Origin: Spirochaetia bacterium
GTDB taxonomy: Bacteria > Spirochaetota > Spirochaetia > UBA9216
Assembly (NCBI GenBank): GCA_963675665.1
Contig: OY776510.1
Span: 1,888,001-1,952,000, forward strand
Direction of reading: 5' to 3'
Length of the DNA stretch: 64,000 bases
In this document: one piece after another, positions 1 to 64,000 of the stretch
Layout: every line of letters starts with the position of its first letter
Numbering within the stretch: position 1 is the stretch's first letter
Notes under the pieces: generated by a model
Told to the model about the DNA's origin: nothing
Database searches by the model: none
Seen by the model: only the letters and a program-made list of their open reading frames with translations
Translations under genes and position numbers: made by a program

Positions 1-423
1 AGAAGTACCGACTGGGTTCTGATGGACGGTCGTGATGTAAGCGGGAGCCAGTATGAGATAGTTACCGGGAACAGTTCACTCCCGGATGCCCGCGGAACGT
101 TCCTGCGTTCAAAGAACAACGGGCGGGCGGACGGCGACGAAAACCCTGCAGGAGATCTGCCGCTTGGCACTTATGAGGCAGATCAGTTTCAGGGGCATTA
201 TCATGATTACAGCGTCACCTCGACAGCCTTAATTATTAAGGATGAACCTGAAACGTCAAGTTGGGTTGAATCAGCAGCTAATGATTCGCAGCATGTAGCA
301 TGGAACAGCTCAAATTTCAGCATAACAGCCCCTGCAACTGACGGTATCAACGGCACCCCGCGTACCGGAGACGAAACGCGTCCCAAGAGCATAACAGTTA
401 ATTTTTTTATTAAAATAAATTAG
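1..423 (+). CDS. Phage tail-collar/tail-fibre-like domain protein, C-terminal part (5' truncated by window edge)
   Basis: Frame open from base 1 (RSTDWVLMDGRDV...); collar-type motifs WVLMDG, LPDARGTFLR, QFQGHYH, RTGDETRPKSITVNFFIK. Confidence 0.7.
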   Translation, partial: RSTDWVLMDGRDVSGSQYEIVTGNSSLPDARGTFLRSKNNGRADGDENPAGDLPLGTYEADQFQGHYHDYSVTSTALIIKDEPETSSWVESAANDSQHVAWNSSNFSITAPATDGINGTPRTGDETRPKSITVNFFIKIN

Positions 424-516
424 GGGTGCAACAGGCATAATTCCTTTTCAGGCGACTTGCAATCAATAAATAATTCTCTTATCCTGTATTAAAATCCGCT
501 TGTTGAAGGAGAACCC

Positions 517-738
517 ATGTCCACAAACTGTCAAAACAAATCAAAAAACATGAAATACTGCAACTGTACCTTCCCCTGCGGTAAAAAAGGGACCTGCTGT
601 GAATGTATCAGCTACCATTGTTCTTTAGCTCAGCTGCCTGCTTGTTATTTTCCGAATGATGCGGAAAGTTCAGGCGACCGTTCAATAGAAAACTTCATCA
701 GCGTTTACCGTAAACGCGGCGCCGGATATCTAAAATAA
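517..738 (+). CDS. Small Cys-rich protein (DUF6485-like)
   Basis: CNCTFPC..KGTCCECISYH...LPACYF...DRSIENF pattern; GAAGGAG RBS. Confidence 0.7.
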   Translation: MSTNCQNKSKNMKYCNCTFPCGKKGTCCECISYHCSLAQLPACYFPNDAESSGDRSIENFISVYRKRGAGYLK

Positions 739-774
739 TTGGATATATTGTAAAAACGGTCGTAAAAGGCCTAA

Positions 775-828
775 AAACAATCAAAAAAAAGCAAAAAGCT
801 TTACAAACAATCACAAATTTGTTATGCT
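775..828 (+). promoter_or_regulatory. Sigma70-type promoter of the DeoR gene with direct repeats (candidate operator)
   Basis: TTTACA (800-805), 17 bp, TGnTATGCT (-10 at 823-828); AAACAATCA repeated at 775-783 and 805-813. Confidence 0.5.
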
Positions 829-849
829 CTAATTATCAGAGGATAATAA

Positions 850-1650
850 ATGGCTGCAAATTTGATTCCGGCCGGTCGTCGCGCGGGAATACTATCTTTT
901 ATAAAGGATAAAGGCTTTGCCAGTGTAGAAGAGCTGGCTTCCAGGTTCGAAGTGTCGGTAATAACAATAAGACGCGACCTGGATCAGCTTGAATCTGATA
1001 ATTTAATTGAGCGTACCCACGGCGGAGCAATATATACACGGCACATTGCGGTAGAATCATCATATACGGAAAAGAATTCGCAGAACCGCGAAAATAAAAA
1101 TGCAATCGGAATGCGGGCTGCAGAACTTGCTGCGCCGGGCGAAACGGTATTTGTGAACAACGGATCAACAACTCACCAGATAATCAGGGCGCTGCTTGGT
1201 ATCCGTAATATCAGGATTGTAACCAATAACATTGTTGCGGTTCTTGAGGCTGATCCGGGTCCTGATTGTGAACTGATTCTTGTCGGCGGACGATATCGTT
1301 TTAATTCAGGCTGTACAATCGGCAGTTTTGCAGAAGCTGTGATCAGACAGCTGAATGTTTCAAGGACCTTTATAGGAGCCGACGGTATCAGCCTGAAAAG
1401 CGGAATAACATCGCCGGTGGCGGAGGAAGCGGCAATCACGCGAATGATGATTGAGCATACGGCCGGAGAGATTACCATAGCGGCCGACAGCTCAAAGATT
1501 GGAAAGATATCAACGTTTTTTATTTCATCACTTAAAAGTATAGACAACCTGGTAACGGATAACGATTTTGATGAAAAATACAGACCGGACTTTGAAGAAG
1601 CAGGAATTAAAATAATAACAACAGGGAATGAAAAAATTACTTCAATGTAA
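850..1650 (+). CDS. DeoR/GlpR family transcriptional regulator
   Basis: N-terminal HTH VS..TIRRDL..LE, RTHGGA; C-terminal sensor with GSTT, VTNN, ADSSK. Confidence 0.95.
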   Translation: MAANLIPAGRRAGILSFIKDKGFASVEELASRFEVSVITIRRDLDQLESDNLIERTHGGAIYTRHIAVESSYTEKNSQNRENKNAIGMRAAELAAPGETVFVNNGSTTHQIIRALLGIRNIRIVTNNIVAVLEADPGPDCELILVGGRYRFNSGCTIGSFAEAVIRQLNVSRTFIGADGISLKSGITSPVAEEAAITRMMIEHTAGEITIAADSSKIGKISTFFISSLKSIDNLVTDNDFDEKYRPDFEEAGIKIITTGNEKITSM

Positions 1651-1681
1651 TTTTTTCATTCACCCTGCCCATCGTGGCAGG
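1626..1681. repeat. Perfect 15-bp palindrome overlapping the DeoR stop, followed by a short GC hairpin
   Basis: GAATGAAAAAATTAC-TTCAAT-GTAATTTTTTCATTC (1626-1661); CCTGCC-CATCGT-GGCAGG (1664-1681). Confidence 0.85.
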
Positions 1682-1702
1682 AATATTTTATAGGAGTGTA
1701 AA

Positions 1703-2830
1703 ATGGCGTATCAGGACCAGTACAAAGACTGCAAATGGGTTGATTTTGAAATTATGGAAAGTTTCATGAAGGACTGTCTCGTTAAAAGCGGAGTGCCTGC
1801 AGATGATGCCGAGGTTGTATCGGACGTTCTTATCGAATCCGATAAACGCGGTATTGATTCCCATGGTATAGGAAGGCTTAAACCCATCTACATAGACAGA
1901 ATCGACTGGGGTATTCTTAACCCGGTTACGAAGATTGATACCGTAAAGGAAACTGCCACAACAGCTGTTATCGACGGTAACAACGGAATGGGTCATGTTG
2001 TCTCAAAGAAAGCGATGCAGACGGCAATCGACAAGGCAAAAGAGCACGGCATGGGCATGGTTGCGGTCAGAAACTCCACGCATTACGGAATTGCCGGGTA
2101 TTACTCATTGATGGCATGCAAGGCGGGAATGATCGGTATTACCGGCACAAATGCGCGACCTTCAATAGCTCCGACTTTCGGCGTTGAAAATATGCTCGGG
2201 ACCAATCCGTTGACAATTGGTTTCCCGACCGACGAAGAGTTTCCGTTTGTACTTGACTGTGCAACCTCCGTGTCCCAGCGCGGCAAGATTGAGATGTACA
2301 GCCGTGCCGGAAAGGAACTTCCTCCGGGATGGGTAATAGGCCGTGACGGAACTGCCCGAACTGATACGGATCAGATACTTGTGGATCTTACAAAAGGACA
2401 GGCTGCTCTGGCTCCTCTCGGCGGTCTGGGAGAAAGTACCGCCGGATTTAAAGGTTTCGGATATGCTACCGTAGTCGAGGTCCTTTCGGCAGCGCTGCAG
2501 GGCGGATCTTTTCTGAAAGATTTGAACGGGTTTGATGAAAAAGGCAACCGGATCCCTTATCCGCTGGGTCATTTTTTCATAGCTATTAATATAGATGCTT
2601 TTCTCGGTATTGATATATTCAAAAAGATTGCCGGAACGATAATGAGAGACCTTCGTAATTCAGAAAAGGCTCCCGGCGAAGAAAGAATATATACAGCCGG
2701 AGAAAAGGAATGGATCGCGTGGAATTACCGAAGGGAGCACGGCTGCCCGGTTCCTGAAGTACTGCAGAAGCAGATGATTGAACTTCGCGACCGCTGGGAT
2801 CTGGATTACAAATTTGAATGGGATAATTAG
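1703..2830 (+). CDS. Ldh_2 family (malate/L-lactate) oxidoreductase
   Basis: RGIDSHG, VRNSTHYG, GTNPL, LDCATS, KGFG motifs; upstream of malic enzyme. Confidence 0.9.
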   Translation: MAYQDQYKDCKWVDFEIMESFMKDCLVKSGVPADDAEVVSDVLIESDKRGIDSHGIGRLKPIYIDRIDWGILNPVTKIDTVKETATTAVIDGNNGMGHVVSKKAMQTAIDKAKEHGMGMVAVRNSTHYGIAGYYSLMACKAGMIGITGTNARPSIAPTFGVENMLGTNPLTIGFPTDEEFPFVLDCATSVSQRGKIEMYSRAGKELPPGWVIGRDGTARTDTDQILVDLTKGQAALAPLGGLGESTAGFKGFGYATVVEVLSAALQGGSFLKDLNGFDEKGNRIPYPLGHFFIAINIDAFLGIDIFKKIAGTIMRDLRNSEKAPGEERIYTAGEKEWIAWNYRREHGCPVPEVLQKQMIELRDRWDLDYKFEWDN

Positions 2831-2917
2831 ATAAGTACATCCGTGTACTTATCTAATTTTGAAGTTTATAAGGCAATGCCTTATAAACTTCATTACTAAA
2901 AACCGCCATCCATGGCG
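2825..2917. repeat. Two back-to-back perfect palindromes (15 and 16 bp arms) plus a small GC hairpin
   Basis: AATTAGATAAGTACA-TCCG-TGTACTTATCTAATT (2825-2858); TGAAGTTTATAAGGCA-A-TGCCTTATAAACTTCA (2860-2892); CGCCAT-CC-ATGGCG (2904-2917). Confidence 0.9.
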
Positions 2918-2936
2918 AATAATCAGGAATACTATT

Positions 2937-4220
2937 ATGGACGAACTGAAAGAGAAAGCATTGAAATATCACAGCGCCGGGGGCAGGGCCGGAAAAATTG
3001 AGGTAGTGCCGACAAAACCGTGTGTTACCGCCGAGGATCTTTCGCTGGCGTATACGCCCGGAGTTGCGAAACCTGTACTTGAAATTGCGGAGAACCCGGA
3101 AGATGCCTATAAATATACTGCCAGGGGCAACCTTGTTGCTGTTGTATCGAACGGCACAGCAATTCTTGGTCTGGGCAACCGGGGCGCGTTGGCTTCAAAG
3201 CCGGTAATGGAAGGGAAGGGCGTTCTGTTTAAAAGGTTTGCAGATATTGATGTTTTTGATATTGAACTCGATACGGAAGACCCCGAAAAAATAGTTAATA
3301 TCGTTAAAACAATGGAGCCTACATTCGGGGGAATTAATCTCGAAGACATCAAGGCCCCTGAATGTTTTGAGATTGAGAAGAAACTTATTGAAATCTGCGA
3401 TATTCCCGTATTTCATGATGATCAGCACGGTACGGCAATAATCTGTACGGCGGGGCTTCTGAATGCCTGTGAAGTGACGGGAAAGGCGCTTGATCAGGTG
3501 AAGGTTGTTTTCAACGGTGCGGGGGCAGCCGGAATAAGCTGCGCCCTGATGTTTCTTTCCGCCGGGGTGAGAAAAGAGAACCTTCTGATGTGCGACAGCC
3601 GCGGTGTTATCCAAAAGGGACGGGAAGGCCGGCTGACGCCGCAGAAAGCCCAATTTGCAGCGGACACGGATGCGCGGACGCTTGCGGATGCCATGAAAGG
3701 CGCGGATGTTTTCGTAGGGCTTTCCACAGCCGATGTTGTATCGCCCGAAATGCTGTTAAGCATGGCGGCCGATCCGGTAGTTTTCGCCATGGCCAACCCG
3801 AACCCTGAAATAGAATACGAACTTGCCGTGGCAACCCGTTCCGACCTGATTATGGCAACCGGACGGAGCGATTATCCCAACCAGGTGAATAACGTCCTCG
3901 GGTTTCCGTTTATATTCCGAGGCGCCATGGATGTGAAAGCGAAAAAAATCTCCGAGGGAATGAAGATGGCGGCGGCCAGAGCGCTTGCCGGTCTGGCTAA
4001 AGAACCCGTTCCCGACGAAGTTCGTTCCGCATACGGACGTGATTTCAGTTTCGGCAGGGAATACATTGTTCCGAAACCGTTTGACCCCCGGGTAATAGAA
4101 TGGGAAGCGGTAGCGGTTGCGAAGGCCGCCTGTGATGAAGGTCTTGCCGCCGCGCCCGTTACCGACTGGGATGCCTACCGTTCCGCATTGAAAGCGCGAA
4201 TGAAGCGTTACTGGACGTAG
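2937..4220 (+). CDS. NAD(P)-dependent malic enzyme (no PTA domain)
   Basis: [45 protein letters not shown]; start moved to ATG 2937 (upstream ORF extension is palindrome sequence). Confidence 0.95.
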
Positions 4221-4401
4221 TTTTAACGCCTCGGGCGGTTATAGCTGATAATACAGAATGATTTAGCCCGTGGTTAATAATTTTTTATTTTTATTGTAAT
4301 GTTGAATGTATGATCTCTTTGTTCGCGAATTGTTTACCTTGACTATGGCTGCTTAAAAATGTTATTTTTGTCCAAATCTATTAATAATAAGGACGGTTTT
4401 A

Positions 4402-4782
4402 ATGAATGTAATCACGGGTAATTTGCCCTTAATGCAGCTGTTCGGCGGCAGTGGCGGCGGTTCAATGTCCACCACATTTATTACATTTGGTCTTGTTATT
4501 GCGATCTTTTATTTTCTGATTATCAGACCGCAGAACAAGAAGCAGAAGAAGACGAAACAGATGCTTTCGGCGCTCAAAAAGGGAGACAGGGTTCAGTCTA
4601 TCGGCGGGATTCGCGGTGTTGTTCAGAATGTAAGCGATGATTCAGTTGTAGTCAAGGTAGACGACAACACAAAGATTGAGTTTGCAAAGAGTGCGATAGG
4701 TGAAGTTCTCGAAGTCAGCGCAGAGCCCAGAAAAGTTGAAAAAGAATCTGAAAAGACTTCAGAAGAGAGCAAAACAGAATAA
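4402..4782 (+). CDS. yajC: Preprotein translocase subunit YajC
   Basis: FYFLIIRPQ..., LKKGDRV.SIGGI; upstream of secD. Confidence 0.95.
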   Translation: MNVITGNLPLMQLFGGSGGGSMSTTFITFGLVIAIFYFLIIRPQNKKQKKTKQMLSALKKGDRVQSIGGIRGVVQNVSDDSVVVKVDDNTKIEFAKSAIGEVLEVSAEPRKVEKESEKTSEESKTE

Positions 4783-4833
4783 CCAGTCGATTGTAATTCG
4801 ATATACAAAATATTCCATATTCGGAGATATCCA

Positions 4834-6561
4834 ATGAGCAAACGTAGCAGATTGTTGATCGTTCTTGTGGTTGTGATTGTCTGCGGAGTTTTTTTATGGC
4901 CTACTTATAACTGGTATTTCAATGTACCGCAGGATATGAAAGACCTCTCAGCTGCATCACGAGAACAAATTAGAGAATACTCAGTTACCATGGCTGAGAA
5001 TGATCTTGAAGAACTCCAAACCCTTGCGGTAAAGGAGCCTGACTCAGTTATTTCTGCAAAGTATAAATTTTTAATTGATTATGCAGAAGAGCAGTATAAG
5101 ATAGAGGATAAGGACGCCCCGCCTGAGTGGAGCGTCAAAGATGTTCTGGCTACTTTTAATAACAGGGATAAAGCCCTGCGTACTATCGAGGAGTATTATG
5201 GTGATCTTCTTCTCGGTTACAAGGAAGACAGAGATAATGTCCTTCAGTTAGGTCTTGACCTTTCCGGAGGTATGAGCATTCTGCTGGAAGCAGATATGGA
5301 TAGTCTGGAAAAAAGACTTAATCATCCGCCGACCGCAGATGAACAATCCGCCGCCGTCAGCCAGGCCATAGAAATTCTTAATAACAGAATTGACAAGTTC
5401 GGTGTTACCGAGCCGCAGATCAGAAAGCAGGGCGATACCGAGATTGCAATCGAAATTCCCGGTGCTGCTGACCCCGACAGGGTTAATTCGTTTCTGAGAG
5501 GCAAGGGCAGCCTTAATTTTCATATTGTAAATGATGAAGGAACCGCTGCCTGGAACAGTTACAAGGACTCAAATGCAGGCAAGCTTCTTGATGATAACGG
5601 CAGACCCTTTGATGAAGAAGTTCTTGATGCCGGTCTTGTAGTACGCGGGTTCTATAACAAGGATTCCTACGGTGTGGATCAGTACCTGAGAGACCTGGTT
5701 GTTTATGAAGAACCAGGGCTGGACGGAGTTCATATTGTAAACGCGCAGGTCGGTTCAGACCCGGTTACAGGACGTCCGGTCATTAATTTTACTCTTGACC
5801 GTGAAGGCGGAGAAATATTCTATCAGCTTACATCTGCTCACGTAGGAGAGACTCTTGCGATTGTTCTGGATGATAAAATCAAGGCGGGCGCGAGAATCTC
5901 CGAAGCTATACGCGAAAGTGTAAGAATGTCCGGTTTTGAGAGAACGGAAGCAAACGAACTGGCGCTTGTTTTGCGTACAGCTGCAATGCCCGTTGATCTG
6001 AATGTTGTTAACCAGCAGTCTGTCGGCGCATCATTGGGTGAAGATTCAATCCAGGAAGGGCTTAAATCTATAACAATAGGGTTCCTTCTGGTAATAGTCT
6101 TCATGCTTGTTTATTATAAGGGCGCCGGTCTCGTAGCCGATATTGCGCTGGCACTCAACCTGGTTTTTATTATTTCAATTCTTTCGGTATTTAATCTTAC
6201 CCTTACCCTGACCAGTATTGCGGGTCTCATTTTAACTGTCGGTATGGCCGTGGATGCGAATGTAATTATTTTTGAAAGAATCAAGGAAGAGTACAAGCTG
6301 GGTAAATCGGTTGAAGCTTCAGTGAAAGCAGGTTTCTCAAAAGCGTTCTGGACTGTTATGGACGCTAACCTGACAACCCTTATTGCCGCGCTCTTCCTCT
6401 CACAGATTGGAACAGGTCCGGTTCAGGGATTCGCTTATACTCTTGCCGTAGGTATAGTTTCATCAATGTTCACAGCTCTTTTCGTTTCAAGACTGCTGTT
6501 TGATTTCAGTACCCAGCAGTTGAAAATCAAGAAGCTGAGTATCGGCTGGAGGATTAAATAA
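4834..6561 (+). CDS. secD: Protein translocase subunit SecD
   Basis: LGLDLSGG, RIDKFGVTEP, GMAVDANVIIFERIKEE, 6 TM segments. Confidence 0.97.
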   Translation: MSKRSRLLIVLVVVIVCGVFLWPTYNWYFNVPQDMKDLSAASREQIREYSVTMAENDLEELQTLAVKEPDSVISAKYKFLIDYAEEQYKIEDKDAPPEWSVKDVLATFNNRDKALRTIEEYYGDLLLGYKEDRDNVLQLGLDLSGGMSILLEADMDSLEKRLNHPPTADEQSAAVSQAIEILNNRIDKFGVTEPQIRKQGDTEIAIEIPGAADPDRVNSFLRGKGSLNFHIVNDEGTAAWNSYKDSNAGKLLDDNGRPFDEEVLDAGLVVRGFYNKDSYGVDQYLRDLVVYEEPGLDGVHIVNAQVGSDPVTGRPVINFTLDREGGEIFYQLTSAHVGETLAIVLDDKIKAGARISEAIRESVRMSGFERTEANELALVLRTAAMPVDLNVVNQQSVGASLGEDSIQEGLKSITIGFLLVIVFMLVYYKGAGLVADIALALNLVFIISILSVFNLTLTLTSIAGLILTVGMAVDANVIIFERIKEEYKLGKSVEASVKAGFSKAFWTVMDANLTTLIAALFLSQIGTGPVQGFAYTLAVGIVSSMFTALFVSRLLFDFSTQQLKIKKLSIGWRIK

Positions 6562-7898
6562 TGAAACGAGTTATTAATTTTACCAAAATCAGGTTTATTA
6601 TGTTCGCAGTTTCGGCAGTGCTGATAATTGCCGGTATAGTGGGCACAATTGCCATGGGCGGATGGAACCTCGGTATCGATTTTCAGTCGGGATTAAGTCA
6701 GAGAATTCAGATAGCTCCTGTAGCAATGGAAGTATCATATATAGGTGATGAAGAGGTTCGTTTTAATATTCTTAACGGTGAAGCCGGCATTGATGTCTTT
6801 ACCAATGACGGAAAAACGGAATCTTATAAATATGTACTTGCCGATTATGAAGATACGGCTGACCTGATGCAGGCAATGATGGAAATTCCATCTCTTACAA
6901 TTAATCTTGTTGCCGGTGATGCTCCGGCGGAAAAACTTCTGTCACTTGCCTTTCTTGTCGATTTAAGCGAGGAAACTGCAATTGTAAATTATACAAATGC
7001 TGGATCGGCGACATATATCGAGATTGATGAAATAAGAGATGTTTTATCAGACGTCGGAGAGCCGCAGATACAGGTTGTAGGCAGTGCTGATGAACAGGAA
7101 TTCCTTGTCAGGCTTGAAGACGACGGTTCAAAGAATTTCAGTGAAACTGTTGCAGCAAAGATTTTAAATCTGCTTGAATCGGAATACGGTAAAGGCGCAG
7201 TGATAGTAAAACAGTCCGATTATGTCGGTCCGCGCTTTTCTTCCGATCTCGGGCGTTCCGTTATTCTTCTTGTAGGACTTGCTCTCGCGTTGATTCTTCT
7301 CTATATCTGGATTAGATTTGAGCTTGCTTTTGCCGTATCCGCCATTATCGCGCTGGCGCACGATGTGGCTTTGCTGTTGGGTTTTATCGGTATTACGCAG
7401 ATGGAGGTTGTTACTGCAACCGTTGCTGCAGTGCTGACAATTGTAGGTTATTCACTTAATGATACTATCGTTGTATTCGACAGAATCAGGGAAAACCGTT
7501 CGCTCATGAGGGATTCTGATCTTAAAACCATTATCAATACGAGTATAACCCAGTCTCTCAGCCGAACCCTGATAACATCAATCACTACATTGCTTGCTGT
7601 TCTGGCTATTTATATTTTTGCAACCGGACAGATTAGGGATTTTGCTCTTGCAATGATAGTAGGTGTTGTTATAGGTACGTACTCTTCTATCTTCATTGCT
7701 TCTCCGGTTCTTCTTGGATGGATTAATACAAGAAGAAGCAGAAAGCTGTCAAAGGACAATTTAAAGTACGGGAAACCGGCTGCTGTAAAGAAAATTGAAG
7801 AAAAAGTTGAGGAAAAAAACGAAGAAGAACGTTCAGCCAAGATCGTTGAAATACCTTCAGCTGAAAGAAAGAAAAAAGGCAAAAGAAAGAAAAAATAA
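6561..7898 (+). CDS. secF: Protein translocase subunit SecF
   Basis: NLGIDF, VGP, GYSLNDTIVVFDRIRE, SRTLITS, GTYSSIFIA. Confidence 0.97.
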   Translation: MKRVINFTKIRFIMFAVSAVLIIAGIVGTIAMGGWNLGIDFQSGLSQRIQIAPVAMEVSYIGDEEVRFNILNGEAGIDVFTNDGKTESYKYVLADYEDTADLMQAMMEIPSLTINLVAGDAPAEKLLSLAFLVDLSEETAIVNYTNAGSATYIEIDEIRDVLSDVGEPQIQVVGSADEQEFLVRLEDDGSKNFSETVAAKILNLLESEYGKGAVIVKQSDYVGPRFSSDLGRSVILLVGLALALILLYIWIRFELAFAVSAIIALAHDVALLLGFIGITQMEVVTATVAAVLTIVGYSLNDTIVVFDRIRENRSLMRDSDLKTIINTSITQSLSRTLITSITTLLAVLAIYIFATGQIRDFALAMIVGVVIGTYSSIFIASPVLLGWINTRRSRKLSKDNLKYGKPAAVKKIEEKVEEKNEEERSAKIVEIPSAERKKKGKRKKK

Positions 7899-7919
7899 TT
7901 AATACGATAATTAATTTTC

Positions 7920-7953
7920 AGCCTGTCGGGGTAATACTCTGACAGGCTTTTTT
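7920..7953 (+). terminator. Rho-independent terminator after secF
   Basis: AGCCTGTC...GACAGGCT stem followed by a T run. Confidence 0.8.
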
Positions 7954-7986
7954 CTGCTCCTTTTGAAATCATGTCTTATATGCCCA

Positions 7987-8001
7987 ATGTTACGGTAACA
8001 T
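7987..8001. promoter_or_regulatory. Palindromic candidate operator upstream of the NhaC-family gene
   Basis: ATGTTAC-G-GTAACAT perfect inverted repeat in the intergenic region. Confidence 0.4.
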
Positions 8002-8077
8002 CTGATATGTAACTCTCCATAATATCCATTCCGGTTTAATATTATATGATATTTCATATATTGAAGAGGAGAATTGA

Positions 8078-9562
8078 ATGAGTGTAGACATGAAGGAAAA
8101 GACCGGTATGGGTACCAGTAAGCGTATTCTAATCGGTCTTGGGCTTGTGGTTATCATTGTATTGGCACTGGTAATGTTCACGCCCGAAACACAGGAAGGT
8201 GATTACGGTGTAATCTCCGTTATTCCGGCGGTATTTCTATTGATTTATATCTTCTGGACAAAGCGAATTCTTGAATCGTTGATCTTTGCTACTGTGCTGG
8301 GCCTTGTCATTGTTCACAAGGGCGGATTTTTCAGCGCCTTCATGGACAGCCTGCTTGGCATCGGAATGGAAGAAGATACTGTCTGGTTGTTTGTTGTTTG
8401 CGGTTTGATGGGAAGCATCATTGCTCTCATTGAGATTTCCGGCGGTGCGCATGCGTTTGGAGACTGGGTTTCTAAACGTGCAAAAACACGAAAAAGCACG
8501 CTGATGTGGACATGGGTTTTAGGTGTTGCCATTTTTATAGACGATTACCTGAATTCTCTTACTGTCGGTTCATGTATGGCTCCGGTAACTGATAAACACA
8601 AGGTTTCACGGGAGTTTCTTTCCTACATAGTTGACAGTACTGCAGCACCGGCTTGTGTTATTGTTCCAATCACGACATGGGCTGTTTTCGCCGGAGGCTT
8701 GCTTGAGATTAACGGTTGGGCTCCGGATGGTGAAGGGCTTGCCTATTTTATTAAAACTATTCCGTTTAATTTCTACGGCTGGATTGCCCTGATTGTTGTG
8801 CCCCTGGTTATTCTGGGTATCATACCGGTATTCGGACCCATGAAAAAGGCTGAAAAGAGAGCGCAGGAAACAGGTGTGCTTGCTCCTGAAGGTTCTGAGA
8901 AAATCGACATCTCTTCCGGTATCGAAAACATCAAGCTTCCGAGCAATGCCAGGATTATAAACTTCTTCCTCCCGATTATCGTTCTCCTTGTTGCTACAAT
9001 AGCCACCGGAACGGACATGATGATGGGTGTAGTTATCACGCTTGCGTTTATGGCCCTTCTCTATATTCCCCAGAAACTGCTTACAGCAGAAGAATTTGCA
9101 AACGAGTCGGTCAGAGGATTCAAGAACATGCTTTATCCCCTGTTTCTGATGTACCTTGCATTCATGTTTGCCGATATGAATACCCAGATTGGTTTCACAA
9201 AATTCATGATTGAAACAGGAACCCCGCTGATGTCTCCGCAGACACTGCCGTTGGTTCTTTTTGTACTTCTTTCCATTCAGCAGTTCATAACCGGAACAAA
9301 CTGGGGTATGTACATTATTGCACTTCCGATAGTTATTCCTCTGGCAATGAATGTAGGGGCGAATATGCCTCTTGCTGTTGGCGCAGTTCTTTCTGCCGGC
9401 GTATTCGGCAGCCATATATGTTTCTATTCAGATGCTACGGTTCTTACTTCTGCTGCATGCGGGTGTGACAATTTCAGACACGCATGGACCCAGATGCCGT
9501 TCGGTCTTCTTGCTGCCGGCATTTCTGCTGTTGCTTTCGCAATTGCCGGATTTGTTGTCTAA
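8078..9562 (+). CDS. Na+/H+ antiporter NhaC-family (amino acid/organic solute) transporter
   Basis: FIDDYLNSL, SREFLSYIVDSTAAP, FITGTNWG, GVFGSH...SD motifs; many TM segments. Confidence 0.85.
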   Translation: MSVDMKEKTGMGTSKRILIGLGLVVIIVLALVMFTPETQEGDYGVISVIPAVFLLIYIFWTKRILESLIFATVLGLVIVHKGGFFSAFMDSLLGIGMEEDTVWLFVVCGLMGSIIALIEISGGAHAFGDWVSKRAKTRKSTLMWTWVLGVAIFIDDYLNSLTVGSCMAPVTDKHKVSREFLSYIVDSTAAPACVIVPITTWAVFAGGLLEINGWAPDGEGLAYFIKTIPFNFYGWIALIVVPLVILGIIPVFGPMKKAEKRAQETGVLAPEGSEKIDISSGIENIKLPSNARIINFFLPIIVLLVATIATGTDMMMGVVITLAFMALLYIPQKLLTAEEFANESVRGFKNMLYPLFLMYLAFMFADMNTQIGFTKFMIETGTPLMSPQTLPLVLFVLLSIQQFITGTNWGMYIIALPIVIPLAMNVGANMPLAVGAVLSAGVFGSHICFYSDATVLTSAACGCDNFRHAWTQMPFGLLAAGISAVAFAIAGFVV

Positions 9563-9581
9563 GTTAAATTATATGATCTTC

Positions 9582-9611
9582 ATACCGTCTCTGATTTTTC
9601 AGAGACGGTAT
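9582..9611. terminator. Probable bidirectional terminator between convergent genes
   Basis: ATACCGTCTCTGA-TTTT-TCAGAGACGGTAT 13-bp stem. Confidence 0.7.
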
Positions 9612-9612
9612 A

Positions 9613-11145
9613 TCAGTTTCTTTCCAGCCCTGCGATTTCCAGGCCGGACAGGATAAGTTCGACCAGCTCCGTTTCTTTAACATAATTGGTTAAGAAAAAA
9701 CGTACGCCTTTATTAACTGCCGGACATTGTCTTACCAATTCGTCCCGGTATGCCCGGGCTTCAGCTATATTTCCCAACAGTCCGAGAGCCGCCGCAGTAT
9801 AGATGTAATGCCAGAGAACATCCCCCTGATTAAAACGCCTCGCCTTATCAATTACCTCTTCGTAATCCATCTGTCTGAGATGATACTGACAGGTTAAATG
9901 ATTAAACCATCCCGGGTAGTCGGGAATAAGAGAAAGTGTATTTTCCAGAATGGTTCGTCCTGTTTCCCATCCGCCCCCAAGGGAATAAAGAAGAGCTCCC
10001 GTAGCCATGGAAAAGGCCGAGACGTTTCTGGATCTGAAAAGCCTTTCGGTAAGTGATCCGAGAGCCTCGGAATCATTTTCATGAAAAGCCTTCCTGATTC
10101 CGCAGACAAGTGCGTCCTCACCTGCCGGATCCAGCTCCTGGGCTTCCGCGGCAAGTTTCAAAGCCTTCTCCCTGTAGAATTTAAAGGATTCATCATGATT
10201 TACCATTGCGTTCCAGTCTACATCCATACAGAAATCCCAATATGTCTGGGATAGAAAAGCCCTTAGATCTCCCCGGTTTTCGTGTTTGTTTATCATCCTC
10301 TCAAGGGCTATCCTCAGACGTCCGGCAATTCCGGGCTCCATAAGTTTCTTGTGAAGAACAAAGAGTATGCGGATACCGAGAATATCATCAGGAATCTCTT
10401 CGGATGTCTGCATCTCTTCGCCGAGAAGATCATAGAGAACTCCTCCCCGTCCCGTTACAACAGCCGATACCTGCGCAGCAACAGCCTCCGCCATTTTAAT
10501 CGGAAACCGCCCCGGGCTTTTCAGCGGAAAACTCTCGGTCCAGACTATGGCTCCGGAATCAGTTCTGAGCAGATCGCAGTACAGGATAAAACTTCCCCTG
10601 CGCTTGTAAATCTTGCCTGTAAGCTGGAAATCGGATGCAGCTTCTCCCTCACCCAGAAGTGAAAAATCTTCCGAATTGCCTATGGCCTTTTTAAATTCCT
10701 GAAAAAGCAACTCTGAAAAAAGTGTCGACTCTTTGGAAGAGAGCGATTCGAACGGTTTGACGGAAAGTGATGGCTGTTTTGTCCCGGTTTCGGAGCCCGG
10801 TAACCGCGAGGCACGCAGTCGGAATCTGGGAATGTATCCTCCCTTGGGAATGGATATTTCGACGCCGACGCCCTTTTTGGCAAGGTAGTACTGTTCCAGA
10901 CGCTTGCGTAATCTTCCCGCTTCAATGCGGACGGAAGGATCCGCCTGGGGAAGAAAATCGTTCCCTTTCTGAAAAACTTCTATCCCGATTGTGTATTCTT
11001 TCAGCCGGTCGTCCCGTCCTGCAAGTGTTTCTTCTACAATGTACTTAAGGAAGGCACTGGACCTGCAGGCGCTCTGAAAAAGACGATCGCCTAGAATACT
11101 GTCGAGTTCTTCCCTGATAGAGGCCGGTGACGGGTTTTCCTGCAT
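9613..11145 (-). CDS. Putative regulator: N-terminal winged-helix-like domain, TolB-N-like domain and TPR region
   Basis: FLKYIVEETL..LKEYTIG.EVF...DP.VRIEAGRLR.RL..YY...IPKG.Y.P.F N-terminus; helical repeat C-terminus. Confidence 0.7.
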   Translation of the reverse strand: MQENPSPASIREELDSILGDRLFQSACRSSAFLKYIVEETLAGRDDRLKEYTIGIEVFQKGNDFLPQADPSVRIEAGRLRKRLEQYYLAKKGVGVEISIPKGGYIPRFRLRASRLPGSETGTKQPSLSVKPFESLSSKESTLFSELLFQEFKKAIGNSEDFSLLGEGEAASDFQLTGKIYKRRGSFILYCDLLRTDSGAIVWTESFPLKSPGRFPIKMAEAVAAQVSAVVTGRGGVLYDLLGEEMQTSEEIPDDILGIRILFVLHKKLMEPGIAGRLRIALERMINKHENRGDLRAFLSQTYWDFCMDVDWNAMVNHDESFKFYREKALKLAAEAQELDPAGEDALVCGIRKAFHENDSEALGSLTERLFRSRNVSAFSMATGALLYSLGGGWETGRTILENTLSLIPDYPGWFNHLTCQYHLRQMDYEEVIDKARRFNQGDVLWHYIYTAAALGLLGNIAEARAYRDELVRQCPAVNKGVRFFLTNYVKETELVELILSGLEIAGLERN

Positions 11146-11151
11146 AGAGCA

Positions 11152-12756
11152 CTACTCCGGAGGCATTTCGTTAAATGTTTTACTCAGATCCAGTCCGCGT
11201 CGGGACTGAATTCTTTTCCATATAAGATACCATAAGCCTCCGGAAATCCAAACAACAATATTTATTATAATCCACCATGAATGAAGTTCCTTGAATTCCT
11301 CATTAATAAAAAAGCCGGTTAAAAGCAGCCCTGTTAACAGTAATGAGGCAGCACCTGCAATAGTGGCAATCGGAATTTTACCCAGTCGCCAGAAACGATA
11401 TGGAGAAAGATTCCAAATTGGTTTAACTTTTTTGCTGAAGGGTATAATCATGGCTGCAATGGCGGTAAAAGAAAATACGGATAAAAGCTGCATAATTCCT
11501 ACCGAATAAGAATATCTTATTTCAGAGTATTTACCGAAAAACAGCAGACCCAGCTGGCTGATGACAAGCATAGTCAGCAGGAGAAAAACAGGTTCTCCGT
11601 TACTGTGCCGGTTAATTGTAAACCATTTAGGTCCGACACCATCTTTCCCCCATGCCATCGCAGCCCGGCTCCACGCAATATATGAGAAGACTATCCACAG
11701 CCAGTTTGACGCCAGAAAAGCAAAACCAAGCAGGATTCCGACTCCCCGCTGAAAACCGCTCAGAAGAGCGGCAATATTTATATAGTGAAGCCTGAAAGGA
11801 ACATTTACGCTGTCTCCGCCCTTTTCGGCCAGCCAGGCAACGGCGTGCATCCCCTCCCATCCGAGCATCCTGCTGTATTCCAGCACAATCCAGAGCATAA
11901 AAAAGCCTGATATCAGGGTTGTAAGAACCTGTGAATGAAGAATATTAACCCGTGGTTTTTTTATCTCTCCTGCGATAAAGATAACTACGTATCCGTAAAT
12001 CATTCCCCAGCTGACCGGCAGCATAAGGCCAAGGGTGTTTTTCCAGTTCCAGCTGTCGGGAATGCCTCCCATTTCCGTTGCTGCAAGCTCAATCATTTCA
12101 TTAAAACGCAATCCTGCGCTGCCGGATACAAAGCCGTCCCACAGGTTGATAAAATCCTGATGACTTGTCCGTGAAAAGAGTATGCCGACCGCCATGACTG
12201 CAATCAGTGAAATGCCTACCAGGACCCGCTGTATTTTAAAGAAACTTCCCATTCCCGTCATTGCAACAAGGAAGGCTGATACATTTACAAGTGTTGTACC
12301 CAGATAAAGACCCCATCCGCTGTTAAAGAAGGCGAGGGCGGACTCTTCGGTTCCTGTTATTCCGACCAGCAGCGGAACCCCGACTTGCCAGAACCACGGG
12401 GCAAGAACGCAAATCCAGGCCAGCATTATAAATGCCCCGTTCCAGAAACTGATAATCATCCCCAGCATCGGGTGAAATATTCTTGAGTTATATACGTAGG
12501 AACCGCCGCTTCGGGGCATGGTTCCGCCGAGAATTCCCCAGACAAGCGCATAACCGAATAATATAAGGATGAAGGTCAGTATATTGGCTGCAAGTATATT
12601 ACCGCCCGGCGACCAGGCAAACCCTGATAAAGTCATCCAGATGGATACGGGCAGGGCGTTATTCATAAGCCCGAAAAGAGTGGCATCCAGGAGGCCTCCG
12701 GTACGTTTTAAACCGGGCCCTTTCGGGGTTAAGTTTTCCAGTCTCGATAATTCCAT
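11152..12756 (-). CDS. APC family amino acid/polyamine permease
   Basis: MPRSGGSYVYNSR, AGEIKKP, SRAAMAW.KDG motifs; more than 12 hydrophobic segments. Confidence 0.85.
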   Translation of the reverse strand: MELSRLENLTPKGPGLKRTGGLLDATLFGLMNNALPVSIWMTLSGFAWSPGGNILAANILTFILILFGYALVWGILGGTMPRSGGSYVYNSRIFHPMLGMIISFWNGAFIMLAWICVLAPWFWQVGVPLLVGITGTEESALAFFNSGWGLYLGTTLVNVSAFLVAMTGMGSFFKIQRVLVGISLIAVMAVGILFSRTSHQDFINLWDGFVSGSAGLRFNEMIELAATEMGGIPDSWNWKNTLGLMLPVSWGMIYGYVVIFIAGEIKKPRVNILHSQVLTTLISGFFMLWIVLEYSRMLGWEGMHAVAWLAEKGGDSVNVPFRLHYINIAALLSGFQRGVGILLGFAFLASNWLWIVFSYIAWSRAAMAWGKDGVGPKWFTINRHSNGEPVFLLLTMLVISQLGLLFFGKYSEIRYSYSVGIMQLLSVFSFTAIAAMIIPFSKKVKPIWNLSPYRFWRLGKIPIATIAGAASLLLTGLLLTGFFINEEFKELHSWWIIINIVVWISGGLWYLIWKRIQSRRGLDLSKTFNEMPPE

Positions 12757-12804
12757 CTGCTTCCCTTTTAAGGGAGCATAGCATACATAACGCCTGAATG
12801 GAAG

Positions 12805-13419
12805 TTATTTAAAGACAGCGGATCTTTTATCAATAAGGATAAGCATGGCCCCCACAGCTATAAAAGCTGCAATAACAATTACAAGCTGGATGATAAAGCT
12901 GATAAAGGGTTGGTTTAAAAAATCAAGAAAAGGGTAGCGGAACTGCCCGGTTATTGCTCCTTCAGCAAGGCTTTCAACAAGATAGGCGGCAGGATATATT
13001 AACCAGAGTTTTAAATGGTTCCAGCTAATGAAACCCCTCCGGCGATTAATCAGGTAGTCTGTGATAAAAAGCAGCGGGGTAACCGTATGCGTTATAATCA
13101 TGCTCAATGCATCAATTCCGGTAAATTCCATGAAAGGTGCAAGCAGGCTGTTATAGACAAGGCAGGTTATCAGGATGTAGAGGGTTAAAGCTCCGTGGAT
13201 AGCCGGGTGGAACCGTCCGGATTTCGGCAGAGAAGTCCCGCTCTGAAACAGATTGAATACTTCCGAAATCAGAAATCCTGATACAAGCAGATTGCTCTGC
13301 ATGGTGAAATAGGTCAGGATGTACAGGTTTGCTCCGCTTCTGAATGAGGTGATTATGATAAGAGCGGAGCCTGCGACGGCGCTCAGGGTTGTAGTCAGCC
13401 TGATAATCTTCCCCAACAT
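12805..13419 (-). CDS. Pr6Pr family membrane protein
   Basis: YFTMQSN, ITCLVY..LL, HTVTP, YP..Y, YPFLD. Confidence 0.8.
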   Translation of the reverse strand: MLGKIIRLTTTLSAVAGSALIIITSFRSGANLYILTYFTMQSNLLVSGFLISEVFNLFQSGTSLPKSGRFHPAIHGALTLYILITCLVYNSLLAPFMEFTGIDALSMIITHTVTPLLFITDYLINRRRGFISWNHLKLWLIYPAAYLVESLAEGAITGQFRYPFLDFLNQPFISFIIQLVIVIAAFIAVGAMLILIDKRSAVFK

Positions 13420-13424
13420 GTTCT

Positions 13425-14996
13425 TTAATCCCTTAAATCATCCGACAGCGCATCAAGATTTGCAAGAGCGTTTTCAAAGTCCGGATAGGTTTCTCTTGCC
13501 GCGCCGATTGTCAGGCCGGTTTCCACATCAACAAGCTTGCAGTCGAGACTGACTGCGTCTTCCAGCTTTCCGAGTGTGACGAATACGATAGCTTCAGCTG
13601 CGACCAGGCGGCCTATCTCAAGCTGCCGTGTATCATCGGTTACCGCTTCCATTGAAAACCTTATTTCGGCTAATAGTCTTTTAACCTGTTCCCTGTCGAT
13701 TACATCATAGAATCCGGAGTTCAGAAGCTCGGTTGATAAAGACTCCTGAAGGACCGGGCCGTAATGCGCAGGAATTCCGGGGGAGAGTACAGGGTTGTTA
13801 ACTGTGACGGTAAGCGCATCCGTTGGAGACTTTTCAGCCAGTGATTTCCAGACATCCTTTCTCTCCGCCTTGAATTTTACTGATGCCTCATCAAGATTTC
13901 CGGCGATTATAGCTTCTTTAAGTTCCCTGATTGTTTCTGTCTGGCTGCCGAGTACAGGCGTGTTGTAGGGATTTATTGATAAATCGGCGCAGTCTTCAGC
14001 CAGTCCTACTGTCTGCATTGTTTTCGGAAGGCTTCCGGTTGTCAGGTATTCCTTGCAAACGAGGTAAATCCCGTTGCCCCACTTTTTCTGTGTCGAGGTG
14101 AGAATGTGCTTATAGGGCTGATCTTTCAGCGCCGCTTCAAGCCCCTGGTCAAAATTGCACCCGATTAACCAGCCGTTGACCTCGCGGGCTGCATCCAGAA
14201 TACCCTTTTCCGCTATTCCGGCGGCTTGGTAGATGCATTTAACTCCGTTTTTATATAATCCTGTTGCAAGCCGGTAGGTTTCCCTGTTGTCGTTAAAATC
14301 ATCAGGGTATTTAACGATCACGTCGGTGTATGTTCCCTGTAGATAATCCATATATTCGACGCCCTCTATAAATGGATCGATATAGCCTGTATTTATGAAT
14401 TCCTGATCAAGATCACCAATGACGCCTAATGTTTCTCCCGCAAAACGTTCCGCTGCTACCGCCCCTGCAATGAAAGCGGCTTCTCCGACCTCAAATTTCA
14501 CCTCAAGTATGTTCGGTATTGAAAAGGACGATACAATATCCAGTACAATAAACTGCTTAATACCCTGCTCGTTTAAATAGTAGAAGGGAAGGCCGTATTG
14601 ATAACCGGCCCCGATTACCAGATCAAAAGCCTGAAGTCCGAAGCCGGCAATCTCCGAGGTTATCTTCTGAGCAGCTTCATAATCCGAGCCTCCGTCGGTT
14701 CGGAAAATTCTGAACGTCACTTCTTCACCGAATTCTACGGTCTCATGGGCGCCCTCAATTACTCCGTTGAACTCATGCGCCAGCCTGTTTATACCGACCA
14801 TAACGTCTTTTGATACGGGGTCATCCGGGTTGTCTTTATTCGGAAGTAAAACCGCGATTCGCGGCACAGTATTCTGGGACTTGACATCTCCGGAAACGGT
14901 TTTTCCAACGGATGGGCGGGGAGTTGTATCGATCAGTGAAAAACAGGAGGTCATCAGCAGAAAGGCTGAAACTGACAATACAACAATTTTTTTCAT
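13425..14996 (-). CDS. Lipoprotein: BMP/PnrA-like binding domain fused to a CsgG/FlgO-like C-terminal domain
   Basis: Lipobox LMTSC; E.AFIAG.VAA, IYQAAG..KG, ILTS..K BMP motifs; C-terminal VIDREQV..LL.E...IGRL..A...KLVDVETG. Confidence 0.7.
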   Translation of the reverse strand: MKKIVVLSVSAFLLMTSCFSLIDTTPRPSVGKTVSGDVKSQNTVPRIAVLLPNKDNPDDPVSKDVMVGINRLAHEFNGVIEGAHETVEFGEEVTFRIFRTDGGSDYEAAQKITSEIAGFGLQAFDLVIGAGYQYGLPFYYLNEQGIKQFIVLDIVSSFSIPNILEVKFEVGEAAFIAGAVAAERFAGETLGVIGDLDQEFINTGYIDPFIEGVEYMDYLQGTYTDVIVKYPDDFNDNRETYRLATGLYKNGVKCIYQAAGIAEKGILDAAREVNGWLIGCNFDQGLEAALKDQPYKHILTSTQKKWGNGIYLVCKEYLTTGSLPKTMQTVGLAEDCADLSINPYNTPVLGSQTETIRELKEAIIAGNLDEASVKFKAERKDVWKSLAEKSPTDALTVTVNNPVLSPGIPAHYGPVLQESLSTELLNSGFYDVIDREQVKRLLAEIRFSMEAVTDDTRQLEIGRLVAAEAIVFVTLGKLEDAVSLDCKLVDVETGLTIGAARETYPDFENALANLDALSDDLRD

Positions 14997-15073
14997 TATT
15001 ATATGATAAACCATGATCCGGTCCGTGTAAAATAAAAGGCCGGTTTTTGTTGTGTCTGATGATGTGCCGCCTG

Positions 15074-15808
15074 TTACTTAAACCGTATTGAGTACTCAAT
15101 CGGCTTGTCAAGCAGAAGGACTCTGATCAACGGTGTTTCGAATGTAACCGAATTACCCTTTGCGGTTCCGCCTTTCTGGCTGATAAGTTTACCCTTGATG
15201 TTTATGGTTGTCGTTATTATGGAATTTCTGATGAGATCGCCTCCGCCGTCGCCAAGCGCGTACTCCATCATTTCGAGATATTCGTCCTCGGTTATTCCCT
15301 GGTTTTCAAGCGGTCCGAAAGTCTGAAACAGCGGTTCTTCTACTATAGGGAAAAGCGGTGCAAGGTCGTTGAAGTTGTCGATATCTATATGGATTTTTAT
15401 TTCTTTTTCGGTTCCGTATTCATTAAAAGAAATTATCCGCTTCTGAAGTGTTTTTTCGGTTTCGGTTATAAGCTGCTCGATATTATCAAAGCTCAGTTCG
15501 GCTGTTATTCGCCGGTCGTCCTGGTTTTTGATGGATTTCACCTTAATGCCGGGATTTTCTTCCATGCCTTTTCTTATTTCCTCTACATTGAAAAGCGGGC
15601 TGTCCGCGTTATCGCCGGTAAGTTCGGCAAGACTCTTCAGATAAAAAACAAGAGCATCGTCAAGGACTGTTACAGTAGACGCTGTTCCGGATCCGTCTGA
15701 AGACAGATTCACTTCATTTTTTACCGAACATGAGAATAGAAGGAAAGATGCTAAAAGAAATATACTCACAACAATTAGATTTAAAGTTACGGATTTTAAT
15801 GTTTTCAT
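15074..15808 (-). CDS. Hypothetical lipoprotein
   Basis: Signal peptide with LLFSC lipobox followed by V.LSSDGSG; clean ORF. Confidence 0.65.
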   Translation of the reverse strand: MKTLKSVTLNLIVVSIFLLASFLLFSCSVKNEVNLSSDGSGTASTVTVLDDALVFYLKSLAELTGDNADSPLFNVEEIRKGMEENPGIKVKSIKNQDDRRITAELSFDNIEQLITETEKTLQKRIISFNEYGTEKEIKIHIDIDNFNDLAPLFPIVEEPLFQTFGPLENQGITEDEYLEMMEYALGDGGGDLIRNSIITTTINIKGKLISQKGGTAKGNSVTFETPLIRVLLLDKPIEYSIRFK

Positions 15809-15896
15809 GGTGATTAATTTAATACTTTTAAGTGGTTTTATCAATGTTATAGGAAATAATGGATCCATGAAGAATGGAGTGAATATAAAATCATGA

Positions 15897-15926
15897 TTCC
15901 AGCAGGAGTATAAAACCCTGCTGGAA
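15897..15926 (-). terminator. Stem-loop downstream of the lsrF-like gene
   Basis: TTCCAGCAGG...CCTGCTGGAA 10-bp inverted repeat; weak U tract. Confidence 0.55.
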
Positions 15927-15943
15927 AATGATAAAACTATTTT

Positions 15944-16825
15944 CTATATTTTTTCTTCAGATTTTATCTGCTGATAAATTTCAAAAGCTTCTTTAGGTTT
16001 GGCGTTTTCGTGAACTACAGCATTTACTGCAGTCATCATGCCTATCGGGGAATCAGACTGGAATATATTTCTGCCCATATCAACACCTGCCGCTCCCTGG
16101 TCTATTGCCCTGTAAGCCATCTCCAGAGCATCCATCTCGGGGCGCTTCTTGCCGCCGGCTATTACTATCGGTACAGGACAGCAGGCCGTGATTGTTTCAA
16201 AGTCCTCATCCGTGTAGTAGGTCTTAATTATATGTGCTCCAAGCTCGGCGCACATTCTTGTGGCAAGCCTGAAATACTTGGGCGTTCGCTCCATCTCTTT
16301 CCCCACGGCAGTTACAGCCATTGTCGGAATTCCGTAGCGTAGCCCGGCATCTACCAGCTTCGTCATGTTAATAACACTTCGTGATTCAAACTCGGCGCCG
16401 ATAAATACCTGTATTGCGGTTCCGCATACCCCAAGTCTCAGGCAGTCTTCCATATCCATTGCTAAATTCTCATTGGATAATTCCTTGAGAATGCTCGGTC
16501 CGCCCGAGGCCCTTATCATTACAGGTTTTGTTACCGACGGTGGTACTATTGAGCGAAGCACGCCGCGGGTGCACATAAGTGTGTCCGCATACTGGACCAG
16601 CGGCATTATATCAATATCAATCCTTTCAAGTCCCGTTGTAGGTCCCTGAAAATATCCGTGGTCTATCGCCAGCATTATGGTTTTTCCGTCTTTCGGATTA
16701 AAAACCCTCGACATCCTGTTTTTCATTCCCCATCCAAGCTCGTTAGAACCCTTTAGAAAAAACAGTTCCGACTTCGCTGGTATGTCGGTATGATATTGTT
16801 TTCCTTCTACATCAGCTTCAGGCAT
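15944..16825 (-). CDS. lsrF: LsrF-type thiolase / DhnA class I aldolase family
   Basis: [47 protein letters not shown]. Confidence 0.85.
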
Positions 16826-16876
16826 TTTTTCCTCCTATAGAATTTTAAAAGTAATAATTAGAAATCATGGAGAGTC

Positions 16877-17458
16877 TTAATTATTCTCTTTCTGGTATCC
16901 GTTTTCATCCCGGAAATCATCAAGGGACAACCCTTTCGCTTCAAGTTCGTCAAGCAGGATTTCAAGGCCCCACTTGGCCCCGTCGCCCACAGCCATACAG
17001 CATTTATCATCGTCATGGTGCGCGCCTGCTGCCCTGAATAGTTCTTTTTGATCATCGTCTCTTAAATCAAAAGCTCGTCCGTAAACTTTTTCCTGAACTC
17101 CACGGCACATAGCGCTTCCGTATTTTTCAACGTATTTATCATGTATGGCTTTTGTCATCCTGAATGAAACATATTTATCTTCGCGACCTTTCTCTGTTGC
17201 TTCTTCTGCTCGGGTCCTGCCGAAAAAGGAGGCCATAACCATAGAGGCACCTGTATAGCCACCACAGTTTCCGGTAGTACATTCGCCGCCGCCGCCGGCC
17301 AGGCCGCTTCCGGCTTTATATACCATGTCGTTTTTGATGCCTATAGCGTCGTAGATACCTGCAATAGCACACTGGGCGCATCCCCGATAATCCCTTTCAT
17401 ACTGGAATCCCAGATCGTACGCTTTTTTTAATAATTCTTCTCTTTTTGCTTTATCCAT
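16877..17458 (-). CDS. C-GCAxxG-C-C family putative redox-active protein
   Basis: GCAQC, GLAGGG...CGGYTG, YGS.MCR, terminal CC. Confidence 0.85.
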   Translation of the reverse strand: MDKAKREELLKKAYDLGFQYERDYRGCAQCAIAGIYDAIGIKNDMVYKAGSGLAGGGGECTTGNCGGYTGASMVMASFFGRTRAEEATEKGREDKYVSFRMTKAIHDKYVEKYGSAMCRGVQEKVYGRAFDLRDDDQKELFRAAGAHHDDDKCCMAVGDGAKWGLEILLDELEAKGLSLDDFRDENGYQKENN

Positions 17459-17589
17459 GAATTATTCTCTCCTGTTATAGTTTTCTGCCTTGATAAGCAG
17501 ATCCTTGAAATAAAGTTTAAAAGCTGTATTTTTGACTTCAGAATAATAAAAATTTATTGAATAAATTCAGTTATTACACCTGTATTTCC

Positions 17590-18357
17590 TTATTTATATG
17601 TCGAGCCTCCGTCGACAATGATGTTCTGACCGCATATGAATCCTGCCTGATCTGAGGCTAGAAAAAGAACTGTATTTGCAATATCTTCGGGTTTCCCAAG
17701 GCGCCCTACCGGCAGCCTGGATAAAAGTTCCTTCTTTTTTTCAGGATCCTTATATCTGGTTTTAAGGATGTCGGTCTCAATGAGAGCGGGAAGAACTGCA
17801 TTGACTGTAATTCCGCTTTGGGCGACTTCTTTCGACAAAAACCTCACGAGTCCGTTTATTCCTGCCTTTGCGGCGGAATAGAAGGGGGCTCCTCCTCCTC
17901 CGGAAATTGATCCGGCAGATCCTATAAAAATTATTCGGCCGGACTTGTTCGGAAGCATAAATTGCAAAGCTGATCTGGCAATAAAAAAAGCGCCGGAAAG
18001 GTTTACATTTATTCCGTTGTTCCATAATTCATCAGTAGTTTCAATGGTCGGGGTCGGTTTTGTAAAACCAGCACAGTTTACTAAGATATCAATTTTTCCG
18101 AAATTCTCTACAGCAGTTTTACATATGGAATCGCAAATACCGCTGTCTGTTATGTCGCCTGCAACGGAAATGCATTCACCTTCGTATTTTGAAAATTCTG
18201 ATTTTAATTTCCTGTATCCGTCTGCGTCTGCCTGTGTATCCAGATGATTTACTACAATTGAAGCTCCGGCTTCGGCAAAAGCAATGCTTGTGGCATAGCC
18301 TATGCCTCTGGTTCCGCCGGTTATGACGATGGATTTTTTATTAAAATCAACCAACAT
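17590..18357 (-). CDS. Short-chain dehydrogenase/reductase (FabG-like)
   Basis: TGGTRGIG, NCAG, YSAAK, GITVNAVLP, VDGG; GGAG RBS before ATG 18357. Confidence 0.92.
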   Translation of the reverse strand: MLVDFNKKSIVITGGTRGIGYATSIAFAEAGASIVVNHLDTQADADGYRKLKSEFSKYEGECISVAGDITDSGICDSICKTAVENFGKIDILVNCAGFTKPTPTIETTDELWNNGINVNLSGAFFIARSALQFMLPNKSGRIIFIGSAGSISGGGGAPFYSAAKAGINGLVRFLSKEVAQSGITVNAVLPALIETDILKTRYKDPEKKKELLSRLPVGRLGKPEDIANTVLFLASDQAGFICGQNIIVDGGSTYK

Positions 18358-19147
18358 TTTTTTCTCCAGTTTCGGCAATTATTAATTCAATGCCTAATTT
18401 ATTTATGTGTTCTTTATATTCATTATTTATTCCGCTGTCGGTTATAATAGTATCGAATTGCTCCAAATCGGCGAAAAATGTGTTGTTAATTTTTCCGAAT
18501 TTTGTTGAATCTGAGACAAGGATTGCCTTCTTTGCAGATTTGATCATCGCTTTTTTGATGTCAGCTTCAAAATCAAAGTATGTTGTAAGCCCAAGTTTTG
18601 TATCGATACCGCCGGTTGATATGAAAACCTTATCAGCACGCAGTTCCTTGATTAATTCTATTGAATATTTACTGTGAAATGCATTTGCGTCCCTGTTGTG
18701 ATATCCTCCGGCAAGAATGAGTCTGATGTTTTTTCTTTGATAAAATTCAAATGCATTTTCAAGTGTGTAGCAAAGAACGCTTAGTTTCATATCCATGTCG
18801 ATATTTTTAGCTATATAGGGGGTCGTCGAGCCGGAATCCAGAAAAATAATATCATCCTGATCTATCATTGAAGCACTTATTTTTCCTATTGCACTTTTTT
18901 CAGAGGAATTTTTTTCGATTTGTTCTCTGATTATGTAAGGATTATTAATTAAGTTATCCTGATCTTTTAATATTGCCCCGCCGTGAATTCTTTTTACTAC
19001 ATCTTCCTGTTCAAGCTCTGTTAAATCACGTCTGATAGTCATTGGCGAAACATCTATCAATTCTGCTATTTCATTAACTTCCATTTCTTTATTTTCTGAA
19101 AGAAGATTGATTATTTTATTGAGACGTTGTTTTTTTTCCTTTCCCAT
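18347..19147 (-). CDS. DeoR/GlpR family transcriptional regulator
   Basis: VSPMTIRRDL, RIHGGA, LDSGSTT, DSTKFG. Confidence 0.95.
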   Translation of the reverse strand: MGKEKKQRLNKIINLLSENKEMEVNEIAELIDVSPMTIRRDLTELEQEDVVKRIHGGAILKDQDNLINNPYIIREQIEKNSSEKSAIGKISASMIDQDDIIFLDSGSTTPYIAKNIDMDMKLSVLCYTLENAFEFYQRKNIRLILAGGYHNRDANAFHSKYSIELIKELRADKVFISTGGIDTKLGLTTYFDFEADIKKAMIKSAKKAILVSDSTKFGKINNTFFADLEQFDTIITDSGINNEYKEHINKLGIELIIAETGEKNVG

Positions 19148-19164
19148 ATCTTATCCTGTATTTA

Positions 19165-19323
19165 ATGAACAAAAAACTGTTAATTTACTGTAAGGATATA
19201 CATAAAACAAACGTTATGTCAACTAAAAAATGGTATAAGAATAATACAATGATAATTTCTTGATCGAAATAAGTTCGTATGAACAAAATTTGCTTGACAA
19301 AAAAAAGATTATGGGATTATTGT
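19165..19323. promoter_or_regulatory. Divergent promoter region with repeated ATGAACAAAA boxes (candidate DeoR operators)
   Basis: ATGAACAAAA at 19165 and 19279; TTGACA 19294-19299 with TATTGT 18 bp downstream. Confidence 0.45.
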
Positions 19324-19356
19324 TATAGCTATATGTAAGACATTTAAGGAAATCAG

Positions 19357-20847
19357 ATGAGTTCACTAGTTAGGGTTGAAGGTATAAGCAAATTTTATAC
19401 CGGGGTTAATGCACTCGATAATGTAGGTTTTGAAATTAAAAAAGGTGAAGTTCATGCTCTGGTAGGAGAGAACGGGGCTGGGAAATCCACACTCATTAAG
19501 ATTTTGTCAGGTGTTATACAGCCAAATTGCGGAAACATATATGTAGAAGATAAGCCTCATGTATTTAATCATCCGCTGGAAGCTATGCGTAATGGAATAG
19601 CAGTAACATATCAGGATCTGAGTCTTTTCTGGAATCTTACCGTTGCAGAAAATATTGCTATTTCAAGCGTAATCGAAGAAGGTAAAAGAATAATAGACTG
19701 GCCGGGGATTCGAAAGCAGGCCCGAAATGCACTTGACCAGCTTGGTGTAGCTTTGGATTTGGACATGCGTTTGCAATATCTCTCGATAGGAAACCAGAAT
19801 CTTGTTGCCATAGCGCGCGCCATAGTACATTCGGCCAAGGTCCTTATCCTCGATGAACCGACCGCATCATTATCAAATGAAGAAGTAAAAGCCCTTTTCA
19901 GAATAATTGAAATGCTTAAAAAGAAGGGCATGGGGATTTTGTTTGTAAGTCATCGCCTGGGCGAAGTATTTGAAATCTCCGACAGAACGACTGTTTTCAG
20001 AGACGGGAAATTCATTAATACTTTTAATACATCAGAACTGTCAGAAGAAGAGCTTATAGCAGCAATGGTCGGAAGGAAAATACATTTTCTCCAGTATGCT
20101 TTCAGGGAGGGCGGAGAGGACCTTCTGAAAGTGGAAAAATTAACAAAGGAAAATAATTATAAAGACATATCCTTTAAATTAAAAAGAGGAGAGATTTTAG
20201 GGTTTACCGGATTAGTGGGAGCAGGAAGAACCGAGATGGCATTGTCCATTTTTGGGGCTACATCTCCAGATGCCGGTGAGATATTTCTAAATGGTAAAAA
20301 ACTTTCAATGAAATCTACTGAAGACGCAATGAAAAACGGAATTGCTTATATTCCCGAATCACGTCATACACATGGATTGGTTGTAGGTAAAACTTTAACA
20401 GAGAACATTACTACTACAGTACTGAAACGAATTACAAATAAATTGAATATTATTAACAGAAAAGTTCAGGATGATATCGCAAAAAAATGGATTGATAAAT
20501 TAAATATCAGACCGGCGTATCCGAAAATGCTGATTGATCAGTTTTCAGGAGGGAATCAACAGAAGGCTGTTATTGCAAAATGGCTGGCATATAATCCAAC
20601 ACTGCTGATTGTAGACGAACCGACTCATGGTATTGATGTCGGAGCTAAAAGCGAAATTCATAAACTGTTGAGAGAGCTTGCAGCAAACGGAATGGGCATA
20701 ATAGTCATTTCTTCTGATCTTCCGGAGGTTTTAGCTATCTCGGATCGAATTATGGTAATGCGTCGAGGAAGACTGGTCGGAGAATTTAAAAGTACTGAGG
20801 CTGACCAGGAAAAGATTATGAATATTGCTTTGAAAGGGAAAAAATAA
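19357..20847 (+). CDS. Sugar ABC transporter ATP-binding protein (CUT2, two ATPase domains)
   Basis: GENGAGKST, LDEPT, SGGNQQK, DEPTHGIDVGAK. Confidence 0.95.
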   Translation: MSSLVRVEGISKFYTGVNALDNVGFEIKKGEVHALVGENGAGKSTLIKILSGVIQPNCGNIYVEDKPHVFNHPLEAMRNGIAVTYQDLSLFWNLTVAENIAISSVIEEGKRIIDWPGIRKQARNALDQLGVALDLDMRLQYLSIGNQNLVAIARAIVHSAKVLILDEPTASLSNEEVKALFRIIEMLKKKGMGILFVSHRLGEVFEISDRTTVFRDGKFINTFNTSELSEEELIAAMVGRKIHFLQYAFREGGEDLLKVEKLTKENNYKDISFKLKRGEILGFTGLVGAGRTEMALSIFGATSPDAGEIFLNGKKLSMKSTEDAMKNGIAYIPESRHTHGLVVGKTLTENITTTVLKRITNKLNIINRKVQDDIAKKWIDKLNIRPAYPKMLIDQFSGGNQQKAVIAKWLAYNPTLLIVDEPTHGIDVGAKSEIHKLLRELAANGMGIIVISSDLPEVLAISDRIMVMRRGRLVGEFKSTEADQEKIMNIALKGKK

Positions 20848-21827
20848 TGACGGTAAAAAATATTTTGAAGAAAAAGGAAACGAATCTGATCTTTGTAATT
20901 TTGTTTCTTGTTATTCTGATTTCTTCAGTAAACAGAACATTTTTAACTTTTCAGAATATAACGGATATTCTTCGCAGTTATGCTGTATACGGGACTGTGG
21001 CTCTTGGAATGCTTTTAGTTATTATTACAGGCGGTATAGATGTTTCGGTAGGTTCAATGGCTGCTGCCATCACAGTGGTTGTCGGCAATTTTATGGTTCA
21101 TATCGGCGGTAATGTATTTATTGTTGTTATTGTAAGCTGCGTAACCGGAATTGTTTTCAGTTTGATCAATGGCTTTCTCATAGCAAAGCTGAATATACCG
21201 GCTATCGTTGTTACACTCGGAACATTAAGTATTTTCAGGGGAGTCGAATTGTTCATTACAGGAGGTTCCTGGATAACTGCCATTCCGCAGTGGTTTATCA
21301 ACTTCGGAAAAATCAAGATTGCCGGTATTCCCGTTCAGATATTCTTCTGGATACTCGCAGGATTAATAACATTTTTCGTATTAAATTATACTCGTTTCGG
21401 ACGGGGAGTTTATGCTTATGGCGGAAATCCCGAAGCTGCGACGCGGGTTGGTTTTTCAAACACCAGGACCATCCTGCTTGTGTGGACATTTCTCGGGTTT
21501 ATGGTCGGCCTTGCAAGTTTTATGCATCTCTCAATTGTCAGGCATGTTGATCCCAATGCTTTCTCATCTTTTGAATTAACAGTAATCGCGGCATGTGTTC
21601 TTGGCGGGGCCAATATTATGGGCGGAGAAGGCTCCGTAGTCGGTTCTTTTCTGGGAGTAATTCTCCTTGCCGTTGTGGAAAACGGTTTAATCCTGACGCA
21701 TATTTCACCTTACTGGCACAAGGTAATTGTCGGTGCTGTTGTATTAACTGCAGTAACAACAGATGTAATACAGATAAAACGACGCGAGCATCGAATGGCT
21801 AAAATCGATGTGGATGAAAATTATTAA
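20847..21827 (+). CDS. Sugar ABC transporter permease
   Basis: GGIDVSVG, IVVTLG, YA.GGN, IAACVLGG. Confidence 0.93.
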   Translation: MTVKNILKKKETNLIFVILFLVILISSVNRTFLTFQNITDILRSYAVYGTVALGMLLVIITGGIDVSVGSMAAAITVVVGNFMVHIGGNVFIVVIVSCVTGIVFSLINGFLIAKLNIPAIVVTLGTLSIFRGVELFITGGSWITAIPQWFINFGKIKIAGIPVQIFFWILAGLITFFVLNYTRFGRGVYAYGGNPEAATRVGFSNTRTILLVWTFLGFMVGLASFMHLSIVRHVDPNAFSSFELTVIAACVLGGANIMGGEGSVVGSFLGVILLAVVENGLILTHISPYWHKVIVGAVVLTAVTTDVIQIKRREHRMAKIDVDENY

Positions 21828-21848
21828 TATCAATAGGAATTGTGAAAT

Positions 21849-22829
21849 ATGAAATATGAAAAGATATTAGTTATTATTTTTGCTGTTATTTTTGCTTTTT
21901 TTGCGATTGTCTGTCCGTCTAAATTCCTGAATCCTTTTAATTTGCAAACAATGCTTTTTCAGTTGCCTGAATTTACAATATTAACATTCGGTATGATGGT
22001 TTGCATTCTTACAGGGGGGATAAATCTGTCGATTTCGGCTGTTACGGCTTTAAGCGGTATCATTGCGGCAATTGTTCTGACGGGTTTTAGTGAGTCAATC
22101 CTGAATCCCAACCTTTTGATTCTTCTGGCAGTTGTTTTCGGACTGGTACTTGCAGTAATGACAGGACTTCTTAACGGGTTTTTTGTCGCTATTCTGGGAG
22201 TAACCCCTATTCTTGTTACCATAGGTTCACAAGCTGTGCTGGAGGGCATCGGTTATATTCTGACAAAAGGCGGGTCTGTTTCAGGATTTCCGTTTGAATT
22301 CTTTTTTGTTGGAGGGGCAACCGTTCTCGGAGTTCCGGTTCCTTTGTACATTTTGATAGCAATCAGCGGTTTAATGTATTTTCTGCTTCACCGCACCCCA
22401 TGGGGCAGTAATGTATTTTTTATAGGCAGCAACATAAAGGCTGCGGAGTATTCTGGAATTCCGGTAAAGCGCGTGTTGATGCAGGTATATATTTTGTCTT
22501 CATGTCTTGCGGGTGTTGCCGCAATAATAATGATATCCAGATATAATTCGGGAAAGGTTACATTGGGCTCTTCGTATTTATTACAGACTGTTGCTGCAGC
22601 TGTATTGGGGGGGACAAGTATCAGCGGCGGTAAGGGAAATGTTATTGGGGTAATTCTTGCAACCGCTATTCTTCAGATCGTATCAACCGGCATGAATTTA
22701 CTCGGTATCAACAGATTCATTATAACGGTAACAATGGGGTTAATTCTCATATTAACACTTACTATCAATTTTATTTTCACTACCGAGAAAATCAAGAGCA
22801 TCAGATTTTTTAAAGAAAAAGTCAGTTAA
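21849..22829 (+). CDS. Sugar ABC transporter permease
   Basis: TGGINLS, IGSN..AAEYSGI, VAAAVLGGTSISGG. Confidence 0.93.
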   Translation: MKYEKILVIIFAVIFAFFAIVCPSKFLNPFNLQTMLFQLPEFTILTFGMMVCILTGGINLSISAVTALSGIIAAIVLTGFSESILNPNLLILLAVVFGLVLAVMTGLLNGFFVAILGVTPILVTIGSQAVLEGIGYILTKGGSVSGFPFEFFFVGGATVLGVPVPLYILIAISGLMYFLLHRTPWGSNVFFIGSNIKAAEYSGIPVKRVLMQVYILSSCLAGVAAIIMISRYNSGKVTLGSSYLLQTVAAAVLGGTSISGGKGNVIGVILATAILQIVSTGMNLLGINRFIITVTMGLILILTLTINFIFTTEKIKSIRFFKEKVS

Positions 22830-22884
22830 TTTTTATTGAATATATCGGCTGTTATAAGCTGATAAAAAAACGTGGAGGTTTTTT

Positions 22885-23883
22885 ATGAAAAAACTATTTT
22901 TACTCTCAATGGTGGTTCTTCTGTGTGCGGCAGGCGCATTTGCCGGCGGCCAGCAGGAAGGAAGCGATGATGTTCCGTCTGTTCTGATAATGCCTAAACT
23001 TATCGGAATCCCCTATTTTAATGCCTCTGAAAAGGGTGCTTTGCAGGCAGGTGAAGACTTGGGAATTAAGGTCATCTACAATGGTCCGACTGAAACTGAT
23101 GCGGCGGCGCAGGTCAAGATGATTGAAGATTATATTTCTCAGGGGGTCGACGCGATAGCTGTTGCTCCAAACGATCCTGCAGCTTTAACGCCGGTTTTGA
23201 TGAAAGCCAAGCAGCAGGGTGTATTTGTGCTTGACTGGGACACCCCCGCGGATAAATCCGTTGTAGATCTTTCTGTTCATCAGATTGACGATCAGTTATA
23301 CGGAGAACATTTCTGGGATTTACTGGTTAAACATATGGGTACTGATGATGCTGATTATGCTATTCTTACAGGCGGTCTGTCTGCTGAAAACCTGAACAGC
23401 TGGATTGACTACGGAATTGATTATGCAAAGACAAAATATCCGAAACTTAATCTGGTATCGGAAAGAATACCTACCGACGAAAAGCAGGAGGAAGCTTACA
23501 ACAAGGCTCTTAACCTGCTTAAGGCGTATCCGTCTGTTCAGGGTCTGGTATGCATGAGTTCTCCCTGTCCCATAGGCGCCGGCCAGGCGGTTGAAGAATT
23601 GGGCCTTATCGGTAAAGTGGCTGTTGTAGGTACCGGCCTTCCTACTGATAGTTGTTCCGGTCTGAAGGCAGGAGCAATTTCCGAGGTTTCACTATGGGAC
23701 CCGGCTGTTCTGGGCTACCTTGCAGTATATATGGCGAATGAATTGATCCAGGGAAATAAAATTGTTGACGGTATGGATGTTCCGAATGTAGGGAAAATTG
23801 AGCTTAAGTCGGACGGTAAAACCGTTATAATGGGCCCCCCGTCTGATTTCAATTCAGGCAACTGTGATCAGTATGATTTCTAA
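22885..23883 (+). CDS. Sugar ABC substrate-binding protein (LsrB/RhaS-like fold)
   Basis: PKLIGIPYF, GVDAIAVAPND, LDWD, LWDP; FAGGQQE N-terminus. Confidence 0.9.
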   Translation: MKKLFLLSMVVLLCAAGAFAGGQQEGSDDVPSVLIMPKLIGIPYFNASEKGALQAGEDLGIKVIYNGPTETDAAAQVKMIEDYISQGVDAIAVAPNDPAALTPVLMKAKQQGVFVLDWDTPADKSVVDLSVHQIDDQLYGEHFWDLLVKHMGTDDADYAILTGGLSAENLNSWIDYGIDYAKTKYPKLNLVSERIPTDEKQEEAYNKALNLLKAYPSVQGLVCMSSPCPIGAGQAVEELGLIGKVAVVGTGLPTDSCSGLKAGAISEVSLWDPAVLGYLAVYMANELIQGNKIVDGMDVPNVGKIELKSDGKTVIMGPPSDFNSGNCDQYDF

Positions 23884-23918
23884 ATTTACACAAATATTTA
23901 TATAAAGTTTTATTATAA

Positions 23919-23952
23919 CCAAAGAGCTTTCTTATATAAGGAAGCTCTTTGG
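23919..23952 (+). other. Stem-loop after the binding-protein gene (mRNA stabiliser or partial terminator)
   Basis: CCAAAGAGCTT...AAGCTCTTTGG; no poly-T tail. Confidence 0.6.
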
Positions 23953-23983
23953 CAGTAAAAATATTACAGCGGCAGGAAGGCAG

Positions 23984-25453
23984 ATGAATACTTTTGATAT
24001 ATGCGCGGTTGACTTGGGAAATACTTCAGGAAGGGTGATGAAGGCTCTTTTTGACGGGAAAAGGCTGGAACTAACGGAAGTAAATCGATTCTGTAATAAT
24101 ACCATCCCGATGCATAAGTATATAAAAGTGGATTTTCTGCATTTACTAAATGAAACTATATGCGGAATTGTAAAATCCGGGGAAGTCGCATCAATAGGTA
24201 TTGATTCATGGGCGATAGACTTTGGTCTGCTTGATAAAGATGATGATCTTATATTGACGCCTCATCACCACAGGGATCCCAGAACTCTGGAAATGCTGGA
24301 ATTATTCAAAGAGAAATCTAAACAGCTGAAATGGTATTCATCAACCGGTGTTACCTTTCAGGCAATTAATACATCCCTTCAGCTTTATTCCATGGTAAAG
24401 GACAACCGGGATGTTTTAAATCACGCACAATCATTTTTAATGATTCCGGATCTGCTGATCTTTTTTCTTACTGGGAATAAAGCCAATGAAGCTACAAATG
24501 CCTCGAATACACAGCTGATCTCTCTTGTAAGCCAGAACTGGGATTGGGATATCATTAATGAAATAGGTGTTCCTTCAAGTATATTTAAAGAGATTGTAAA
24601 ACCGAAAACAATGATGGGCAAAATATGCTCAACATTAAAGGAATACTATAATTATACTTATGATCCTGCAGTAATAACTGTAGGCAGTCATGATACGGCA
24701 AGTGCTGTACATGCTACGCCTTTAGCGGATGAAAATTGTGTTTTTATTTCAAGTGGAACATGGTCGCTGATAGGCACAGTTATAGAAGAGCCGATAGTCA
24801 GTTTAGATGCTATGAACAGGGGATACAATAATGAACGGGCTACGGACGGACGCATACGGTTTATCAAGAATACTACCGGCATGTGGATTGTTGAAGAGAT
24901 TCTGCGTGTATGGGAATTACAGGACGGTTTTAAAACCTCTTACCAGGATATTATTGAAGCTGTTGCCAACGCTAAGCCATTTAAAGTGATTATTGATCCC
25001 GATTTACAGAGATTTTATAACCCTCAGAATATGGTTGATGAAGTATTGTCTTATATTGAAGAAACAAATCAGGAAAAAGTGAACGGCAGAGGTGAAATCC
25101 TCAGGGCTGTTTTTGAAGGATTGGCATGTTCATACAGAGAAGCTTTTACCGATCTTTGCGATATTACAGGAAGAAAATATTCCTGTATAAATATCGTGGG
25201 AGGCGGGGCCAGGAATGTTCTAATAAATCAATTCACTGCCAATATCTGCAATGTTCCGGTTATTGCCGGACCTGCTGAAGCGACTACAATAGGAAATGTT
25301 TTATCACAATTGGAGTATCATGGCGAGATTAAGGGTGAAGAAGAAAGGTTTGATTTGTTATATAATTCCTTTGATATCAGAAAATTTAAACCGTATCAGA
25401 CAGAATGCTGGAATGAATATTATAATAAATATCTGAATCTTAAAAAAATCTGA
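23984..25453 (+). CDS. Rhamnulokinase-like FGGY sugar kinase
   Basis: AVDLGNTSGR, GIDSWAIDF, MIPD, SHDTASAV, SSGTWSLIG, NE, VGGG. Confidence 0.88.
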   Translation: MNTFDICAVDLGNTSGRVMKALFDGKRLELTEVNRFCNNTIPMHKYIKVDFLHLLNETICGIVKSGEVASIGIDSWAIDFGLLDKDDDLILTPHHHRDPRTLEMLELFKEKSKQLKWYSSTGVTFQAINTSLQLYSMVKDNRDVLNHAQSFLMIPDLLIFFLTGNKANEATNASNTQLISLVSQNWDWDIINEIGVPSSIFKEIVKPKTMMGKICSTLKEYYNYTYDPAVITVGSHDTASAVHATPLADENCVFISSGTWSLIGTVIEEPIVSLDAMNRGYNNERATDGRIRFIKNTTGMWIVEEILRVWELQDGFKTSYQDIIEAVANAKPFKVIIDPDLQRFYNPQNMVDEVLSYIEETNQEKVNGRGEILRAVFEGLACSYREAFTDLCDITGRKYSCINIVGGGARNVLINQFTANICNVPVIAGPAEATTIGNVLSQLEYHGEIKGEEERFDLLYNSFDIRKFKPYQTECWNEYYNKYLNLKKI

Positions 25454-25558
25454 TTATTATTCTGTACAGCAAGCTCCCTTTACAAAGTTCCTGAATTGAA
25501 CATATAATCACAGGACATCAGTTCACGCGGAGGCTTAGCTTCCGTAACCGGAGGTTTT

Positions 25559-26554
25559 ATGGCTGTTAATATTAAAGGTCGATCATTTTTAACTTTGAAG
25601 GACTTCACCCGTGATGAAATTAATTATCTGCTTGATTTGTCTATAGATCTTAAAAGGAAAAAGAGATCGGGCATCAGGGGGAACCTCCTTGAGCGCAAAA
25701 ATATATGCCTTATTTTTGAAAAAACCTCTACAAGAACAAGATGCGCGTTTGAAACTGCCGCTTTTGACGAAGGCGGAAGCGTTACTTTCCTGACAAACTC
25801 ACAGATGGGAAAAAAAGAATCTATTGAGGATACTGCAAAGGTTCTTGGTCGTTTTTATGACGGAATCGAGTTCCGGGGTTATAAACAGTCAACTGTTGAA
25901 GCTCTTGCGCAGTATTCGGGAGTTCCTGTTTGGAACGGTCTGACGGATTTGTATCATCCTACGCAGGTCCTTGCCGATTTTATGACTATTATGGAGAATA
26001 CGCCTAAACCTCTGAATCAGTGCAAACTTGTATTTGCCGGCGATGCCCGGAACAATGTAGCCAATTCACTGATGATAGGCGCGGCCAAGGTGGGAATGGA
26101 TTTTACAGCAGTTGCGCCGAAAGAACTTTACCCGGATGAAGCTCTTGTTTCAGAGATGCGTGCCATCGCGAAGGGCAGCGGCTCAACAATAGAAATAACA
26201 AGTGATATTGCGACCGGTCTGAAAGGGGCGGATGCCGTTTATACCGATGTCTGGGTTTCGATGGGTGAAGAAGATAAATTTGAAGAGCGGATAAAACTGC
26301 TTGAACCCTATCGTGTTGATATGAAAATGATGAAGGCTTCCGGAAATCCTGAAGTAATCTTCCTGCATTGTCTGCCGTCGTTTCACGATACTGAAACATC
26401 TGTCGGAGCCGAGATTGAAGCCAAATACGGTTTGAAAGAGATGGAAGTAAGCGATGAGGTTTTCAGGGCCCCGTTCTCGAAGGTTTTTGATGAGGCTGAG
26501 AACAGGATGCATACCATAAAAGCTGTTATGGCGGGATCTATCGGGAATTTATAA
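25559..26554 (+). CDS. argF: Ornithine carbamoyltransferase
   Basis: [33 protein letters not shown] all canonical. Confidence 0.95.
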
Positions 26555-26574
26555 TATAAAAGATACGGCCCGGC

Positions 26575-27903
26575 TCAAACAAGCGTTTTCAGGCAGTCTT
26601 CAATGATATTCAGCGCTGTATCAATTTCCTTCTTTGTCACTATCAGCGGGGGAGCAAGCCTTATGCTTGAAACCCCCGCGCCGAGCAGCAGCAGGCCTTT
26701 TTCAAAGGCCGAAGTTATCAGTTTATCGCGTAACTCTTTTACGGGGCTTTTCTCGCCGGGTTTGACAAACTCCACACCGACCATTAACCCGAGGCCGCGG
26801 ATATCACCGACTGCCGGATATTTCTTCTGAATAACCTTTAACTGCTCTTTGAGATAAATCCCCATCTTTTCGGCGTTTTCTACCAGCTTTTCTTCCTTGA
26901 GGACTTTAAGAACCGCTTTTGCAGCCTCCATTATTACAGGGCCGCCGTTGAGGGTTCCTTCATGGGCGCCCGGGTCCCAGTCCATTACCTCCGCCTTCGC
27001 TATTGCGGCGCCCGCAGGAAGGCCGTGCGCAAATGCTTTAGATATTGTAATAATGTCGGGTTCCAGATCGAAATGCTCGCATGCAAACATTTTCCCGGTA
27101 CGTCCGAATCCGGTCTGAACTTCATCAACTATCAGTATGATTCCGTGTTTGTCGCAGATACGCCTGAGCTCCGTAAAAAACTCTTTTGGCGGAACTATAT
27201 AGCCTCCCGAGCCCTGAATAGCTTCAAGGATTATAAAGCTGACCTCGTCGGGCGGAAGGATCTTTTTGAAAATGATATCGGTCATGTAATTCATGCACTC
27301 GAGACCGCATGACGGGTACTCCCTGTTGAACATGCAGCGATAGCAATAGGGATAGGGAGTAAACTGTCCGATAGGGTACATAGGTGCAAAGCCCCTTCTG
27401 CCCTCAACATTGGTGGTTGTAAAACTTATTGCCCCCATTGTCCGGCCGTGAAAGCCGTTGATATAGCCTATTCCGTAAGGCCGCCTGTTATGTGCTTTGG
27501 CCATTTTTATTGCCGTATCAACCGATTCGCTTCCGCTGTTGGTGTAGAATATCTTTTTCCTGAAATTTCCCGGACTTAATGCGCAAATCTGTTCGGCATA
27601 ATCAACCTGCGGTGGTGAGTAGTAATCAAGACTGTTGACAAAGATAAGTTTATCAAGCTGCTTTTTTATCGCTTCAACAACAGCAGGATGTCTGTGACCA
27701 AGTGCTGTAACTGCTATGCCTGAACCGAAATCCAGAAAAACGTTTCCGTCCGGGTCTTCAATATACATTCCCTCGGCGTTTTCTCCTACAAGCGGGGCGC
27801 TTCGCGTAAGAGATCCCGACAGCAGTTTTTCATCTCTTTCAATAACGGCCGAGGCTTTCGGCCCCGGCGGGATTACCTTGATTTCCGGTCCGGAATACGA
27901 CAT
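26575..27903 (-). CDS. Class III PLP aminotransferase (4-aminobutyrate/acetylornithine family)
   Basis: NSGSES, FHGRT, DEVQTGFGRTG, PLP lysine in TISK, IRLAPPL. Confidence 0.92.
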   Translation of the reverse strand: MSYSGPEIKVIPPGPKASAVIERDEKLLSGSLTRSAPLVGENAEGMYIEDPDGNVFLDFGSGIAVTALGHRHPAVVEAIKKQLDKLIFVNSLDYYSPPQVDYAEQICALSPGNFRKKIFYTNSGSESVDTAIKMAKAHNRRPYGIGYINGFHGRTMGAISFTTTNVEGRRGFAPMYPIGQFTPYPYCYRCMFNREYPSCGLECMNYMTDIIFKKILPPDEVSFIILEAIQGSGGYIVPPKEFFTELRRICDKHGIILIVDEVQTGFGRTGKMFACEHFDLEPDIITISKAFAHGLPAGAAIAKAEVMDWDPGAHEGTLNGGPVIMEAAKAVLKVLKEEKLVENAEKMGIYLKEQLKVIQKKYPAVGDIRGLGLMVGVEFVKPGEKSPVKELRDKLITSAFEKGLLLLGAGVSSIRLAPPLIVTKKEIDTALNIIEDCLKTLV

Positions 27904-27946
27904 GGTCTGCTCCTGTTAAAGAAAATCTCAGGCTTGGAAAATTAGC

Positions 27947-27998
27947 GTGGTCTGACCGCCTGACTTTTAAGCTTATGAGGGAATTCCTTTATAGTCAA
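27947..27998 (-). promoter_or_regulatory. Aminotransferase promoter with FadR-type operator
   Basis: Minus strand TTGACT (27998-27993), 17 bp, TAAGCT (27975-27970); operator GCGGTCAGACCAC at 27959-27947. Confidence 0.7.
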
Positions 27999-28086
27999 GT
28001 TTTTTATCAAAAATTGATATATTAAGCCAAAAATCCTGTCCGGACAACGAATAACAGAATATATCTTATCATTTTTATATTAAAAT

Positions 28087-28135
28087 TTGACAAATCCACA
28101 ATCCGGTTTTACCATAATTAAAGCGGTCAGACCGC
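28087..28135 (+). promoter_or_regulatory. Promoter of the FadR-led operon with a palindromic operator
   Basis: TTGACA (28087-28092), 17 bp, TACCAT (28110-28115); GCGGTC-A-GACCGC at 28123-28135. Confidence 0.75.
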
Positions 28136-28147
28136 GAAGGTGCGGCA

Positions 28148-28870
28148 ATGTTCCAACAGGTTGAAAACAAGAAATATTATATGCAGATAGTTGATCAGAT
28201 AAGGCTTCTGATCGAGAAGGGTACTCTTAAAGTCGGCGACCGGCTTCCTCCCGAACGCGAGTTGTGTCAGAAATTCGGAACAAGCCGTGCGAGCATGCGT
28301 GAAGCGTTCAGCGTCCTTGAAACTCTGGGTATAATCGAGAGCCGAAGCGGGCAGGGGAATTTTATCAGGACTGATATTTCCCAGGTCCCTATCGATAGTG
28401 AATTTGTCAAGTCGCTGCTTATGGATCATGATCCGTTTGAGATCTATGAAACCCGCCTTGAAGTTGAACCGAGTATGGCGGCTTTTGCCGCACAGCGCGC
28501 AACTGAAGATGAAAAGTCTGCTCTCTGCAGTCAGCTGGAACAACTGAATGGTATCGGAGAAAGACTTGAAAGTGACAATATTTTTTTTGAGGATTATATG
28601 GAGGCTGATCGGCGGTTTCATCTGCTGGTCGGCAGAGCAGCACATAATCAGGTCTTGTTCATAGTATTCTCCGCGGTAAACCTGATGATGAAAGAAGACC
28701 ACTGGAAAAAAGTAAAAAGCAAGGGTGTATTAAAGCCGGGGAACCTGCAGATTTACAGAACCGAGCATTCACAGATCTGTGATGCAATATGCAAGGGCCG
28801 GGCCGAAGAAGCCAAGTTATATATGCGCAAACATATTCTGGATATAAGAGAGGATCTATTCAGTAACTGA
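28148..28870 (+). CDS. GntR/FadR family transcriptional regulator
   Basis: GDRLPPERELC..FGTSR.S.REA HTH; FCD domain with D..FH, N, H, H. Confidence 0.95.
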   Translation: MFQQVENKKYYMQIVDQIRLLIEKGTLKVGDRLPPERELCQKFGTSRASMREAFSVLETLGIIESRSGQGNFIRTDISQVPIDSEFVKSLLMDHDPFEIYETRLEVEPSMAAFAAQRATEDEKSALCSQLEQLNGIGERLESDNIFFEDYMEADRRFHLLVGRAAHNQVLFIVFSAVNLMMKEDHWKKVKSKGVLKPGNLQIYRTEHSQICDAICKGRAEEAKLYMRKHILDIREDLFSN

Positions 28871-28900
28871 TAAACGATTGAATAAATTTCTGGAGGGATT

Positions 28901-30976
28901 ATGAAATTACGTATGGGGGTAGACACGGGAGGAACTTTTACCGACTGTGTCGTTATTGACGAAAAGGGAGAGATTCACAGCTTCAAGGAGTTGTCCACAC
29001 CAAAGGACCCATCAATAGGCCTCTATAACGTAATTAAAAAGGCTGCAGGCTACTTCAAAAAAGATTTTAACGATTTCCTGGCCGGGCTTGATTTCTTTGC
29101 TCATGGAACAACGGTAGCTACCAATACCCTGCTTACGGGTACGGGAGCCGTAACCGGGCTGATTCTTACAAAAGGTTTTCGCGATTCTATTGAGATGCGG
29201 CGCGCCCATAAAAACAATATCTGGGACTTGTACCTCCCTGTTCCGACTCCGCTTGTTCCGAGATTTTTAAGAATCGGTATCGATGAACGGATTGATTATA
29301 AGGGTGATGTCGTTAAAAAGATGTCGGAAGAAGATGTTCGCAGGGCCTGCCGGATTTTCAGGCGGAACAATGTTGAAGCGGTTGCCGTCTGCACACTTTT
29401 TTCATTCTTAAATGATGAACATGAAAAACGTATCCGTGAGATTGTATGTGAAGAGCTGCCCAATGTTTTTATCTCGATATCTTCAGAAGTTCTTCCCCAG
29501 ATTCGTGAGTATGAACGTTCCTCGACAACTGTTGCAAATGCATATGTCGGACCCAAACTGACAATATACCTGGAAACCCTTGAAGCGCGTCTTAAAAATG
29601 ACGGCCTGAGCAGGGCTTTTTACGTTACGGCGTCGAACGGCGGAGTAATGACTGCCGACACGGCAATCAGGCACGCTTCGGCCACCCTTCTTTCAGGACC
29701 GGCAGCCGGGGCCGTTGGGGCAATGTATTTTGCCGACCTGCTTGACCGGCGAAATCTTATTCTTATGGACATGGGCGGAACATCTTTCGATGTAACCCTG
29801 ATTCACGATGCCGGTGTTACGCTGAGTACCGAAGGCGAAATAGCAGGTTACCGGGTAGCCAAACCCATGATCGATATACATACCATAGGCGCCGGGGGCG
29901 GTTCGATTGCTTGGATGGACTCCGGCGGAATGCTGAAAGTCGGACCTGCATCGGCGGGCTCCGATCCCGGACCCGTCTGTTACGGAATCGGCGGAAAAGA
30001 ACCTGCAGTAACCGACGCCAATCTTCTGCTTGGCTATCTTAACAAGGATTATTTTCTGGGCGGAGAGATGAAAGTCGATAACGAAGCAGCAGCAGAAGCC
30101 GTAAGGACAAGGATTGCCGAACCCCTGGGGATCAGCGTTCCTGAAGCCGCGCATGGAATTTTCAGAATAATTAATCAGAATATGGCGGACGCTGCAAAGG
30201 TTGTATCGGTGCAGAAAGGTCATGACCCGCGTGAATTCGCTCTTGTAAGCGCAGGAGGCGCCTGTTCAATTCATGCGTGCAAGATTGCCGAAGAGCTCGG
30301 AGCCACATCGGTTATTGTTCCGAAGGCGGCGAGCGTTTTCTGTGCTCTGGGTATGCTTGAGTCCGATATAAAACTCGACAGCGTAAAAACCTATAACGCA
30401 ACCATTCCGGGTATTGATCTGGAAGATTTCAACAGGGTCATAGTCGATGTTGAAAAGAAAGCTCTTGCCGAATTGCTGCAGGAAGGGGTTGAAGCCGGGC
30501 GCGCATCGCTGCTTCGGCACCTGGATATGAGGTATGTCGGCCAGCATCACGAGGTTACGGTGGATATTCCTGCAGGCTGTATGATTGAAGAAAAGCATCT
30601 CGACGAGATTGCCGATTCTTTTCACAGCGCGCATGAAAAACTGTATACGTATTCGACCCCCGAGAGCCAGCTTGAGATTATGGGACTACGCGTGACTGCT
30701 GTAGGAGCCGTCGACAAGGCAGAAGCTGCTCAAATCAGGCAGGAATCAATCGATATAGAAAAAGCTTTCAAGAACAGGCGAAAAGCCTGGTTTGCCGATG
30801 ATTCCGGGACGGGAAGTTTTATTGACGTTGATGTGTACGATCGCAATATGCTTGTTGCCGGACACCGGATTGCAGGCCCGGCTATTGTTGAAGAGCGAAT
30901 TACAACGGTGATAGTTCATCCGGGCTGGATTCTGAGCATTGATGAATATGGAAATATTATAATGGAGGCCGAGTGA
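28901..30976 (+). CDS. Hydantoinase/oxoprolinase family subunit A (ATP-dependent cyclic amide hydrolase)
   Basis: GVDTGGTFTD, HGTTVATN, REYER, SGPAAG, DMGGTSFD, GAGGGS, GPAIVEE. Confidence 0.93.
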   Translation: MKLRMGVDTGGTFTDCVVIDEKGEIHSFKELSTPKDPSIGLYNVIKKAAGYFKKDFNDFLAGLDFFAHGTTVATNTLLTGTGAVTGLILTKGFRDSIEMRRAHKNNIWDLYLPVPTPLVPRFLRIGIDERIDYKGDVVKKMSEEDVRRACRIFRRNNVEAVAVCTLFSFLNDEHEKRIREIVCEELPNVFISISSEVLPQIREYERSSTTVANAYVGPKLTIYLETLEARLKNDGLSRAFYVTASNGGVMTADTAIRHASATLLSGPAAGAVGAMYFADLLDRRNLILMDMGGTSFDVTLIHDAGVTLSTEGEIAGYRVAKPMIDIHTIGAGGGSIAWMDSGGMLKVGPASAGSDPGPVCYGIGGKEPAVTDANLLLGYLNKDYFLGGEMKVDNEAAAEAVRTRIAEPLGISVPEAAHGIFRIINQNMADAAKVVSVQKGHDPREFALVSAGGACSIHACKIAEELGATSVIVPKAASVFCALGMLESDIKLDSVKTYNATIPGIDLEDFNRVIVDVEKKALAELLQEGVEAGRASLLRHLDMRYVGQHHEVTVDIPAGCMIEEKHLDEIADSFHSAHEKLYTYSTPESQLEIMGLRVTAVGAVDKAEAAQIRQESIDIEKAFKNRRKAWFADDSGTGSFIDVDVYDRNMLVAGHRIAGPAIVEERITTVIVHPGWILSIDEYGNIIMEAE

Positions 30977-32730
30977 TGAGTGCAGTCAGAAAGAAGGAAT
31001 TTGAAGGCGCTGTAGATCCCATAACACTGTCGGTAATATACAACCGTCTGCTCACAATTAATGAAGAGATGGGGATAACTATGATAAACACCTCGATTTC
31101 TCCCATTTTTGCCGAGGCGCATGATTTTTCCTGTGCAATCTGCGACTGGAACAACCGTATAGTTGCCCAGATAGACGGTGTGCCGTCGCATACCGCTTCA
31201 GCTATGGAGTCGGTTAAAGCGGTAAGCGCCTACTTCGGGGATGATATAAACGACGGCGATGTGTTTGTCTTAAATGATCCTTATTCCGGCGGAACGCATC
31301 TGCCTGATCTGACGATTATGAAGCCGATTTTTTATAAAGGCAGCCTGCAGTTCATTGCCATAAACCGTGCCCATCACGGCGATGTCGGCGGAATTGATCC
31401 GGGATCATACTGCCCGTCGGCTACCGAGCTCTTTCATGAAGGAATAAGGATCCCGCCTCTGAGAATATATCGCGACAACAAACCTGTCATGGATGTTGTT
31501 GATATGATTCGGCTGAACACCAGAATGCCTGATGAACTGTGGGTTGATACGAAAGCAATGGTTGCTTCCTGCCGGGTCGCTGAAAAGCGGATTTACGAGC
31601 TTCTTGACAAGTACGGGGTGGAAATGACCCGCAGTACAATAGAAGAGATTCATCAGTATGCGGAACGCAGAATGAGAAAAGAGATTGAGGCTTTAAAAGA
31701 CGGAACCTATGTGGGCGAAACTTTTCTTGATAATGACGGCCATACCGATGATCCCATCCGCATAAAAGTGTCGATTACGATTAAGGGAGATGAAGCCTTT
31801 GTGGATTTTGACGGTACCGATGACCAGGTAACCGGTTTTATTAATTCACCGATAGCAAATACTGAAACCTGTGTTTATGTTGCCTTTCTGACAACCGTTA
31901 CAACACCGGATATCCCCCATAACGAGGGAGTTTACAGGCCTATTCATATTACCGCCCGCGAAGGTTCGATTGTGAATGCCCAGTTTCCCGCCGCTGTTGT
32001 GTCGTGTACGCTCGATACTGCATGCGCAATTCTTGAAGCGTGCTGGAAAGCCTTGTCCCAGGTGCTTCCCGATCGTGTGCCAGCCGGGTGGAATCGCTGG
32101 AACGGCCCCGCAATAGCCGGAGTAGACCCGAGAAGCGAAAACTTCTACGTTATGTTCGCATTCAACGGTTTCGGCGGCGCCGGGGGGATGTCCGGAATGG
32201 ACGGCAGGCATTATATCGGCGATGGAATTGATCTGGGCGGCCTGATTGCTCCGAATATCGAAACCAACGAGTCTGATTATCCCCATATAACCGAGTTCAA
32301 TGAATTCACGACGGACAGCTGCGGAGCCGGAAAATTCCGCGGCGGATGCGGCGCCGGTTACAGGATTAAAATGTACGATGATGAACCGAACCTGGTAATG
32401 TTCGGCGACGGCCGTGATAATCCTCCGTATGGTTTGTTCGGAGGCGGTGAAGGCAGCCCCAATATGGCTTGGCTTAATCAGGGGCTTGAAAACGAACGGC
32501 TGTTGAAATCTAAAGAGTCGGTAAACCTGCGTTCAGGCGAGACCTACACATCGTATCCTTCCGGAGGCGGAGGATGGGGTAACCCTGCCGAGCGTGATCC
32601 GGAACTTGTACGTCTTGATGCGATGAATGAAATAATCAGCCTCGAGGCTGCCGGGAAGATCTATAAGGTTGCTCTTGAAGGTGAAGACTTGCATATAAAC
32701 GAAGAAAAGACTGCTGAATTACGGAGGTGA
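30976..32730 (+). CDS. Hydantoinase B/oxoprolinase family subunit
   Basis: DFSCA, NDPYSGGTHLPD, HHGDVGG..PGS, EGIRIPP, GAGKFRGG, GGGGWG. Confidence 0.93.
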   Translation: MSAVRKKEFEGAVDPITLSVIYNRLLTINEEMGITMINTSISPIFAEAHDFSCAICDWNNRIVAQIDGVPSHTASAMESVKAVSAYFGDDINDGDVFVLNDPYSGGTHLPDLTIMKPIFYKGSLQFIAINRAHHGDVGGIDPGSYCPSATELFHEGIRIPPLRIYRDNKPVMDVVDMIRLNTRMPDELWVDTKAMVASCRVAEKRIYELLDKYGVEMTRSTIEEIHQYAERRMRKEIEALKDGTYVGETFLDNDGHTDDPIRIKVSITIKGDEAFVDFDGTDDQVTGFINSPIANTETCVYVAFLTTVTTPDIPHNEGVYRPIHITAREGSIVNAQFPAAVVSCTLDTACAILEACWKALSQVLPDRVPAGWNRWNGPAIAGVDPRSENFYVMFAFNGFGGAGGMSGMDGRHYIGDGIDLGGLIAPNIETNESDYPHITEFNEFTTDSCGAGKFRGGCGAGYRIKMYDDEPNLVMFGDGRDNPPYGLFGGGEGSPNMAWLNQGLENERLLKSKESVNLRSGETYTSYPSGGGGWGNPAERDPELVRLDAMNEIISLEAAGKIYKVALEGEDLHINEEKTAELRR

Positions 32731-33866
32731 GTGTGGAAATAAAAAAAATAGCTGTTCTGGGATCCGGAAACGGAGGGTTTATGAGCGCAGCCGATTTTGC
32801 CCTGCAGGGATATGAAGTTGCCATCTACTCCAGGAATGACGAGAAGATCGCAGGGGTTAGGGCTAACGGGGGGATAGATCTTCTGGACATTGACTCAAAC
32901 CCGACGGGGCAGAAGGCTGAAATTGCGTGTGCTACCTCCGATATTAAAGAAGCGCTGAAAGGCGCCCAGGTAGTTCTGAACCCGGTTCCAATTTTTGCAA
33001 GCAGTTTTTATGCTGAAAAATGCGCGCCGTATGTTGAAGACGGGCAAATCTTTGTCAGTCTGGGCAAGGGCGGAGCTTCACTTATATGGGCAAAGGTGTT
33101 CAAGGAAAAGGGTGTTTCCAAAAAGGTCTATCTTGCCGATACAAACACTCTGCCGTACGGTGCGTCCAGGATAGATGATCATTCCGTCAGGCTGGAAAAC
33201 AGAACACAGAATCTTCTTGCGGCCTGTTTTCCCGGAAAGGACATCAAATATGTTGGAGAGATACTTGAACAACTCTATACTCCGGACAACTACGATATCC
33301 GCTACGGGCAGAATGCCATAGATTCAATTCTTGTCGATTACAATGCTATAACGCATACGCCCCCGATGATCTGCAATGCGGCACGGATAGAAACCGGAGA
33401 TCCGGATTTTCATCTTTTCGGTAAAGATGAAAACACCCCGGCAGTTGTAAGGCTGATCGAAAGAATTGATCGCGAGCGTATGGCTATAGGAAAAGCACTC
33501 GGGCTGGAGCAGCACACACTTGAAGAAGAAATCCTGATGGTTAAGTGGAACCCGAATCAGGAAGATTATATTCTTCCGCTGTATGATGCCATCCACACCC
33601 CGTTTCTGGAAGTATGCGAAGGTCCGTTCAAACTTGAAACCAGGCACCTGACCGAGGATATACCTTACGGCCTTGTAACATATTCATCTCTCGGAAAGAT
33701 GCTTGGAGTGCCTACGCCGATATCGGATGCTGTAACTGCTATTGCCGGGGTTCTGCTCGATCGCGATTTTACAGCAAAAGGGAGGACTGTTGAACAGCTG
33801 GGAATTAATCCTTCATGGACAACTGAACAGCTGAAGCAATATCTTGAAGACGGAACAATAGAATAA
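32727..33866 (+). CDS. NAD(P)-dependent opine (octopine/nopaline) dehydrogenase family protein
   Basis: LGSGNGG Rossmann fold, TLPY..R, N...H.P, D.ER, RHLTEDIPYGL, GVPTP, GRT. Confidence 0.85.
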   Translation: MSVEIKKIAVLGSGNGGFMSAADFALQGYEVAIYSRNDEKIAGVRANGGIDLLDIDSNPTGQKAEIACATSDIKEALKGAQVVLNPVPIFASSFYAEKCAPYVEDGQIFVSLGKGGASLIWAKVFKEKGVSKKVYLADTNTLPYGASRIDDHSVRLENRTQNLLAACFPGKDIKYVGEILEQLYTPDNYDIRYGQNAIDSILVDYNAITHTPPMICNAARIETGDPDFHLFGKDENTPAVVRLIERIDRERMAIGKALGLEQHTLEEEILMVKWNPNQEDYILPLYDAIHTPFLEVCEGPFKLETRHLTEDIPYGLVTYSSLGKMLGVPTPISDAVTAIAGVLLDRDFTAKGRTVEQLGINPSWTTEQLKQYLEDGTIE

Positions 33867-33915
33867 TTCATTAAAACCCCCGCCTTCCATAGCGGGTATT
33901 ATAGAGGAGACGTAA

Positions 33916-34920
33916 ATGTCACATTTGAAAGGAAGAGATTTAAAAGGTATTCTTGATGTTAACCGCGATGAAGTTGAATTTATTCTCGATGTAGCAAAAG
34001 AGCTTAAACGGGAACAGAAGATCGGCCGGCCTCATCGATTACTGGAGGGGAAAAGTCTCGGCGGAATTTTTGAAACACCCAGTACCCGTACGAGTATAAG
34101 TTTCGAAACGGCAATGACGCATCTCGGAGGGCATATGATCTGGCTTGACTCAAGCCGACTCTGGGTAGGCGATGCTGCCGAAGAAGACTGGCGCGATACG
34201 GTTAAAACCATCGACAGGTTCCTCGACGGAGTTGCATACCGCGTAGGCGCCGCCCGCGAGAGGCTGGACAACGCCGCCGAATATGCCGAGATTCCTTTTA
34301 TTAACGCTTCCTGCCCCGTAGAACATCCCTGCCAGGCTTTTGCAGATCTTTTAACTATGCGCGAAAAGAAAGGCGACACCAAAGGGGCAAAAGTTGCATT
34401 TATGTGGGGTTATCGCGATGCCAACCCGCCTGCGGGCCTTACCAATTCGCTTATGATGATGGCCGGCACAATGGGTTTCGACATCTCAGTTGCCTGTCCC
34501 CCAGGTTATGAGCCGCATCCCGATTATATGAAAGAAGCCATGGCACGATCTGAAAAATCAGGCGGAAGCGTAAAGGTTGTTCACGATTATGAATCTGCAG
34601 CAAAGGACGCCGATTTTATCAACGTCTATTCATGGGTTTCTCCGGAAGTCTGGGCAAAGAGCGTAGCAAACCATTTTCAGGCAGATCCGGCATTTCAGGC
34701 AGAGAAGCTGAAACTCAAGGATAAATGGTGTGTTACCCAGGATGTAGTGGATATGGCGAAGAAGGATGTTATGGTAATGCATCCCATGCCGATTGCGCGT
34801 AATGAAGAAGTAACGAACGAGGTTCTTGATTCCGAAAAATGCATAATCTACGATGTAGCCGAGAACAGGCTGCACACCGAGAAAGCAATACTTGCCCTGC
34901 TTCTCGGAGGATACCGATAG
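33916..34920 (+). CDS. Carbamoyltransferase, non-OTC substrate loop
   Basis: PSTRT, HPCQ, HPMP, AENRLH kept; OTC DxxxSMG replaced by YSWVS. Confidence 0.85.
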   Translation: MSHLKGRDLKGILDVNRDEVEFILDVAKELKREQKIGRPHRLLEGKSLGGIFETPSTRTSISFETAMTHLGGHMIWLDSSRLWVGDAAEEDWRDTVKTIDRFLDGVAYRVGAARERLDNAAEYAEIPFINASCPVEHPCQAFADLLTMREKKGDTKGAKVAFMWGYRDANPPAGLTNSLMMMAGTMGFDISVACPPGYEPHPDYMKEAMARSEKSGGSVKVVHDYESAAKDADFINVYSWVSPEVWAKSVANHFQADPAFQAEKLKLKDKWCVTQDVVDMAKKDVMVMHPMPIARNEEVTNEVLDSEKCIIYDVAENRLHTEKAILALLLGGYR

Positions 34921-34935
34921 GTAGAAGGATATATC

Positions 34936-36258
34936 ATGTCTGAAAAGATCAGGATTGTTCATTTCATCAATCAGTTTTTTGCGGGGATCGGCGGTGAAGA
35001 GGAAGCCCATGTCGGCGTATCCTTCGAAGACGGTCCCAAAGGCCCCGGCACGGGTATAGAAGCAAAACTTTCCGATTCAGCTGAAGTGGTACGCACTATC
35101 TGGTGCGGGGATAACTATATAAACGAGAACCAGGAAGAAGCGTCGGCCGAGATTGAAAAACTGATTACGGATGCCAAACCGGATGTTGTGCTGGCAGGAC
35201 CGGCGTTCAATGCAGGCCGGTACGGACTTGCATGCGGGCTTGTAGCAAAAATGTGCCGGGACAAATTGGGAATTCCGGCAATCACCGGAATGTTTCCGGA
35301 GAACCCGGCTGTGGAAATCTACAAAGAAAGTGTCTATATAATGCCTGTAGGCGGAACTGCTGCGGGAATGCGCAAGGCCATACCTATGCTGTCCGAAAAG
35401 GTCCTGAAGCTCGGCCGGAAAGGCAAGCTTGGAAATGCTCTTGAAGACGGGTATATTCAGTCGGGTTACCGGTATAATGAGCTGGTTGAAAAGCCTGCAG
35501 CCGTACGGGCGCTCAATATGCTGATGCAGAGGCTGTCCGGGGAAGACCCGATAACCGAAGTACCGAGACGGACGTTTGAACAGGTTGATCCTGCACCCCC
35601 TGTCGGCAATATGAAGGAGGCTGTTATAGCTATAGTTACCGGCGGCGGAATGGTCCCGGCGGGAAATCCCGATAAACTGAAACAAGCCTTTGCCGATGCC
35701 TTCGGTGTTTACTCGATAGAGGGTCTGGATGAACTTCCTGCCGGAGAGTTCAAGGGAATTCACGGCGGGTTTGATTCAAGCTATGTAGATGAAGATCCGG
35801 ACAGGGTCGTTCCGCTCGACGCGCTTCGGGAGATGGAAAAAGAGGGAACATTTAAAAAGCTGGTTAATGAATATTTTGCGCTTTGCGGAATAGGGACAAA
35901 TGTAGCGATGAGTAAAAAGCTTGGAGCAGAGGTGGCCGAGGAGCTTAAAAGGAGACAGGTAAGCGCGGCAATCTACACCTCTACATGAGGCACCTGTACC
36001 CGTTGCGTGTCAACGATGCAGAAAGAAGCTGAGCGGGCAGGGATACCGTCGGCTTTGATTACAGCTATCCCGTCAGTTGCAAGTTCGGTCGGCGTAAGCC
36101 GAATCATAACAGGCGGAGGCATTCCCTATCCAGCAGGAGATCCGACTCTGCCGGCAGACAGAGAGATGGAGTTTCGTAAACGACTGGTAGAAAAGGCTCT
36201 TGAAGCCGTCAGTACAGCCGTCGACGGGCCGACAATTTTCAATGTCAGCATAGCCTAG
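34936..36258 (+). CDS. grdB: Glycine/sarcosine/betaine reductase family selenoprotein B (Sec at TGA 35986-35988)
   Basis: INQFFAGIGGEE.A, GPAFNAGRYG, MFPENPA, HGGFD, TST-U-GTCTRC; ORFs 34936-35988 and 36007-36258 share one frame; selA/selB in window. Confidence 0.93.
35995..36020 (+). promoter_or_regulatory. Candidate SECIS hairpin of grdB
   Basis: TGTA-CC-CGTTG-CGTGT-CAACG-A-TGCA stem-loop starting 6 nt after the UGA. Confidence 0.6.
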
Positions 36259-36274
36259 GCAATCGGAGGTGGGA

Positions 36275-37585
36275 ATGAAACTTGAACGAGGTTATTTCGA
36301 AATAAAGGATCTGGTCTTCGGCGGCAGCCTGTCGCTGAAAGACGGGGTCCTGACAATTGAGAAAAAGGAACTTGAAAATTATCTTCTTTCCGAGGATGAA
36401 AACGGAAATATAGAGCACATAGAGCTGGAAATCGTCAGGCCCGGCGAGAACACGCGAATTGTGCATATTCTTGATACGGTTATGGCGGGCGTCAAGGTTG
36501 AGGGCGAGAGCGAATTTATGCCCGGACAGATGTGTGATCCTGTAATAGCCGGAAACGGCAAAACCCATTTAATAACAAACCTGGCGATCATGGAATGTGC
36601 CGAACTTCCCTGGGCGGGAAAATCAGCGCTGTTATATCCCCGTGATGCCATTGTCGATATGATGGGGCCGGCTGCCGGTTATTCTCCGTTTTCGGAAACT
36701 TTTAACCTGATCCTGAAAATGGATATGGTTAAGGATTCGTCTGACATCGAATACGACAATTCCGTCAGAAACGCGGGCATAAGATGCGCCAGAAAGATAG
36801 CGGAACTGCTTCGCGATCTTGTACCTGATCGAAGTGAAGTCTTTGATTTTGATCAGGAGGTTGACCCTGAATTGCCCAAAATTGCATATGTAACCCAATG
36901 CCAGAACCAGGGCGTATATTCGAACACATTTTTGTACGGACATGAAGTCTGGAACATTGTTCCGACATATCTGAATCCTACTGAAATGATGGACGGGTGT
37001 GTTGTCAGCGGAAATTATGTATGGCCCTGTTTCAAGGTGCCGTCCTGGATACAGGCAAATATGCCCGCAGTAATGGAGCTTGCACGCGGCCACGGCGTAA
37101 AGTGGAATTTCACCGGTGTGGTTTTTGACCGCGGACATAATGATTCTCATTTTCTTAAACAGAGAGCCGCAAGTCTTGCTTCAAACCTGGTGCGCAGGCT
37201 GGGGGCCGACGGTGTTCTTATCTCGTGGGAAGGCGGCGGAAACGCAGCTACGGATGCAATGCTTACCCTTCAGACTTGCGAAAAGTGGGGGATAAAAGCC
37301 GTGCCCTATACTTTCGAGTTCGGCGGTCCGGACGGCCGCGAGGGGATTCTGCTTGTGGATGATGTTCCGGAGGCTGAATATGTTGTATCAACCGGTTCGA
37401 TAGAGAAGCCGACGACTATTCCCGCTGTTGATCGCGTTGCCGGCGGCGACTGCCTGCGGCTGAGGAAAGAAACAGGGGGAGAGCCTGAACCGGCTGATGT
37501 TGAGCGAACGCTTGATGTAATCACGGCGTTCTACTGCGGTGCAAACCAGAGCGGAATAGGGAGACTGGCGGGAGTTCCCTATTAA
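36275..37585 (+). CDS. Reductase component B proprotein-family subunit (GrdE/GrdG/GrdI homologue)
   Basis: MKLE..., IVRPGE..RI....D, G.G.TH, YG, PTY.NPTE.MDG..VSGN, ADG..IS.EGGGN...D; Tyr at the cleavage-Cys position. Confidence 0.85.
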   Translation: MKLERGYFEIKDLVFGGSLSLKDGVLTIEKKELENYLLSEDENGNIEHIELEIVRPGENTRIVHILDTVMAGVKVEGESEFMPGQMCDPVIAGNGKTHLITNLAIMECAELPWAGKSALLYPRDAIVDMMGPAAGYSPFSETFNLILKMDMVKDSSDIEYDNSVRNAGIRCARKIAELLRDLVPDRSEVFDFDQEVDPELPKIAYVTQCQNQGVYSNTFLYGHEVWNIVPTYLNPTEMMDGCVVSGNYVWPCFKVPSWIQANMPAVMELARGHGVKWNFTGVVFDRGHNDSHFLKQRAASLASNLVRRLGADGVLISWEGGGNAATDAMLTLQTCEKWGIKAVPYTFEFGGPDGREGILLVDDVPEAEYVVSTGSIEKPTTIPAVDRVAGGDCLRLRKETGGEPEPADVERTLDVITAFYCGANQSGIGRLAGVPY

Positions 37586-37858
37586 AGTTGAGCAATTGGT
37601 TATTGCTCAACTTTAATCTAAAGTAATTATGACAACAAACGGGTGTCATAATTACTTATATAGGTCTAAGGAAGAAAACTGAAACTGAAGTTTCAGTTTT
37701 CAGATTGGCGATTGGTTATCACCAAGTTTCAATTTTAAGTTTAATAACACCCTTCGGTTGTTATTAAACTTCATGAAGCAATGCCGGGAAAAATTAAAAG
37801 TTGAAACTTTTAATTTTAACTTAAACAAATGCTGAAAAAAGTCAAAAGCTTGACTTTT
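37581..37858. repeat. Array of seven AT-rich palindromes with A-B-C/A-B-C ~116-bp periodicity
   Basis: Inverted repeats at 37581-37617 (16 bp arms), 37621-37657 (14), 37674-37701 (13), 37705-37725 (8, one mismatch), 37737-37771 (13), 37790-37817 (13), 37837-37858 (9). Confidence 0.95.
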
Positions 37859-37933
37859 GGTTTTTAAATCCGTCGGTTAATCGGCCATGTTATGGTTCTC
37901 CGGCGGTTGTAATATTTTTTGGAGGTGATTCGG

Positions 37934-38392
37934 ATGCTTGAGGGCAAAAAGGTAATTATTCTCGGTGATCGCGACGGAATCCCGAGCGGCGCAATTGAAA
38001 ACTGCCTTTTGGGAAAAGAGCTGGAAATTATATTTTCCGTTACCGAGTGTTTTGTCTGAACTTCTGCCGGTGCAATGGATCTGGAGAACCAGAAGCGGGT
38101 GAAGGAGCTTGCTGAAAAACACGGGACTGATAATCTGTTTGTTCTGATAGGAGGAGCAGATCCCGAAGCAAGCGGTCTTGCTGTAGAGACAGTTATGGCC
38201 GGAGACCCGGCTTTTGCCGGTCCATTGACAGGAGTCCAGTTGGGACTTCCTGCATATCATATAGTAGAGCCTGAAATAAAGGCTGAAATTGATCCGACAG
38301 TTTATGAAGAAAACATCGGGATGATGGAAATGGTTCTTGATGTTGATGCTATAATTGAAGAAGTATCGACAGTCAGAAAGGATTGTTCATGA
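37934..38392 (+). CDS. grdA: Glycine/sarcosine/betaine reductase selenoprotein A (Sec at TGA 38057-38059)
   Basis: GGAGG RBS; [17 protein letters not shown]...[17 protein letters not shown]...GDPAFAGPL; the ORF track shows only the post-UGA half. Confidence 0.95.
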
Positions 38393-38703
38393 TCGAATTA
38401 GACAAGACAAACTATGACGAAACAGTAAAATCAGCAGAGAAACTGCTTGTCATTGATTTCTGGGGCACGACATGTGCCCCCTGCATGGCCCTGAAACCCT
38501 TTATCGAAAAGTACGAGAAGGAATTCGAGGGCAAAGCGGAATTCGCCGAAGTAAATATTCAGGGAAACCGACGGCTTGCGATACGCGAACAGGTTATGGG
38601 GCTTCCAACGATACTATTTTTTAAAAACGGAGAAAAAATCGACGAGCTTGTAGTTGATTTTTCCCCGCCTCAGCTTAAAAAAAAGATTGAGGAGCTTGTA
38701 TAA
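38389..38703 (+). CDS. trxA: Thioredoxin of the reductase system
   Basis: [23 protein letters not shown] (Grd-type Trx); ATGA overlap with the grdA stop. Confidence 0.9.
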
Positions 38704-41267
38704 TGGGCAGTTATTCCGGAATTACTGCATGTTCATATAATCTTCTCCATGTTCCTGAATTAAGTTTCCGCTACGGAAGCACACCTGAAGCGGAACGTGA
38801 AGCACATCCGGATTCCGATTTTATTCGGAATCTGGAAGCTTCTTTCCGTTCCTTCGATGAAGCGGCCGCATATATTCCAAACCAGGTTTTTATCGGCAAT
38901 ATTGATCCTCTGAACATGCCCGAACGGCCGTGGTCCGGCAGGGATTCCGCCGTTGCCAGGAATTCAGGACCGTACGGAGACATCCTGGATGAGGTTTCCG
39001 CGATTGGTTTGCTGAAATTCTCGGACATGTTTGACCTTGTTCTGCTTGAAAGCGGCTTTGCAGCTTCCGCAAAGAAAAACCTTGAGGGCCTCGGGGTTCT
39101 GAAAGGATCCGATCTGTCGAAATTTGATACGGAAGTTTCGATTGATCAGATAAATGAGGCGATAAATACAAAAGCGCTTCCCCTGTATTACAAGAGAAAA
39201 ATTATCGGCTGTGTTAAGGCAGCTCATCCGGATGATCTCAGCCTCAGGGCCCATGTAATTTTTGAAAACCTTGCGTCTAAAGCCGGAGCGGTATATTCCG
39301 TTCTGAAACTCATTGCGTTAAGCGGAACGGACCCGGCTTCTGTTGATTATATTATTGAGACCTCGGAAGAAGCCTGCGGAGATGCAAACCAGCGCGGCGG
39401 AGGAAACTTTGCAAAAGCGATAGGAGAGCTTTCCGGGCTTAAAAATGCAACAGGCAGCGATACCCGTTCATTCTGTGCGGGCCCTGTCCACGGGATTCTG
39501 CAGGCAGCCTCGCTTGTAAAGGCCGGGACTTTCAGAAAGGTAATTGTGGCGGCAGGCGGTACAACCGCAAAGCTTGCCATGAATTCCAGAAAGCATATTG
39601 AAAAAGGCTTTCCCGTGCTTGAAGACTGTATGGGTGCTTATGCGCTGCTGATTGAAGGCGGAGACTCGCTTTCGGCGGGCAAACGGGGCGGAATAATAAT
39701 CAGAAACGATCTGGCGGGAATCCACCGGATAGGATCAGGCTCCTCGCCTCAGAACGTGATTCAGAGCCTTGTTGCCGACCCTCTGGAAAAGGCCGGAAAG
39801 CGATTTGATGAAATCGGTTATTACGCACCGGAGCTGCATAACCCGGAGATTACCGAAGCCGGAGGGGCAGGCAATGTAACCCTTGCCAACCTGAAGATGG
39901 TGGCAGCCATGGCCGTAATGAAAAAGCAGATTGAACGTTCGGATATCAACGACTTTATAGATGCTCACGGATCGCAGGGATGGGCGCCTACCCAGGGCCA
40001 CATCCCGTCAGGAATTCCCGCCCTGGGGTGGATTATGAAATGGTTTGAATCCGGGCGCATTAATAACGCGATGATTATAGGCAAGGGCAGCCTTTTTCTC
40101 GGAAGAATGACGGGACTGTTCGACGGTGTTTCAATAATACTGGAAAGCGGCCGTGTCGGAGGACCGACTTCTGAAAAGACGCCTGCTCACGCAGTTGCGA
40201 AATCTGTTTCGACCCGAAAGGGCGCCGTAAAAGTCGGGTTGACAATTCCCGGATCTGAATCAGGCGCCGGCGAGCTGCTGCGCGCGGCAGCCGAAGCTGA
40301 AACGGTTATGCCCGGGCTTGACGTGGTAACTTTCGGAGATGAATCTTCGGAACCGGGGAAGGCGCATGGAATGATGGAGAAAGCGCTTGAACAGGGTGAT
40401 GTGGATTCCGTGGTAACATTTCACTATCCGTTTCCTGTAGGAACCGCAACCGTAGGGCACACAAAAGCGCCCGGCAGCGGACGTGATATTTTTATCGCGT
40501 CGACTACCGGAATATCGGACACAAACCGAGTTGTCGCCCTGATTAAAAACGCGGTTGCCGGAATTGCTGCTGCAAAGGCCTGGGGAATAGTCTCTCCTTC
40601 TGTCGGAGTGCTTAACCTCGACGGGGCCCGCGCGGCCCTGCAGGGATTAAAACGCCTGAAGAGCTCCGGTTACGGTATAGAATTGGCCGTGTCGGCCCGG
40701 GGCGATGACCTGCTGCGCGGAAACGACATTCTTGCCGGAACAGCCGATGTAATCGTCTGCGATACTCTCAGCGGTAATGCTTTCATGAAACTTTTAACGG
40801 CATATTCTTCCGGCGGAATGCTTGAAGTCAGCGGATCAGGCTACGGGCCGGGGCTCGGCGCTGAGCTGCCACTTGTGAATATCATTTCGCGGGCAGCCGG
40901 AAGCGCCGCAGTTGTAAACGCGATAATTTATTCGGCACGAATGGCTTTGTCGGGTTTACAAACTGTCTATTCCGAAGAGTATGCATCAGCTTTAAAAGCC
41001 GGTCTTTCCGGGATAATCGAAGAAAACAGGCAACCGGAAACCAACGCGGAATCCGGATCTGAGGAGCCTGAAGCAAAGACTGTGGAACATGAGATTGAAG
41101 GAATTGATGTGCTTCAGCTTGAAGATGCCGTTAAACGACTTAAAGCGGACGGGATCTACTGCGAAGCCGGAATGGGCTGTACCGGACCGGTGGTTATGAT
41201 CGCTGTTGAAGATGTTGAACCGGCAAAGAAAATACTGATAAAGCAAGGGTTTATCGAGGAGGCTTAG
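38703..41267 (+). CDS. Fused reductase protein C (GrdC-GrdD)
   Basis: N-half SEEACGD.NQRGGGNFAK, FCAGP, AKL.MN...H, PTQGHIPSG, GKGSLFLGRMT.LFDGVS (GrdC); C-half GSE.G, VT.HY.FP.G..TVG, RGND.L.G, GYGPG, EAGMGCTGP (GrdD). Confidence 0.9.
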   Translation: MGSYSGITACSYNLLHVPELSFRYGSTPEAEREAHPDSDFIRNLEASFRSFDEAAAYIPNQVFIGNIDPLNMPERPWSGRDSAVARNSGPYGDILDEVSAIGLLKFSDMFDLVLLESGFAASAKKNLEGLGVLKGSDLSKFDTEVSIDQINEAINTKALPLYYKRKIIGCVKAAHPDDLSLRAHVIFENLASKAGAVYSVLKLIALSGTDPASVDYIIETSEEACGDANQRGGGNFAKAIGELSGLKNATGSDTRSFCAGPVHGILQAASLVKAGTFRKVIVAAGGTTAKLAMNSRKHIEKGFPVLEDCMGAYALLIEGGDSLSAGKRGGIIIRNDLAGIHRIGSGSSPQNVIQSLVADPLEKAGKRFDEIGYYAPELHNPEITEAGGAGNVTLANLKMVAAMAVMKKQIERSDINDFIDAHGSQGWAPTQGHIPSGIPALGWIMKWFESGRINNAMIIGKGSLFLGRMTGLFDGVSIILESGRVGGPTSEKTPAHAVAKSVSTRKGAVKVGLTIPGSESGAGELLRAAAEAETVMPGLDVVTFGDESSEPGKAHGMMEKALEQGDVDSVVTFHYPFPVGTATVGHTKAPGSGRDIFIASTTGISDTNRVVALIKNAVAGIAAAKAWGIVSPSVGVLNLDGARAALQGLKRLKSSGYGIELAVSARGDDLLRGNDILAGTADVIVCDTLSGNAFMKLLTAYSSGGMLEVSGSGYGPGLGAELPLVNIISRAAGSAAVVNAIIYSARMALSGLQTVYSEEYASALKAGLSGIIEENRQPETNAESGSEEPEAKTVEHEIEGIDVLQLEDAVKRLKADGIYCEAGMGCTGPVVMIAVEDVEPAKKILIKQGFIEEA

Positions 41268-41672
41268 ATGGGGTTAAAAGTCGATCCTGAAAAATGCACC
41301 GAATGCGGAAGATGCACGGCAATATGTTCACTTGTCAAAACCGGAAGGATCCAGCCGCAGGCGGCGCGTATTCATATCGAGCGCCAGTGGCCTGAAATCC
41401 CGGTAATAGCTGTCTGCCGGTTTGAGAATTGTCCTGAACATCCCTGCATAGAGGCTTGTCCTTTTGATGCAATCGAAATAATAAACGGCAATGTACAGAT
41501 TATTGAAGATAAATGCCGGGGCTGTACAAAATGTGTAAAGGTCTGTCCGTTCGGCGCAATACAAATGGATAAGGATTCCAGGATAGCGCTCAAATGTGAT
41601 CTTTGCGGAGGAAGCCCTGCCTGCGTTCCGGAATGTGTGACTGAAGCGCTGACCTATTCGGAGGATGTGTAA
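41268..41672 (+). CDS. 4Fe-4S dicluster electron-transfer protein
   Basis: CTECGRC...C, C...C..HPC...CP, CRGCTKC...CP, KCDLC...P.C...C. Confidence 0.9.
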   Translation: MGLKVDPEKCTECGRCTAICSLVKTGRIQPQAARIHIERQWPEIPVIAVCRFENCPEHPCIEACPFDAIEIINGNVQIIEDKCRGCTKCVKVCPFGAIQMDKDSRIALKCDLCGGSPACVPECVTEALTYSEDV

Positions 41673-43495
41673 TGAGCGGAAGTATGTACGACAGAATGTT
41701 AAGAATAAACTGCTCCGCAGCTGAAGCAAAAATCTGGAATGTTCCGGATAATCTTAAACCCTATGTCGGCGGAATGGGTTACGGAACCAAGCTGCTGATT
41801 GACGAGGTTAACCCGGAGATCGACGGTTTGTCTCCTGAAAACAAGCTGATCCTGACCGTCGGTCCTCTTACGGGAACAACTGCCCCGCTTCATGCGCAGT
41901 CGTGTATTGTGACAAAATCTCCGCTGACCAATACAATTTTGAACTGTTATGCAGGCGGCTTTATCGGCGCCGAGATAAAATACTGCGGAATAGACGGTCT
42001 GATCCTTGAGGGGGCTTTCAGCGACTGGAAGATCCTCGTTGTTGATGATGATCATGTCGGTATTGAATCTGCCGAACCTGTAATGGGTTTTGGAACCGAA
42101 GAAACCGAGGAATGGGTAAAGCAGAAATACGGTAAAGACTACAGGACGATTTCGATCGGCCGGGCCGGAGAGAAACTTGTACGAATGGCGGCGGCTTTTT
42201 CCGAAACCCGGACCTACGGCCGGGGCGGAGCGGGAGCTGTGCTCGGTTCAAAGAGAGTCAAGGCAATTGCGTTCAGGGGAACAAGAGGTGCGGGTCTGTA
42301 TGATACTGATGAATTCAGCAGGCTGGTCGGAGAAAACATGAATCTTATTAAAGATTCATGCGGGCAGGAATTTAATCTTGTAGGAATGTTTTCCCGTTTC
42401 GGCACCGGCGCCGGCATGGGGCTTATCCAGTCAAGGGGTGCACTTGCAACCAGGAATTCACAGTACGGAAGTTTCGATCATTCGGAAGAGATCTCCGGGC
42501 AGACATACGAGAAAGATTTTTATACCCGGTGGGTTTCCTGTTACGGTTGCCCGGTACATTGCGGCAGGGTACACAAGTTTCACACCTTTAACGGCGGAGA
42601 AAGCTGGGCCCGGGGGCCTGAATATGAAACAATGTATTCGCTGGGATCACAGCTGTGCAACGGAAATCCGGATGTTCTTGCCGAAGCGAACCGTCTGACT
42701 GAAGTCTATGGAGTTGATTCGCTTACAATCGGGGTTACGCTTGCATTTGCATTTGAATGCGCTGAGAAGGGTTTGCTGAAAGACGACGAACTGAACCTTG
42801 AATTCGGCGATGCGGCTTCCATTCTGGGACTGATAAAGAAAATAGGCGAACGTGAAGGAATCGGCGATATCCTTGCCGAAGGTCCCGCGCTGGCTGCCAG
42901 ACAGATTGGCGGGGGATCGGAAAAATTCGCAATGCAGGTTAAAAACTCGGGATTTGCAGCGTGGATGCCCCGGCGGATGGTCGGTACCGGTCTGGCTTTC
43001 GCGACATCGAACCGCGGGGCATGTCATAAGCGCGCGCCGATAGGCGCAGAGATTACCGGTCAGGTTGATATGCTGAGTTTTGAAGACAAGGCAATAATTG
43101 TTAAAAAGAACCAGGATGTTGTAAATGCCACTTTTACACTGATAAGCTGTCGATTTCATGAGTTTATGACCCCGCATGAGGTTTATCCCGCTTTTATTCG
43201 GGCAGCTACCGGAATTGATATTGACCTCAAAGGGTTTTACAACCTTGGGGAACGGATATGGAACCTTGAAAAGATCTTCAACCTCCGGTCCGGATTAGGC
43301 CGGGAGGATGATATTCTTCCCGAACGCTGTTTCAGGGATCCTGTTCAGGGCGATAATTCCGAGGGATCTGTACTGGACTATGAAAAATGGCAGAACATGC
43401 TTACCGAATATTACAGTCTCCGCGGCTGGGACTACAACGGCGTGCCAACCGGAGAAAAACTGGAATCACTCGGAATAGGGGGCTACGGGATCTGA
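41672..43495 (+). CDS. Aldehyde:ferredoxin oxidoreductase family (tungstopterin)
   Basis: YVGG.G, KSPLT, GRGGAGAVLGSK, CYGCPVHC, GPEYET, RGACH, YY..RGWD..G.PT. Confidence 0.93.
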   Translation: MSGSMYDRMLRINCSAAEAKIWNVPDNLKPYVGGMGYGTKLLIDEVNPEIDGLSPENKLILTVGPLTGTTAPLHAQSCIVTKSPLTNTILNCYAGGFIGAEIKYCGIDGLILEGAFSDWKILVVDDDHVGIESAEPVMGFGTEETEEWVKQKYGKDYRTISIGRAGEKLVRMAAAFSETRTYGRGGAGAVLGSKRVKAIAFRGTRGAGLYDTDEFSRLVGENMNLIKDSCGQEFNLVGMFSRFGTGAGMGLIQSRGALATRNSQYGSFDHSEEISGQTYEKDFYTRWVSCYGCPVHCGRVHKFHTFNGGESWARGPEYETMYSLGSQLCNGNPDVLAEANRLTEVYGVDSLTIGVTLAFAFECAEKGLLKDDELNLEFGDAASILGLIKKIGEREGIGDILAEGPALAARQIGGGSEKFAMQVKNSGFAAWMPRRMVGTGLAFATSNRGACHKRAPIGAEITGQVDMLSFEDKAIIVKKNQDVVNATFTLISCRFHEFMTPHEVYPAFIRAATGIDIDLKGFYNLGERIWNLEKIFNLRSGLGREDDILPERCFRDPVQGDNSEGSVLDYEKWQNMLTEYYSLRGWDYNGVPTGEKLESLGIGGYGI

Positions 43496-43783
43496 GTGAA
43501 GGTTGTTGTTGAGTTTATCGGATATTTCCGGATTAAGGCGGGCTGCGAACTGGTTGAGTTTGAGCTGCCGGACGATGTTTCCGCAGCAGAACTGGTTGAT
43601 GCAATTGAGCAGAAATTTGAACGGCAGAAGCTGAAAATCAGTAAAGAAGGTATTCTTCAGGAGGGCGTTCTTATGTTTTACAGGAAAGAAAACGGCGGAC
43701 TTGAACGGATATTTAATCTGTCGTCCGGTCTGAAGGATGCAGGCGAAAGAATTGTGATAGCTAATCTGATGGGTGGAGGTTGA
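43496..43783 (+). CDS. MoaD/ThiS-like sulfur carrier
   Basis: Small beta-grasp-like protein ending in MGGG, directly after AOR. Confidence 0.7.
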   Translation: MKVVVEFIGYFRIKAGCELVEFELPDDVSAAELVDAIEQKFERQKLKISKEGILQEGVLMFYRKENGGLERIFNLSSGLKDAGERIVIANLMGGG

Positions 43784-43788
43784 GCTGA

Positions 43789-44637
43789 ATGGAATATTAT
43801 CGTCCGCATACTGTTGAAGAAGCGGTTAACCTGAAAGACGGGAACTCTTTATTTATAGCCGGAGGAACCGACCTCGGTGTAATGCTGGCCGACGCTGTAA
43901 AACAGCCGGGAGCATTGATTGATTTAAGTGCCATCGGCAGCCTCGACGGAATCAGGGAAAGAAAAGACGGGCTGGTTATAGGTCCCTGTACAAAAATTGC
44001 CGATATAGCTTCCTCGGATGTTCTCCCGGCAGCCCTTACCCGTGGCGCCGCAGCAATTGGCTCTCCACAGATCCGAAATATGGCCACAATAGGGGGAAAT
44101 ATCTGCAATGCATCGCCGTGCGGCGATACGCTGACCCCGTTAACGGTGTTTCATGCGGTATTTACGCTTCAGGGAAGGGAAGGCTCCAGGACAATCACTA
44201 CCGGTGATTTTTTCAGGGGACCAAAACAAACCGACCTCAGGGAGACGGAGATTCTGACCGAAATTTTTATTCCGGGAACAGCGCTTGCCGGTCTCAGCGG
44301 GTTCAGGATGACCGGGAAACGTAACGGGCAGGCGATATCACAGGTGAATATGGCACTCAGGCTGACGGTTGAAAACGGTACTGTAACCGGAGCGGTAATA
44401 GCCGCCGGGTCCGTAGCCCCGGTTCCAATCCGGCTTGAAAAATGCGAACAGCTTCTTACTGGGGTAAGAACAGCGGACCTTGTTTTCGGGGCCCCGTTTC
44501 TGAAAGAACTGGCGGCAGAGGCAGAGGCTGAAGTAATGCCGATATCTGATATACGCGCCGGGGAAGATTATCGCAGAAGCGTAAGCGGCTCCATACTTTC
44601 AGAGCTGGTTGCCGGGATAATTGCGGAGGGAGTGTGA
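43789..44637 (+). CDS. Xanthine dehydrogenase family FAD-binding subunit
   Basis: IAGGTDL, IGSPQIRN.ATIGGNICNASP.GD, PISD.RA...YR. Confidence 0.92.
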   Translation: MEYYRPHTVEEAVNLKDGNSLFIAGGTDLGVMLADAVKQPGALIDLSAIGSLDGIRERKDGLVIGPCTKIADIASSDVLPAALTRGAAAIGSPQIRNMATIGGNICNASPCGDTLTPLTVFHAVFTLQGREGSRTITTGDFFRGPKQTDLRETEILTEIFIPGTALAGLSGFRMTGKRNGQAISQVNMALRLTVENGTVTGAVIAAGSVAPVPIRLEKCEQLLTGVRTADLVFGAPFLKELAAEAEAEVMPISDIRAGEDYRRSVSGSILSELVAGIIAEGV

Positions 44638-45116
44638 GCGGTATGGAAATCAACTTTGTCATAAATGGGGAAAAACGGACAGAATATGCAGCAGCCGAGA
44701 CGAGGGCTCTTGATCTGCTTCGCGAAGATCTGAATCTTACCGGCACAAAAGAGGGCTGCGGCAAGGGAGAATGCGGGGCCTGTACAATTCTTCTTGACGG
44801 AAAACCCGTTTGTTCTTGTCTTCTTCCGGCCCCGAAGCTTGAGGGATGCAGTATTGTTACAATTGAAGGACTTAAAGGTGACGACGGAGGTCTTCATCCG
44901 ATACAGCAGGCTTTTCTTGATGCCGGCGCTATTCAGTGCGGATTCTGTACTCCCGGAATGATTTTAAGCGCCAAGGCTCTTCTGGATAATAACCCCGCGC
45001 CTGAGACAGCCGAGATAGAAACGGCATTAAGCGGAAATATCTGTCGTTGCACGGGCTACGGTAAAATTATCGAAGCGGTACAGCTTGCAGCTGAAAGGAT
45101 GCGGGTGGCCAAATGA
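44634..45116 (+). CDS. Xanthine dehydrogenase family 2Fe-2S subunit
   Basis: GTKEGCGKGECGACT, QCGFCTPG, GNICRCTGY. Confidence 0.95.
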   Translation: MSGMEINFVINGEKRTEYAAAETRALDLLREDLNLTGTKEGCGKGECGACTILLDGKPVCSCLLPAPKLEGCSIVTIEGLKGDDGGLHPIQQAFLDAGAIQCGFCTPGMILSAKALLDNNPAPETAEIETALSGNICRCTGYGKIIEAVQLAAERMRVAK

Positions 45117-47413
45117 CTGATAAAAACAGCGATATGAATTTAAAGGTAGTCGGCAAACCGGCCGTCAAGGTCGACGGTTTGGAGCTTGTTACCGGAAGGG
45201 CCAAATTTTCAGGTGATATGCGGTTTCCGGGAATGGTTTACGGATACGCGGCCCGCGCGGGGGTTCCTGCGGGGAAGCTTAAATCAGTCGATGTTACCGG
45301 GGCATTGGAGGCAGAGGGTGTGCTGGCTGTTTTGACGGCGGAATCATTGCCGGGGCCCAATCTGATGGGTATTCTTCCGCCGTTTGATCAGCCGGTTCTG
45401 GCCGCTGATGAAATCAGGTATGCAGGAGAAAGCGTGGCTTTTGTAGTTGCACGCACAAAACGTGCGGCAAGGCTGGCTTCAAAGCTTGTAAAAATCGAAA
45501 TCGAAGAGTATGCCCCGGTCCTGACAACCGAAGAAGCGCTGAAAACAGGCGCCAGAAAGATTCATCCCGACGGAAATATTACGTATACACGCAAACTGAT
45601 CAAGGGTGATGTTGAAGCCGGTTTTGCCGATGCTGATCTTGTAGTTGAAAATGATTATGAAACATCTTTCCAGGAGCATGCCTACATTGAACCTGAAAGC
45701 GTATGCGCAGTGCCGTCAGGAGATAACAGGGTTACGGTTTACGCAAGCTGCCAGTCTCCGTATCATCTGCGTTCCCACATAGCGGCGAACATCGGGCTTC
45801 CGCATACGAAGGTCAAGGTTATTCAGGCATATACCGGCGGGTCTTTCGGCGGCAAGGATGATGCTGCTGCCGAGATAGGTATTCTTGCTGCGGCTGCCGC
45901 GGTTAAACTGCAACGACCGGTAATGGTTGCCCATGACAGGGAAGAATCGATAATCGGAACAAACCTGCGGCACGCCATGAAGATACACTATAAAACCGGT
46001 CTGAAAAAGGACGGAACAATTACCGCCCGTAAAGCGGAGCTTGTTCTTGACGGCGGGGCCTATGCTTCGGAAAGCCCTTTTGTTGTAATGAAAGCGCTTA
46101 TCCACGCTGCAGGACCGTACATCATTCCGAATGTGATGATTGAATCCACGGCTGTTTATACCAACAAGACTTATTCGGGCGCATTCAGGGGGTTCGGGGT
46201 TCCACAGGTTACCTTTGCCGGTGAAACGCAGCTGCAGGAAGCCGCCGACAGGTTGGGGCTTGATCCGCTTGATATACGGATGAAAAACGCACTTAAACCG
46301 GGAGAAGCCACGGCTACAAGTCAGGTGCTTAATGAATCGGTGGGAATAAGACAGACCATAGAATGCGTGCAAAAGCGGGCAAATGAAATTTCAGTCGAAA
46401 CATACGAAGACGAACGATATCTTTACGGCACCGGATATGCTTCGATGTTGCAGGGAATATCCAACGGGGCCGAAGGCATTGACGTTGTAGGCGCCTCGGT
46501 GCAGATGAGCCAGGACGGTTCTGTCCTGGTCGGCGCGGGGCTTACCGAACTGGGGCAGGGCGCCCGGACGGTGCTTGCCCAGATTGCGGCCGAAGTCCTC
46601 GGCGTGCCGGTTGAAAGGGTAACGGCCAGGCTGGCAGATACCGATTCGGTTCATGATTCGGGGCCTACTGTAGCCTCGCGTACAACAACAACCGGCGGGA
46701 TGGCTGTATACAAGGCCGCAAACGAGGTTAAAAACAGCCTGCTGCAGATGGCGGCGCTGATGTTCAAGACCGAAGCGGAAAATATTGTGCTGAAAGAGGG
46801 ATTCGCAGTGCTTGTTTTTGACGACTCGGCCAGAATTCCAATCAGCGATGTTGCAACTGCGGCATACTGGACCGGGTTCCCGCTGATGAATATGGCGTTT
46901 TCCCGTGCGCCCGATGCCGAATATGATCATGATACTCACCAGGGACGAATCTATATCGCTTATAACTTCGGGACCCATATGATGAGGATAAGAATTGATA
47001 AATCCACAGGCCGTGTAGAGGTTTTAAACCATGTTGCTTCGCATGATGTCGGCAAAGTCATCAATCCTCTTGGATTGACCGGCCAGGTTGAAGGCGCGTC
47101 GCTGATAGGTTTTGGTCTCGGGCATATGGAAAAGATTGAATATGACGGCGGTATTATCAGGAATCCGAATTTTGCTGATTATGCCGTGCCTACGATAATG
47201 GACAGAATTCCGACTGAAGTAATTGCTGTGGAAGAGGCGACTGTAAACGGGCCTTACGGGGCAAAGGGGGTCGGAGAACCGCCGGTTGCAGGAGCAACTG
47301 CAGCATTTGCTAACGCGGTGGCTGATGCGGTCGGCTGCAGATTCAGAAAGATTCCTGTAACCAGAGAGGATATCCTGGCTGCAATTCGCAGCGCAGAGCG
47401 GCAGGGAGAGTGA
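45113..47413 (+). CDS. Xanthine dehydrogenase family molybdopterin-binding subunit
   Basis: HAYIEP, GGSFGGK, AFRGFG, ELGQG, TVASR, GQVEG, GAKGVGE. Confidence 0.93.
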   Translation: MTDKNSDMNLKVVGKPAVKVDGLELVTGRAKFSGDMRFPGMVYGYAARAGVPAGKLKSVDVTGALEAEGVLAVLTAESLPGPNLMGILPPFDQPVLAADEIRYAGESVAFVVARTKRAARLASKLVKIEIEEYAPVLTTEEALKTGARKIHPDGNITYTRKLIKGDVEAGFADADLVVENDYETSFQEHAYIEPESVCAVPSGDNRVTVYASCQSPYHLRSHIAANIGLPHTKVKVIQAYTGGSFGGKDDAAAEIGILAAAAAVKLQRPVMVAHDREESIIGTNLRHAMKIHYKTGLKKDGTITARKAELVLDGGAYASESPFVVMKALIHAAGPYIIPNVMIESTAVYTNKTYSGAFRGFGVPQVTFAGETQLQEAADRLGLDPLDIRMKNALKPGEATATSQVLNESVGIRQTIECVQKRANEISVETYEDERYLYGTGYASMLQGISNGAEGIDVVGASVQMSQDGSVLVGAGLTELGQGARTVLAQIAAEVLGVPVERVTARLADTDSVHDSGPTVASRTTTTGGMAVYKAANEVKNSLLQMAALMFKTEAENIVLKEGFAVLVFDDSARIPISDVATAAYWTGFPLMNMAFSRAPDAEYDHDTHQGRIYIAYNFGTHMMRIRIDKSTGRVEVLNHVASHDVGKVINPLGLTGQVEGASLIGFGLGHMEKIEYDGGIIRNPNFADYAVPTIMDRIPTEVIAVEEATVNGPYGAKGVGEPPVAGATAAFANAVADAVGCRFRKIPVTREDILAAIRSAERQGE

Positions 47414-47431
47414 TCTCCTGAAGGAGCTTTT

Positions 47432-48820
47432 ATGGCTGATATTTTTATAAAGAACGCGCTGGTAATGACCTGTGAGCCGAATGTCATCAGCGGAGAAATT
47501 ATCGACGGCGGCGCTGTCGCAGTCAGGGACGACCGGATCATCGCAGTCGGTAAAACTGCGGATCTTGAACCTGAATACGGCAAATCCGAAAGGGTGATTG
47601 ATGCTGCCGGTAAAATCGTAATGCCCGGGTTTATAATTACCCATACTCATATGCCGTATGTGATGGGACATAACCAGCCGGTTGATTTCAGCCAGCTTCG
47701 CTCTTTTTGGGACATGCTTCAGAAAATGGGATGGGAATGGCTGGAAGATCTTATTACCCGGGAAGGAATCTACGCGGCAACCCGCTATGCAGCGGCAAAG
47801 ATGCTGAAAAGCGGTACGACCACGGTATGCGATCTTGTCGAGGCTCCCAATGACATGGACGGCGCCCTTGAGGCAAGTTCAAAAGCGATAGAAGAAATCG
47901 GAATAAGAGCTAACCTCGGGTACGAAGTAACCGAAAGGGTTCCGGGAGTTTCAATTCTCGAAAAACTGGATCCCGCAATGGCCCGAAAGGGGCTTGAAGA
48001 AAATATCCGGCTGATAGAAAAGTATCCGGCCGACGGCAATTCGCTGATAAAACCCCGCCTCGGAGTGCATACCGCCTATACAAACTCGCCTGAAACCCTG
48101 AAACTCGCCCGTGAAACCGCGGACCGCTACGGCTGCGGCATACAGATTCATATTGCCGAGATACCGAGGGCTTTCCTGGTTGAGAAATACGGAAAATCAG
48201 CACCGATGCTGCTTGAGGAATGCGGTCTTCTTGGCCCTGATGTTGTAGCCGCACATTGTATAGATTTAACCGATGAAGATTTGAACATCCTGGCGCGAAA
48301 CAGAGTGAACGTTGCACATACGCCGATGACCAACTCGCTGGGCGGAAACGGCGTTGCAAGGGTTCCCGATATGTTGCAGAGCGGTATGAACGTCACAATA
48401 GGACATGATTGTTTCTTTACTCTCGATACGTCGGAGTATATCCGTTATACATACCTTATTCATAAGGCCCATAATGCAAACCCGGCCCTGATGCCTCCTT
48501 TCATGCCGCTTGATTTTGCTTTGGGTAATGCTGCAAAAGCGTTAGGAATGGAAAAAACAATCGGCAGTATAACCGGAGGTAAAAAAGCGGATCTGCTGAT
48601 AATCAAACCCGATTGCCCGACCCCGCTGACTCCTGCGTCTGTTATGTCGTTTTTTACAATGACTTTTCTCGGCAAGGATGTCGAGACAGTGCTTGTCGAC
48701 GGCAGAATTGTAGTAGACGATAAAAAACTTGCCACAGGGGACGAAGATGCAATAATGGCCGAATGCGTAAGGCAAAGCACCGATCTCTGGGAACGGTGCA
48801 GCAGAAAGGGAGGTAATTGA
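47432..48820 (+). CDS. Metal-dependent amidohydrolase (SsnA/MtaD/guanine deaminase-like)
   Basis: MPGFI.THTH, GTTT, HTAY, HIAE, AHC, GHD, G.I..GKKADL. Confidence 0.88.
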   Translation: MADIFIKNALVMTCEPNVISGEIIDGGAVAVRDDRIIAVGKTADLEPEYGKSERVIDAAGKIVMPGFIITHTHMPYVMGHNQPVDFSQLRSFWDMLQKMGWEWLEDLITREGIYAATRYAAAKMLKSGTTTVCDLVEAPNDMDGALEASSKAIEEIGIRANLGYEVTERVPGVSILEKLDPAMARKGLEENIRLIEKYPADGNSLIKPRLGVHTAYTNSPETLKLARETADRYGCGIQIHIAEIPRAFLVEKYGKSAPMLLEECGLLGPDVVAAHCIDLTDEDLNILARNRVNVAHTPMTNSLGGNGVARVPDMLQSGMNVTIGHDCFFTLDTSEYIRYTYLIHKAHNANPALMPPFMPLDFALGNAAKALGMEKTIGSITGGKKADLLIIKPDCPTPLTPASVMSFFTMTFLGKDVETVLVDGRIVVDDKKLATGDEDAIMAECVRQSTDLWERCSRKGGN

Positions 48821-49995
48821 TGGCCGATATAAAGATTAATTTCTGCGGATTCAAACTGGATAATCCCGTGATTGTCCCCGCAGGGGCCCACGGCAGGGAC
48901 GCCGAGACCATTATCAGCGTCGGTAAAACCGGAGTAGCCGGTGTCTGCACTAAAACAATTACCGCCCAGGCTCCGCCGGATGTACGCCCGTGCTTTACGG
49001 CCGTTAATTCCGGCATGATCAATTCGGTATTCGGTTCGGATAAGCCGGCTGAATACTGGTTTTCGGAAGGTATTTCAAAGGCAAAAAAGACCGGCAGCGC
49101 GCTTGTGATTGCGAACCTGGCCGGTTTTTATCCCGAGCAGGCTGCCGAACTGGCAAAAATGGCGGTAGACTGCGGGGCTGATATGGTTGAAGTACCTACA
49201 CATTGCCCTCATATGGGCGAAATCCTGATGGCCATGTTTCCCGAAATGGAGATGTCCGAACCCAAACTTACGGACCTGGGCCCGATGAAAGCTTCGGTCG
49301 CCCTGATTAAAGAAGCAGTGAATGTTCCGGTAATCGTCAAACTCTCCGGAAGCTTTTCGAATATTGTCCGGGAATGGGCTGCCGGGGTCAGGGATTCGGG
49401 TGCGGATGCAATTGCGTGTTCCGATGCATTCGGACCGGCCCTTTCGATTGATCTCAAGACAGGACAACCGGCGCTCGGCGGACCGAGGGGCGTAGGAGGG
49501 CTGACAGGCCCGGCCATCAAGCCGATTGTACTGCGAATGGTAATGGAAATAGCCGATACGGTTGATTTACCGATAATAGGGGTCGGGGGAGCTTCAAGCG
49601 CTGAGGATGTTCTTGAATACACAATGGCGGGCGCTACCCTGGTAGGCGTATGCACTCACGGGCATATGAAAGGCATAAACGCATATGAAAAGCTTATAAA
49701 CTCCATATCCCCGGCACTTGACAAATACGGCTACGACAGCCTGGATGAGATCCGGGGATTGACTTTGAAACGAATTGAACAACGAAAAACTGAAGGAAAG
49801 CAGGCGGTTACAGAAGCTGTTGTACCTGCGGTTGATCATTCCCGTTGTATCCTCTGTAAAAAATGTGCCCGGGTATGTGCTTATGATGCTATAGTGATTA
49901 GGGACAAGGTTGAAGTATCGTCCGAAAAGTGTTACGGCTGCGGTTTGTGCGTCAGCGTATGCCCTGAAGATGCTTTGAGCCAGAATTATTACTAA
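48820..49995 (+). CDS. Dihydropyrimidine/dihydroorotate dehydrogenase-like FMN protein with C-terminal 2x[4Fe-4S] (PreA-like)
   Basis: NPV, TKT, HCPH, PVIVKL, GG.TGPAIKP, PIIGVGG, two CxxCxxCxxxC motifs. Confidence 0.85.
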   Translation: MADIKINFCGFKLDNPVIVPAGAHGRDAETIISVGKTGVAGVCTKTITAQAPPDVRPCFTAVNSGMINSVFGSDKPAEYWFSEGISKAKKTGSALVIANLAGFYPEQAAELAKMAVDCGADMVEVPTHCPHMGEILMAMFPEMEMSEPKLTDLGPMKASVALIKEAVNVPVIVKLSGSFSNIVREWAAGVRDSGADAIACSDAFGPALSIDLKTGQPALGGPRGVGGLTGPAIKPIVLRMVMEIADTVDLPIIGVGGASSAEDVLEYTMAGATLVGVCTHGHMKGINAYEKLINSISPALDKYGYDSLDEIRGLTLKRIEQRKTEGKQAVTEAVVPAVDHSRCILCKKCARVCAYDAIVIRDKVEVSSEKCYGCGLCVSVCPEDALSQNYY

Positions 49996-50060
49996 TACAG
50001 TTTTAAATATGTTATTTATTAGCCGGAAGGCTGTAAAAATAAATAAAAAAGGAGAAAACC

Positions 50061-51149
50061 ATGAAGGATAACAAAAAAATCCTGGCCGCGGCAGTAATTT
50101 TCTTACTGCTGATCACTCCGGTTCTTGTTTTTGCAGGAGGACAGCAGGAAGCTGCCGCTCCGGCAGCTCAGGAAGTCAAGAAGGAAGAACCTGCAAAAAA
50201 GGCTGAACCGTTCAAGCTGGCGGTAGTTGTCCCGGGCGTAACAGCCGGCAGTCCGCTATATGAACAGCTTGTTGAAGGGGCTCAGAAAGCTGTTGATGAA
50301 TATCCGAACGCTTCGATGAAGGTTGTCGAGCTTGGATTCAATCAGGCCGAATGGGCGGAAAAGATGACATCAATAGTTGCAACCTCCATGTATGACGTTG
50401 TTATCACTTCAAACCCGTCAATGCCGTTTGTATGTATGGATCTTGCCGCGCAGTTCCCCGAGCAGAAGTTTATTTTCGTCGATGCGTTTATAGAAGGGCA
50501 TCCCCAGATGGCTTCTTTCCTCTACAACCAGGTAGAGCAGTCCTATATGCTCGGTTATCTTGCCGGACTTATTACTACCAGCAAAATGCCGGGCGCAAAT
50601 GCTGATCTTAAAATCGGAGTTGTTGTAGCACAGGAATATCCCGCGCTTAACAAAATGATGGTTCCCGGTTTTGAACAGGGTGCCAAGGCGGTTAACCCCG
50701 GAATAACTCTTGATTATCGTGTAATCGGAAACTGGTATGATGCAAATAAAGCGGGTGAACTGGCAAAGAGCATGGTTGATTCGGGAGTAGATGTCATCGG
50801 CGTTATCTGCGGCGGAGCAGCCCCCGGTGTATTCGAAGTCTGTAAGGAAAGAAACAAATACGTTATGTACTGGGATGATAATTCCTACTCAAAGGCTCCC
50901 GGGATCATTGCAGGCTGCGGTGCTCTGCACCAGACCAAGCTTGTATATGAAGTTGTAAGCGATGCCATCAATGGAATGGTTGATTACGGAACAGGAACAA
51001 AGCTCTATTCAAGAGACGGATATATTGAATTTGTAAGCGATGATCCTAACTATATCAGCCTGATTCCGGAAGATATCAAGGCGAAGCAGAAGGAAGTTGT
51101 TGACTCAATCATGTCGGGGAAACTGAAACTGGAGATTCCCCAACTGTAA
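50061..51149 (+). CDS. BMP family (nucleoside-type) ABC substrate-binding protein
   Basis: FAGGQQE N-terminus; FPEQKF..VD, E.SY.LGYLAG, GF.QGA..VNP, GNW.DA. Confidence 0.88.
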   Translation: MKDNKKILAAAVIFLLLITPVLVFAGGQQEAAAPAAQEVKKEEPAKKAEPFKLAVVVPGVTAGSPLYEQLVEGAQKAVDEYPNASMKVVELGFNQAEWAEKMTSIVATSMYDVVITSNPSMPFVCMDLAAQFPEQKFIFVDAFIEGHPQMASFLYNQVEQSYMLGYLAGLITTSKMPGANADLKIGVVVAQEYPALNKMMVPGFEQGAKAVNPGITLDYRVIGNWYDANKAGELAKSMVDSGVDVIGVICGGAAPGVFEVCKERNKYVMYWDDNSYSKAPGIIAGCGALHQTKLVYEVVSDAINGMVDYGTGTKLYSRDGYIEFVSDDPNYISLIPEDIKAKQKEVVDSIMSGKLKLEIPQL

Positions 51150-51164
51150 GGTTGAAAATGAACA

Positions 51165-51192
51165 GAGGCCGTGGGCGGAAGTCCACGGCTTC
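51165..51192 (+). other. Stem-loop after the binding-protein gene
   Basis: GAGGCCGTGGGC-GGAA-GTCCACGGCTTC with G-U pairs and a GNRA loop. Confidence 0.6.
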
Positions 51193-51215
51193 AAATTTTA
51201 TTCAGGAAGGTGTAA

Positions 51216-52760
51216 GTGGAATCCTATCTTGGCATGCAGAACATCTGTAAAACGTTCAGTACAACGGGGCTTAAAGCAAACGACAATGTGAACCTTAATG
51301 TAAAAAAAGGGGAAATACACGCGCTTGTAGGTGAAAACGGCGCCGGAAAGACAACTCTGATGAATATCCTTTACGGGATAGAGCAAATGGATTCCGGGGT
51401 TGTCAGGCTCAACGGCAGGGATGTGAAGATTAACAATCCGATTGATGCAAACCGCCTGGGGATAGGAATGGTCCATCAGCACTTTAAACTAATAAACGAG
51501 TTTACTGTTGCCCAGAATGTGGTTTTGGGAATTGAGCCTGTTAAAGGGGCTGTTTTTTTTGATAACAGGAGGGCAGAGAAGGCTGTAGCCGATGTTATTG
51601 AAAAAAATCATTTCCATATTTCACCGGACGCCAGAATATCAGAGCTTAGCGTAGGACAGATGCAGCAGGTAGAAATAATAAAAATGCTCTACCGAAAGGC
51701 CGAACTGCTGATTCTTGATGAACCCACGTCGGTTCTGACGGAACAGGAGATACAAAGACTATTTGAAACCCTTACCGGACTTATCAAGCAGGATAAAACG
51801 ATTATTATTATCACTCATAAGCTTACCGAGGTTAAGGATATATCGGATCGCATTACCGTAATGAGGCGGGGTCAGGTTGTTGCTGAAAAGGATACGGCCG
51901 ATGTAGATGAAAGCGAAATATCCAGGCTAATGGTAGGAAAGCGCGTGCTGTTTGATTTCGGACAGAAGGTGGACGGCTGCAGGGACGCTGTTCTCAGTCT
52001 TGAAGATGTCACTATCAGCAAAAAAAAGCAGGGACGGCTTGTGCTTGATAGCATTAATTTCAGCGCTTCGACATGCGAGATTGTAGGGATAACCGGGGTA
52101 GCCGGAAACGGTCTTACCGAACTTGAAGATGTTATTGCAGGTTTGCAGAAAATCAGCAGCGGAAAGATATACCATAATGACAGTGATATTACTAATATTT
52201 CACCACGGGAGCGGCGTGACAAGGGCCTTGCGTATGTACCCACAGACAGGCTCAACCGCGGTTCAAGCCTTGAAACTTCAGTAAAGGAAAACCTTATATT
52301 GACCAGTCATCATGAGTTTATGAAATCGGGCGGAATTTTTGACGAAGAAAAGATTACACGTCACAGCAAGCGGCTTATTTCAGAATACATGATTGACGGG
52401 TCGTCCGATGTTGCAATCGGGACATTGTCGGGAGGCAATATCCAGAAAGTTATTCTGGCGCGTGAACTTGACCGGGTTAAGGATTTTGTTTTGTTCTCGG
52501 AACCGACCTGGGGGCTTGATGTTGCAAGCAGCGAGTTTATATACGAAAAGATGCTTGAAATGAGGGCGAGGGGCGTTGCAGTAGTTCTGATATCATCCAA
52601 CATAGATGAAATCCTGTCGCTTTCCGATACAATAATTGTTTTGTACCGGGGCAGAATTGTAACCAGGAAGAACGCCGGATCTGAACTTACGCGTGAGGAG
52701 ATAGGCGAGTATATGCTGGGTATCAAGGATGATTTTAAGGGAGACGCAGATGAAAATTAA
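51216..52760 (+). CDS. Nucleoside-type ABC transporter ATP-binding protein
   Basis: GENGAGKT, GMVHQHF, LDEPT, GVAGNG, LSGGNIQK, PTWGLD. Confidence 0.93.
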   Translation: MESYLGMQNICKTFSTTGLKANDNVNLNVKKGEIHALVGENGAGKTTLMNILYGIEQMDSGVVRLNGRDVKINNPIDANRLGIGMVHQHFKLINEFTVAQNVVLGIEPVKGAVFFDNRRAEKAVADVIEKNHFHISPDARISELSVGQMQQVEIIKMLYRKAELLILDEPTSVLTEQEIQRLFETLTGLIKQDKTIIIITHKLTEVKDISDRITVMRRGQVVAEKDTADVDESEISRLMVGKRVLFDFGQKVDGCRDAVLSLEDVTISKKKQGRLVLDSINFSASTCEIVGITGVAGNGLTELEDVIAGLQKISSGKIYHNDSDITNISPRERRDKGLAYVPTDRLNRGSSLETSVKENLILTSHHEFMKSGGIFDEEKITRHSKRLISEYMIDGSSDVAIGTLSGGNIQKVILARELDRVKDFVLFSEPTWGLDVASSEFIYEKMLEMRARGVAVVLISSNIDEILSLSDTIIVLYRGRIVTRKNAGSELTREEIGEYMLGIKDDFKGDADEN

Positions 52761-53790
52761 CCGCAGCGAAATGTTTATCTCATTTTCAGCGCTTCTAATC
52801 ACTCTCGGCGCGGCATTTCTGGTTATGCTTTTAATGATTTTTCTGATGAGCGAGACACCGGGTGAAACTATCTGGTTCTTTTTTGCCGGGCCGCTGACAA
52901 ACAGATATTACCTGGGAAACATGTTTAACGCCGCCATCCCCCTGATCCTGACCGGGCTTGGGATTTCGTTTGCATTCAGGGCATCAATGTTTAATCTCGG
53001 GGGCGAAGGCCAGGTATACGCCGGCGGATTGGCCGCCACAGCTGTCTGCCTTGCAATGCCAGCCGCCGCAGGTTTTTTCGGAATCACCGTCAGCCTTCTG
53101 GCGGCAGTTGTTACCGGCTCCGTGATTGCCGGGCTCTCAGGATTTTTCAAGATGAAATGGAGAACGGATGAACTGATATCATCATTTCTTATCTCAAATG
53201 CACTGATATATGTAGTTGACTTTTTCATTACGGGGCCGCTTGATGATCCTGTAAACAACCTGCTTACTACCGGTAAAATTTCCGAGCAGTTTTGGTTTAT
53301 GAAGATCTTTTTACCGTCAAATCTTGATATCAGCATCATTTTTGTAGTTTTAATCGCTGTTCTGGCCTTTTTCTATTTATTCAGAACCCATCAGGGCTAT
53401 GAAATGAGAATGTGCGGTCTTAATTCGGAATTTGCACGGTACGGGGGGATTAATGTAAAAATCTATATGATTCTGCCGATGCTGTGGAGCGGCGCTTTTC
53501 ACGGTCTTGCCGGCGCATTATCAATTCTGGGTACGCACCATATGTGCCTGAAAGGTTTTTCCGGAGGAATGGGCTGGAACGGAATTGCCGTTGCGCTTAT
53601 AGCCAAGAACAATCCTGTGGCTGTAATACCGGCGGCGTTGTTTTTTGCATACCTGGAGGCCGGGGCAAAGTCAGCAATGATTAATGCCGATGTTACAATT
53701 GAAATAGCGTCCGTTGTCCAGTCGGTTGTATTCTTTTTAATAACGGCCCAGGCCATATATAATTTTGTCAGATACAGGAGTGCAAGATGA
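52750..53790 (+). CDS. Nucleoside-type ABC transporter permease
   Basis: PLILTGL, FNLGGEGQ, G.N..FARYGGI, G.NGIAVAL.A.NNP. Confidence 0.92.
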   Translation: MKINRSEMFISFSALLITLGAAFLVMLLMIFLMSETPGETIWFFFAGPLTNRYYLGNMFNAAIPLILTGLGISFAFRASMFNLGGEGQVYAGGLAATAVCLAMPAAAGFFGITVSLLAAVVTGSVIAGLSGFFKMKWRTDELISSFLISNALIYVVDFFITGPLDDPVNNLLTTGKISEQFWFMKIFLPSNLDISIIFVVLIAVLAFFYLFRTHQGYEMRMCGLNSEFARYGGINVKIYMILPMLWSGAFHGLAGALSILGTHHMCLKGFSGGMGWNGIAVALIAKNNPVAVIPAALFFAYLEAGAKSAMINADVTIEIASVVQSVVFFLITAQAIYNFVRYRSAR

Positions 53791-54689
53791 ACGGCAATGA
53801 GTTCACAATCCCTCTGATACATAATTCAATAAATATAATGACTCCGTTCCTGCTTGCCGGAATCGGCGGCCTGATGACCGAGCTTGCCGGAATGCTTAAT
53901 ATCGCGCTTGAAGGTCTGATCCTTATAGGTGCATTTTTCAGCGTAATTTTCGCAGCTGCCACGGGAAGCCTGTTTCTGGGACTGCTGCTTGGAATTCTTA
54001 TGACAGTGCTTGTTTCATATGTGTTCGGAGCAATTACCCTTTACCTCAAGGCAAATGTATTTATAACCGGGCTGGCAACAAACCTTCTTGCCGGGGGACT
54101 TACAGCTGTTTTGTCTTTCTATTTTTTCGGAACAAAGGGAAACCTGATGTTTAACGATCTCCCTGATCTGCCGCGGCTGAATGTTCCCGCACTTCATGGA
54201 ATCCCGGTGATTGGAGATATTCTTTTCGGTCATAATGTTCTTGTTTACATAGGATGGGTGATTGTAATAATTGCGTGGATAGCCATTTATAAGACCGCGT
54301 TCGGTTTCAGACTTCGGGGGACGGGAAGTAATCCGAAAGCCATGATAGCACTGGGATTGAATCCGAAAAACTACCAGATGATTGGAATCCTTATTTCCGG
54401 GTTTACCTGCGGAATTGCGGGGGCTGTGCTTACGCTTAACCTGGGAGCGTATGTTCCGAACATATCGGCAGGAAGGGGATGGATTGCACTGGTTGTAATA
54501 TACCTCGGCGGGAAAACACCCTTCGGTATTCTCGGGGCTGCTTTTGTGTTCGGACTTGCCGAGAGCCTGTCCAATTACGCGCAGGGGTTTACGGACATAC
54601 CGGCGGATTTCATCCTGGCTTTTCCGTATATAATAACTGTTGTTGCGATGGTGATAATGTCGGTTGTCCGGCATCGGCGGGAGGAATAG
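53787..54689 (+). CDS. Nucleoside-type ABC transporter permease
   Basis: E.AG.LNIALEG, G.RLR..G.NP, AGRGWIAL, PYI.T. Confidence 0.92.
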   Translation: MNGNEFTIPLIHNSINIMTPFLLAGIGGLMTELAGMLNIALEGLILIGAFFSVIFAAATGSLFLGLLLGILMTVLVSYVFGAITLYLKANVFITGLATNLLAGGLTAVLSFYFFGTKGNLMFNDLPDLPRLNVPALHGIPVIGDILFGHNVLVYIGWVIVIIAWIAIYKTAFGFRLRGTGSNPKAMIALGLNPKNYQMIGILISGFTCGIAGAVLTLNLGAYVPNISAGRGWIALVVIYLGGKTPFGILGAAFVFGLAESLSNYAQGFTDIPADFILAFPYIITVVAMVIMSVVRHRREE

Positions 54690-54720
54690 AAGCGTTTTAA
54701 AGTAAAACATCATGTTGTGC

Positions 54721-54786
54721 TTGATAAACCGGAAACTCTAACGTATAATAAACCTAACGTTATACGTAAGAAAAAACAACGTAAGG
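54721..54786 (+). promoter_or_regulatory. Promoter and MerR-type operator repeats
   Basis: TTGATA-17-TATAAT (54721-54749); CTAACGT-TAT-ACGTAAG (54754-54770) plus extra CTAACGT/ACGTAAG half-sites. Confidence 0.55.
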
Positions 54787-54791
54787 TGTGT

Positions 54792-55235
54792 ATGTACAGG
54801 ATAGGTGATTTGGCAAAGCTTGCGGACGTAACCGTAAGAACCATTCGATATTATGAAGAACTGGGGCTTATTGAGGCCCCGAACAGAAAGGACAGCGGTC
54901 AGAGAAGGTATTCCGAGAAGGATTTAATCTATCTGAAACGAATCATCCAGCTTAAAAGCTACGGGCTGACGCTCGTTGAGATTAAAGAGATTATCGATCT
55001 CGGGAAAACGGACCCTTCCGGTGAAATGCGTAGAATCAGGCTGTTGAAACATTACAGAGAAAAGATGAGCGATGCCATGACCAGGAAAGAGAATCTTGAG
55101 AGTTATATTGATGAGCTTAAATGGCATGTAGAACAGCTTGAGGAGGTCTCTGACTTTCAGGGCTGCCCGGGTCCGGCCTGCGCGGACTGCAAGTTTCTTG
55201 AGAAGTGCCGTTTTGCGGTTAGAGAGGAGGACTAA
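54792..55235 (+). CDS. MerR family regulator with Cys-rich C-terminus
   Basis: YRIGDLAK...V.VRTIRYYE..GLI, R.YS; C-terminal CPGPACADC....KC. Confidence 0.9.
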   Translation: MYRIGDLAKLADVTVRTIRYYEELGLIEAPNRKDSGQRRYSEKDLIYLKRIIQLKSYGLTLVEIKEIIDLGKTDPSGEMRRIRLLKHYREKMSDAMTRKENLESYIDELKWHVEQLEEVSDFQGCPGPACADCKFLEKCRFAVREED

Positions 55236-56257
55236 TGAAATCAGCTGTACTGGTTGATGCCGGTAAAATAGAAATACAGGAAGTTCCTGTTCCCGAATGC
55301 GGAGATAATGACGTACTTGTAAAGATCGCGTACTGCGGAATCTGTACCCTGGAGCAGCGGCTGTTCAGCGGCGATATGAAAATATATTACCCGATAGTGC
55401 CGGGGCATGAGGCGTCAGGCACTGTTGAGGCGGTCGGCAGCGGGGTCAAGTCGTCGATAAAGCCCGGGGACCGGGTTGCTCTTGATATGGTCTACCGCTG
55501 TCATCAATGTTATTACTGCCGCACCGGGCAATCCAATTTATGCGAGAACCGTTTCAGTAAGGGTATCAAGCCTCTTGGGGGGTTTTCGCAATATGTGGCT
55601 GTTGAACCTGCAAGGATCTTCCAGGTCGGCGACAGCCTGCCGCTTGAAGAAGCAGCCTTTGTTGAACCTGTTGCCTGTTGTCTTCGTTCGCTTAAAAAAC
55701 TTAATGTAACTGTCGCCGAAGATGTGCTGATTGTCGGAGCCGGACCGATGGGGCTGATGCATCTTCAGGTTGCGCTTGTTATGGGTGCAAGGGTATTTGT
55801 TTCCGATGTTGATGAATCAAGACTGAAAACGGCCGGGCAGATGGGAGCCGACGGGATAATAAACCCGCTGAAACAGGATGTGGCGGGTGTGCTCAAAGCC
55901 CAAACAGACGGACGGGGTGTTGATGCCTGTGTTGTTACCAGCCCGGCGCTTCCCGCGCTGGATTCTGCGTTTCAGTCGATACGAAAAAACGGCAGGATTA
56001 ATATTTATACTGCATATATGACGGATAAACCGGAAATGCCTATTGATATGAATACGCTTCACAGGAATGAAGTTCTTGTAACCGGTACGGAAGGCCGTAC
56101 CGAGTTTGATTTTCAACAGGCCGCAAGACTGCTTTCTTTCGGAAAAATAAACATTAAGCCGTTGATAAGCAGAATTGCAGGTTTCGGGGATTTGGAAGAC
56201 GGTATAAAAGCCGCTTCAGGAACCGGGACCCAGCGTGTCCTTTTGAGGCTTAACTGA
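55235..56257 (+). CDS. Zn-dependent polyol/alcohol dehydrogenase (MDR)
   Basis: CGIC, PGHE..G, CxxCxxC structural Zn site, EP.AC, GAGPMG. Confidence 0.92.
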   Translation: MKSAVLVDAGKIEIQEVPVPECGDNDVLVKIAYCGICTLEQRLFSGDMKIYYPIVPGHEASGTVEAVGSGVKSSIKPGDRVALDMVYRCHQCYYCRTGQSNLCENRFSKGIKPLGGFSQYVAVEPARIFQVGDSLPLEEAAFVEPVACCLRSLKKLNVTVAEDVLIVGAGPMGLMHLQVALVMGARVFVSDVDESRLKTAGQMGADGIINPLKQDVAGVLKAQTDGRGVDACVVTSPALPALDSAFQSIRKNGRINIYTAYMTDKPEMPIDMNTLHRNEVLVTGTEGRTEFDFQQAARLLSFGKINIKPLISRIAGFGDLEDGIKAASGTGTQRVLLRLN

Positions 56258-57717
56258 TGATAATTGCATTTGATATAGGAACGACAGTTCTGAAGGCTGC
56301 GCTTTTAACTGAAGACGGAAAATTCAGGGGACTGACATCAAGATCGATGTCACTCTGCGATACCGTTGAAAGCGGCTGTTATGAGGCGGAATCCCGCGAG
56401 TGGATAGAGGCTTTCGGTTCTGCCGTAAAGGAACTGCTGCAAATCCCAGGGGCGGAAAGTTTGAGGGCCGTCGTGATAAGCGGAAACGGTCCGACCCTTG
56501 TGCCGGTAGCGTCCGACGGGACCTTCCTTGAACCTGTGATGTCGTGGATGGATCGCAGGGGTACTGAACAATCCCGGAAAATCGGGAGCGTGCAGGACTT
56601 TGTAATCGACCCGACATTCTATCTTCCGAAGGCTATGTGGATAGCAGACAACCTGCCCGAAGTTTATAAACAAACGAAATACTTCCTCTCATGTCCTGAA
56701 GCTATGGCTTTCTGGCTGACCGGAGAGGCTGTAACGATTCTTCCCGGGCTGAAATTTGAAAAATATTTCTGGAGTGATACTCTCCTCGAGGCTGTAGGGA
56801 TGGACAAAACCAAATTTCCCGGTTTTGTGAAGCCCGGGCATATAACAGGAAAGATCAGCCGTAGCGGGGCCGTCGAATCAGGGCTGCCCGAAGGGCTGCC
56901 GGTAGTATCCGCAGGCCCTGATTTTGTTGTAACCCAGCTAGGCACTGCGGCTGTATATCCGGGACGGGCCTGCGACAGGGCCGGGACCTCGGAAGGAATT
57001 AACCTGTGTACAGAAAAGTATGTGGAAGATCCGAGGCTTATGGGATACGGACATGTTGTTGAGCCGTGGTTCAATATTTCAGGGATTATCTCCACATCGG
57101 GAAAAGCCTTTGAATGGGCGAAACAGCAGTACGGCGATTTTGATGATGATTATGAAAGTCTTCTGAAAGCTGCAAAAACTGCATCTCCCGGGGCCGACGG
57201 GCTGATTTTCCTGCCTTACCTCGCAGGCGAGCGGGCCCCGCACTGGGACCCTTCCGCACGCGGCGCTTTTATCGGTCTCGGTCTGCACCACGGGCGGGCG
57301 GAAATGATCAGGGCCGTACTGGAGTCGATCGGATTTGCAATGCGTGACGTTATTGATGTGATGGCGGAAAACGACGGCCGTGTCGACGAGTTGAGAATCA
57401 CAGGGGGTCCGTCAAAAAGTCCGCTTTGGAACCAGATAAAAGCCGACGTAACCGGCCGGAGACTGCTGGTCCCCGAATCAACCGAATCGGAACTTCTGGG
57501 TAATCTGGTTATTGCTCTCAGGGCACTGGGCGATACCGATGAACTGGCCGACACGGCAGATCGAATTGTAAGGATCAGGGATGTCTATGAACCCGATCCG
57601 AACAGGCATGCTCTTTATTCGGAATATTTTGAAATATACAGGGATTCGTACAAGAGACTGAAGGATATATTCAGCTCACTGCAGAAAGCAGTCCCCGGCA
57701 GGGGGAAAGGAGAATAG
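56257..57717 (+). CDS. FGGY family carbohydrate kinase (xylulokinase-like)
   Basis: FDIGTT, W.DRR, GTS, FLPYLAGERAP.WD, TGG.SKS..W.QIKAD. Confidence 0.92.
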   Translation: MIIAFDIGTTVLKAALLTEDGKFRGLTSRSMSLCDTVESGCYEAESREWIEAFGSAVKELLQIPGAESLRAVVISGNGPTLVPVASDGTFLEPVMSWMDRRGTEQSRKIGSVQDFVIDPTFYLPKAMWIADNLPEVYKQTKYFLSCPEAMAFWLTGEAVTILPGLKFEKYFWSDTLLEAVGMDKTKFPGFVKPGHITGKISRSGAVESGLPEGLPVVSAGPDFVVTQLGTAAVYPGRACDRAGTSEGINLCTEKYVEDPRLMGYGHVVEPWFNISGIISTSGKAFEWAKQQYGDFDDDYESLLKAAKTASPGADGLIFLPYLAGERAPHWDPSARGAFIGLGLHHGRAEMIRAVLESIGFAMRDVIDVMAENDGRVDELRITGGPSKSPLWNQIKADVTGRRLLVPESTESELLGNLVIALRALGDTDELADTADRIVRIRDVYEPDPNRHALYSEYFEIYRDSYKRLKDIFSSLQKAVPGRGKGE

Positions 57718-58506
57718 ATGAATTTCGGAAAAACAGTCAGAATGAATAATATATTCAGAAAGGATACCGGCAGATCGGTAATCGTTGCCATTGATCACGG
57801 TGGAATAGCCGGGCCCATGAAGGGTATCAATGAGCCTGCAAAACTGATTCAGGCCTGTGTCGACGGAGGCGCGGATGGGGTTCTCACAACCAGGGGGTTT
57901 CTGAGAGCGGCTGAAGATGGGTTTGACCGAAACCTTTCAATTATCCTTAGACTGACCGGCGGATTCACAGTTCTCGGGGGGATGTTTGAAGAAGAGATGA
58001 TTACCTCTGTTGAAACCGCGCTTCGTTACGGTTCGGCCGGCGCCGCTGTTACCGTAAAATTCGGTCACCAGCGGGAAGGTCATTTTACCAGGCAGGCGTC
58101 GCTTGTTGCAGACAGCTGTGAGGAATGGGGGCTTCCGCTTATGGTTGAAGCAATGGCAAAAGGAAAGGATCTGAAAGCCACTGATCCGAAGGGGATAAAA
58201 CTCGCTGCCCGCGCAGCAGCCGAGATAGGGGCCGATATGGTTAAAACATATTATACCGGTGATCCTGACTCATTTGCCGAAGTTGTTGAAGGCTGCATGG
58301 TTCCTGTTGTGATCCTCGGCGGGGAAAAAAGCGATTCAATCCGTGATGTTTTTGACGATGTGTACTATTCGATTCAGGCAGGCGGTTCAGGTATAGCAAT
58401 CGGCCGGAATATATGGCAGCATGAAAATGTAAAAGCGATGGTTGAAGCCATGTGCGGACTCGTTCATGAAGGATGGTCTGTGGATCAGGCAATGGCCCAT
58501 ATATAA
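57718..58506 (+). CDS. DhnA-type class I aldolase
   Basis: VAIDHG, GAD.VKTYYTG, PVVILGG, G.AIGRNIWQ. Confidence 0.9.
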   Translation: MNFGKTVRMNNIFRKDTGRSVIVAIDHGGIAGPMKGINEPAKLIQACVDGGADGVLTTRGFLRAAEDGFDRNLSIILRLTGGFTVLGGMFEEEMITSVETALRYGSAGAAVTVKFGHQREGHFTRQASLVADSCEEWGLPLMVEAMAKGKDLKATDPKGIKLAARAAAEIGADMVKTYYTGDPDSFAEVVEGCMVPVVILGGEKSDSIRDVFDDVYYSIQAGGSGIAIGRNIWQHENVKAMVEAMCGLVHEGWSVDQAMAHI

Positions 58507-59668
58507 ACTGAAGAAAATAAGGCAGGTTTGGATGCCCTGGATTACTTTTATGGCTAACGGTCTGTGGGTCCTTGTTATAGGACTTATGGGACCGTCGGTT
58601 CCGTTTATTATCAATGAATTCTCAATTGATTATTCTCAGGCCGGGTTAATATTTACTCTGCTTTCAATCGCATCTTTCCTGGGCACCTTCGCCGGCGGCT
58701 GGATTTCGGATTACCGCTACCGAAAGTTTTTCTGGATGCTTTTTCTGGTTATGCTGACCGCCGGACTGGTGTTTTTCGGGTTTGCCGCCTCTTTTTCAAT
58801 GATTCTCGTAATTGTATTTGTAATGAGTTTATTCGGCAGTCCAATCGGTGCGGTAGGGCAGAGCATCATGCTTCAGATGTTTCCGGAAAAGAGAAGCTCC
58901 TATCTGTCGCTGTCTACTATGTTCGCCGCCGTCGGAAGTTTTCTTGCGCCGATATTGATTTCTCTTGCCTGCCTGACAGGTTTCGGATGGCGCGGAGCTT
59001 TTTATGCAGCTGCGTTAATAGCACTGGTTCTGTTTACACTTGTATCTTTTTCCGGATTGCCGAAACCGCCGGTCCATCAGGGCGGAGCATTAAGCGTGTT
59101 CAGGCTGTTCGGCGATCGAAGGGTCCTTTTTGCCGGGATTATGATTTTTTTAAGCGTCGGTCTTGATTTGGGATTCTCGTATTGGCTTGCTGAATATTTT
59201 GTAAGTAAAGTTGGAACAGCGGCAGAGTTTTCAGGATTTGCTGTCGGCTGTTATCTTGCCGGAGTCATCTCCGGGCGTTTTGCGAACTCCAGAAAGCCTT
59301 TATCAATCGGTTATGGTAAGCTGTGCGGAACAGGTCTTGTGCTTGCCGCGGTATGGCTTGTATTGTTTCTGAATGTTGAACTTGTATCGATGAAGCTTGT
59401 CTTTTGTTTTCTGTACGGATTATGTATTGCGCCGACCTTTCCTTCAATGATGGCTGTGGGAACGGGGTTTTATCCTAAGCGTTCAGGAGCGGTAACTGCG
59501 GTTCTTTTTTCAATGATGTCTTTAAGCGGAGCAGTATTCCCGGTAGTTATCGGTTCCATCGGCCAGGTAATGGGGATAGAAAAAGCATACTATGCGCTTA
59601 TTCTGATAATGGTTCCTGTTCTCGCAGGACTGCTTTTCAGCGGAAAACTTACCCGGCAGCCTTCCTGA
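58442..59668 (+). CDS. MFS transporter (true start uncertain, between 58442 and 58532)
   Basis: About 12 TM segments, GWISD.R.RK motif A, GP..P.I, P.FP. Confidence 0.85.
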   Translation: MKPCADSFMKDGLWIRQWPIYKLKKIRQVWMPWITFMANGLWVLVIGLMGPSVPFIINEFSIDYSQAGLIFTLLSIASFLGTFAGGWISDYRYRKFFWMLFLVMLTAGLVFFGFAASFSMILVIVFVMSLFGSPIGAVGQSIMLQMFPEKRSSYLSLSTMFAAVGSFLAPILISLACLTGFGWRGAFYAAALIALVLFTLVSFSGLPKPPVHQGGALSVFRLFGDRRVLFAGIMIFLSVGLDLGFSYWLAEYFVSKVGTAAEFSGFAVGCYLAGVISGRFANSRKPLSIGYGKLCGTGLVLAAVWLVLFLNVELVSMKLVFCFLYGLCIAPTFPSMMAVGTGFYPKRSGAVTAVLFSMMSLSGAVFPVVIGSIGQVMGIEKAYYALILIMVPVLAGLLFSGKLTRQPS

Positions 59669-61391
59669 CCCTTCTGAGGTTCTCTTCCCGTTCAACAAAA
59701 CCATCCTCTTCCATGCGGTTTAACAGCGGAATTATATATTTGCGGGACAGCCCGGAACGCTCCTTTGCATGCGCTATATCAAAGGTGTCGCCTGAAGTTA
59801 ATCCCCGAAGAATGTCGGCTTTCAGGTTTTCATAGTTTTCCTGCGTCAGAAAAAGGTTTTCCGCAAGCGGTATTATGAGTCCCGCACGCGTAAGGTTCCT
59901 CAGCTCGTTTTTTGCTCCGGGAATCCTTGTTTTATTCAGATCCAGGCCTAATTTACCTTCTTTACCGGCTAGATCAAGGATCTTCCTTGCATTTTCCGAA
60001 AGCTTTGCCCTGGTGTCGGAACTGTCGCCGCTGAACAGCGTGCCGTTCTTTTCAACGAGTTTATCGTCCGACAGAAGCGAGTTGATTATAAAGTCGGCGG
60101 CCCCTGCGGGCATGTCAAGCTTTCCCGAGAGTTCTTCCCGACGCAATCCGCCGGCTCCTGAAGCATGTTCAAGCAGTATCTTTTCCGTTTCTGCTTTTTT
60201 TATCTGATCGAAGACCCATTTCCCGTTATCTGCAGCAAAACCTTTTACTGCAAGCTGCAACTCCGCCCGGGTTACACCTGGCTTTCCGGCAGAGGCTTTG
60301 ATTATGCTTATTCTTTCGTCACGGTTTGTTTTGCCCTTCCAGATAATAATCCCGCTGCCGGTAATAAGGCTGCCGCCCTTTCGGATGATAACGACCGGCT
60401 GGCTGTATCTGAGTGCCATCGCATTGTCGAGAACAACACGTGCACATACCGGAATCCCCGATTCATCTTTTATAAGGTGAATGGTGCCGATTGTATGATC
60501 CGTTCCGGCTGCAAATTCGGCTTCAGAATGGTTTCTTATATTGCTGCAGTCGCCGGTGAGCTTCAAAATCAGTTCTTTTTCAGCCGTGAACCCTGATCCG
60601 GCTGTTGTCAGGCAGCAGCCGCGCCGGACTTCTGAAGCATCTGTTCCGCTGATGTTAAGGGCTGTGCGGCATGCGGGAACCGCCCTGTCGGTTTCGGTAT
60701 CGTATGTCTGAAGCCCTCTTACGCGGACTTCCCGGCCCTCCGGCAGGACCACCAGGCTGTCGCCGCGGCGAACGGCTCCTTCACGGAGGCTGCCGGTTAC
60801 AACAAGGCCTGCGCCTCGTATTGTAAATACCCTGTCGATATAGATTAACGGGTCAGAGGCAGTTCTGTTCTGCAGCCCGTCACTGATCAGCGAAAGCTGC
60901 CTGATAATAAGGTCTTTAAGTTCGGATATACCGCTGTCCGTTACGGAAGAAACAGCAATTAAAGGAGGAACCTGCCCGGTCTTGTCAAGAATTCTCAACT
61001 CGACATCGTCAGCAACCTCTTTTACACGCTCTGCAGGTACAATATCTGTTTTGGTAATCACGGCAATAAGTTGATTTATCCCCATTGCAGACAAAACATG
61101 CAGATGATTTTCGGTTTGATACATCCAGCCGTCGTCCGCGGCAACAACAAGAAGCGCAAGATCTATACCCCAGGCTCCGGCAGTCATGTTGCGGATAAAT
61201 TTTTCATGGCCTGGAACATCCACAACACCGATATCTTCCCCTTCGGTATTTTTAAAATGCGCAAACCCCAGATCTATAGTCAGGCCGCGCTTTTTTTCTT
61301 CAGGCAGCCTGTCGGTATCGATTCCGGTAAGCGCTTTTATGAGACATGTTTTACCGTGATCCACGTGGCCGGCGGTTCCGATTATATGCAT
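59649..61391 (-). CDS. selB: Selenocysteine-specific elongation factor
   Basis: GTAGHVDHGKT, DRLPEEK.RG.TIDLGFA, DVPGHE.F..NM, C-terminal SRKY.IPLL winged helix. Confidence 0.97.
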   Translation of the reverse strand: MHIIGTAGHVDHGKTCLIKALTGIDTDRLPEEKKRGLTIDLGFAHFKNTEGEDIGVVDVPGHEKFIRNMTAGAWGIDLALLVVAADDGWMYQTENHLHVLSAMGINQLIAVITKTDIVPAERVKEVADDVELRILDKTGQVPPLIAVSSVTDSGISELKDLIIRQLSLISDGLQNRTASDPLIYIDRVFTIRGAGLVVTGSLREGAVRRGDSLVVLPEGREVRVRGLQTYDTETDRAVPACRTALNISGTDASEVRRGCCLTTAGSGFTAEKELILKLTGDCSNIRNHSEAEFAAGTDHTIGTIHLIKDESGIPVCARVVLDNAMALRYSQPVVIIRKGGSLITGSGIIIWKGKTNRDERISIIKASAGKPGVTRAELQLAVKGFAADNGKWVFDQIKKAETEKILLEHASGAGGLRREELSGKLDMPAGAADFIINSLLSDDKLVEKNGTLFSGDSSDTRAKLSENARKILDLAGKEGKLGLDLNKTRIPGAKNELRNLTRAGLIIPLAENLFLTQENYENLKADILRGLTSGDTFDIAHAKERSGLSRKYIIPLLNRMEEDGFVEREENLRRVRKAAG

Positions 61392-61392
61392 C

Positions 61393-62742
61393 TCAGAGTT
61401 TTTCCTCGAGCTCTTTTAATATGTTTTTAAGCTGTTTGATCTCGTCGTCATTAAGAGCCGCAGGATTCAATAATGCTTTATCATGTTTTATTGTTCCTAT
61501 TACAGGCGGGCTGCTTTCCCGAAGAAGCTTGAGAATCTGGTCGGGTTTAAATTTATCCGACTTGATTTCAATTGCCCTGGATTCAAAGAACTGGTCCGGG
61601 GTGCTGCCGCCGCCTATGCACTGCAGATCATCGGCGAGCTGGAATATTTCGGTCGACAGGCCCCTTTTTATTTTCCGGCACTTGTCGGCTGTTTCTTCAC
61701 CGTTAACGGCTGTTTCGGCGTGACGTGAGAAGGCTCCCGGATTGTCCATCCTCTGAATGAGTGTGGATTCAAGAAGAGAATATATCGTTTTTCCCGGTCT
61801 CATGGTTCTAATCAACGGGTGTCTGTCGAGGATTTCGATCAGCTTTTTCCTTCCTGCTATGATTCCGCCCTGAGGTCCTCCCGGCATTTTATCGCACGAG
61901 AAGGTAACAAGATCGGCACCGTCCGTTATGAGCGAACGAGTTTTCTGTTCGCCCGGAAGATTTTCATTCAGAACACCCGAACCCTGGTCCACTACGGTGA
62001 GGACTCCTTCTGGCAGGGCGGACGTAATTTCCTTAAGCGAAGGTTCAGATGTGAACCCCCTCAGGGCAAAATTTGATCTATGAACTTTAAGGACCATTGC
62101 CGTGTTTTCATTTACAGCGTTAATGTAATCCGAAAGGGTTGTTATGTTTGTTGTGCCGACTTCCACAAGTTTTGCTCCCGAAGCCTTAAGAATTTCCGGA
62201 ATCCTGAAGCCTCCGCCGATCTGTACCTGTTCGCTTCTTGATACGATAACTTCTTTGCCTGCGGCAAAAGTGTTGAGAACCAGGTAAACTGCCGCAGCAT
62301 TGTTGTTTACGACAGCACAGCTTTCTGCTCCGCACAGGGTTTTTATCAGAAGAGGGATAAGGCCGTTGCGCTTTCCGCGCTTGCCTGTTTTAAGGGAAAG
62401 TTCCAGGCTGGAGTAGCCGGTATTTATCTCGCGGCAGTCTTCCCATACTTCGGGGCGTATTGGTGAACGCCCCATGTTTGTATGGAGTATAACACCGGTA
62501 GCATTGATTACGGGTCTTATTCTGCGGCTGTACAGGTCGATGCAGATTTTATCAATCAGCTTATAGAGTTCTTTCTCGCTGTACGATTTGCCGGCTTTCA
62601 GTTTTTCCCGGTAATGATCTACAGCCCGTTTTACTGCCGAGGATGTTAACGGCCGGCTGATTCTTTGCGGCCATACTGAAATACGATCGTCTTCCATGAT
62701 TTGTTCTATCTGGGGTATTTTCTTTAATTCGGAATTATCCAT
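61393..62742 (-). CDS. selA: L-seryl-tRNA(Sec) selenium transferase
   Basis: INATGV.LHTN.GR, VNNNAAA, IGGGFRIP, EVGTTN, VH.SNF, D.GSG, DK..GGPQ. Confidence 0.97.
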   Translation of the reverse strand: MDNSELKKIPQIEQIMEDDRISVWPQRISRPLTSSAVKRAVDHYREKLKAGKSYSEKELYKLIDKICIDLYSRRIRPVINATGVILHTNMGRSPIRPEVWEDCREINTGYSSLELSLKTGKRGKRNGLIPLLIKTLCGAESCAVVNNNAAAVYLVLNTFAAGKEVIVSRSEQVQIGGGFRIPEILKASGAKLVEVGTTNITTLSDYINAVNENTAMVLKVHRSNFALRGFTSEPSLKEITSALPEGVLTVVDQGSGVLNENLPGEQKTRSLITDGADLVTFSCDKMPGGPQGGIIAGRKKLIEILDRHPLIRTMRPGKTIYSLLESTLIQRMDNPGAFSRHAETAVNGEETADKCRKIKRGLSTEIFQLADDLQCIGGGSTPDQFFESRAIEIKSDKFKPDQILKLLRESSPPVIGTIKHDKALLNPAALNDDEIKQLKNILKELEEKL

Positions 62743-62893
62743 GGTTACCTTCTTTTTTTAAGAATCGGCCCGGCGGCCGTTAATCTGAAATAATAAAAAA
62801 GGGGAATAAAAAGGAATTATGCAGGATGTTGTATTGACTGAAAAGTATTAATAGGTAATAATAAGGAATATTGAGTGATGTAAGGAGCATAAA

Positions 62894-63355
62894 ATGAACA
62901 AGACATTGTATTCAGTTAATGAAATCGCTGAAATTCTCGGGTTACATCCAAAAACAGTTCAGCGTTTTATTCGCGAAGGGAAACTTAAAGCCCATAAAAT
63001 CGGCCGTGCATGGAAGGTCAGTATTGATGATCTGAAAGAATATTCTCATGCAGAACTGTCGGTTGGAACAGACGGCTCAACCGGAAAAGGTTATCCTGTT
63101 TCAGCAGACAAGCCTCTGGAGGAGCGTATAAACGTTTCGGCAGTAATTGAACTGAAAGATGCCGCCGACAGGGAAGTCTCAAGAATATCAAATACGCTGA
63201 TTGCTGTACTTAACAGCAAAGATCCCGCCTGGGGGAAAACAAGATACGACTATATTTATCAACCTGAGACAGGTACGGCAAGGTTTATCCTGTACGGAAA
63301 ACCGTTGTTTATAAGCAGTATTATAAAAATGCTGGAACCGTTGATGGATGATTAG
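62894..63355 (+). CDS. Helix-turn-helix (HTH_17-like) DNA-binding protein
   Basis: YSV.EIAE.LGLH.KTV.R.IR.GKL.A.KIG..W. Confidence 0.8.
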   Translation: MNKTLYSVNEIAEILGLHPKTVQRFIREGKLKAHKIGRAWKVSIDDLKEYSHAELSVGTDGSTGKGYPVSADKPLEERINVSAVIELKDAADREVSRISNTLIAVLNSKDPAWGKTRYDYIYQPETGTARFILYGKPLFISSIIKMLEPLMDD

Positions 63356-63375
63356 GTAGGGAACAGGAGAAGGAA

Positions 63376-64000
63376 ATGAATAAAATTGATGTGAAAAAAA
63401 GTGTTTTCCGTTCGGAAGACGGTAAAAAAAGGATACAGGATTATTACGGAAAACTCCTCGAGCAGTGGCCGGGCGGCTGCGAAAGAAAGCTGATACCTAC
63501 TGTATGCGGTGATACTCATGTAATAAGTTCCGGTAATCCGGATCTTCCCCCGCTGCTGCTTCTGCATGGAGCTTCCGGTAATTCCTCGGCATGGATGGGT
63601 TATGCAACGATATGGGCAGAATCGTTCAGGCTGGTGGCGGCTGATATGCCGGGAGAGCCGGGGTTGAGTGAAGATCGCCGGATGAGCCCCTCGGGTGATG
63701 ATTATATTTTATGGCTGGAAAGCCTGCTTGACCGGCTTGGAATTGCGCAGGTTCCAATTGTCGGAATGTCGCTCGGAAGTTTCGTTGCGCTGCGGTTTGC
63801 ATCAGCTTTTCCGGATCGTGTCAGCTCTTTAAGTCTGATTACTGCTTCAGGTCTTGCCCCTGCACGGATCAGCTATCTTTTTAAAGCTCTTCCACTGATG
63901 ATGCTCGGAAAATGGGGAGCCGATCGCAATTACAGGATGATCTCCCATGGGCAGCCCCTTACGGATGAGGTTTTTGAATTCGGAAGGCTTGTTTCAAAAT
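63376..64000 (+). CDS. Alpha/beta hydrolase (3' truncated)
   Basis: Read manually from ATG 63376 after an AGGAG RBS: LLLLHG, DMPG.PG.S, GMSLG nucleophile elbow; open to window end. Confidence 0.85.
   Translation, partial: MNKIDVKKSVFRSEDGKKRIQDYYGKLLEQWPGGCERKLIPTVCGDTHVISSGNPDLPPLLLLHGASGNSSAWMGYATIWAESFRLVAADMPGEPGLSEDRRMSPSGDDYILWLESLLDRLGIAQVPIVGMSLGSFVALRFASAFPDRVSSLSLITASGLAPARISYLFKALPLMMLGKWGADRNYRMISHGQPLTDEVFEFGRLVSK

Follow-up and report, generated by a model that had tools for sequence, protein, structure and literature searches.

A candidate anaerobic riboflavin-catabolic island around a non-canonical Grd-type selenoprotein reductase in a spirochaete

Introduction

In known Grd systems protein C releases acetyl phosphate, and in classical clostridial purine fermentation glycine reductase is the final step. 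GrdI and FarE, which stay unprocessed, provide precedents for substrates with which no Schiff base is formed, according to the available part of PMC10838667. The fin neighbourhoods are riboflavin-induced in Clostridium scindens; in the accessible portion of a 2026 paper (PMC13492142), finBCD are proposed to free a triose, and finHI to cleave a two-carbon unit off a ring nitrogen. An aerobic route, the Lum pathway (PMC12746152), relies on a hydrolase that opens the ring reversibly, a de-ureidase, an amidine hydrolase, a ThDP decarboxylase and a hydroxylase of the XO family.

Here we analyse a window of 64,000 nucleotides from a Spirochaetia bacterium (GCA_963675665.1, contig OY776510.1, positions 1,888,001 to 1,952,000). 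A first-pass annotation had seen at 26575..54689 an anaerobic heterocycle-breakdown cluster feeding a Grd-type reductase.

Results

A conserved cluster around a Grd-type reductase

Pfam and NCBIfam profile searches recovered all of the genes that had been named at 26575..54689 (Table 1), the labels 'MoaD' and 'nucleoside-type' transporter aside. The tight co-oriented packing was likewise confirmed, as intergenic gaps on the + strand ranged from -32 to 66 bp, with the sole exception of the 348 bp between GrdE and GrdA. The modules co-occur elsewhere, a lack of which had been named as an argument against a single pathway: the same gene order is kept in at least eight other spirochaete genomes, and tblastn with the window proteins found this order, at 45-93% identity, in both MAGs and genomes of spirochaetes. 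The front part, from GntR/HydA through the XDH genes, was found in six loci (L008, L009, L010, L012, L017, L052), and without the FeS and AOR genes in two more (L011, L016); the rear part was found in L050, L051, L057, L058, L059 and L145. Thus the genes of the proposed stretch stand, but not its end point, since the conserved unit continues past 54689 to 59668 with MerR, Zn-ADH, FGGY kinase, DeoC-family aldolase and MFS genes. Beyond it, selB/selA occupy the same position in G003, G004, G005, G012, G436, G438 and G439.

Table 1. Features of the locus and its flanks; NCBIfam cut-offs stand in brackets after the scores.
Feature	Coordinates	Strand	Remarks
OTC0, canonical ornithine carbamoyltransferase	25559..26554	+	left flank, outside the block; STRTR, HPTQ, DVWVSMG, HCLP motifs
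Class III aminotransferase (AT3)	26575..27903	-	divergent, first gene of the inserted block; PF00202, 2.8e-116
Divergent control region	27904..28147	.	two GGTC(A/T)GACC palindromes; TTGACA-17-TACCAT promoter-like site
GntR/FCD regulator ('FadR')	28148..28870	+	PF00392, PF07729
Hydantoinase/lactamase A and B (HydAB), ATP-dependent	28901..32730	+	PF01968, PF05378, PF19278, PF02538
Opine-type dehydrogenase (Octopine_DH family)	32727..33866	+	PF02317
OTC1 carbamoyltransferase	33916..34920	+	non-ornithine second-substrate site
GrdB-like selenoprotein B	34936..36258	+	in-frame TGA at 35986, Sec in STUGTCTRC; PF07355, 445 bits
GrdE-like subunit	36269..37585	+	SGN-Y-VWPC, without pyruvoyl-forming Cys
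GrdE-GrdA spacer	37586..37933	+	348 bp, tandem hairpins; fold -110.4 kcal/mol
GrdA selenoprotein A	37934..38392	+	TGA at 38057; NF040748 250 (130)
Thioredoxin	38383..38703	+	PF00085
Fused GrdC-GrdD (protein C)	38703..41267	+	NF040746 620 (450), NF040747 391 (350)
4Fe-4S protein, AOR (W/Mo-pterin aldehyde:ferredoxin oxidoreductase), 95-aa ORF	41268..43783	+	PF01314, PF02730
XDH-family molybdenum hydroxylase	43789..47413	+	FAD, 2Fe-2S, Mo subunits
TRZ/ATZ-SsnA-type amidohydrolase	47432..48820	+	deaminase or ring hydrolase; SsnA 257 (455)
PreA/UacX-like (PreA/DHODH-like) FMN reductase	48817..49995	+	two 4Fe-4S motifs; last block gene; PF01180, Fer4
rfuABCD-like riboflavin ABC importer	50061..54689	+	binding protein, fused ATPase, two permeases
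MerR, Zn-alcohol dehydrogenase, FGGY kinase, DhnA/DeoC-type class I aldolase, MFS	54717..59668	+	Pfam, NCBIfam
selB and selA, selenocysteine insertion machinery	59649..62742	-	convergent with the unit; PF00009, PF09107, PF03841

The aminotransferase just reaches its NCBIfam cut-off (NF004426, 553 versus 552), and its divergent arrangement with the GntR gene is kept in L008, L010, L012 and L017. In the control region between them, the palindromes lie at 27947-27959 and 28123-28135 and the promoter-like site at 28087-28115. Five palindrome matches with at most two mismatches were observed in the window, versus 0.67 expected. The orthologous intergenic regions carry exact paired palindromes in L008, L010 and L017; in L012, only one-mismatch variants were seen by eye.

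The GrdB/GrdE pair is non-canonical

The GrdB-like protein scored 487 with GrdF (cut-off 800), 454 with GrdB (602) and 423 with GrdH (775), and the GrdE-like protein 254 with GrdG (780). The family baseline for GrdG lies at about 200-300: none of 68 scanned homologues reached the cut-off, and most fell within that range. The pair therefore lies under all three NCBIfam cut-offs (glycine, sarcosine and betaine). The GrdE-like gene, with PF09338 found nowhere else in the genome, encodes a protein 33-37% identical to canonical spirochaete GrdE, and in the alignment a Tyr (SGN-Y) stands where canonical Treponema-like and Brachyspira-like GrdE have the Cys (SGN-C-VSAC). A quick maximum-likelihood tree (46 rows) joined the spirochaete clade to the fin-like clade (SH-aLRT 99) and placed the Cys-type clade in the other half. 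By scores, identity and tree position, then, GrdB and GrdE stand apart from the characterised enzymes for glycine, sarcosine and betaine; clustering with these had been named as evidence against a new pathway.

Downstream of the GrdB Sec codon, a SECIS_4 match (Rfam, 35989-36026, E 0.0056) fell under the gathering score; the hairpin 3' of the GrdA TGA has a folding energy of -14.2 kcal/mol (z -1.5). The spacer between GrdE and GrdA is unique in the genome, and its position is taken in other loci by a thioredoxin reductase gene (in L052, a 393-aa TrxR-like gene). Both thioredoxin reductase and carbamate kinase are encoded in this genome.

The block adjoins a predicted riboflavin importer and a proposed side-chain module

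The transporter had been called nucleoside-type, and uptake of a nucleoside or purine had been proposed. It proved to be RfuABCD-like instead: the best solved relative of the binding protein (BMP family) is 4IIL, Treponema pallidum TP0298/RfuA (E 2.2e-77, versus 1.4e-19 for the nucleoside receptor PnrA), and in the HMMER alignment the riboflavin-contact residues S24, Y27, N82-P83, Y157 and W189, as named in the available part of PMC3573665, are all kept. rfuA is single-copy in the genome. No lumazine synthase match was found in the genome, while the control was found in 14 of 14 genomes; the organism is probably a riboflavin auxotroph, and the transporter may serve vitamin salvage. RfuA homologues of at least 40% identity were tallied in 25 of 40 relatives versus GrdE-like genes in only five, which means that the transporter is not block-specific.

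Relatives devoid of Grd genes retain the arrangement OTCase-rfuABCD-ADH-kinase-aldolase. Compared with G003 and G008, the 23.5-kb stretch that runs from AT3 to PreA (26555-50060) therefore behaves like an inserted block. In these two genomes, which have no GrdE-like gene, the OTC0 orthologue (82-88%) is followed directly by rfuA, a short unit that parallels the short fin variant of F. fissicatena. The block lies directly upstream of rfuABCD-ADH-kinase-aldolase in G004, G005, G436, G438 and G439, and partly in G012; in these six, which are all of the spirochaete loci long enough to show it, it adjoins rfuA. Here, the gap between PreA and rfuA is just 65 bp and contains no terminator-like site.

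All five genes of the side-chain module lie 3' of rfuABCD in G004, G005 and G436; MerR is missing in G438 and G439, MFS in G003, and both in G008, and G012 has only the kinase and MFS. At least two more kinase-dehydrogenase-DeoC-type aldolase sets are present in the genome (window positions 15074-25453, and 4.39-4.41 Mb), such sets being generic polyol modules here.

Putative ring-degradation and redox genes

Most of the remaining enzymes belong to families whose specific cut-offs they miss. The caprolactamase scores of HydAB (alpha 738, beta 432, each versus 1000) make neither an equivalog. OTC1 falls just short of TIGR00658 (268 versus 281) and far short of YgeW (84 versus 453); it has STRTS, and its SMG loop is replaced by NVYSWVSPEV with a 12-residue insert, as in all seven aligned orthologues. 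The XDH-family enzyme is not a pucD equivalog (558 versus 784; XdhD-type, 251 versus 1102), and the PreA-like reductase scored 191 with PreA (335). The best solved relatives are N-(1-D-carboxyethyl)-L-norvaline dehydrogenase for the opine dehydrogenase (1bg6, E 5.9e-41, residues 3-361), nicotinate dehydrogenase for the Mo subunit (3hrd, E 9e-97) and atrazine chlorohydrolase for the amidohydrolase. The 95-aa ORF, labelled MoaD, had no Pfam match even at E 0.01; its C-terminus is Gly-Gly-Gly, which makes the name plausible. L052 carries a transketolase gene between OTC1 and GrdB, and L011 a similar-sized gap at that position; unlike the aerobic Lum pathway, the block in this window has no ThDP decarboxylase gene.

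Kinship with fin-type loci

Judged by sequence, the GrdB/E pair groups with the GrdB/E homologues of fin-type neighbourhoods, an indirect link to C. scindens FinH/FinI that runs via loci alike in gene content and via a Lachnospiraceae/Dorea protein cluster. Gene order agrees: GrdB precedes GrdE here and in fin-type loci, whereas GrdE comes first in canonical loci. In 44 metagenome loci of at least 9 kb from the sister clade, scanned by tblastn, we counted by hand aldehyde dehydrogenase in 36, RibF in 14, ADH in 17 and aldolase in 11. All four stood beside GrdB'-GrdE' in nine; the preprint of the 2026 paper calls this combination finB, C, D, G and HI. A Treponema-like genome has the same fin-type gene set.

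Some of these loci share features with the block. FeS and AOR stand in for aldehyde dehydrogenase in L110, and an XDH trimer lies beside a fin-type Grd set in L132 and, together with a 65%-identical amidohydrolase, in L084. None of the 44 showed HydAB, OTC1 or the opine dehydrogenase within 9 kb. Unlike the fin set, the present cluster has neither RibF nor aldehyde dehydrogenase. Its ADH and aldolase are candidate counterparts of FinD and FinC by gene type; the aldolase copy at 4.40 Mb is closer to the Treponema fin aldolase (48%) than is the cluster's own (35%).

Discussion

These findings support the general shape of the earlier proposal, an anaerobic heterocycle-catabolic cluster around a non-canonical Grd-type selenoprotein reductase. 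We consider it about an even chance that the island serves anaerobic flavin catabolism, in which riboflavin would be imported, its ribityl chain cut, the remainder cleaved by the Grd-type enzyme and the ring broken down. The island would be built in two layers.

In the first (50061-59668), which is widespread in the spirochaete family, riboflavin would be imported by RfuABCD, phosphorylated on the 5'-OH of the ribityl chain by the FGGY kinase and oxidised at the 4'-OH by the Zn-dependent alcohol dehydrogenase. Cleavage of C2'-C3' by the DhnA-type class I aldolase would then yield dihydroxyacetone phosphate and 10-formylmethylflavin. The second layer, the block at 26555-50060, would be controlled by the GntR/FCD repressor. 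Its tungsten-type AOR, with the Fe-S partner, would convert the aldehyde to 10-carboxymethylflavin, and the Cys-less GrdB/GrdE would move the carboxymethyl group from N10 to selenoprotein A, freeing lumichrome; a Schiff base on N10 would be neither possible nor needed. Thioredoxin and the fused GrdCD would turn the carboxymethyl group into acetyl phosphate, an ATP equivalent. That the reductase cleaves an N-carboxymethyl product and the AOR handles an aldehyde, as had been suggested, fits the evidence well; the carboxymethyl group would come more likely from the ribityl side chain than, as then thought, from ring opening.

Lumichrome would be broken down by enzymes paralleling the first aerobic Lum steps, the assignments following that chemistry by thin analogy. 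HydAB would open the pyrimidine ring at the expense of ATP, and OTC1 would phosphorolyse the ureido group to carbamoyl phosphate for the carbamate kinase encoded elsewhere in the genome. The amidohydrolase would hydrolyse the amidine and the XDH-family enzyme hydroxylate the quinoxalinone. As long as the pyrimidine ring is in place, lumichrome offers an XDH-type enzyme no C-H adjoining a ring nitrogen. The PreA-like reductase, opine-type dehydrogenase and aminotransferase may act further along, on quinoxaline or N-aryl amino acid intermediates, without a specific role for any of them. Riboflavin is scarce in most habitats, and a 33-kb island for it is surprising.

An alternative we weighed is that the block and the rfu unit are mere neighbours, which we regard as unlikely though a serious competitor. 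The block would then degrade another N-heterocycle (a pterin or lumazine, a nicotinate-like compound, a methylated purine or a lactam), and the Cys-less Grd enzyme would cleave another X-CH2-COO- intermediate, for instance a glycine bearing an N-aryl, N-ureido or N-guanidino group; the role of RfuABCD would be limited to vitamin salvage, and ADH, kinase, aldolase and MFS would catabolise a free polyol. The single rfuA of a probable auxotroph, the frequency of RfuA in relatives lacking the block and the similar polyol modules elsewhere in the genome agree with this. So do a promoter-like site before the MerR module (54721-54749, 11 of 12 matches), suggesting its own transcription unit, the strongest terminator-like hairpin 3' of rfuA (51165-51192), the nicotinate dehydrogenase affinity of the Mo subunit and the missing HydAB, OTC1 and opine dehydrogenase in the scanned fin-type loci. 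Yet the block adjoins rfuA in every locus long enough, across a short gap free of terminator-like sites; its GrdB/E pair is nearest to fin-type pairs; AOR, amidohydrolase and XDH genes recur in L110 and L084; and mere proximity leaves no source for the X-CH2-COO- substrate.

A variant of purine fermentation, in which the XDH, SsnA-like hydrolase and UacX-like reductase open a purine and a divergent glycine reductase ends the route, seems very unlikely. These genes, with the hydantoinase and carbamoyltransferase, do echo the reductive urate pathway as given in the accessible part of bioRxiv 10.1101/2025.05.19.654654, where the SsnA similarity network includes Spirochaetota. However, the urate-pathway equivalog cut-offs for SsnA, YgeW and XdhD were all missed, as was that for glycine GrdB, the pyruvoyl Cys is absent, and the genome has, at another site, a complete YgeW/YgeY/D-hydantoinase/SsnA-like/XDH cluster (3.306-3.331 Mb; YgeW 689 versus 453, YgeY 489 versus 321, D-hydantoinase 576 versus 393). 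This separate, canonical urate-type cluster argues against purines as the substrate of the island.

The route first proposed, in which a creatinine- or hydantoin-like ring is opened, the N-carbamoyl product (carbamoylsarcosine) phosphorolysed and a sarcosine-like amine reduced, is most improbable: HydAB belongs to the N-methylhydantoinase/oxoprolinase/caprolactamase family, OTC1 could yield carbamoyl phosphate, GrdF is the top NCBIfam score of the GrdB-like protein and Clostridium sp. FS41, which degrades N-methylhydantoin, is also reported to have a fused GrdCD (PMC4417704), but GrdF and GrdG cut-offs are widely missed, the latter at the family baseline, the pyruvoyl-forming Cys that amine substrates need is absent, and XDH, AOR, aldolase, kinase and RfuA are left without a role.

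Returning to flavin catabolism, the claim that no described pathway has this combination needs dividing: the side-chain half matches the fin proposal, in the accessible portion of PMC13492142, and aerobic precedents exist for the first ring steps (PMC12746152), while for the rest the claim stands. On the most likely reading, the island would carry out oxygen-free breakdown of the flavin ring in free-living spirochaetes, a process without earlier description.

Organization and conservation of the gene run

Genes were called by combining a six-frame ORF listing with Pfam and NCBIfam scans of the window. Every gene named in the first-pass annotation was recovered in this way, and the tight, co-oriented packing that it had described was borne out, with gaps of -32 to 66 bp and, as the sole exception, 348 bp between the GrdE-like and GrdA genes. 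The run continues past 54689 with genes for MerR, a Zn-alcohol dehydrogenase (ADH), an FGGY kinase, a DeoC-family aldolase and an MFS transporter, separated by gaps of at most 27 bp, and selB and selA are convergent on the 3' end of this extended run. The 95-aa ORF, previously read as MoaD, ends in Gly-Gly-Gly and had no Pfam match even at E 0.01.

Table. Positions and order of features in the window
Feature	Position	Strand	Remark
TD-2 RNA	2821-2919	-	
Second BMP-family protein	13425-15014	-	
Polyol-type module	15074-25453		
OTC0, canonical ornithine carbamoyltransferase	ends 26554		canonical motifs
Class III aminotransferase	26575-27903	-	faces the run across a 244-bp control region
GntR/FCD regulator, start of the run	28148	+	Pfam/NCBIfam
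Run, first part		+	GntR/FCD, hydantoinase A, hydantoinase B, Octopine_DH-family dehydrogenase, OTC1 (OTC-like carbamoyltransferase), GrdB-like, GrdE-like
Run, second part			GrdA, thioredoxin, fused GrdC-GrdD, 4Fe-4S protein, AOR (aldehyde:ferredoxin oxidoreductase), 95-aa ORF
Run, third part			XDH-family trimer, TRZ/ATZ-SsnA-type amidohydrolase, PreA-like reductase, BMP-family binding protein (rfuA), ABC ATPase, two permeases
GrdB-like, in-frame TGA	35986		open frame continues past TGA
GrdE-GrdA spacer	37586-37933		348 bp
GrdA, in-frame TGA	38057		open frame continues past TGA
rfuA	begins 50061		
Hairpin after rfuA	51165-51192		
Promoter-like site	54721-54749		
Zn-ADH	55235-56257		
Aldolase (DhnA/DeoC-type)	57718-58506		

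The window sits in a complete 5.15-Mb genome. All 11 related loci in the species-genome collection came from Spirochaetales or Spirochaetia MAGs, and tblastn with the window proteins as queries showed gene order to be kept in relatives at 45-93% identity, so the modules do co-occur across spirochaete loci, a point on which the first-pass annotation had asked for a check. The front part was found in loci L008, L009, L010, L012, L017 and L052, and also, without the FeS and AOR genes, in L011 and L016. The rear part (amidohydrolase, PreA-like reductase, binding protein, ABC genes, ADH, kinase, aldolase, MFS transporter, selB and selA) was found in genomes G004, G005, G436, G438 and G439; G012 has the kinase and the MFS transporter only.

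The GrdE-like gene was patchily distributed, being present in 5 of 40 relatives (2/5 of the same genus, and 3 from other families). Its absence from G005 is probably an assembly effect, since this genome is 81% complete and its rear-part contig begins inside the block. The gene was likewise not found in G003 (100% complete) or G008 (98% complete), where the order runs OTCase, rfuA, ATPase, two permeases, (MerR), ADH, kinase and aldolase, followed in G003 by selB and selA. In the window, 23.5 kb separate OTC0 from rfuA. Because G003 and G008 have the OTCase directly before rfuA, gene order indicates that this 23.5-kb block is an insertion, or was lost from those two genomes. Its G+C content is 0.46-0.52, compared with 0.36-0.43 in the 8 kb upstream and 0.46-0.51 downstream.

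The binding protein resembles the riboflavin receptor RfuA

Judged by its proteins, the ABC system of the run is of the RfuABCD type, with riboflavin as its predicted ligand. The best solved relative of the binding protein was 4IIL, the T. pallidum protein TP0298 (E 2.2e-77); the nucleoside receptor PnrA matched far less well (1.4e-19), and the earlier designation as a nucleoside-type transporter was given up. According to the accessible text of Deka et al. (mBio 2013, PMC3573665), TP0298 (RfuA) binds riboflavin and contacts it through S24, Y27, N82 (before P83), Y157 and W189. In a HMMER alignment (chain offset 22), S24, Y27, N82-P83, Y157 and W189 were all identical in the window protein. 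The system shares with RfuABCD of pathogenic spirochaetes a binding protein homologous over residues 41-358, a fused two-domain ATPase and two permeases; unlike the copies in the pathogens, that of the window is embedded in a candidate catabolic island. A second BMP-family protein (529 aa), encoded upstream among Pfam-less genes, is unrelated to the RfuA-type one.

[quoted passage not shown] This could explain its presence, since lumazine synthase was not found in the window's genome (the control was detected in 14/14 genomes) and rfuA is single-copy there. The sole RibF-type match in the genome (G000:C1:3589374-3589868) spans the FAD-synthetase part of the model (positions 2-168), with a score of 85.8 (cut-off, 184). 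FMN formation might involve the FGGY kinase encoded next to rfuABCD. RfuA homologues of at least 40% identity were counted by hand in 25 of 40 relatives. As a marker of the block rfuA was rejected, being present in relatives without the block.

A Grd-type reductase with tyrosine at the cleavage site

The hallmarks of a Grd-type reductase are present, namely two in-frame TGA codons and matches above the cut-offs for TIGR01918 (481 vs 65), GrdA (250 vs 130), GrdC (620 vs 450) and GrdD (391 vs 350). An Rfam match to SECIS_4 stayed under the gathering score, and selA and selB are adjacent to the run. Since the GrdB-like protein keeps STUGTCTRC and GrdA and GrdCD pass equivalog cut-offs, selenoprotein A should still receive a carboxymethyl group from the reductase, and acetyl phosphate should be released.

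Assignment to a characterized member of the family failed. The GrdB-like protein missed all three of the corresponding NCBIfam cut-offs (GrdF, 487 vs 800; GrdB, TIGR01917, 454 vs 602; GrdH, 423 vs 775), and the GrdE-like protein missed those of GrdG (254 vs 780) and FarE (127 vs 675). The GrdG and FarE cut-offs were reached by none of the 68 GrdE homologues scanned with NCBIfam; most GrdG scores were 200-300, and because this is the family baseline, the GrdG score cannot place the window protein. The PDB sequence search with the GrdE-like protein gave no match at E 0.01, and PF09338 was absent from 14/14 control genomes in a profile search.

Canonical GrdE offered a clearer comparison. In a sample of 400 Spirochaetota genomes it was carried by 9/9 genomes of a 2.8-Mb Treponema-like genus and by 20/38 of a Brachyspira-like family, with 30-37% identity to the GrdE-like protein of the window and a PF09338 score of 681 bits, as opposed to 377 for the latter. 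In the alignment, the window protein and all its spirochaete orthologues read SGN-Y-VWPC where the canonical Treponema-like and Brachyspira-like proteins read SGN-C-VSAC. The canonical Cys is residue 242 in the 428-aa Brachyspira-like GrdE, and we take it to be the residue that is turned into the pyruvoyl group. Among 146 aligned sequences (137 family representatives and 9 others, window protein included), the cleavage column held Tyr in 73, Phe in 17 and Cys in 9.

In the accessible text of PMC10838667, FarE is described as lacking, like GrdI, the conserved processing cysteines, so that it is not a proprotein, and Schiff-base activation of glycine and sarcosine is stated to require the carbonyl. 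Judged by its active-site residue, the window reductase should act on a substrate whose leaving group needs no Schiff base, or allows none. Glycine reductase was rejected on the missing self-cleaving Cys and the GrdB score, and sarcosine reductase (GrdF/GrdG) on both scores and the Tyr at the cleavage site. Betaine reductase was rejected on the GrdH score; its unprocessed partner subunit is a mechanistic likeness only. The proteins thus stand apart from the characterized glycine, sarcosine and betaine enzymes by scores, by active-site residue and by the tree described below, which answers the question of clustering raised in the first-pass annotation.

The system resembles GrdH/GrdI and FarB/FarE in pairing a Grd-type protein B with a non-selenoprotein subunit that is not a pyruvoyl proprotein, as far as these are described in the accessible text of PMC10838667, and in the use of GrdA with GrdC/D to turn X-CH2-COO- into acetyl phosphate. 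Unlike FarB, the GrdB-like protein retains UxxCxxC, and the leaving group that we propose is a flavin ring nitrogen, in contrast to the trimethylamine and fluoride of betaine and fluoroacetate reductases.

Relation to loci of fin-like gene content

A riboflavin-induced neighborhood, fin, has been reported from Clostridium scindens and related Lachnospiraceae (Quiles-Perez et al., J Bacteriol 2026, PMC13492142; preprint bioRxiv 10.64898/2026.02.13.705874). According to the accessible text of that report, C. scindens converts riboflavin anaerobically to lumichrome, which is the endpoint, and the one neighborhood induced encodes RibF (finB), a class I aldolase (finC), alcohol and aldehyde dehydrogenases (finD and finG, respectively) and two Grd-family proteins (finHI); F. 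fissicatena, which lacks finGHI, forms hydroxyethylflavin. The authors suggest that finBCD release a triose and that finHI take the remaining two-carbon unit off the ring nitrogen. This first report of anaerobic riboflavin breakdown, from 2026, draws on transcriptomics in gut Lachnospiraceae, and no fin enzyme is known to have been assayed. The short Grd-less unit of G003 and G008 parallels the short fin variant of F. fissicatena as described there.

Beyond the spirochaete clade (at least 68% identity), the nearest relatives of the GrdE-like protein were 49-53% identical and included a cluster with Lachnospiraceae and Dorea members, and the GrdB-like and GrdE-like proteins were 47-53% identical to homologues in loci of fin-like gene content. 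Two Treponema-like genomes (G203 and G321) carry a second, fin-type pair, GrdB'/GrdE', of the SGN-Y type and with 47-48% identity to that of the window; the order in G203 is aldehyde dehydrogenase, HTH-cupin regulator, GrdB', GrdE', DeoC-type aldolase, Zn-ADH, amino-acid-type permease and RibF. In a quick IQ-TREE analysis of 46 rows, the spirochaete and fin-like clades (support 100 each) grouped with a single additional protein at an SH-aLRT of 99, and the Cys-type clade (support 99) lay in the other half of the tree. The order GrdB before GrdE is common to the window and fin-type loci; canonical loci have GrdE first.

A metagenome scan seeded with a Lachnospiraceae protein (tblastn, E ≤1e-12, at least half of the query covered, flanks of at most 9 kb) returned 78 loci, 44 of them of at least 9 kb. 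By hand tally, 36 of these 44 contained an aldehyde dehydrogenase, 17 an ADH, 14 RibF and 11 an aldolase, with all four beside GrdB'-GrdE' in 9. One contig (L110) has FeS and AOR genes where fin-type loci have the aldehyde dehydrogenase. In another, L084, a fin-type Grd set with Trx, GrdA, GrdCD, selA and selB has an amidohydrolase (65% identical to that of the window) and an XDH trimer directly upstream of it, and in L132 an XDH trimer lies beside such a set. The Grd sets of these two contigs are non-spirochaete-like, and ring attack may have been coupled to removal of the side chain independently there.

The window island thus shares with fin a kinase, an alcohol dehydrogenase, a class I aldolase and an aldehyde-oxidizing enzyme next to GrdB/GrdE homologues, as well as the Tyr at the pyruvoyl site of a GrdE-type subunit that falls, in the quick tree, in one clade with loci of fin-like gene content. 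It differs in having an FGGY kinase for RibF and a tungsten-type AOR for the aldehyde dehydrogenase, RfuABCD where fin-like loci have an amino-acid-type permease, and a GrdA, a thioredoxin and a fused GrdCD of its own, with selAB close by. It also adds a candidate ring module (HydAB, i.e. hydantoinase A/B, OTC1, opine dehydrogenase, XDH, amidohydrolase, PreA-like reductase and aminotransferase) that fin lacks. The two belong to different phyla, and the link between them runs through loci of fin-like gene content, not through the named FinH/FinI sequences.

The side-chain genes are less distinctive. A DhnA/DeoC-type aldolase and a Zn-ADH do lie near the reductase genes, and the aldolases of the window and of the Treponema fin-like locus both match NF005556 best. 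Yet, with 35-37% identity to their fin-type counterparts and with paralogues in the genome, neither enzyme is assignable as a fin orthologue, and the two were rejected as the genome's closest fin-type pair because the genome encodes, at 4.40 Mb, a paralogous pair whose aldolase matches that of the Treponema fin-like locus better (48% vs 35%). In Pfam and NCBIfam scans the cluster contained neither a RibF-type riboflavin kinase nor a PF00171 aldehyde dehydrogenase, but an FGGY kinase and an AOR instead; the protein of this genome that best matches the Treponema aldehyde dehydrogenase (34%) is encoded outside the cluster. Two more polyol-type modules, one in the window and one at G000:C1:4390000-4409999 (L140), hold an FGGY kinase, an SDR or Zn-ADH, a DeoC-family aldolase, a C_GCAxxG protein and a sugar ABC transporter, so that the kinase-dehydrogenase-aldolase logic is reused several times in this genome. 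That such sets are common polyol modules here weakens the riboflavin reading.

A candidate module for ring breakdown

A purine substrate, as envisaged in the first-pass annotation, found little to sustain it. The block resembles the reductive urate pathway (XdhD/YgfM, YgfK or UacX, SsnA, HyuA, YgeW, YgeY and YgeX), outlined in the accessible text of bioRxiv 10.1101/2025.05.19.654654, in its Mo hydroxylase, in a PF01180-type Fe-S/FMN reductase translationally coupled to an SsnA-like amidohydrolase, in a hydantoinase step and in a carbamoyltransferase yielding carbamoyl phosphate. It differs in that the hydantoinase is of the ATP-dependent A/B type and the carbamoyltransferase is OTC-like, not of the knotted YgeW type; D-hydantoinase, YgeY and YgeX were not detected in the cluster by Pfam or NCBIfam. 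None of the urate-pathway equivalog cut-offs was reached (SsnA, 257 vs 455; YgeW, 84 vs 453; XdhD-type, TIGR03313, 251 vs 1102; pucD, 558 vs 784), and the reductive urate (2,8-dioxopurine) pathway was rejected for the block on the SsnA, YgeW and XdhD scores. Purines have a pathway of their own in this genome, since a separate urate-type cluster lies at 3.306-3.331 Mb (G000:C1:3306000-3331000; L146, L147), with YgeW (689 vs 453), YgeY (489 vs 321), D-hydantoinase (576 vs 393), an SsnA-like protein (370 vs 444), an XdhD/XdhA-like subunit, 8-oxoguanine deaminase and a further XDH; YgeX was not found there. This cluster further holds an allantoate-amidohydrolase-type enzyme and a PduL-type phosphotransacylase.

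The best solved relative of the Mo subunit in the block was nicotinate dehydrogenase, and the opine-type dehydrogenase matched CENDH (1bg6) over its full length (E 5.9e-41). OTC1 has STRTS in the window and in 6/6 aligned orthologues, and its SMG loop is replaced by NVYSWVSPEV with a 12-residue insert; at the HCLP site, the window and L008 have HPMP, and the other orthologues have HCMP or HCLP. Ornithine carbamoyltransferase was rejected for OTC1 on the STRTS motif, the missing SMG loop and a score of 268 vs 281 bits. OTC0, adjoining the block, has all motifs of that enzyme (STRTR, DxxxSMG and HCLP).

The aerobic lumichrome (Lum) pathway of Nocardioides simplex (Sinha et al., ACS Cent Sci 2025, PMC12746152) offers a chemical template. 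In the accessible text of that paper, LumH catalyses a reversible opening of the pyrimidine ring (40% at equilibrium), LumI takes off urea, LumM hydrolyses an amidine, LumK/L perform a ThDP-dependent decarboxylation, and LumJ, of the XO family, hydroxylates a quinoxalinone to a quinoxalinedione. By analogy, HydAB would be an ATP-driven candidate for the LumH step, OTC1 a candidate for the LumI step, yielding carbamoyl phosphate, the amidohydrolase for the LumM step and the XDH-family enzyme for the LumJ step. A carbamate kinase is encoded elsewhere in the genome (2.063 Mb). For the LumK/L step the window holds no candidate, but L052 has a possible one, a complete transketolase gene between OTC1 and GrdB (6662-8680 of L052, which belongs to G031; NF004559, 626 bits vs a cut-off of 488) that the window lacks. 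Its interest lies in the ThDP-dependent heterocycle decarboxylase of the aerobic pathway. L011 shows a gap of similar size at the same position (6750-8620).

This mapping, drawn from chemistry only, suggests parallel early steps (ring opening, ureido removal, amidine hydrolysis, decarboxylation and XO-family hydroxylation). Unlike the Lum pathway, with which it is compared by chemistry and not by sequence, the block has no P450, Rieske or catechol dioxygenase, and we propose that its ring opening is ATP-driven and its de-ureidation phosphorolytic and ATP-yielding. The PreA-like reductase, the opine dehydrogenase and the aminotransferase are without firm roles in the model. More speculatively, if the C=N bond of a quinoxalinone were reduced and the lactam opened at the expense of ATP, the product would be an N-aryl-glycine, which could be a second substrate of the Grd enzyme or a substrate of the opine-type dehydrogenase.

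Control sites and RNA elements

A TTGACA-17-TACCAT promoter-like site lies upstream of the GntR gene, and the control region of the block contains two GGTC(A/T)GACC palindromes. The window holds 5 matches to this palindrome at no more than 2 mismatches (0.67 expected), and the exact 13-mer has a single genomic occurrence. Paired palindromes without mismatch stand at the same places in L008, L010 and L017; in L012, one-mismatch variants were read by eye. Over the window, promoter-like sites were not above shuffled expectation in either half (27 vs 22.3 and 27 vs 23.2), and terminator-like sites were at expectation in the first half (22 vs 22.7) but above expectation in the second (39 vs 22.7). 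Single sites are leads only; the promoter-like site at 54721-54749 and the strong hairpin after rfuA nonetheless allow for separate transcription units. Sequencing-run records for this DNA listed no RNA run.

Searches of the window with Rfam at E up to 1 gave no FMN, purine, glycine or Moco riboswitch; the matches were TD-2 RNA, the sub-threshold SECIS_4 and a chance miRNA match only. The TD-2 RNA (55.9 bits vs a gathering score of 48.7) belongs to an sRNA family whose original description came from Treponema denticola. The GrdE-GrdA spacer forms about seven tandem hairpins (fold, -110.4 kcal/mol) and is unique in the genome. In L052 (11340-12521) and further loci, a thioredoxin-reductase-like gene sits between GrdE and GrdA; the window lacks it, and the spacer occupies its exact place.

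Discussion

These findings suggest that riboflavin is a more likely substrate of the island than a nucleoside, purine or creatinine-like compound, and that the carboxymethyl group more likely stems from the ribityl chain. What stands of the pathway first proposed for this DNA is an anaerobic heterocycle route with a non-canonical Grd enzyme acting on an N-carboxymethyl compound and an AOR acting on an aldehyde; a nucleoside, purine or creatinine-like substrate is not supported. Nor is the pathway wholly without precedent, as had been thought, since it appears to be a variant of the 2026 fin candidate pathway, in another phylum and with different parts; to this it adds a putative ring-degrading block, which has no described anaerobic counterpart in the literature searched. 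A literature search on anaerobic lumichrome degradation, covering sources outside subscription journals, found the fin and aerobic Lum papers only.

We give the riboflavin model as a whole, with both its layers (rfuABCD and the side-chain module, and the block), about an even chance of being correct, and its side-chain and Grd half is more likely than its lumichrome half. It is possible, though we would rather doubt it, that free-living spirochaetes ferment the entire riboflavin molecule without O2. The three energy hooks, all at the substrate level, would then be DHAP from the ribityl chain, acetyl phosphate formed via a selenoprotein "carboxymethylflavin reductase," and the carbamoyl phosphate that arises as the ring ureido group is removed by phosphorolysis. 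Lumichrome would next be degraded anaerobically via quinoxalines, with the Grd enzyme or opine dehydrogenase perhaps cleaving a second N-aryl-glycine that results from reduction and opening of the quinoxalinone lactam.

For the annotation of such loci, the labels "nucleoside ABC transporter" and "glycine reductase" are misleading, and 10-carboxymethylflavin is a concrete candidate substrate for the large Cys-less GrdE clade. If the model is true, this would be the first Grd-type enzyme with a heteroaromatic ring nitrogen as leaving group, extending Grd cleavage to a heteroaromatic N-carboxymethyl carbon bond. It would also be the first case of anaerobic lumichrome degradation, via quinoxaline intermediates, in which ATP-driven ring opening and ATP-yielding phosphorolytic de-ureidation would be the anaerobic counterparts of the aerobic Lum hydrolases. 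The island would then represent a route for the removal of lumichrome in anoxic habitats.

Follow-up and report, generated by a model that had tools for sequence, protein, structure and literature searches.

Tandem hairpin modules between grdE and grdA of a spirochaete are probable relatives of the TD-1/TD-2 motifs and may be maintained at the DNA level

The TD-1 and TD-2 motifs of Treponema denticola were reported by Weinberg et al. (2007; PMC1950547), and in the passages of that paper that deal with them their function is left open and TD-1 is usually placed in a 5' regulatory configuration. Rfam holds them as RF03155 (TD-1, classed as cis-regulatory) and RF03162 (TD-2) in clan CL00124.

The REP, BIME, and REPIN elements of proteobacteria are short palindromic mosaics in transcribed operon gaps, connected with RAYT transposases; their copy number varies among strains, and their hairpins are kept by compensating changes. 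Other co-transcribed modular stem-loops are the BOX element of Streptococcus pneumoniae, with the structure boxA-boxB(n)-boxC, and the Correia/NEMIS elements of Neisseria.

We analyzed an array of hairpins in a window of 64,000 nt, the whole stretch of DNA under study, from a spirochaete genome of 5,150,563 bp (G000). The array lies between a GrdE/GrdG-like component B gene and grdA (Table 1) and consists of two tandem copies of a module, hairpin D, and a GC-richer terminal hairpin. The stop codon TAA of the upstream gene (37583-37585) is inside the left arm of A1. Downstream, grdA has the Shine-Dalgarno (SD) sequence GGAGG at 37921-37925 and a selenocysteine TGA as codon 42. All seven inverted repeats reported in a first-pass annotation of the sequence were found, six of them perfect, and its center-to-center distances were reproduced from the coordinates (116 nt for A, 115 nt for B, and 116 nt for C). 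The consensus module is approximately 116 nt long and non-coding; hairpin A has the loop YGGTT, hairpin B the outer stem TGAAGT.../...ACTTCA, and hairpin C the center CTGAAG, and the B-C linker carries an SD-like ATCT(A/G)AGG. B hairpins begin with TGAAGT, AAAGT, or AAGTT and have ACTTCA-like ends. In unit 2, the right flank of A2, GTTTCAA (37726-37732), is unpaired. Hairpin D, with an A-run on its 5' side and a T-run on its 3' side, falls outside the A-B-C period. A profile model (R1) scored unit 1 at 114.9 bits, a value to be read with the fact that R1 was itself built from unit 1.

Table 1. Hairpins, repeat units, and flanking genes at the grdE-grdA gap (window coordinates).
Feature	Coordinates	Strand	Structure or match	Remark
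Hairpin A1	37581-37617	+	16-bp arms, 5-nt loop TGGTT	perfect
Hairpin B1	37621-37657	+	14-bp arms, 9-nt loop	perfect
Hairpin C1	37674-37701	+	13-bp arms, 2-nt loop, center CTGAAG	perfect
Hairpin A2	37705-37725	+	8-bp arms, 5-nt loop TGGTT	one C.A mismatch
Hairpin B2	37737-37771	+	13-bp arms, 9-nt loop	perfect
Hairpin C2	37790-37817	+	13-bp arms, 2-nt loop, center TTGAAA	perfect
Hairpin D	37837-37858	+	9-bp arms, 4-nt loop AAGC	perfect arms
Repeat unit 1	37581..37704	+	A1 + B1 + linker 37658-37673 + C1	SD-like TCTAAGG in linker
Repeat unit 2	37705..37822	+	A2 + B2 + linker 37772-37789 + C2	
GC-richer terminal hairpin	37870..37906	+	CCGTCGG...CCGGCGG, one G.T pair, inner CCATGTTATGG	in MFE and centroid folds
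GrdE/GrdG-like component B alpha subunit gene	36269..37585	+	NF040793 sarcosine_GrdG, E 1.7e-75	under curated cut-off
grdA	ATG 37934 to stop 38392	+	NF040748, E 5.2e-75	over cut-off

Hairpins of this kind were far denser than in composition-matched sequence. In 2000 dinucleotide-preserving shuffles of 37581-37870, perfect hairpins whose arms reach 11 bp or more occurred 0.0085 times on average (maximum 1), against five observed; for arms of at least 8 bp the mean was 0.28, against seven observed. Among the 414 hairpins with an arm of at least 11 and a loop of at most 12 in the whole genome, the array is the sole cluster of five. Folded as RNA, the gap gave z = -8.9, and none of 100 shuffles folded as well. 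A 34.8 kb contig from run X1 spans 37200-38077 with 0 differences, although X1 may be the source sample, so that this agreement is not independent; homologous arrays in relatives also speak against an assembly artefact. The shuffles exclude chance palindromes, and a faulty assembly is very unlikely. Operators for a dimeric DNA-binding protein would suit perfect palindromes with 2-nt centers and are scarcely credible, since the half-sites vary in sequence (at 7/13 positions between C1 and C2, and by about 40% between orthologous stems) and only symmetry is kept.

The genome contains a sister three-hairpin unit in 86 copies (nhmmer hits), and this unit matches Rfam TD-2. In a whole-genome scan, 12 copies were at or above the gathering score, and the copy at 2821-2919 of the window scored 55.9 bits, above the cut-off of 48.7. 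The sister units form tandem arrays of two to five; in genome G003 an empty site lies between the stop codon and the SD sequence. TD matches are patchy across the class (11/151 genomes). The 56 full-length TD copies at separate loci had a median identity of 64%, with the best pair at about 90% and none of 1524 pairs reaching 90%. The flanking genes of 20 sister loci were diverse housekeeping genes that form no regulon, and a specific regulatory role is rejected on that ground.

The array resembles TD-1/TD-2 in several respects. Both are multi-copy intergenic units of spirochaetes, approximately 100-120 nt long, with three hairpins and covarying stems that are modular or of variable length, and both sit just upstream of diverse, unrelated genes. 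In TD-1/TD-2 the outer stem of the middle hairpin reads G(A/G)AGTTT...AAACT(C/T)C, and the middle hairpin here appears similar. By inspection, the hairpin spacing is also TD-like, the first and second being adjacent and the third following after a linker of 13-17 nt. The differences are that the first and third hairpins here carry the YGGTT loop and the CTGAAG center in place of the TD apex TCCATG, that the linker between hairpins 2 and 3 is SD-like, and that the units form tandem arrays anchored on stop codons, unlike TD-1/TD-2 as described in the relevant part of PMC1950547. Scans with cmscan over 36000-39500, and over 37560-37940 with permissive filters and E up to 10, returned no TD-1 or TD-2 match, and Rfam searches of the array and four other A-B-C loci gave chance-level hits only. 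The TD profile aligned B2 to the TD middle hairpin in the same orientation, weakly (2.5 bits, with E 0.016 when 386 nt were searched). The kinship is based on architecture, the common outer stem of the middle hairpin, and the similar linker, and the statistical link is weak. On this comparison of sequences, the A-B-C module can be placed, together with the TD-2-matching unit, in a set of modular hairpin repeats specific to spirochaetes. The array appears to be a relative of the TD-1/TD-2 motifs and not a new kind of system. A match to a catalogued family, named beforehand as what would remove its novelty, was obtained in part: the array itself has no Rfam match, but its sister module in the same genome matches TD-2, and 86 copies of a module already catalogued lower the novelty of the array.

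Compared with REP/BIME, the array likewise consists of short palindromic units with compensated arms and variable copy number in an operon gap that is probably transcribed. Unlike them, it is accompanied by no Y1/RAYT gene and has no GTAG-type 5' word beside its hairpins; its copies are far more diverged, and its arms derive in part from the genes next to it. With BOX and Correia/NEMIS it shares a small, non-coding, modular makeup and a variable number of internal modules; it differs in phylum and sequence, in that whole three-hairpin units are repeated, and in its locus-specific stems.

The number of units at the grd gap varies among relatives. Genome G004 carries three units and G001 one; same-genus relatives carry one, two, or three, and more distant spirochaetes none. 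Nine other spirochaete loci showed a short gap lacking such a hairpin array or had another gene in its place, trxB-like by reading of the sequence. In run X4, with flanks approximately 97.5% identical, 37583 is joined to 37705 and exactly unit 1 is absent; the flank at 37726-37732 is paired there, forming a 15-bp A stem that begins in the last codon and stop codon. In other read-derived contigs the gap is 64 nt and 92 nt. Among the strain differences listed, none of the best-supported ones lies inside 37584-37900.

Model R1 found further A-B-C units in G004, G001, G008, G010, G043, and G070, including a tandem of four to five units in G004 (C35:53008-53566) alongside others. The gap between rplJ and rplL is occupied in each examined species of the genus: it contains units read as sense in G001, G003, G004, and G005 (two in G005), an inverted unit in G000, and hairpins not confidently assignable in G002; in the sister genus (G008, G010) it is empty. 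A module also occurs antisense in a tRNA spacer. The C hairpin in the rplJ gap of G003 has arms identical to those of C2 (13/13). A blastn search of the array against its own genome returned only the array itself and its own arms, with no second significant copy, and so gives no sign of recent mobility of the array. The A loop, C center, and linker (YGGTT, CTGAAG, and ATCTAAGG) are conserved between distant spirochaete families. These results indicate that the module has colonized gaps between genes in one spirochaete genus, where it sits after the stop codon of the upstream gene and ahead of the native leader or ribosome-binding site that serves the downstream one, and that gain, loss, duplication, and inversion of the module have taken place at the level of DNA.

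The stems keep their pairing and not their sequence. Every one of the seven differences among the 13 arm positions of C1 and C2 was compensated when the sequence was read, and the inner 8 bp of A1 and A2 show three compensated pair differences together with the one mismatch. When six units of three species were aligned, 93.7% of cells were paired and 22 of 35 pairs had changed on both sides, values reached by none of 500 shuffles; this bears out the proposed old tandem duplication in which symmetry is maintained, and the alignment of the grdE-grdA interval in relatives revealed presence/absence variation as well as covariation. Of the fixed centers that the first-pass annotation had described, the A loop and the C center recur, but the B loops vary; those of B1 and B2 match slightly better in reverse complement (21 nt, 76%) and so are not simply in register. 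A CRISPR array is not seen at this gap, which has no constant repeat and a 116-nt period whose units are not identical to each other. An actively diversified cassette had also been suggested, and no observation speaks for one.

G-U pairs are nearly absent, as first noticed: wobble pairs fill 4 of 207 cells in the six-unit alignment. In 59 sister copies, a set partly different from the 56 used for identity, 44 single mismatches occurred in 2085 pairs (7 G.T-type, 12 A.C-type, and 25 other), and wobble pairs were favored on neither strand. Moreover, 13 of the 28 alternative pair types tallied from the six-unit alignment need transversions on both sides, and such changes cannot pass through G.U. 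In the first hairpin, the 3' end of the upstream gene, stop codon included, serves as the proximal arm, and the distal arm forms an inverted copy that follows changes of the stop codon (TAA, TGA, and TAG, each compensated) and of synonymous sites; at rplJ|rplL, too, codons of rplJ are mirrored in the distal arm. Stem covariation is the standard argument for a functional RNA. Here the stems covary strongly, and the scarcity of wobble, the many double transversions, the arms drawn from neighboring coding sequence, and the occurrence in either orientation point to a DNA-level cause.

Template switching homogenizes and expands the arms of inverted repeats and creates hairpins (PMC13100816, PMC8794818, PMC7202029, PMC3820800). 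It is treated as quasipalindrome mutagenesis in PMC7202029 and PMC3820800, and the creation and maintenance of hairpins are the subject of PMC8794818 (10.1101/2021.04.15.439925) and PMC13100816. The process is reported from eukaryotic genomes, from promoters of yeast, and from reporter hotspots in E. coli, and we infer its action on a bacterial repeat family. By copying one arm onto the other in a single step, it gives perfect arms, apparent compensation including transversions, and outward growth, and the array shows this same pattern.

We consider it somewhat probable that the array is a REP/BIME-like, DNA-level modular repeat whose arms are kept perfect by template switching and which is carried passively in the operon mRNA. 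The REP/BIME likeness had been proposed beforehand and stands in kind, given the modular hairpins, variable copy number, and dispersed relatives. The arms are probably kept perfect by template switching during replication; the near-perfect Watson-Crick arms are read in this way because selection on RNA would tolerate wobble. A change of template from one arm to the other during DNA replication would homogenize and extend the arms, and extension would carry them outward into coding sequence with their pairs staying Watson-Crick. Units may multiply locally by slippage or unequal exchange, for which a dedicated transposase would not be needed. In the mRNA, the array would act at most as generic intercistronic stem-loops with SD-like decoys. 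The stem-loops could conceivably uncouple the mRNA stability of the grdB/E part from that of the grdA-trxA-grdCD part, which is the least supported step of the scheme. If the template-switching reading is true, some catalogued RNA motifs, TD-1/TD-2 among them, may be DNA repeats kept by replication template switching.

A more specific form of this reading is offered tentatively, as possible rather than probable. The module would be a transposase-free, self-templating repeat in which a small seed palindrome beside a stop codon would enlarge by replication fold-back (template switching), drift with all its arms complementary, and multiply by slippage into tandem arrays; fold-back would copy the final codons of the gene upstream into the distal arm of the seed. 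If so, the covariation in a whole bacterial repeat family, TD-1/TD-2 included, would reflect the way the sequences mutate, and selection on an RNA fold would not be its cause.

We doubt that the array is a dedicated structured RNA, such as a cis-acting grdA leader or an intercistronic stabilizer or processing site, under selection on its RNA fold alone. The strong covariation and the fold z-score are consistent with it, as is the usual 5' regulatory setting of TD-1 noted above (same part of PMC1950547). A consensus scan of 37400-38000, on both strands for terminators, gave 0 terminator-like and 0 promoter-like sites, and since the gap has neither, the array and the grd genes are probably transcribed together. 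The sister units point the same way, being oriented with the downstream gene, just upstream of its start codon, in 72 of 86 cases. Against it stand the near absence of wobble and the mismatches without G.U bias on either strand, the inversion relative to transcription at rplJ|rplL of G000 and the antisense copy in the tRNA spacer, the zero to three copies in close relatives, which give no hint that the array is needed, and the lack of a regulon around the 20 sister loci. Two points weigh against the template-switching reading. Wobble pairs could also be lost if very stable AT-rich stems are strongly selected, and the co-orientation of the sister family is what an RNA-level role would be expected to produce. 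The conservation of loops and linker across families, which also favors a structured RNA, implies some strand-specific constraint that the template-switching model leaves unexplained.

Movement by a hairpin-recognizing enzyme, either a RAYT/IS200-type Y1 HUH transposase or an unknown nuclease acting on a MITE/REP-type element, appears unlikely. Dispersed, modular, strain-variable units, empty and filled sites, a patchy spread across spirochaete families, and C-hairpin arms that are identical at unrelated loci in two species would fit such an element. The HUH/RAYT link suggested in the first-pass annotation failed, however: PF01797 had 0 matches in the single-contig G000 genome (96.4% complete by marker genes) and in G001, G004, G010, and G043, with one match in G003, and the same search matched 6 of 14 control genomes; the genomes richest in modules lack the domain. 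PF05635, the 23S rRNA IVS protein family, had 0 matches in G000. Measured against the replication fork, the sister units gave 50/86, compared with 1816/2727 long ORFs, and the fork is not followed. Near-identical dispersed copies are absent among the TD units, and the array has no second copy. The A arms come from the coding sequence at each locus and so do not travel with an element. Empty and filled sites compared at three gaps revealed no clear terminal inverted repeats or target duplications between species 75-88% identical there, a divergence at which short target duplications could be hidden.

A weak factor-independent terminator or attenuator array that lowers read-through from grdE into grdA is very unlikely. 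C1, C2, and D do have 5' arms rich in A and 3' arms or tails rich in T, but the scan found no terminator-like site, in line with the earlier view that this is no ordinary terminator; the stems are AT-rich, A and B have no proper T-tract, the module also occurs inverted, and related species with a gap of 30-45 nt express the same gene order without the array.

Other candidate identities were rejected. A short ORF with its start inside the TD unit does not keep its frame across copies and has an SD-ATG spacing of 1-2 nt. T. denticola has an integron; attC sites are an improbable identity, the copies being spread over the whole chromosome. The apex of TD hairpins in this genome reads ACACGGATGT or ACATGGATGT; on the TD-2 strand the TD apex resembles the CsrA SELEX consensus, and CsrA-binding hairpins would in any case not apply to the A-B-C loops.

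The modules split selenoprotein reductase and ribosomal protein operons across the genus, and close strains differ in them; they may be useful for telling strains apart and could influence how the operons are expressed. In G004 (locus L022) and G001 (locus L021), a hairpin lies at the same place as the terminal hairpin of the array, ahead of the grdA ribosome-binding site.

The seven inverted repeats that the first-pass annotation had reported in the grdE-grdA gap were all recovered at their coordinates, together with the centre-to-centre distances of 116, 115 and 116 nt for hairpins A, B and C and the claimed numbers of compensated arm differences. The hairpin density of this array far exceeded chance; five perfect hairpins with arms of at least 11 nt were observed, compared with a mean of 0.0085 and a maximum of 1 in 2000 dinucleotide-preserving shuffles of 37581-37870, a composition-matched control that the claim withstood. 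Across the window's own genome (G000, 5.15 Mb), 414 such hairpins were found, and the array was the sole five-hairpin cluster among them. Folded as RNA, the gap gave z = -8.9. A 34.8-kb contig from sequencing run X1, possibly the source sample, spanned the array with 0 differences.

Features of the grd region and of related hairpin-repeat loci (window coordinates unless a genome is named)
Feature	Position	Details
Carbamoyltransferase-like gene		first in the gene order, just 5' of the GrdB-like gene
GrdB-like selenoprotein gene	34936-36258	read through TGA
GrdE/GrdG-like gene	36269-37585	immediately before array
Hairpin A1	37581-37617	arm 16, loop 5
Hairpin B1	37621-37657	arm 14, loop 9
Hairpin C1	37674-37701	arm 13, loop 2
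Hairpin A2	37705-37725	arm 8, loop 5, one C.A mismatch
Hairpin B2	37737-37771	arm 13, loop 9
Hairpin C2	37790-37817	arm 13, loop 2
Hairpin D	37837-37858	arm 9, loop 4
grdA	37934-38392	Sec at codon 42; next gene after array
trxA		next after grdA
Fused grdC-grdD	38703-41267	after trxA
Ferredoxin gene		after fused grdC-grdD
Aldehyde:ferredoxin oxidoreductase gene		after ferredoxin gene
TD-2 match	2821-2919	- strand for Rfam model; 55.9 bits (gathering score 48.7)
Five near-identical tandem TD units (L013/L072)	G000:C1:1652325-1652897	~113 nt each; each ends AGGAGG
Three-unit TD array	G000:C1 2973058-2973372	
Two-unit TD array	G000:C1 836226-836458	
Two-unit TD array	G000:C1 4576525-4576752	
A-B-C tandem, 4-5 units	G004 C35:53008-53566	found with model R1; one of several G004 matches
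A-B-C-like unit in tRNA spacer (L018)	G000:C1:838300-839000	loops CGGTT and GA on plus strand

The G+C content of the gap was 29%, compared with 45-60% in its flanks. A scan of the gap found no promoter-like or terminator-like consensus; therefore, the array is most likely transcribed as part of the grd operon. Relatives of the GrdE-like protein occur in spirochaete MAGs. In the GrdB-like gene, ORFs 34936-35988 and 36007-36258 share a frame, and the in-frame TGA at 35986-35988 is presumed to be a selenocysteine codon. The GrdB-like protein did not reach the cut-offs of the models specific for glycine, sarcosine and betaine, and its immediate upstream neighbour is a carbamoyltransferase-like gene; its substrate may therefore be unusual. 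A single 854-residue fusion carries both the GrdC (beta) and the GrdD (alpha) subunit of reductase component C.

Within the window's genus, the same gap held three tandem A-B-linker-C units in G004 and one in G001. Nine other spirochaete loci showed either a short gap without such a hairpin array or an intervening gene, trxB-like on our reading. In a contig of run X4 with flanks ~97.5% identical, 37583 was followed, after five other letters, by 37705, and unit 1 is therefore missing. The single A hairpin of X4 had 15-bp arms starting in the last codon and the TGA stop, with the counterpart of 37726-37732, unpaired in the window, as arm partner. In other X1 and X6 contigs the gap measured 64 and 92 nt, whereas both units appear to be present in one X6 strain. 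These gaps, with 0 to 3 A-B-C copies among relatives and short intervals elsewhere, indicate that the gap was ancestrally short and that the array is an insertion specific to this lineage.

The alignment comprised six A-B-C units, of which G000 supplied two, G004 three and G001 one. Paired cells amounted to 93.7%, compared with 75.2% in shuffled alignments, and dropped to 32-52% when partners were slid by 1-3 columns. Both sides had changed in 22 of the 35 pairs, which was matched by none of 500 shuffles; these covariation counts overstate independence, since the six units are kin. G.U cells numbered 4 of 207, and by our own tally 15 alternative pair types were of transition type and 13 required transversions on both sides. 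The earlier claims that symmetry rather than sequence is maintained, and that G-U pairs are nearly absent, were thus retained.

In the rplJ|rplL gap of the sister-genus genomes G008 and G010, 11 nt separated the stop codon from a conserved native hairpin. Hairpin modules were inserted there in all seven genus species examined, with stems differing in each. The units read as sense in G001, G003, G004 and G005 (two in the last) and inverted in G000, and G002 had hairpins without a confident match to the module types. The third-hairpin arms of the G003 unit were those of C2 in the window (13/13). At L018, an A-B-C-like unit lay between two of three minus-strand tRNA genes, antisense to the tRNAs. 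The proximal arm of rplJ hairpin A consisted of the last 10-12 coding nucleotides and the stop codon; in G001, G003 and G005 this coding end and stop were mirrored in the distal arm. The grdE stop was likewise mirrored in the distal arm, as TAA in G000 and as TGA in G004, G001 and X4; in a gene common to G004 C35 and G001 C89, synonymous changes were mirrored there. Since these arms mirror local coding sequence, they cannot have been brought in by a mobile element and were formed or re-formed in place.

The passages cited from Weinberg et al. 2007 (PMC1950547) describe the motifs TD-1 and TD-2 solely from Treponema denticola, with stems that are modular and covary although some of their pairs are disrupted; TD-1, which overlaps the reverse complement of TD-2, is usually 5' of diverse, poorly characterised genes, and no function is assigned to either there. 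Rfam models gave no match to the array, and our own TD profile aligned B2 alone, weakly. By inspection, in TD-type and A-B-C units alike, the first hairpin overlaps the upstream stop codon, the second adjoins it with an outer stem that appears to follow TG(A/G)AGT(A/T)T...A(A/T)ACT(C/T)CA, and a linker of 13-17 nt (TD, TCTCCGTAACC; some A-B-C copies, TCTAAGGTAACC) leads to the third. R1, a covariance model built from the six aligned units, revealed further A-B-C units in G004, G001, G008, G010 and two genomes of a distant, TD-rich family, G043 and G070; in G000 its only matches besides the array were weak. The distant-family units shared linker TATAAATCTAAGG as well as a CTGAAG-centred third hairpin, and neither TD-1 nor TD-2 matched at these loci. 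We conclude, mainly from architecture, that A-B-C belongs to the TD modular hairpin set as a variant that has not been catalogued, and with it the array to a class of modular spirochaete repeats (TD-1/TD-2) that is known but unexplained.

Perfect hairpins elsewhere in G000 formed recurrent pairs, and their alignment yielded a TD-type unit of ~113 nt with three hairpins (Y, X and W). There were 86 copies (nhmmer, E < 1e-3), with tandem arrays of 2, 2, 3 and 5 units, the largest flanked by genes for a DeoR-family regulator and a BtpA-family protein. Besides the copy at 2821-2919, seven TD copies from individually analysed loci exceeded the gathering score, as did 12 of 17 matches in a whole-genome TD-2 scan. 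For 72 of the 86 copies, an ORF of 60 codons or more in the same orientation followed within -30 to +60 nt, and 45 came after a same-strand ORF ending in the first hairpin. Unit orientation did not follow replication (50/86 co-directional with the fork, versus 1816/2727 long ORFs). At 20 TD loci, the neighbours were unrelated housekeeping genes. Median identity was 64% among 56 full-length copies at separate loci, and no pair of these reached 90%. Across 59 copies, 2085 Watson-Crick pairs stood against just 44 isolated mismatches, of which, read on the gene-sense strand, 7 were G.T-type, 12 A.C-type and 25 of other types. The copy at 2821-2919 is flanked by an Ldh_2-family gene at 1703-2830 and a gene for malic enzyme that starts at 2937, its Rfam TD-2 strand opposite to both. 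The orthologous site was empty in G003, with the native Shine-Dalgarno (SD) sequence directly after the stop codon; at filled sites (G000, G004, G005, G002), a TAG or TAA stop lay within the first hairpin and the other arm compensated. TD-2 matches occurred in 11 of the 151 sampled genomes of the class, namely the window's genus, one sister-genus genome, four genomes of another family (2.7-2.8 Mb, 24-25 matches each) and two marginal cases.

Four features have to be accounted for: the arms are perfect, wobble pairs are missing, double changes include transversions, and arms have grown outward into coding sequence. All four would be explained most simply by template switching during replication between inverted-repeat arms, which is therefore favoured; the cited passages present it as a source of mutation by which arms are homogenised and expanded and hairpins can arise (PMC13100816, PMC8794818, PMC7202029, PMC3820800), and we infer its application to this family. 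Neighbouring units in tandem arrays were near-identical, which fits slippage or unequal exchange as the step that would generate such arrays. Because the template-switching model does not account for the conservation of loops and linker or for the way TD units are oriented with genes, a role at the RNA level is also possible, in which generic stem-loops and SD-like decoys could allow segments of the operon to differ in stability. The "covariation" may arise from a DNA mechanism rather than from selection on RNA. The array and its TD-1/TD-2 class are alike in kind to REP/BIME, and the HUH/RAYT link suggested by the first-pass annotation was not borne out, with one Y1/RAYT gene in G003 and none in G000, G001, G004, G010 or G043. 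PF05635, the 23S rRNA IVS protein family, had no match in G000.

A further repeat of ~200 nt was found at G000:C1 around 2047776, 3726690, 4983056, 4218231, 4993818, 386444, 2472965 and 2935102. It runs from a conserved stretch through hairpin CTCTAATAACCCTAAATTGGGCTTATCAGAG, a GGAGTTTAYTTATTTCC... hairpin and a ATCTAAGG linker to a 0-loop palindrome ...CTAAAAACTGCAGTTTTTAG..., and three copies have an additional upstream stretch in common; the repeat seems to be a further subfamily within this set of modules. The genome-wide hairpin list also contained long perfect palindromes of GTAACCGGTTAC words (G000:C1:4909270-4909307 and 4918498-4918541), which are unrelated to the A-B-C and TD families.

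Follow-up and report, generated by a model that had tools for sequence, protein, structure and literature searches.

Organization of the locus

The window, i.e., the whole stretch of DNA that was analysed (64,000 nucleotides), carries a co-oriented gene set of 31 kb at positions 28148–59668, next to which the selenocysteine (Sec) insertion genes lie on the opposite strand. The following features were assigned (evidence in parentheses):

28148..28870, + strand: GntR/FCD-family regulator, leading the cluster (Pfam GntR and FCD)
28901..32730, + strand: HyuA-like (28901–30976) and HyuB-like (30973–32730) proteins, an ATP-dependent lactam/hydantoin ring-opening enzyme (Pfam Hydantoinase_A/B)
32727..33866, + strand: opine-dehydrogenase-like NAD(P) oxidoreductase, syntenic (Pfam Octopine_DH and NAD_Gly3P_dh_N)
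33916..34920, + strand: OTC-family carbamoyltransferase (Pfam OTCace_N and OTCace)
34936..36261, + strand: GrdB-like selenoprotein, the partner subunit, with in-frame UGA at 35986–35988 read as U351 in TSTUGTCTRC (read-through translation, NCBIfam)
36275..37585, + strand: GrdE-family subunit of the FinH/I type, SGN-Y248, predicted to be uncleaved (PF09338, alignments, tree, motif count, AlphaFold)
37581..37817, no strand: five hairpins with arms of 13–16 nt, 94–100% complementary, between the GrdE-like gene and grdA (intergenic)
37934..38392, + strand: selenoprotein A (GrdA), UGA at 38057–38059 read as U42 (NF040748, 250.4 bits, cut-off 130)
38383..38703, + strand: thioredoxin (Pfam Thioredoxin)
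38703..41267, + strand: fused GrdC–GrdD (protein C), 854 aa (NCBIfam)
41268..43783, + strand: 4Fe-4S ferredoxin (41268–41672), aldehyde:ferredoxin oxidoreductase (AOR, 41672–43495) and small MoaD/ThiS-like ORF (43496–43783) (Pfam Fer4, AFOR_N and AFOR_C)
43789..47413, + strand: xanthine-dehydrogenase-family (XDH) enzyme with FAD, 2Fe-2S and Mo subunits (Pfam)
47432..49995, + strand: SsnA-like amidohydrolase (47432–48820) and PreA/DHODH-like Fe-S flavoenzyme (48817–49995) (profile matches)
50061..54689, + strand: ABC importer of the RfuABCD type, comprising Bmp-family binding protein, double ATPase and two permeases (Pfam)
54717..58506, + strand: MerR regulator (54717–55235), Zn-dependent alcohol dehydrogenase (Zn-ADH, 55235–56257), FGGY kinase (56257–57717) and class I aldolase of the DhnA/DeoC type (57718–58506) (Pfam, NCBIfam)
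58442..59668, + strand: MFS transporter that may export or import a compound of the pathway, syntenic (Pfam MFS_1)
59649..62742, − strand: selB (59649–61391) and selA (61393–62742), Sec insertion machinery (Pfam SelB-wing_3/GTP_EFTU, SelA)

Synteny of the entire arrangement extends to at least three further spirochaete genomes (G401, G403, G405) and takes in the MerR/Zn-ADH/FGGY/aldolase module; the GntR/FCD regulator is syntenic in loci L003, L004 and L005 (partial in L007) and HyuAB in L003–L007. Profile scores of the heterocycle-type enzymes: HyuA and HyuB – 738 bits (NCBIfam caprolactamase alpha) and 432 bits (beta), both below the cut-off of 1000; carbamoyltransferase – 267.9 bits (TIGR00658), slightly below the cut-off of 280.85; XDH-family enzyme – 557.9 bits (pucD), below the cut-off of 783.65. 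A paralogous ADH–aldolase pair is encoded elsewhere in the genome. The small ORF at 43496–43783 gave no Pfam match; a 95-aa ORF at the corresponding position after the AOR of the Bacillota-type locus L032 matches ThiS, and in that locus the same trio (ferredoxin, AOR, ThiS-like) stands upstream of the pair of GrdB-like and GrdE-like genes (B/E pair). No FMN riboswitch was detected in the window at Rfam gathering thresholds; the only Rfam match in it was TD-2 RNA at 2821–2919.

The GrdE-like subunit

The gene at 36275–37585 (+) gave a stop-free translation of 436 aa that contains MMDGCVVSGNYVWPCFK, the Tyr being residue 248. In the ORF list it is given as 36269..37585 with a GTG start; ATG at 36275 is the better start, since the homologues begin with MKL. 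The protein is a full-length member of Pfam PF09338 (Gly_reductase; 377.3 bits over residues 1–430) and the only one encoded in the 5.15-Mb genome.

The sequence-only reading, that SGN-Y stands where the autocleaved members of the family have SGN-C, was borne out by the alignment: Y248 falls exactly in the Cys column of the Cys-type relatives (SGNC-VSACDK, SGNC-VAPCDK), and the second conserved Cys of these proteins is likewise absent. The motif SGNY[V/A]WP was found in 121 of 121 clade sequences (the query and 120 homologues of 49–90% identity among the matches listed); Tyr248 is therefore neither a chance nor a recent substitution. The cleavage position holds no Cys, Ser or Thr. Of the two flanking cysteines, C242 ('DGC') is replaced by Ala in several clade members (e.g., P0015, P0027, P0075, P0093) and C252 ('WPC') by Ala, Val or Trp in most of them; neither being conserved, neither is a conserved substitute for the absent Cys. 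These observations agree with the further proposal of that reading that the subunit is not processed, and it is predicted here to be uncleaved.

The superfamily alignment had 149 rows, made up of 13 clade members (the query among them) and 136 of 150 representatives (14 with lengths outside 380–560 aa were dropped). Among these 136, the Cys column was occupied by Tyr in 68, by Phe in 17 and by Cys in only 8, so that in the PF09338 superfamily most members lack the Cys. Rather than marking a Cys lost from a GrdE, the Tyr goes back to the ancestor of a large Cys-less portion of the family. The record names of 10 representatives did not discriminate, each being a variant of 'glycine reductase'.

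The AlphaFold model was obtained with pLDDT 91.8 and pTM 0.92. No PDB chain was matched by the sequence (E ≤ 1) or, with Foldseek, by the model (E ≤ 0.001); a wide VIA-align search returned generic alpha/beta matches only, covering residues ~196–436 (periplasmic-binding or Rossmann-like; Z ≤ 8.4, a range typical of background). Aromatic residues account for six of the 16 positions that the clade keeps invariant and that are rare in other members of the family, and Tyr248, Trp250 and other clade-invariant aromatic residues probably line a putative pocket for a flat ring.

Partner selenoprotein, proteins A and C and the Sec machinery

The GrdB-like partner passes TIGR01918 (480.7 bits, cut-off 65.45) and remains below the cut-offs of the substrate-specific models: GrdF – 486.9 bits (cut-off 800); GrdB – 454.1 (602.2); GrdH – 422.9 (775). 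Among the 46 metagenome loci of 9 kb or more, the two genes of the pair adjoin in 44. In fused GrdCD, residues 7–482 match NF040746 (619.6 bits, cut-off 450) and residues 503–851 match NF040747 (391 bits, cut-off 350). A complete set of protein A, thioredoxin and protein C beside the B/E pair was found in the window and also in L028, L029 and L033; no protein A or C gene was found within 10 kb of the pair in L038, L041 and L043.

The two UGA codons are read as Sec because homology continues in frame across them and selA and selB are adjacent; downstream of the reductase genes, SelA and SelB are likewise encoded in L029 and L033, and L028 has these two ORF families in that position. Folding of 65 nt from each UGA for SECIS hairpins gave nothing distinguishable from shuffled sequences (z 0.15 and −0.66), and ARAGORN indicated no tRNA, hence no tRNA-Sec, in the window.

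Placement in the family

In the tree, the query belongs to a clade of 20 rows (SH-aLRT 99) within a large Tyr-bearing branch; this clade includes the protein of locus L041, identical in every letter to a protein of [Clostridium] scindens. A different clade holds GrdI and the Cys-type proteins, the GrdI clade (SH-aLRT 100) being nested in the Cys-type branch.

With GrdE and GrdG the query shares the Pfam family, the length, the partners (GrdA, thioredoxin, GrdC/D) and the conserved D-G-x-x-V-S-G-N before the critical position, at which GrdE and GrdG carry SGN-C, with a second Cys four residues on, and the query Tyr; identity to them is 34–35%. A glycine or sarcosine reductase subunit that dispenses with the pyruvoyl group, or forms the carbonyl at another residue, would suit the sole PF09338 gene of a genome, standing as it does beside genes for GrdA, thioredoxin and GrdCD and adjacent to genes of purine-type catabolism, a source of glycine for glycine reductase in clostridia. 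Such a role is nevertheless very improbable: both characteristic Cys residues are absent and the flanking ones are not conserved; the protein scores 254.5 bits with NCBIfam GrdG (cut-off 780) and its partner falls short of GrdB and GrdF; its clade is separate from all Cys-type proteins, and the Bacillota members of this clade are located in riboflavin-type operons. In the part of PMC10838667 drawn upon here, the GrdE and GrdG proproteins are described as cleaved to give a pyruvoyl group.

The same part of PMC10838667 names GrdI as the classical unprocessed member of the family, so that absence of the Cys, common to both proteins, would also fit a betaine reductase GrdI with a GrdH partner. GrdI/GrdH and the query pair are alike in combining a Cys-less GrdE-family subunit, in the query uncleaved by prediction, with a Sec-containing GrdB-type partner, and the likely chemistry is alike as well: direct displacement of a good nitrogen leaving group with no Schiff base (PMC10838667, in part, and Andreesen's work). 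The proteins taken as GrdI for comparison are encoded by the GrdE-family genes next to the eight highest-scoring GrdH matches, of which five exceeded the cut-off (loci L008–L014; L015 gave no match); five spirochaete genomes have GrdH above the cut-off. Unlike the query, these GrdI proteins have Phe at the position (ISGSF-MPCSSKW) and three insertions, both features being absent from the query, to which they are 28–31% identical; they originate, moreover, within the Cys-type branch. Since the partner also fails the GrdH model and no BCCT/OpuD family was found among the 52 window ORFs scanned with Pfam, betaine reductase is left with almost no probability. The sequence-only reading had likewise pointed to the missing betaine transporter, and the clustering with betaine reductase that it had named as evidence to the contrary was not observed.

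FarE/FarB, the fluoroacetate reductase of Cloacibacillus porcorum, offers a precedent for a protein B that lacks the processing Cys and acts on a non-amine X-CH2-COOH substrate (PMC10838667, in part). The query does not reach the FarE model (NF053623, 125.7 bits, cut-off 675); FarB is described in the same part of that source as having no CxxC, whereas the partner of the query retains U-x-x-C-x-x-C.

Comparison with the fin neighbourhood of Clostridium scindens

The 'flavin induced neighbourhood' (fin) was taken from passages of Quiles-Perez et al., J Bacteriol 2026 (PMC13492142; bioRxiv 10.64898/2026.02.13.705874), to which the following statements on fin are confined. C. scindens converts riboflavin into lumichrome anaerobically, and the riboflavin-induced genes encode RibF (finB), an aldolase (finC), an ADH (finD), an ALDH (finG) and reductase homologues (finHI). 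FinBCD are proposed to free a triose, and FinHI to take the two-carbon unit off flavin N10 with formation of lumichrome. F. fissicatena is without finGHI, and hydroxyethylflavin, in which the two-carbon stub is kept, had earlier been reported as a product of one isolate of this species. The fin assignment is based on transcriptomics and gene-content comparison; the passages searched contain no mention of selenocysteine, of a missing Cys or of carboxymethylflavin (PMC13492142).

The query pair resembles FinH/FinI in clade, in the motif SGNYVWP and in the adjacent Sec-type GrdB-like partner, and the companion genes code for the same kinds of enzyme (kinase, Zn-ADH, class I aldolase, aldehyde-oxidising enzyme). 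With tblastn, Zn-ADH (55235–56248) and aldolase (57733–58503) were 38.9% and 36.8% identical, respectively, to fin-neighbourhood proteins of L041. Bacillota-type loci share a recurring operon; in the 46 loci of at least 9 kb, many of which are cut by contig ends, there were found ALDH – 38, APC permease – 30, Zn-ADH – 27, RibF-like protein – 25, class I aldolase – 16.

The two systems differ in their individual enzymes. The kinase is of the FGGY type in the window and a RibF-like flavokinase in fin; a counterpart of finB is absent from the window, and fin RibF gave no tblastn match in the genome at E ≤ 1e-8. Aldehyde oxidation is assigned to a tungsten-type AOR with ferredoxin, as in L032, rather than to the ALDH of fin, no ALDH (finG counterpart) being present in the window. 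The importer is an RfuABCD-type ABC system in place of an APC permease. Further points of difference are that the window has GrdA, thioredoxin and fused GrdCD within the cluster itself and a large interleaved N-heterocycle module (XDH, SsnA, PreA, HyuAB, opine-DH-like protein, carbamoyltransferase). By gene content, the window is to be read as a spirochaete version of the fin pathway; the query and the C. scindens-type protein are ~51% identical, and with identity no higher than this the substrates could differ.

Proposed substrate and pathway

The best explanation of the gene is that its product is the selenium-free subunit in a protein B of the glycine-reductase type with a substrate specificity of its own, of the same kind as FinH/I of C. 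scindens and predicted to have no pyruvoyl group. Most likely, the enzyme would remove the two carbons that remain of the riboflavin side chain, in an anaerobic degradation route first put forward for gut bacteria in 2026, and with moderate confidence we assign the protein as the uncleaved subunit of a carboxymethylflavin reductase. All steps of the pathway are those that we infer, and the carboxymethylflavin intermediate and the SN2-type mechanism are proposed here:

1. Riboflavin would be imported by the RfuABCD-type importer.
2. Zn-ADH would oxidise the ribityl 4'-hydroxyl and the FGGY kinase phosphorylate the 5'-hydroxyl, in either order; in Lachnospiraceae, a RibF-like flavokinase would replace the FGGY kinase.
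3. The class I aldolase would free dihydroxyacetone phosphate (DHAP), 10-formylmethylflavin remaining.
4. AOR, or ALDH in most Bacillota, would oxidise 10-formylmethylflavin to 10-carboxymethylflavin.
5. The Sec-GrdB-like/GrdE-like pair would cut the N10–CH2 bond, selenocysteine attacking the methylene carbon and the aromatic alloxazine (lumichrome) departing as leaving group.
6. The carboxymethyl group would pass to GrdA and be reduced with thioredoxin electrons; fused GrdCD would free acetyl phosphate, which can yield ATP.

Step 5 would be analogous to the departure of trimethylamine in betaine reductase and therefore would need no Schiff base; nor can a flavin N10 substrate form an imine, N10 being a ring nitrogen with three carbon substituents. 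The sequence-only expectation of a substrate that need not form a Schiff base thus fits the placement of the query with the C. scindens FinH/I protein, whose proposed substrate carries the two-carbon unit on isoalloxazine N10 (PMC13492142, in part). Within that expectation, the ureido or guanidino nitrogen gives way to what is probably an N-carboxymethyl heteroaromatic. The new specificity expected on the same basis stands insofar as comparative evidence speaks against glycine, sarcosine and betaine; it was, however, already proposed in 2026, as the passages of PMC13492142 indicate.

The best PDB match of the importer's Bmp-family binding protein is 4IIL (TP0298/RfuA, riboflavin-bound; E 2.2e-77), with PnrA/TmpC at 1.4e-19, and the five riboflavin-contact residues of TP0298 (S24, Y27, N82, Y157, W189; PMC3573665) are all identical in the HMMER alignment to 4IIL. 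Against the flavin assignment it may be said that neither an FMN riboswitch nor a RibF-like gene was found, that the Rfu importer could simply supply cofactor, that Zn-ADH, FGGY kinase and class I aldolase form a generic sugar/polyol module, and that the heterocycle genes on both sides of the pair could indicate a purine- or pyrimidine-derived substrate.

In the spirochaete, the same Cys-less selenoprotein reductase might thus act on a different X-CH2-COOH substrate: either the carboxymethyl form of some other heterocycle with an N-linked ribityl or polyol chain (lumazine, deazaflavin, pyrimidine), or an N-substituted glycine (e.g., formimino- or carbamoyl-glycine) from the adjacent XDH/SsnA/PreA/HyuAB/carbamoyltransferase module. 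HyuAB, the opine-DH-like protein and the carbamoyltransferase are encoded directly upstream of the pair, XDH and the SsnA-like and PreA-like proteins downstream, all syntenic in spirochaetes, and the genes recur in some Bacillota-type loci: SsnA-like gene (64% identical) and XDH beside the pair in L029, XDH adjoining it in L031, and a 74%-identical HyuA at the end of L033. The FGGY-type kinase, with no flavokinase, and the ~51% identity noted above point the same way. A different substrate is still unlikely: the five riboflavin contacts of the importer are conserved, the ADH–kinase–aldolase and aldehyde-oxidase logic matches that of the fin clusters, the heterocycle module could just as well act on lumichrome released by the reductase (PMC12746152), and ureido and formimino nitrogens are poor leaving groups unless activated. 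A creatinine/N-methylhydantoin route (HyuAB with sarcosine reductase) was also considered and dropped, in view of the absent Cys needed for sarcosine and of the fin link.

If the assignment as carboxymethylflavin reductase is true, N-carboxymethyl heteroaromatics would be a fifth substrate class of glycine-reductase-type selenoenzymes, after glycine, sarcosine, betaine and fluoroacetate, and it would be accounted for that most of the family is without the pyruvoyl-forming cysteine. The 2026 'fin' hypothesis would gain a concrete mechanism, with a carboxymethylflavin intermediate, selenocysteine as nucleophile and acetyl phosphate as energy-conserving product, and the pathway would occur not just in Lachnospiraceae of the gut but in free-living spirochaetes too, where it is fuller in having an importer and proteins A and C of its own. 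Riboflavin and the compounds formed on its degradation are important in vitamin cross-feeding and in MR1/MAIT-cell signalling (PMC13492142, in part), and for that reason the genes that make or remove such products are of wider interest.

Possible onward degradation of lumichrome

The spirochaete form would possibly also encode lumichrome-destroying enzymes. Tentatively, and with some doubt, the genes at 28148–59668 may be taken as a complete anaerobic catabolism of vitamin B2, in which the side chain would be converted into DHAP and acetyl phosphate by way of the Cys-less selenoenzyme and lumichrome then degraded, not excreted. No description of anaerobic lumichrome degradation was found in the literature searched. 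The pyrimidine ring would be opened by HyuAB with expenditure of ATP; the OTC-like carbamoyltransferase would strip the ureido group from the intermediate by phosphorolysis, and ATP would be regained by carbamate kinase, which is encoded elsewhere in the genome; the SsnA-like hydrolase would take off the amidine nitrogen, and the XDH-type enzyme would hydroxylate the quinoxaline.

Conversion of riboflavin into lumichrome is common to this route and to aerobic catabolism (RcaE of Microbacterium; Lum enzymes of Nocardioides simplex, PMC12746152). The aerobic lumichrome pathway comprises ring-opening, urea-removing and amidine-hydrolysing enzymes and a xanthine oxidase (PMC12746152), to which the downstream chemistry of the window is possibly parallel, the resemblance lying in reaction types and going no further: the pyrimidine ring is opened, the urea unit removed and an amidine hydrolysed, with hydroxylation of the xanthine-oxidase type. 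Unlike the oxygen-free route proposed for the window, the aerobic pathway needs oxygen for its monooxygenase, P450, and Rieske and catechol dioxygenases (PMC12746152).

GrdE-like protein and its cleavage position

The features on which this part rests are as follows.
34936–36261, GrdB-type selenoprotein of 440 aa, one UGA read through, U351 in TSTUGTCTRC
36275–37585 (+), GrdE-like protein of 436 aa (the query; with the preceding gene, the pair)
38703–41267, GrdC and GrdD as a single protein of 854 aa
50061–54689, Bmp-family ABC importer, downstream of the reductase genes

Cleavage position: The gene at 36275–37585 was translated without internal stops; the product contains MMDGCVVSGNYVWPCFK, in which Tyr is residue 248, and matches Pfam PF09338 ('glycine/sarcosine/betaine reductase component B subunits') over its full length (377.3 bits). 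On alignment with relatives carrying SGNC-VSACDK or SGNC-VAPCDK, Y248 and the cleavage cysteine occupied exactly the same column, which bears out the SGN-Y in place of SGN-C reported by the sequence-only reading; the second conserved cysteine of the Cys-type relatives was likewise missing. At the nearby C242 and C252, other clade members may have Ala, Val or Trp, so that neither is a conserved substitute. A search of 5.8 billion proteins gave 329 scored relatives among 7,999 candidates; SGNY[V/A]WP was found in 121/121 sequences, i.e. the query and the best 120 of the 329 (49–90% identity; Spirochaetota and Bacillota). Judged by these alignments, Tyr is a fixed character of the query's clade (Fin clade).

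Distribution in PF09338: Scanned in full with HMMER, 1.84 billion representatives yielded 892 relatives at E ≤ 0.001, of which the best 150, ranked by similarity to the query, were listed and 136 aligned (14 of length outside 380–560 aa were left out). Cleavage column (alignment totals minus 13 added clade members; counts leaning to the query's relatives): Tyr 68, Phe 17, Cys 8. Cys is the minority state. Despite this leaning, the representatives show that Cys-less proteins account for much of the PF09338 diversity, and the first reading is corrected in that the Cys-less state is common in the family. Among representatives P0122–P0271 the Cys-type branch was small, and there were many uncharacterised clades whose residue at the 'cleavage' position is Tyr, Phe, His, Trp, Leu, Ser or Arg; P0122 (Clostridia MAG cluster) is an exception within the Fin clade, with GGNL.

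Comparison with named reductases

Scores of the pair against NCBIfam models (protein, model: score; cut-off, bits)
Query, GrdG: 254.5; 780
Query, FarE: 125.7; 675
Query, PrdA: 29.9; 700
Partner, GrdB: 454.1; 602.2
Partner, GrdF: 486.9; 800
Partner, GrdH: 422.9; 775

The partner passed the generic selenoprotein-B model only. By these scores the query is none of the named enzymes of the family.

Betaine reductase (GrdI/GrdH): True GrdI sequences were sought by a GrdH model search of 401 Spirochaetota genomes; matches above the cut-off were found in five, and GrdE-family genes adjoined these and the next two matches, scoring just below (L008–L014). These GrdI proteins are 28–31% identical to the query; their motif is ISGSF-MPCSSKW, which puts Phe, not Tyr, at the cleavage position, and they contain three insertions absent from the query. 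In a phylogeny (IQ-TREE, 57 rows), GrdI (5 rows, SH-aLRT 100) and seven Cys-type proteins formed one clade (99), and the query fell in the tree's other half. GrdI, being nested with Cys-type proteins, thus lost its Cys from within their branch, whereas the query belongs to a branch with Tyr as the rule. Betaine reductase was ruled out by tree position, motif, insertions and the partner's GrdH score (422.9 vs 775). The absence of a betaine transporter nearby held as well, no BCCT/OpuD match being found by Pfam among 52 window ORFs scanned.

Bacillota-type operons and the fin neighbourhood

Operon: A metagenome scan gave 129 relatives, of which the best 80 loci were kept; in 44 of the 46 of at least 9 kb, many ending at contig ends, a GrdB-like gene stood just before the GrdE-like gene. 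The recurrent order in the Bacillota-type loci was SorC-type regulator, DeoC/LacD class I aldolase, Zn-ADH, APC permease, RibF-like protein (Flavokinase + FAD_syn domains), aldehyde dehydrogenase (ALDH), XRE-cupin regulator, pair; some loci continued after the pair with thioredoxin reductase, thioredoxin, GrdA, GrdC, GrdD, SelA, SelB.

Gene families in the 46 loci
ALDH: 38/46
APC permease: 30/46
Zn-ADH: 27/46
RibF-like: 25/46
XRE-cupin regulator: 21/46
Class I aldolase: 16/46
SorC-type regulator: 12/46

This set points to an N-ribityl pathway: phosphorylation, oxidation, aldolase split to DHAP + X-CH2-CHO, oxidation to X-CH2-COOH, reductive cleavage. The predicted pathway was derived from operon gene content before the matching paper was found. 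Quiles-Perez et al. (bioRxiv February 2026; J Bacteriol July 2026; PMC13492142) describe anaerobic conversion of riboflavin to lumichrome by C. scindens and a riboflavin-induced 'fin' neighbourhood: finB (RibF), finC (aldolase), finD (ADH), finG (ALDH), finHI (glycine/betaine/sarcosine reductase homologues). According to the same work, finGHI is absent in F. fissicatena, an isolate of which was earlier reported as a hydroxyethylflavin producer; in the authors' proposal (journal version) a triose is released by finBCD, and the two-carbon unit left over is taken off by finHI; in the passages searched, selenocysteine, the missing cysteine, carboxymethylflavin and proteins A and C find no mention. 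At locus L041 the GrdE-like protein matches a [Clostridium] scindens protein letter for letter and falls in the query's clade (20 rows, SH-aLRT 99; same tree). The direction of the earlier reasoning stands: the subunit is predicted to be uncleaved, to need no Schiff base and to have a specificity other than glycine, sarcosine or betaine; it is corrected in that this specificity was proposed in print in 2026.

Spirochaetota: The Fin clade was found in 3/401 genomes (G000, source of the window; G284; G166), and another 27/401 gave matches of ≤ 37% identity only; it is rare within the sampled Spirochaetota. The query is the sole PF09338 gene of G000. G284 holds a complete Bacillota-type fin operon (L106, G284:C1:74000-93900, positions 9295–18327), whose pair and ALDH are 65–67% identical to C. 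scindens-type proteins; this identity suggests horizontal transfer. G284 is a spirochaete of another genus and also has a canonical glycine reductase.

Spirochaete cluster

Importer: The best solved relative of the binding protein was 4IIL (E 2.2e-77, vs 1.4e-19 for PnrA/TmpC, a purine-nucleoside binder), a riboflavin-bound crystal structure of Treponema pallidum TP0298/RfuA (PMC3573665). The riboflavin contacts named there (S24, Y27, N82, Y157, W189) were 5/5 identical in the window's protein on alignment to 4IIL.

Pathway genes: The importer is followed by a MerR regulator, Zn-ADH (38.9% identical to the fin ADH), FGGY kinase, class I aldolase (36.8% to the fin aldolase) and MFS transporter. 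The pair is encoded together with GrdA (U42), thioredoxin and the fused GrdC-GrdD; no ALDH was found in the window, and ferredoxin + aldehyde:ferredoxin oxidoreductase follow GrdCD in its place, a swap also seen in Bacillota-type L032. Pfam placed selB/selA at the end of the region. The window holds a spirochaete version of the proposed riboflavin (fin) pathway. The novelty lies in the variant, found in free-living spirochaetes: its kinase is of another type, the aldehyde oxidoreductase is tungsten-type and the importer RfuA-type, and it has its own protein A + C set and a possible lumichrome-degrading module.

Further observations: A GrdC-GrdD fusion (915 aa) is also present in Bacillota-type L029; L028 and L033 have two separate genes. 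Outside the window, another Zn-ADH gene lies next to a class I aldolase gene (G000:C1:4398019-4399833); with 38.7% and 41.5% identity, these two are slightly nearer to their fin counterparts than the ADH and aldolase of the window. Between the GrdE-like gene and grdA, a gap of 350 bp contains five hairpins (37581–37817; arms 13–16 nt, loops 2–9 nt; four perfect, one 94% complementary) and by eye one or two more; they could be terminators, attenuators or a repeat element.

Proposed mechanism

In the FGGY-kinase variant the ADH would act first, giving a 4'-keto side chain, which the kinase would phosphorylate as it would a ketose, at the C1 position; fuculose and rhamnulose breakdown follow this pattern. 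The aldolase would release DHAP + 10-formylmethylflavin, and oxidation would give 10-carboxymethylflavin, which is of the X-CH2-COOH type, as are all substrates of the enzyme family. Because N10 bears three carbon substituents, no imine can form there, and a pyruvoyl group would serve no purpose. As a leaving group the alloxazine ring is stabilised, so selenocysteine could displace it directly from carboxymethylflavin, as is assumed for betaine and fluoroacetate (in part PMC10838667), and GrdA + thioredoxin + GrdCD would then give acetyl phosphate.

Sixteen residues were invariant in the clade (≥ 26/27 members) and rare outside (≤ 2/21); six are aromatic (W113, Y121, Y215, W250, F253, F349) and would suit a flat aromatic ligand. 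AlphaFold model of the query: pLDDT 91.8, pTM 0.92; sequence and structure comparison found no informative solved relative.

Heterocycle module

Interleaved with the reductase genes are HyuAB, an opine-DH-like protein, an OTC-family carbamoyltransferase, a three-subunit XDH, an SsnA-like amidohydrolase and a PreA-like protein; carbamate kinase is encoded elsewhere in the genome, outside the window. Gene order GntR–XDH is kept in the syntenic spirochaete loci L003–L007 and XDH–MFS in G401, G403 and G405. Bacillota-type loci also have such genes with the pair: L029, SsnA-like (64% identity) and XDH; L031, XDH; L033, HyuA (74% identity). The module may degrade the lumichrome released, or it may supply the reductase with another substrate. 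Lumichrome degradation has a chemical parallel, in reaction types only, in the aerobic pathway of Nocardioides simplex (PMC12746152), where LumH opens the pyrimidine ring and LumI takes off urea, the amidine is hydrolysed by LumM, and hydroxylation of the quinoxaline falls to the xanthine oxidase LumJ.

The stretch immediately before the cluster (25559–27903) has another ornithine-carbamoyltransferase-like gene (+), more typical than the first, as well as a class III aminotransferase (-). The aminotransferase is syntenic, adjoining GntR in both L003 and L005.

Other features of the window

2821–2919 (-), TD-2 sRNA, 55.9 bits (gathering score 48.7), the only Rfam match at the gathering threshold
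13428–18378 (-), second Bmp-family lipoprotein (529 aa, weak CsgG-like tail) with another DeoC-type aldolase, C_GCAxxG_C_C protein, SDR and DeoR regulator; this group may be another uptake and catabolic module.
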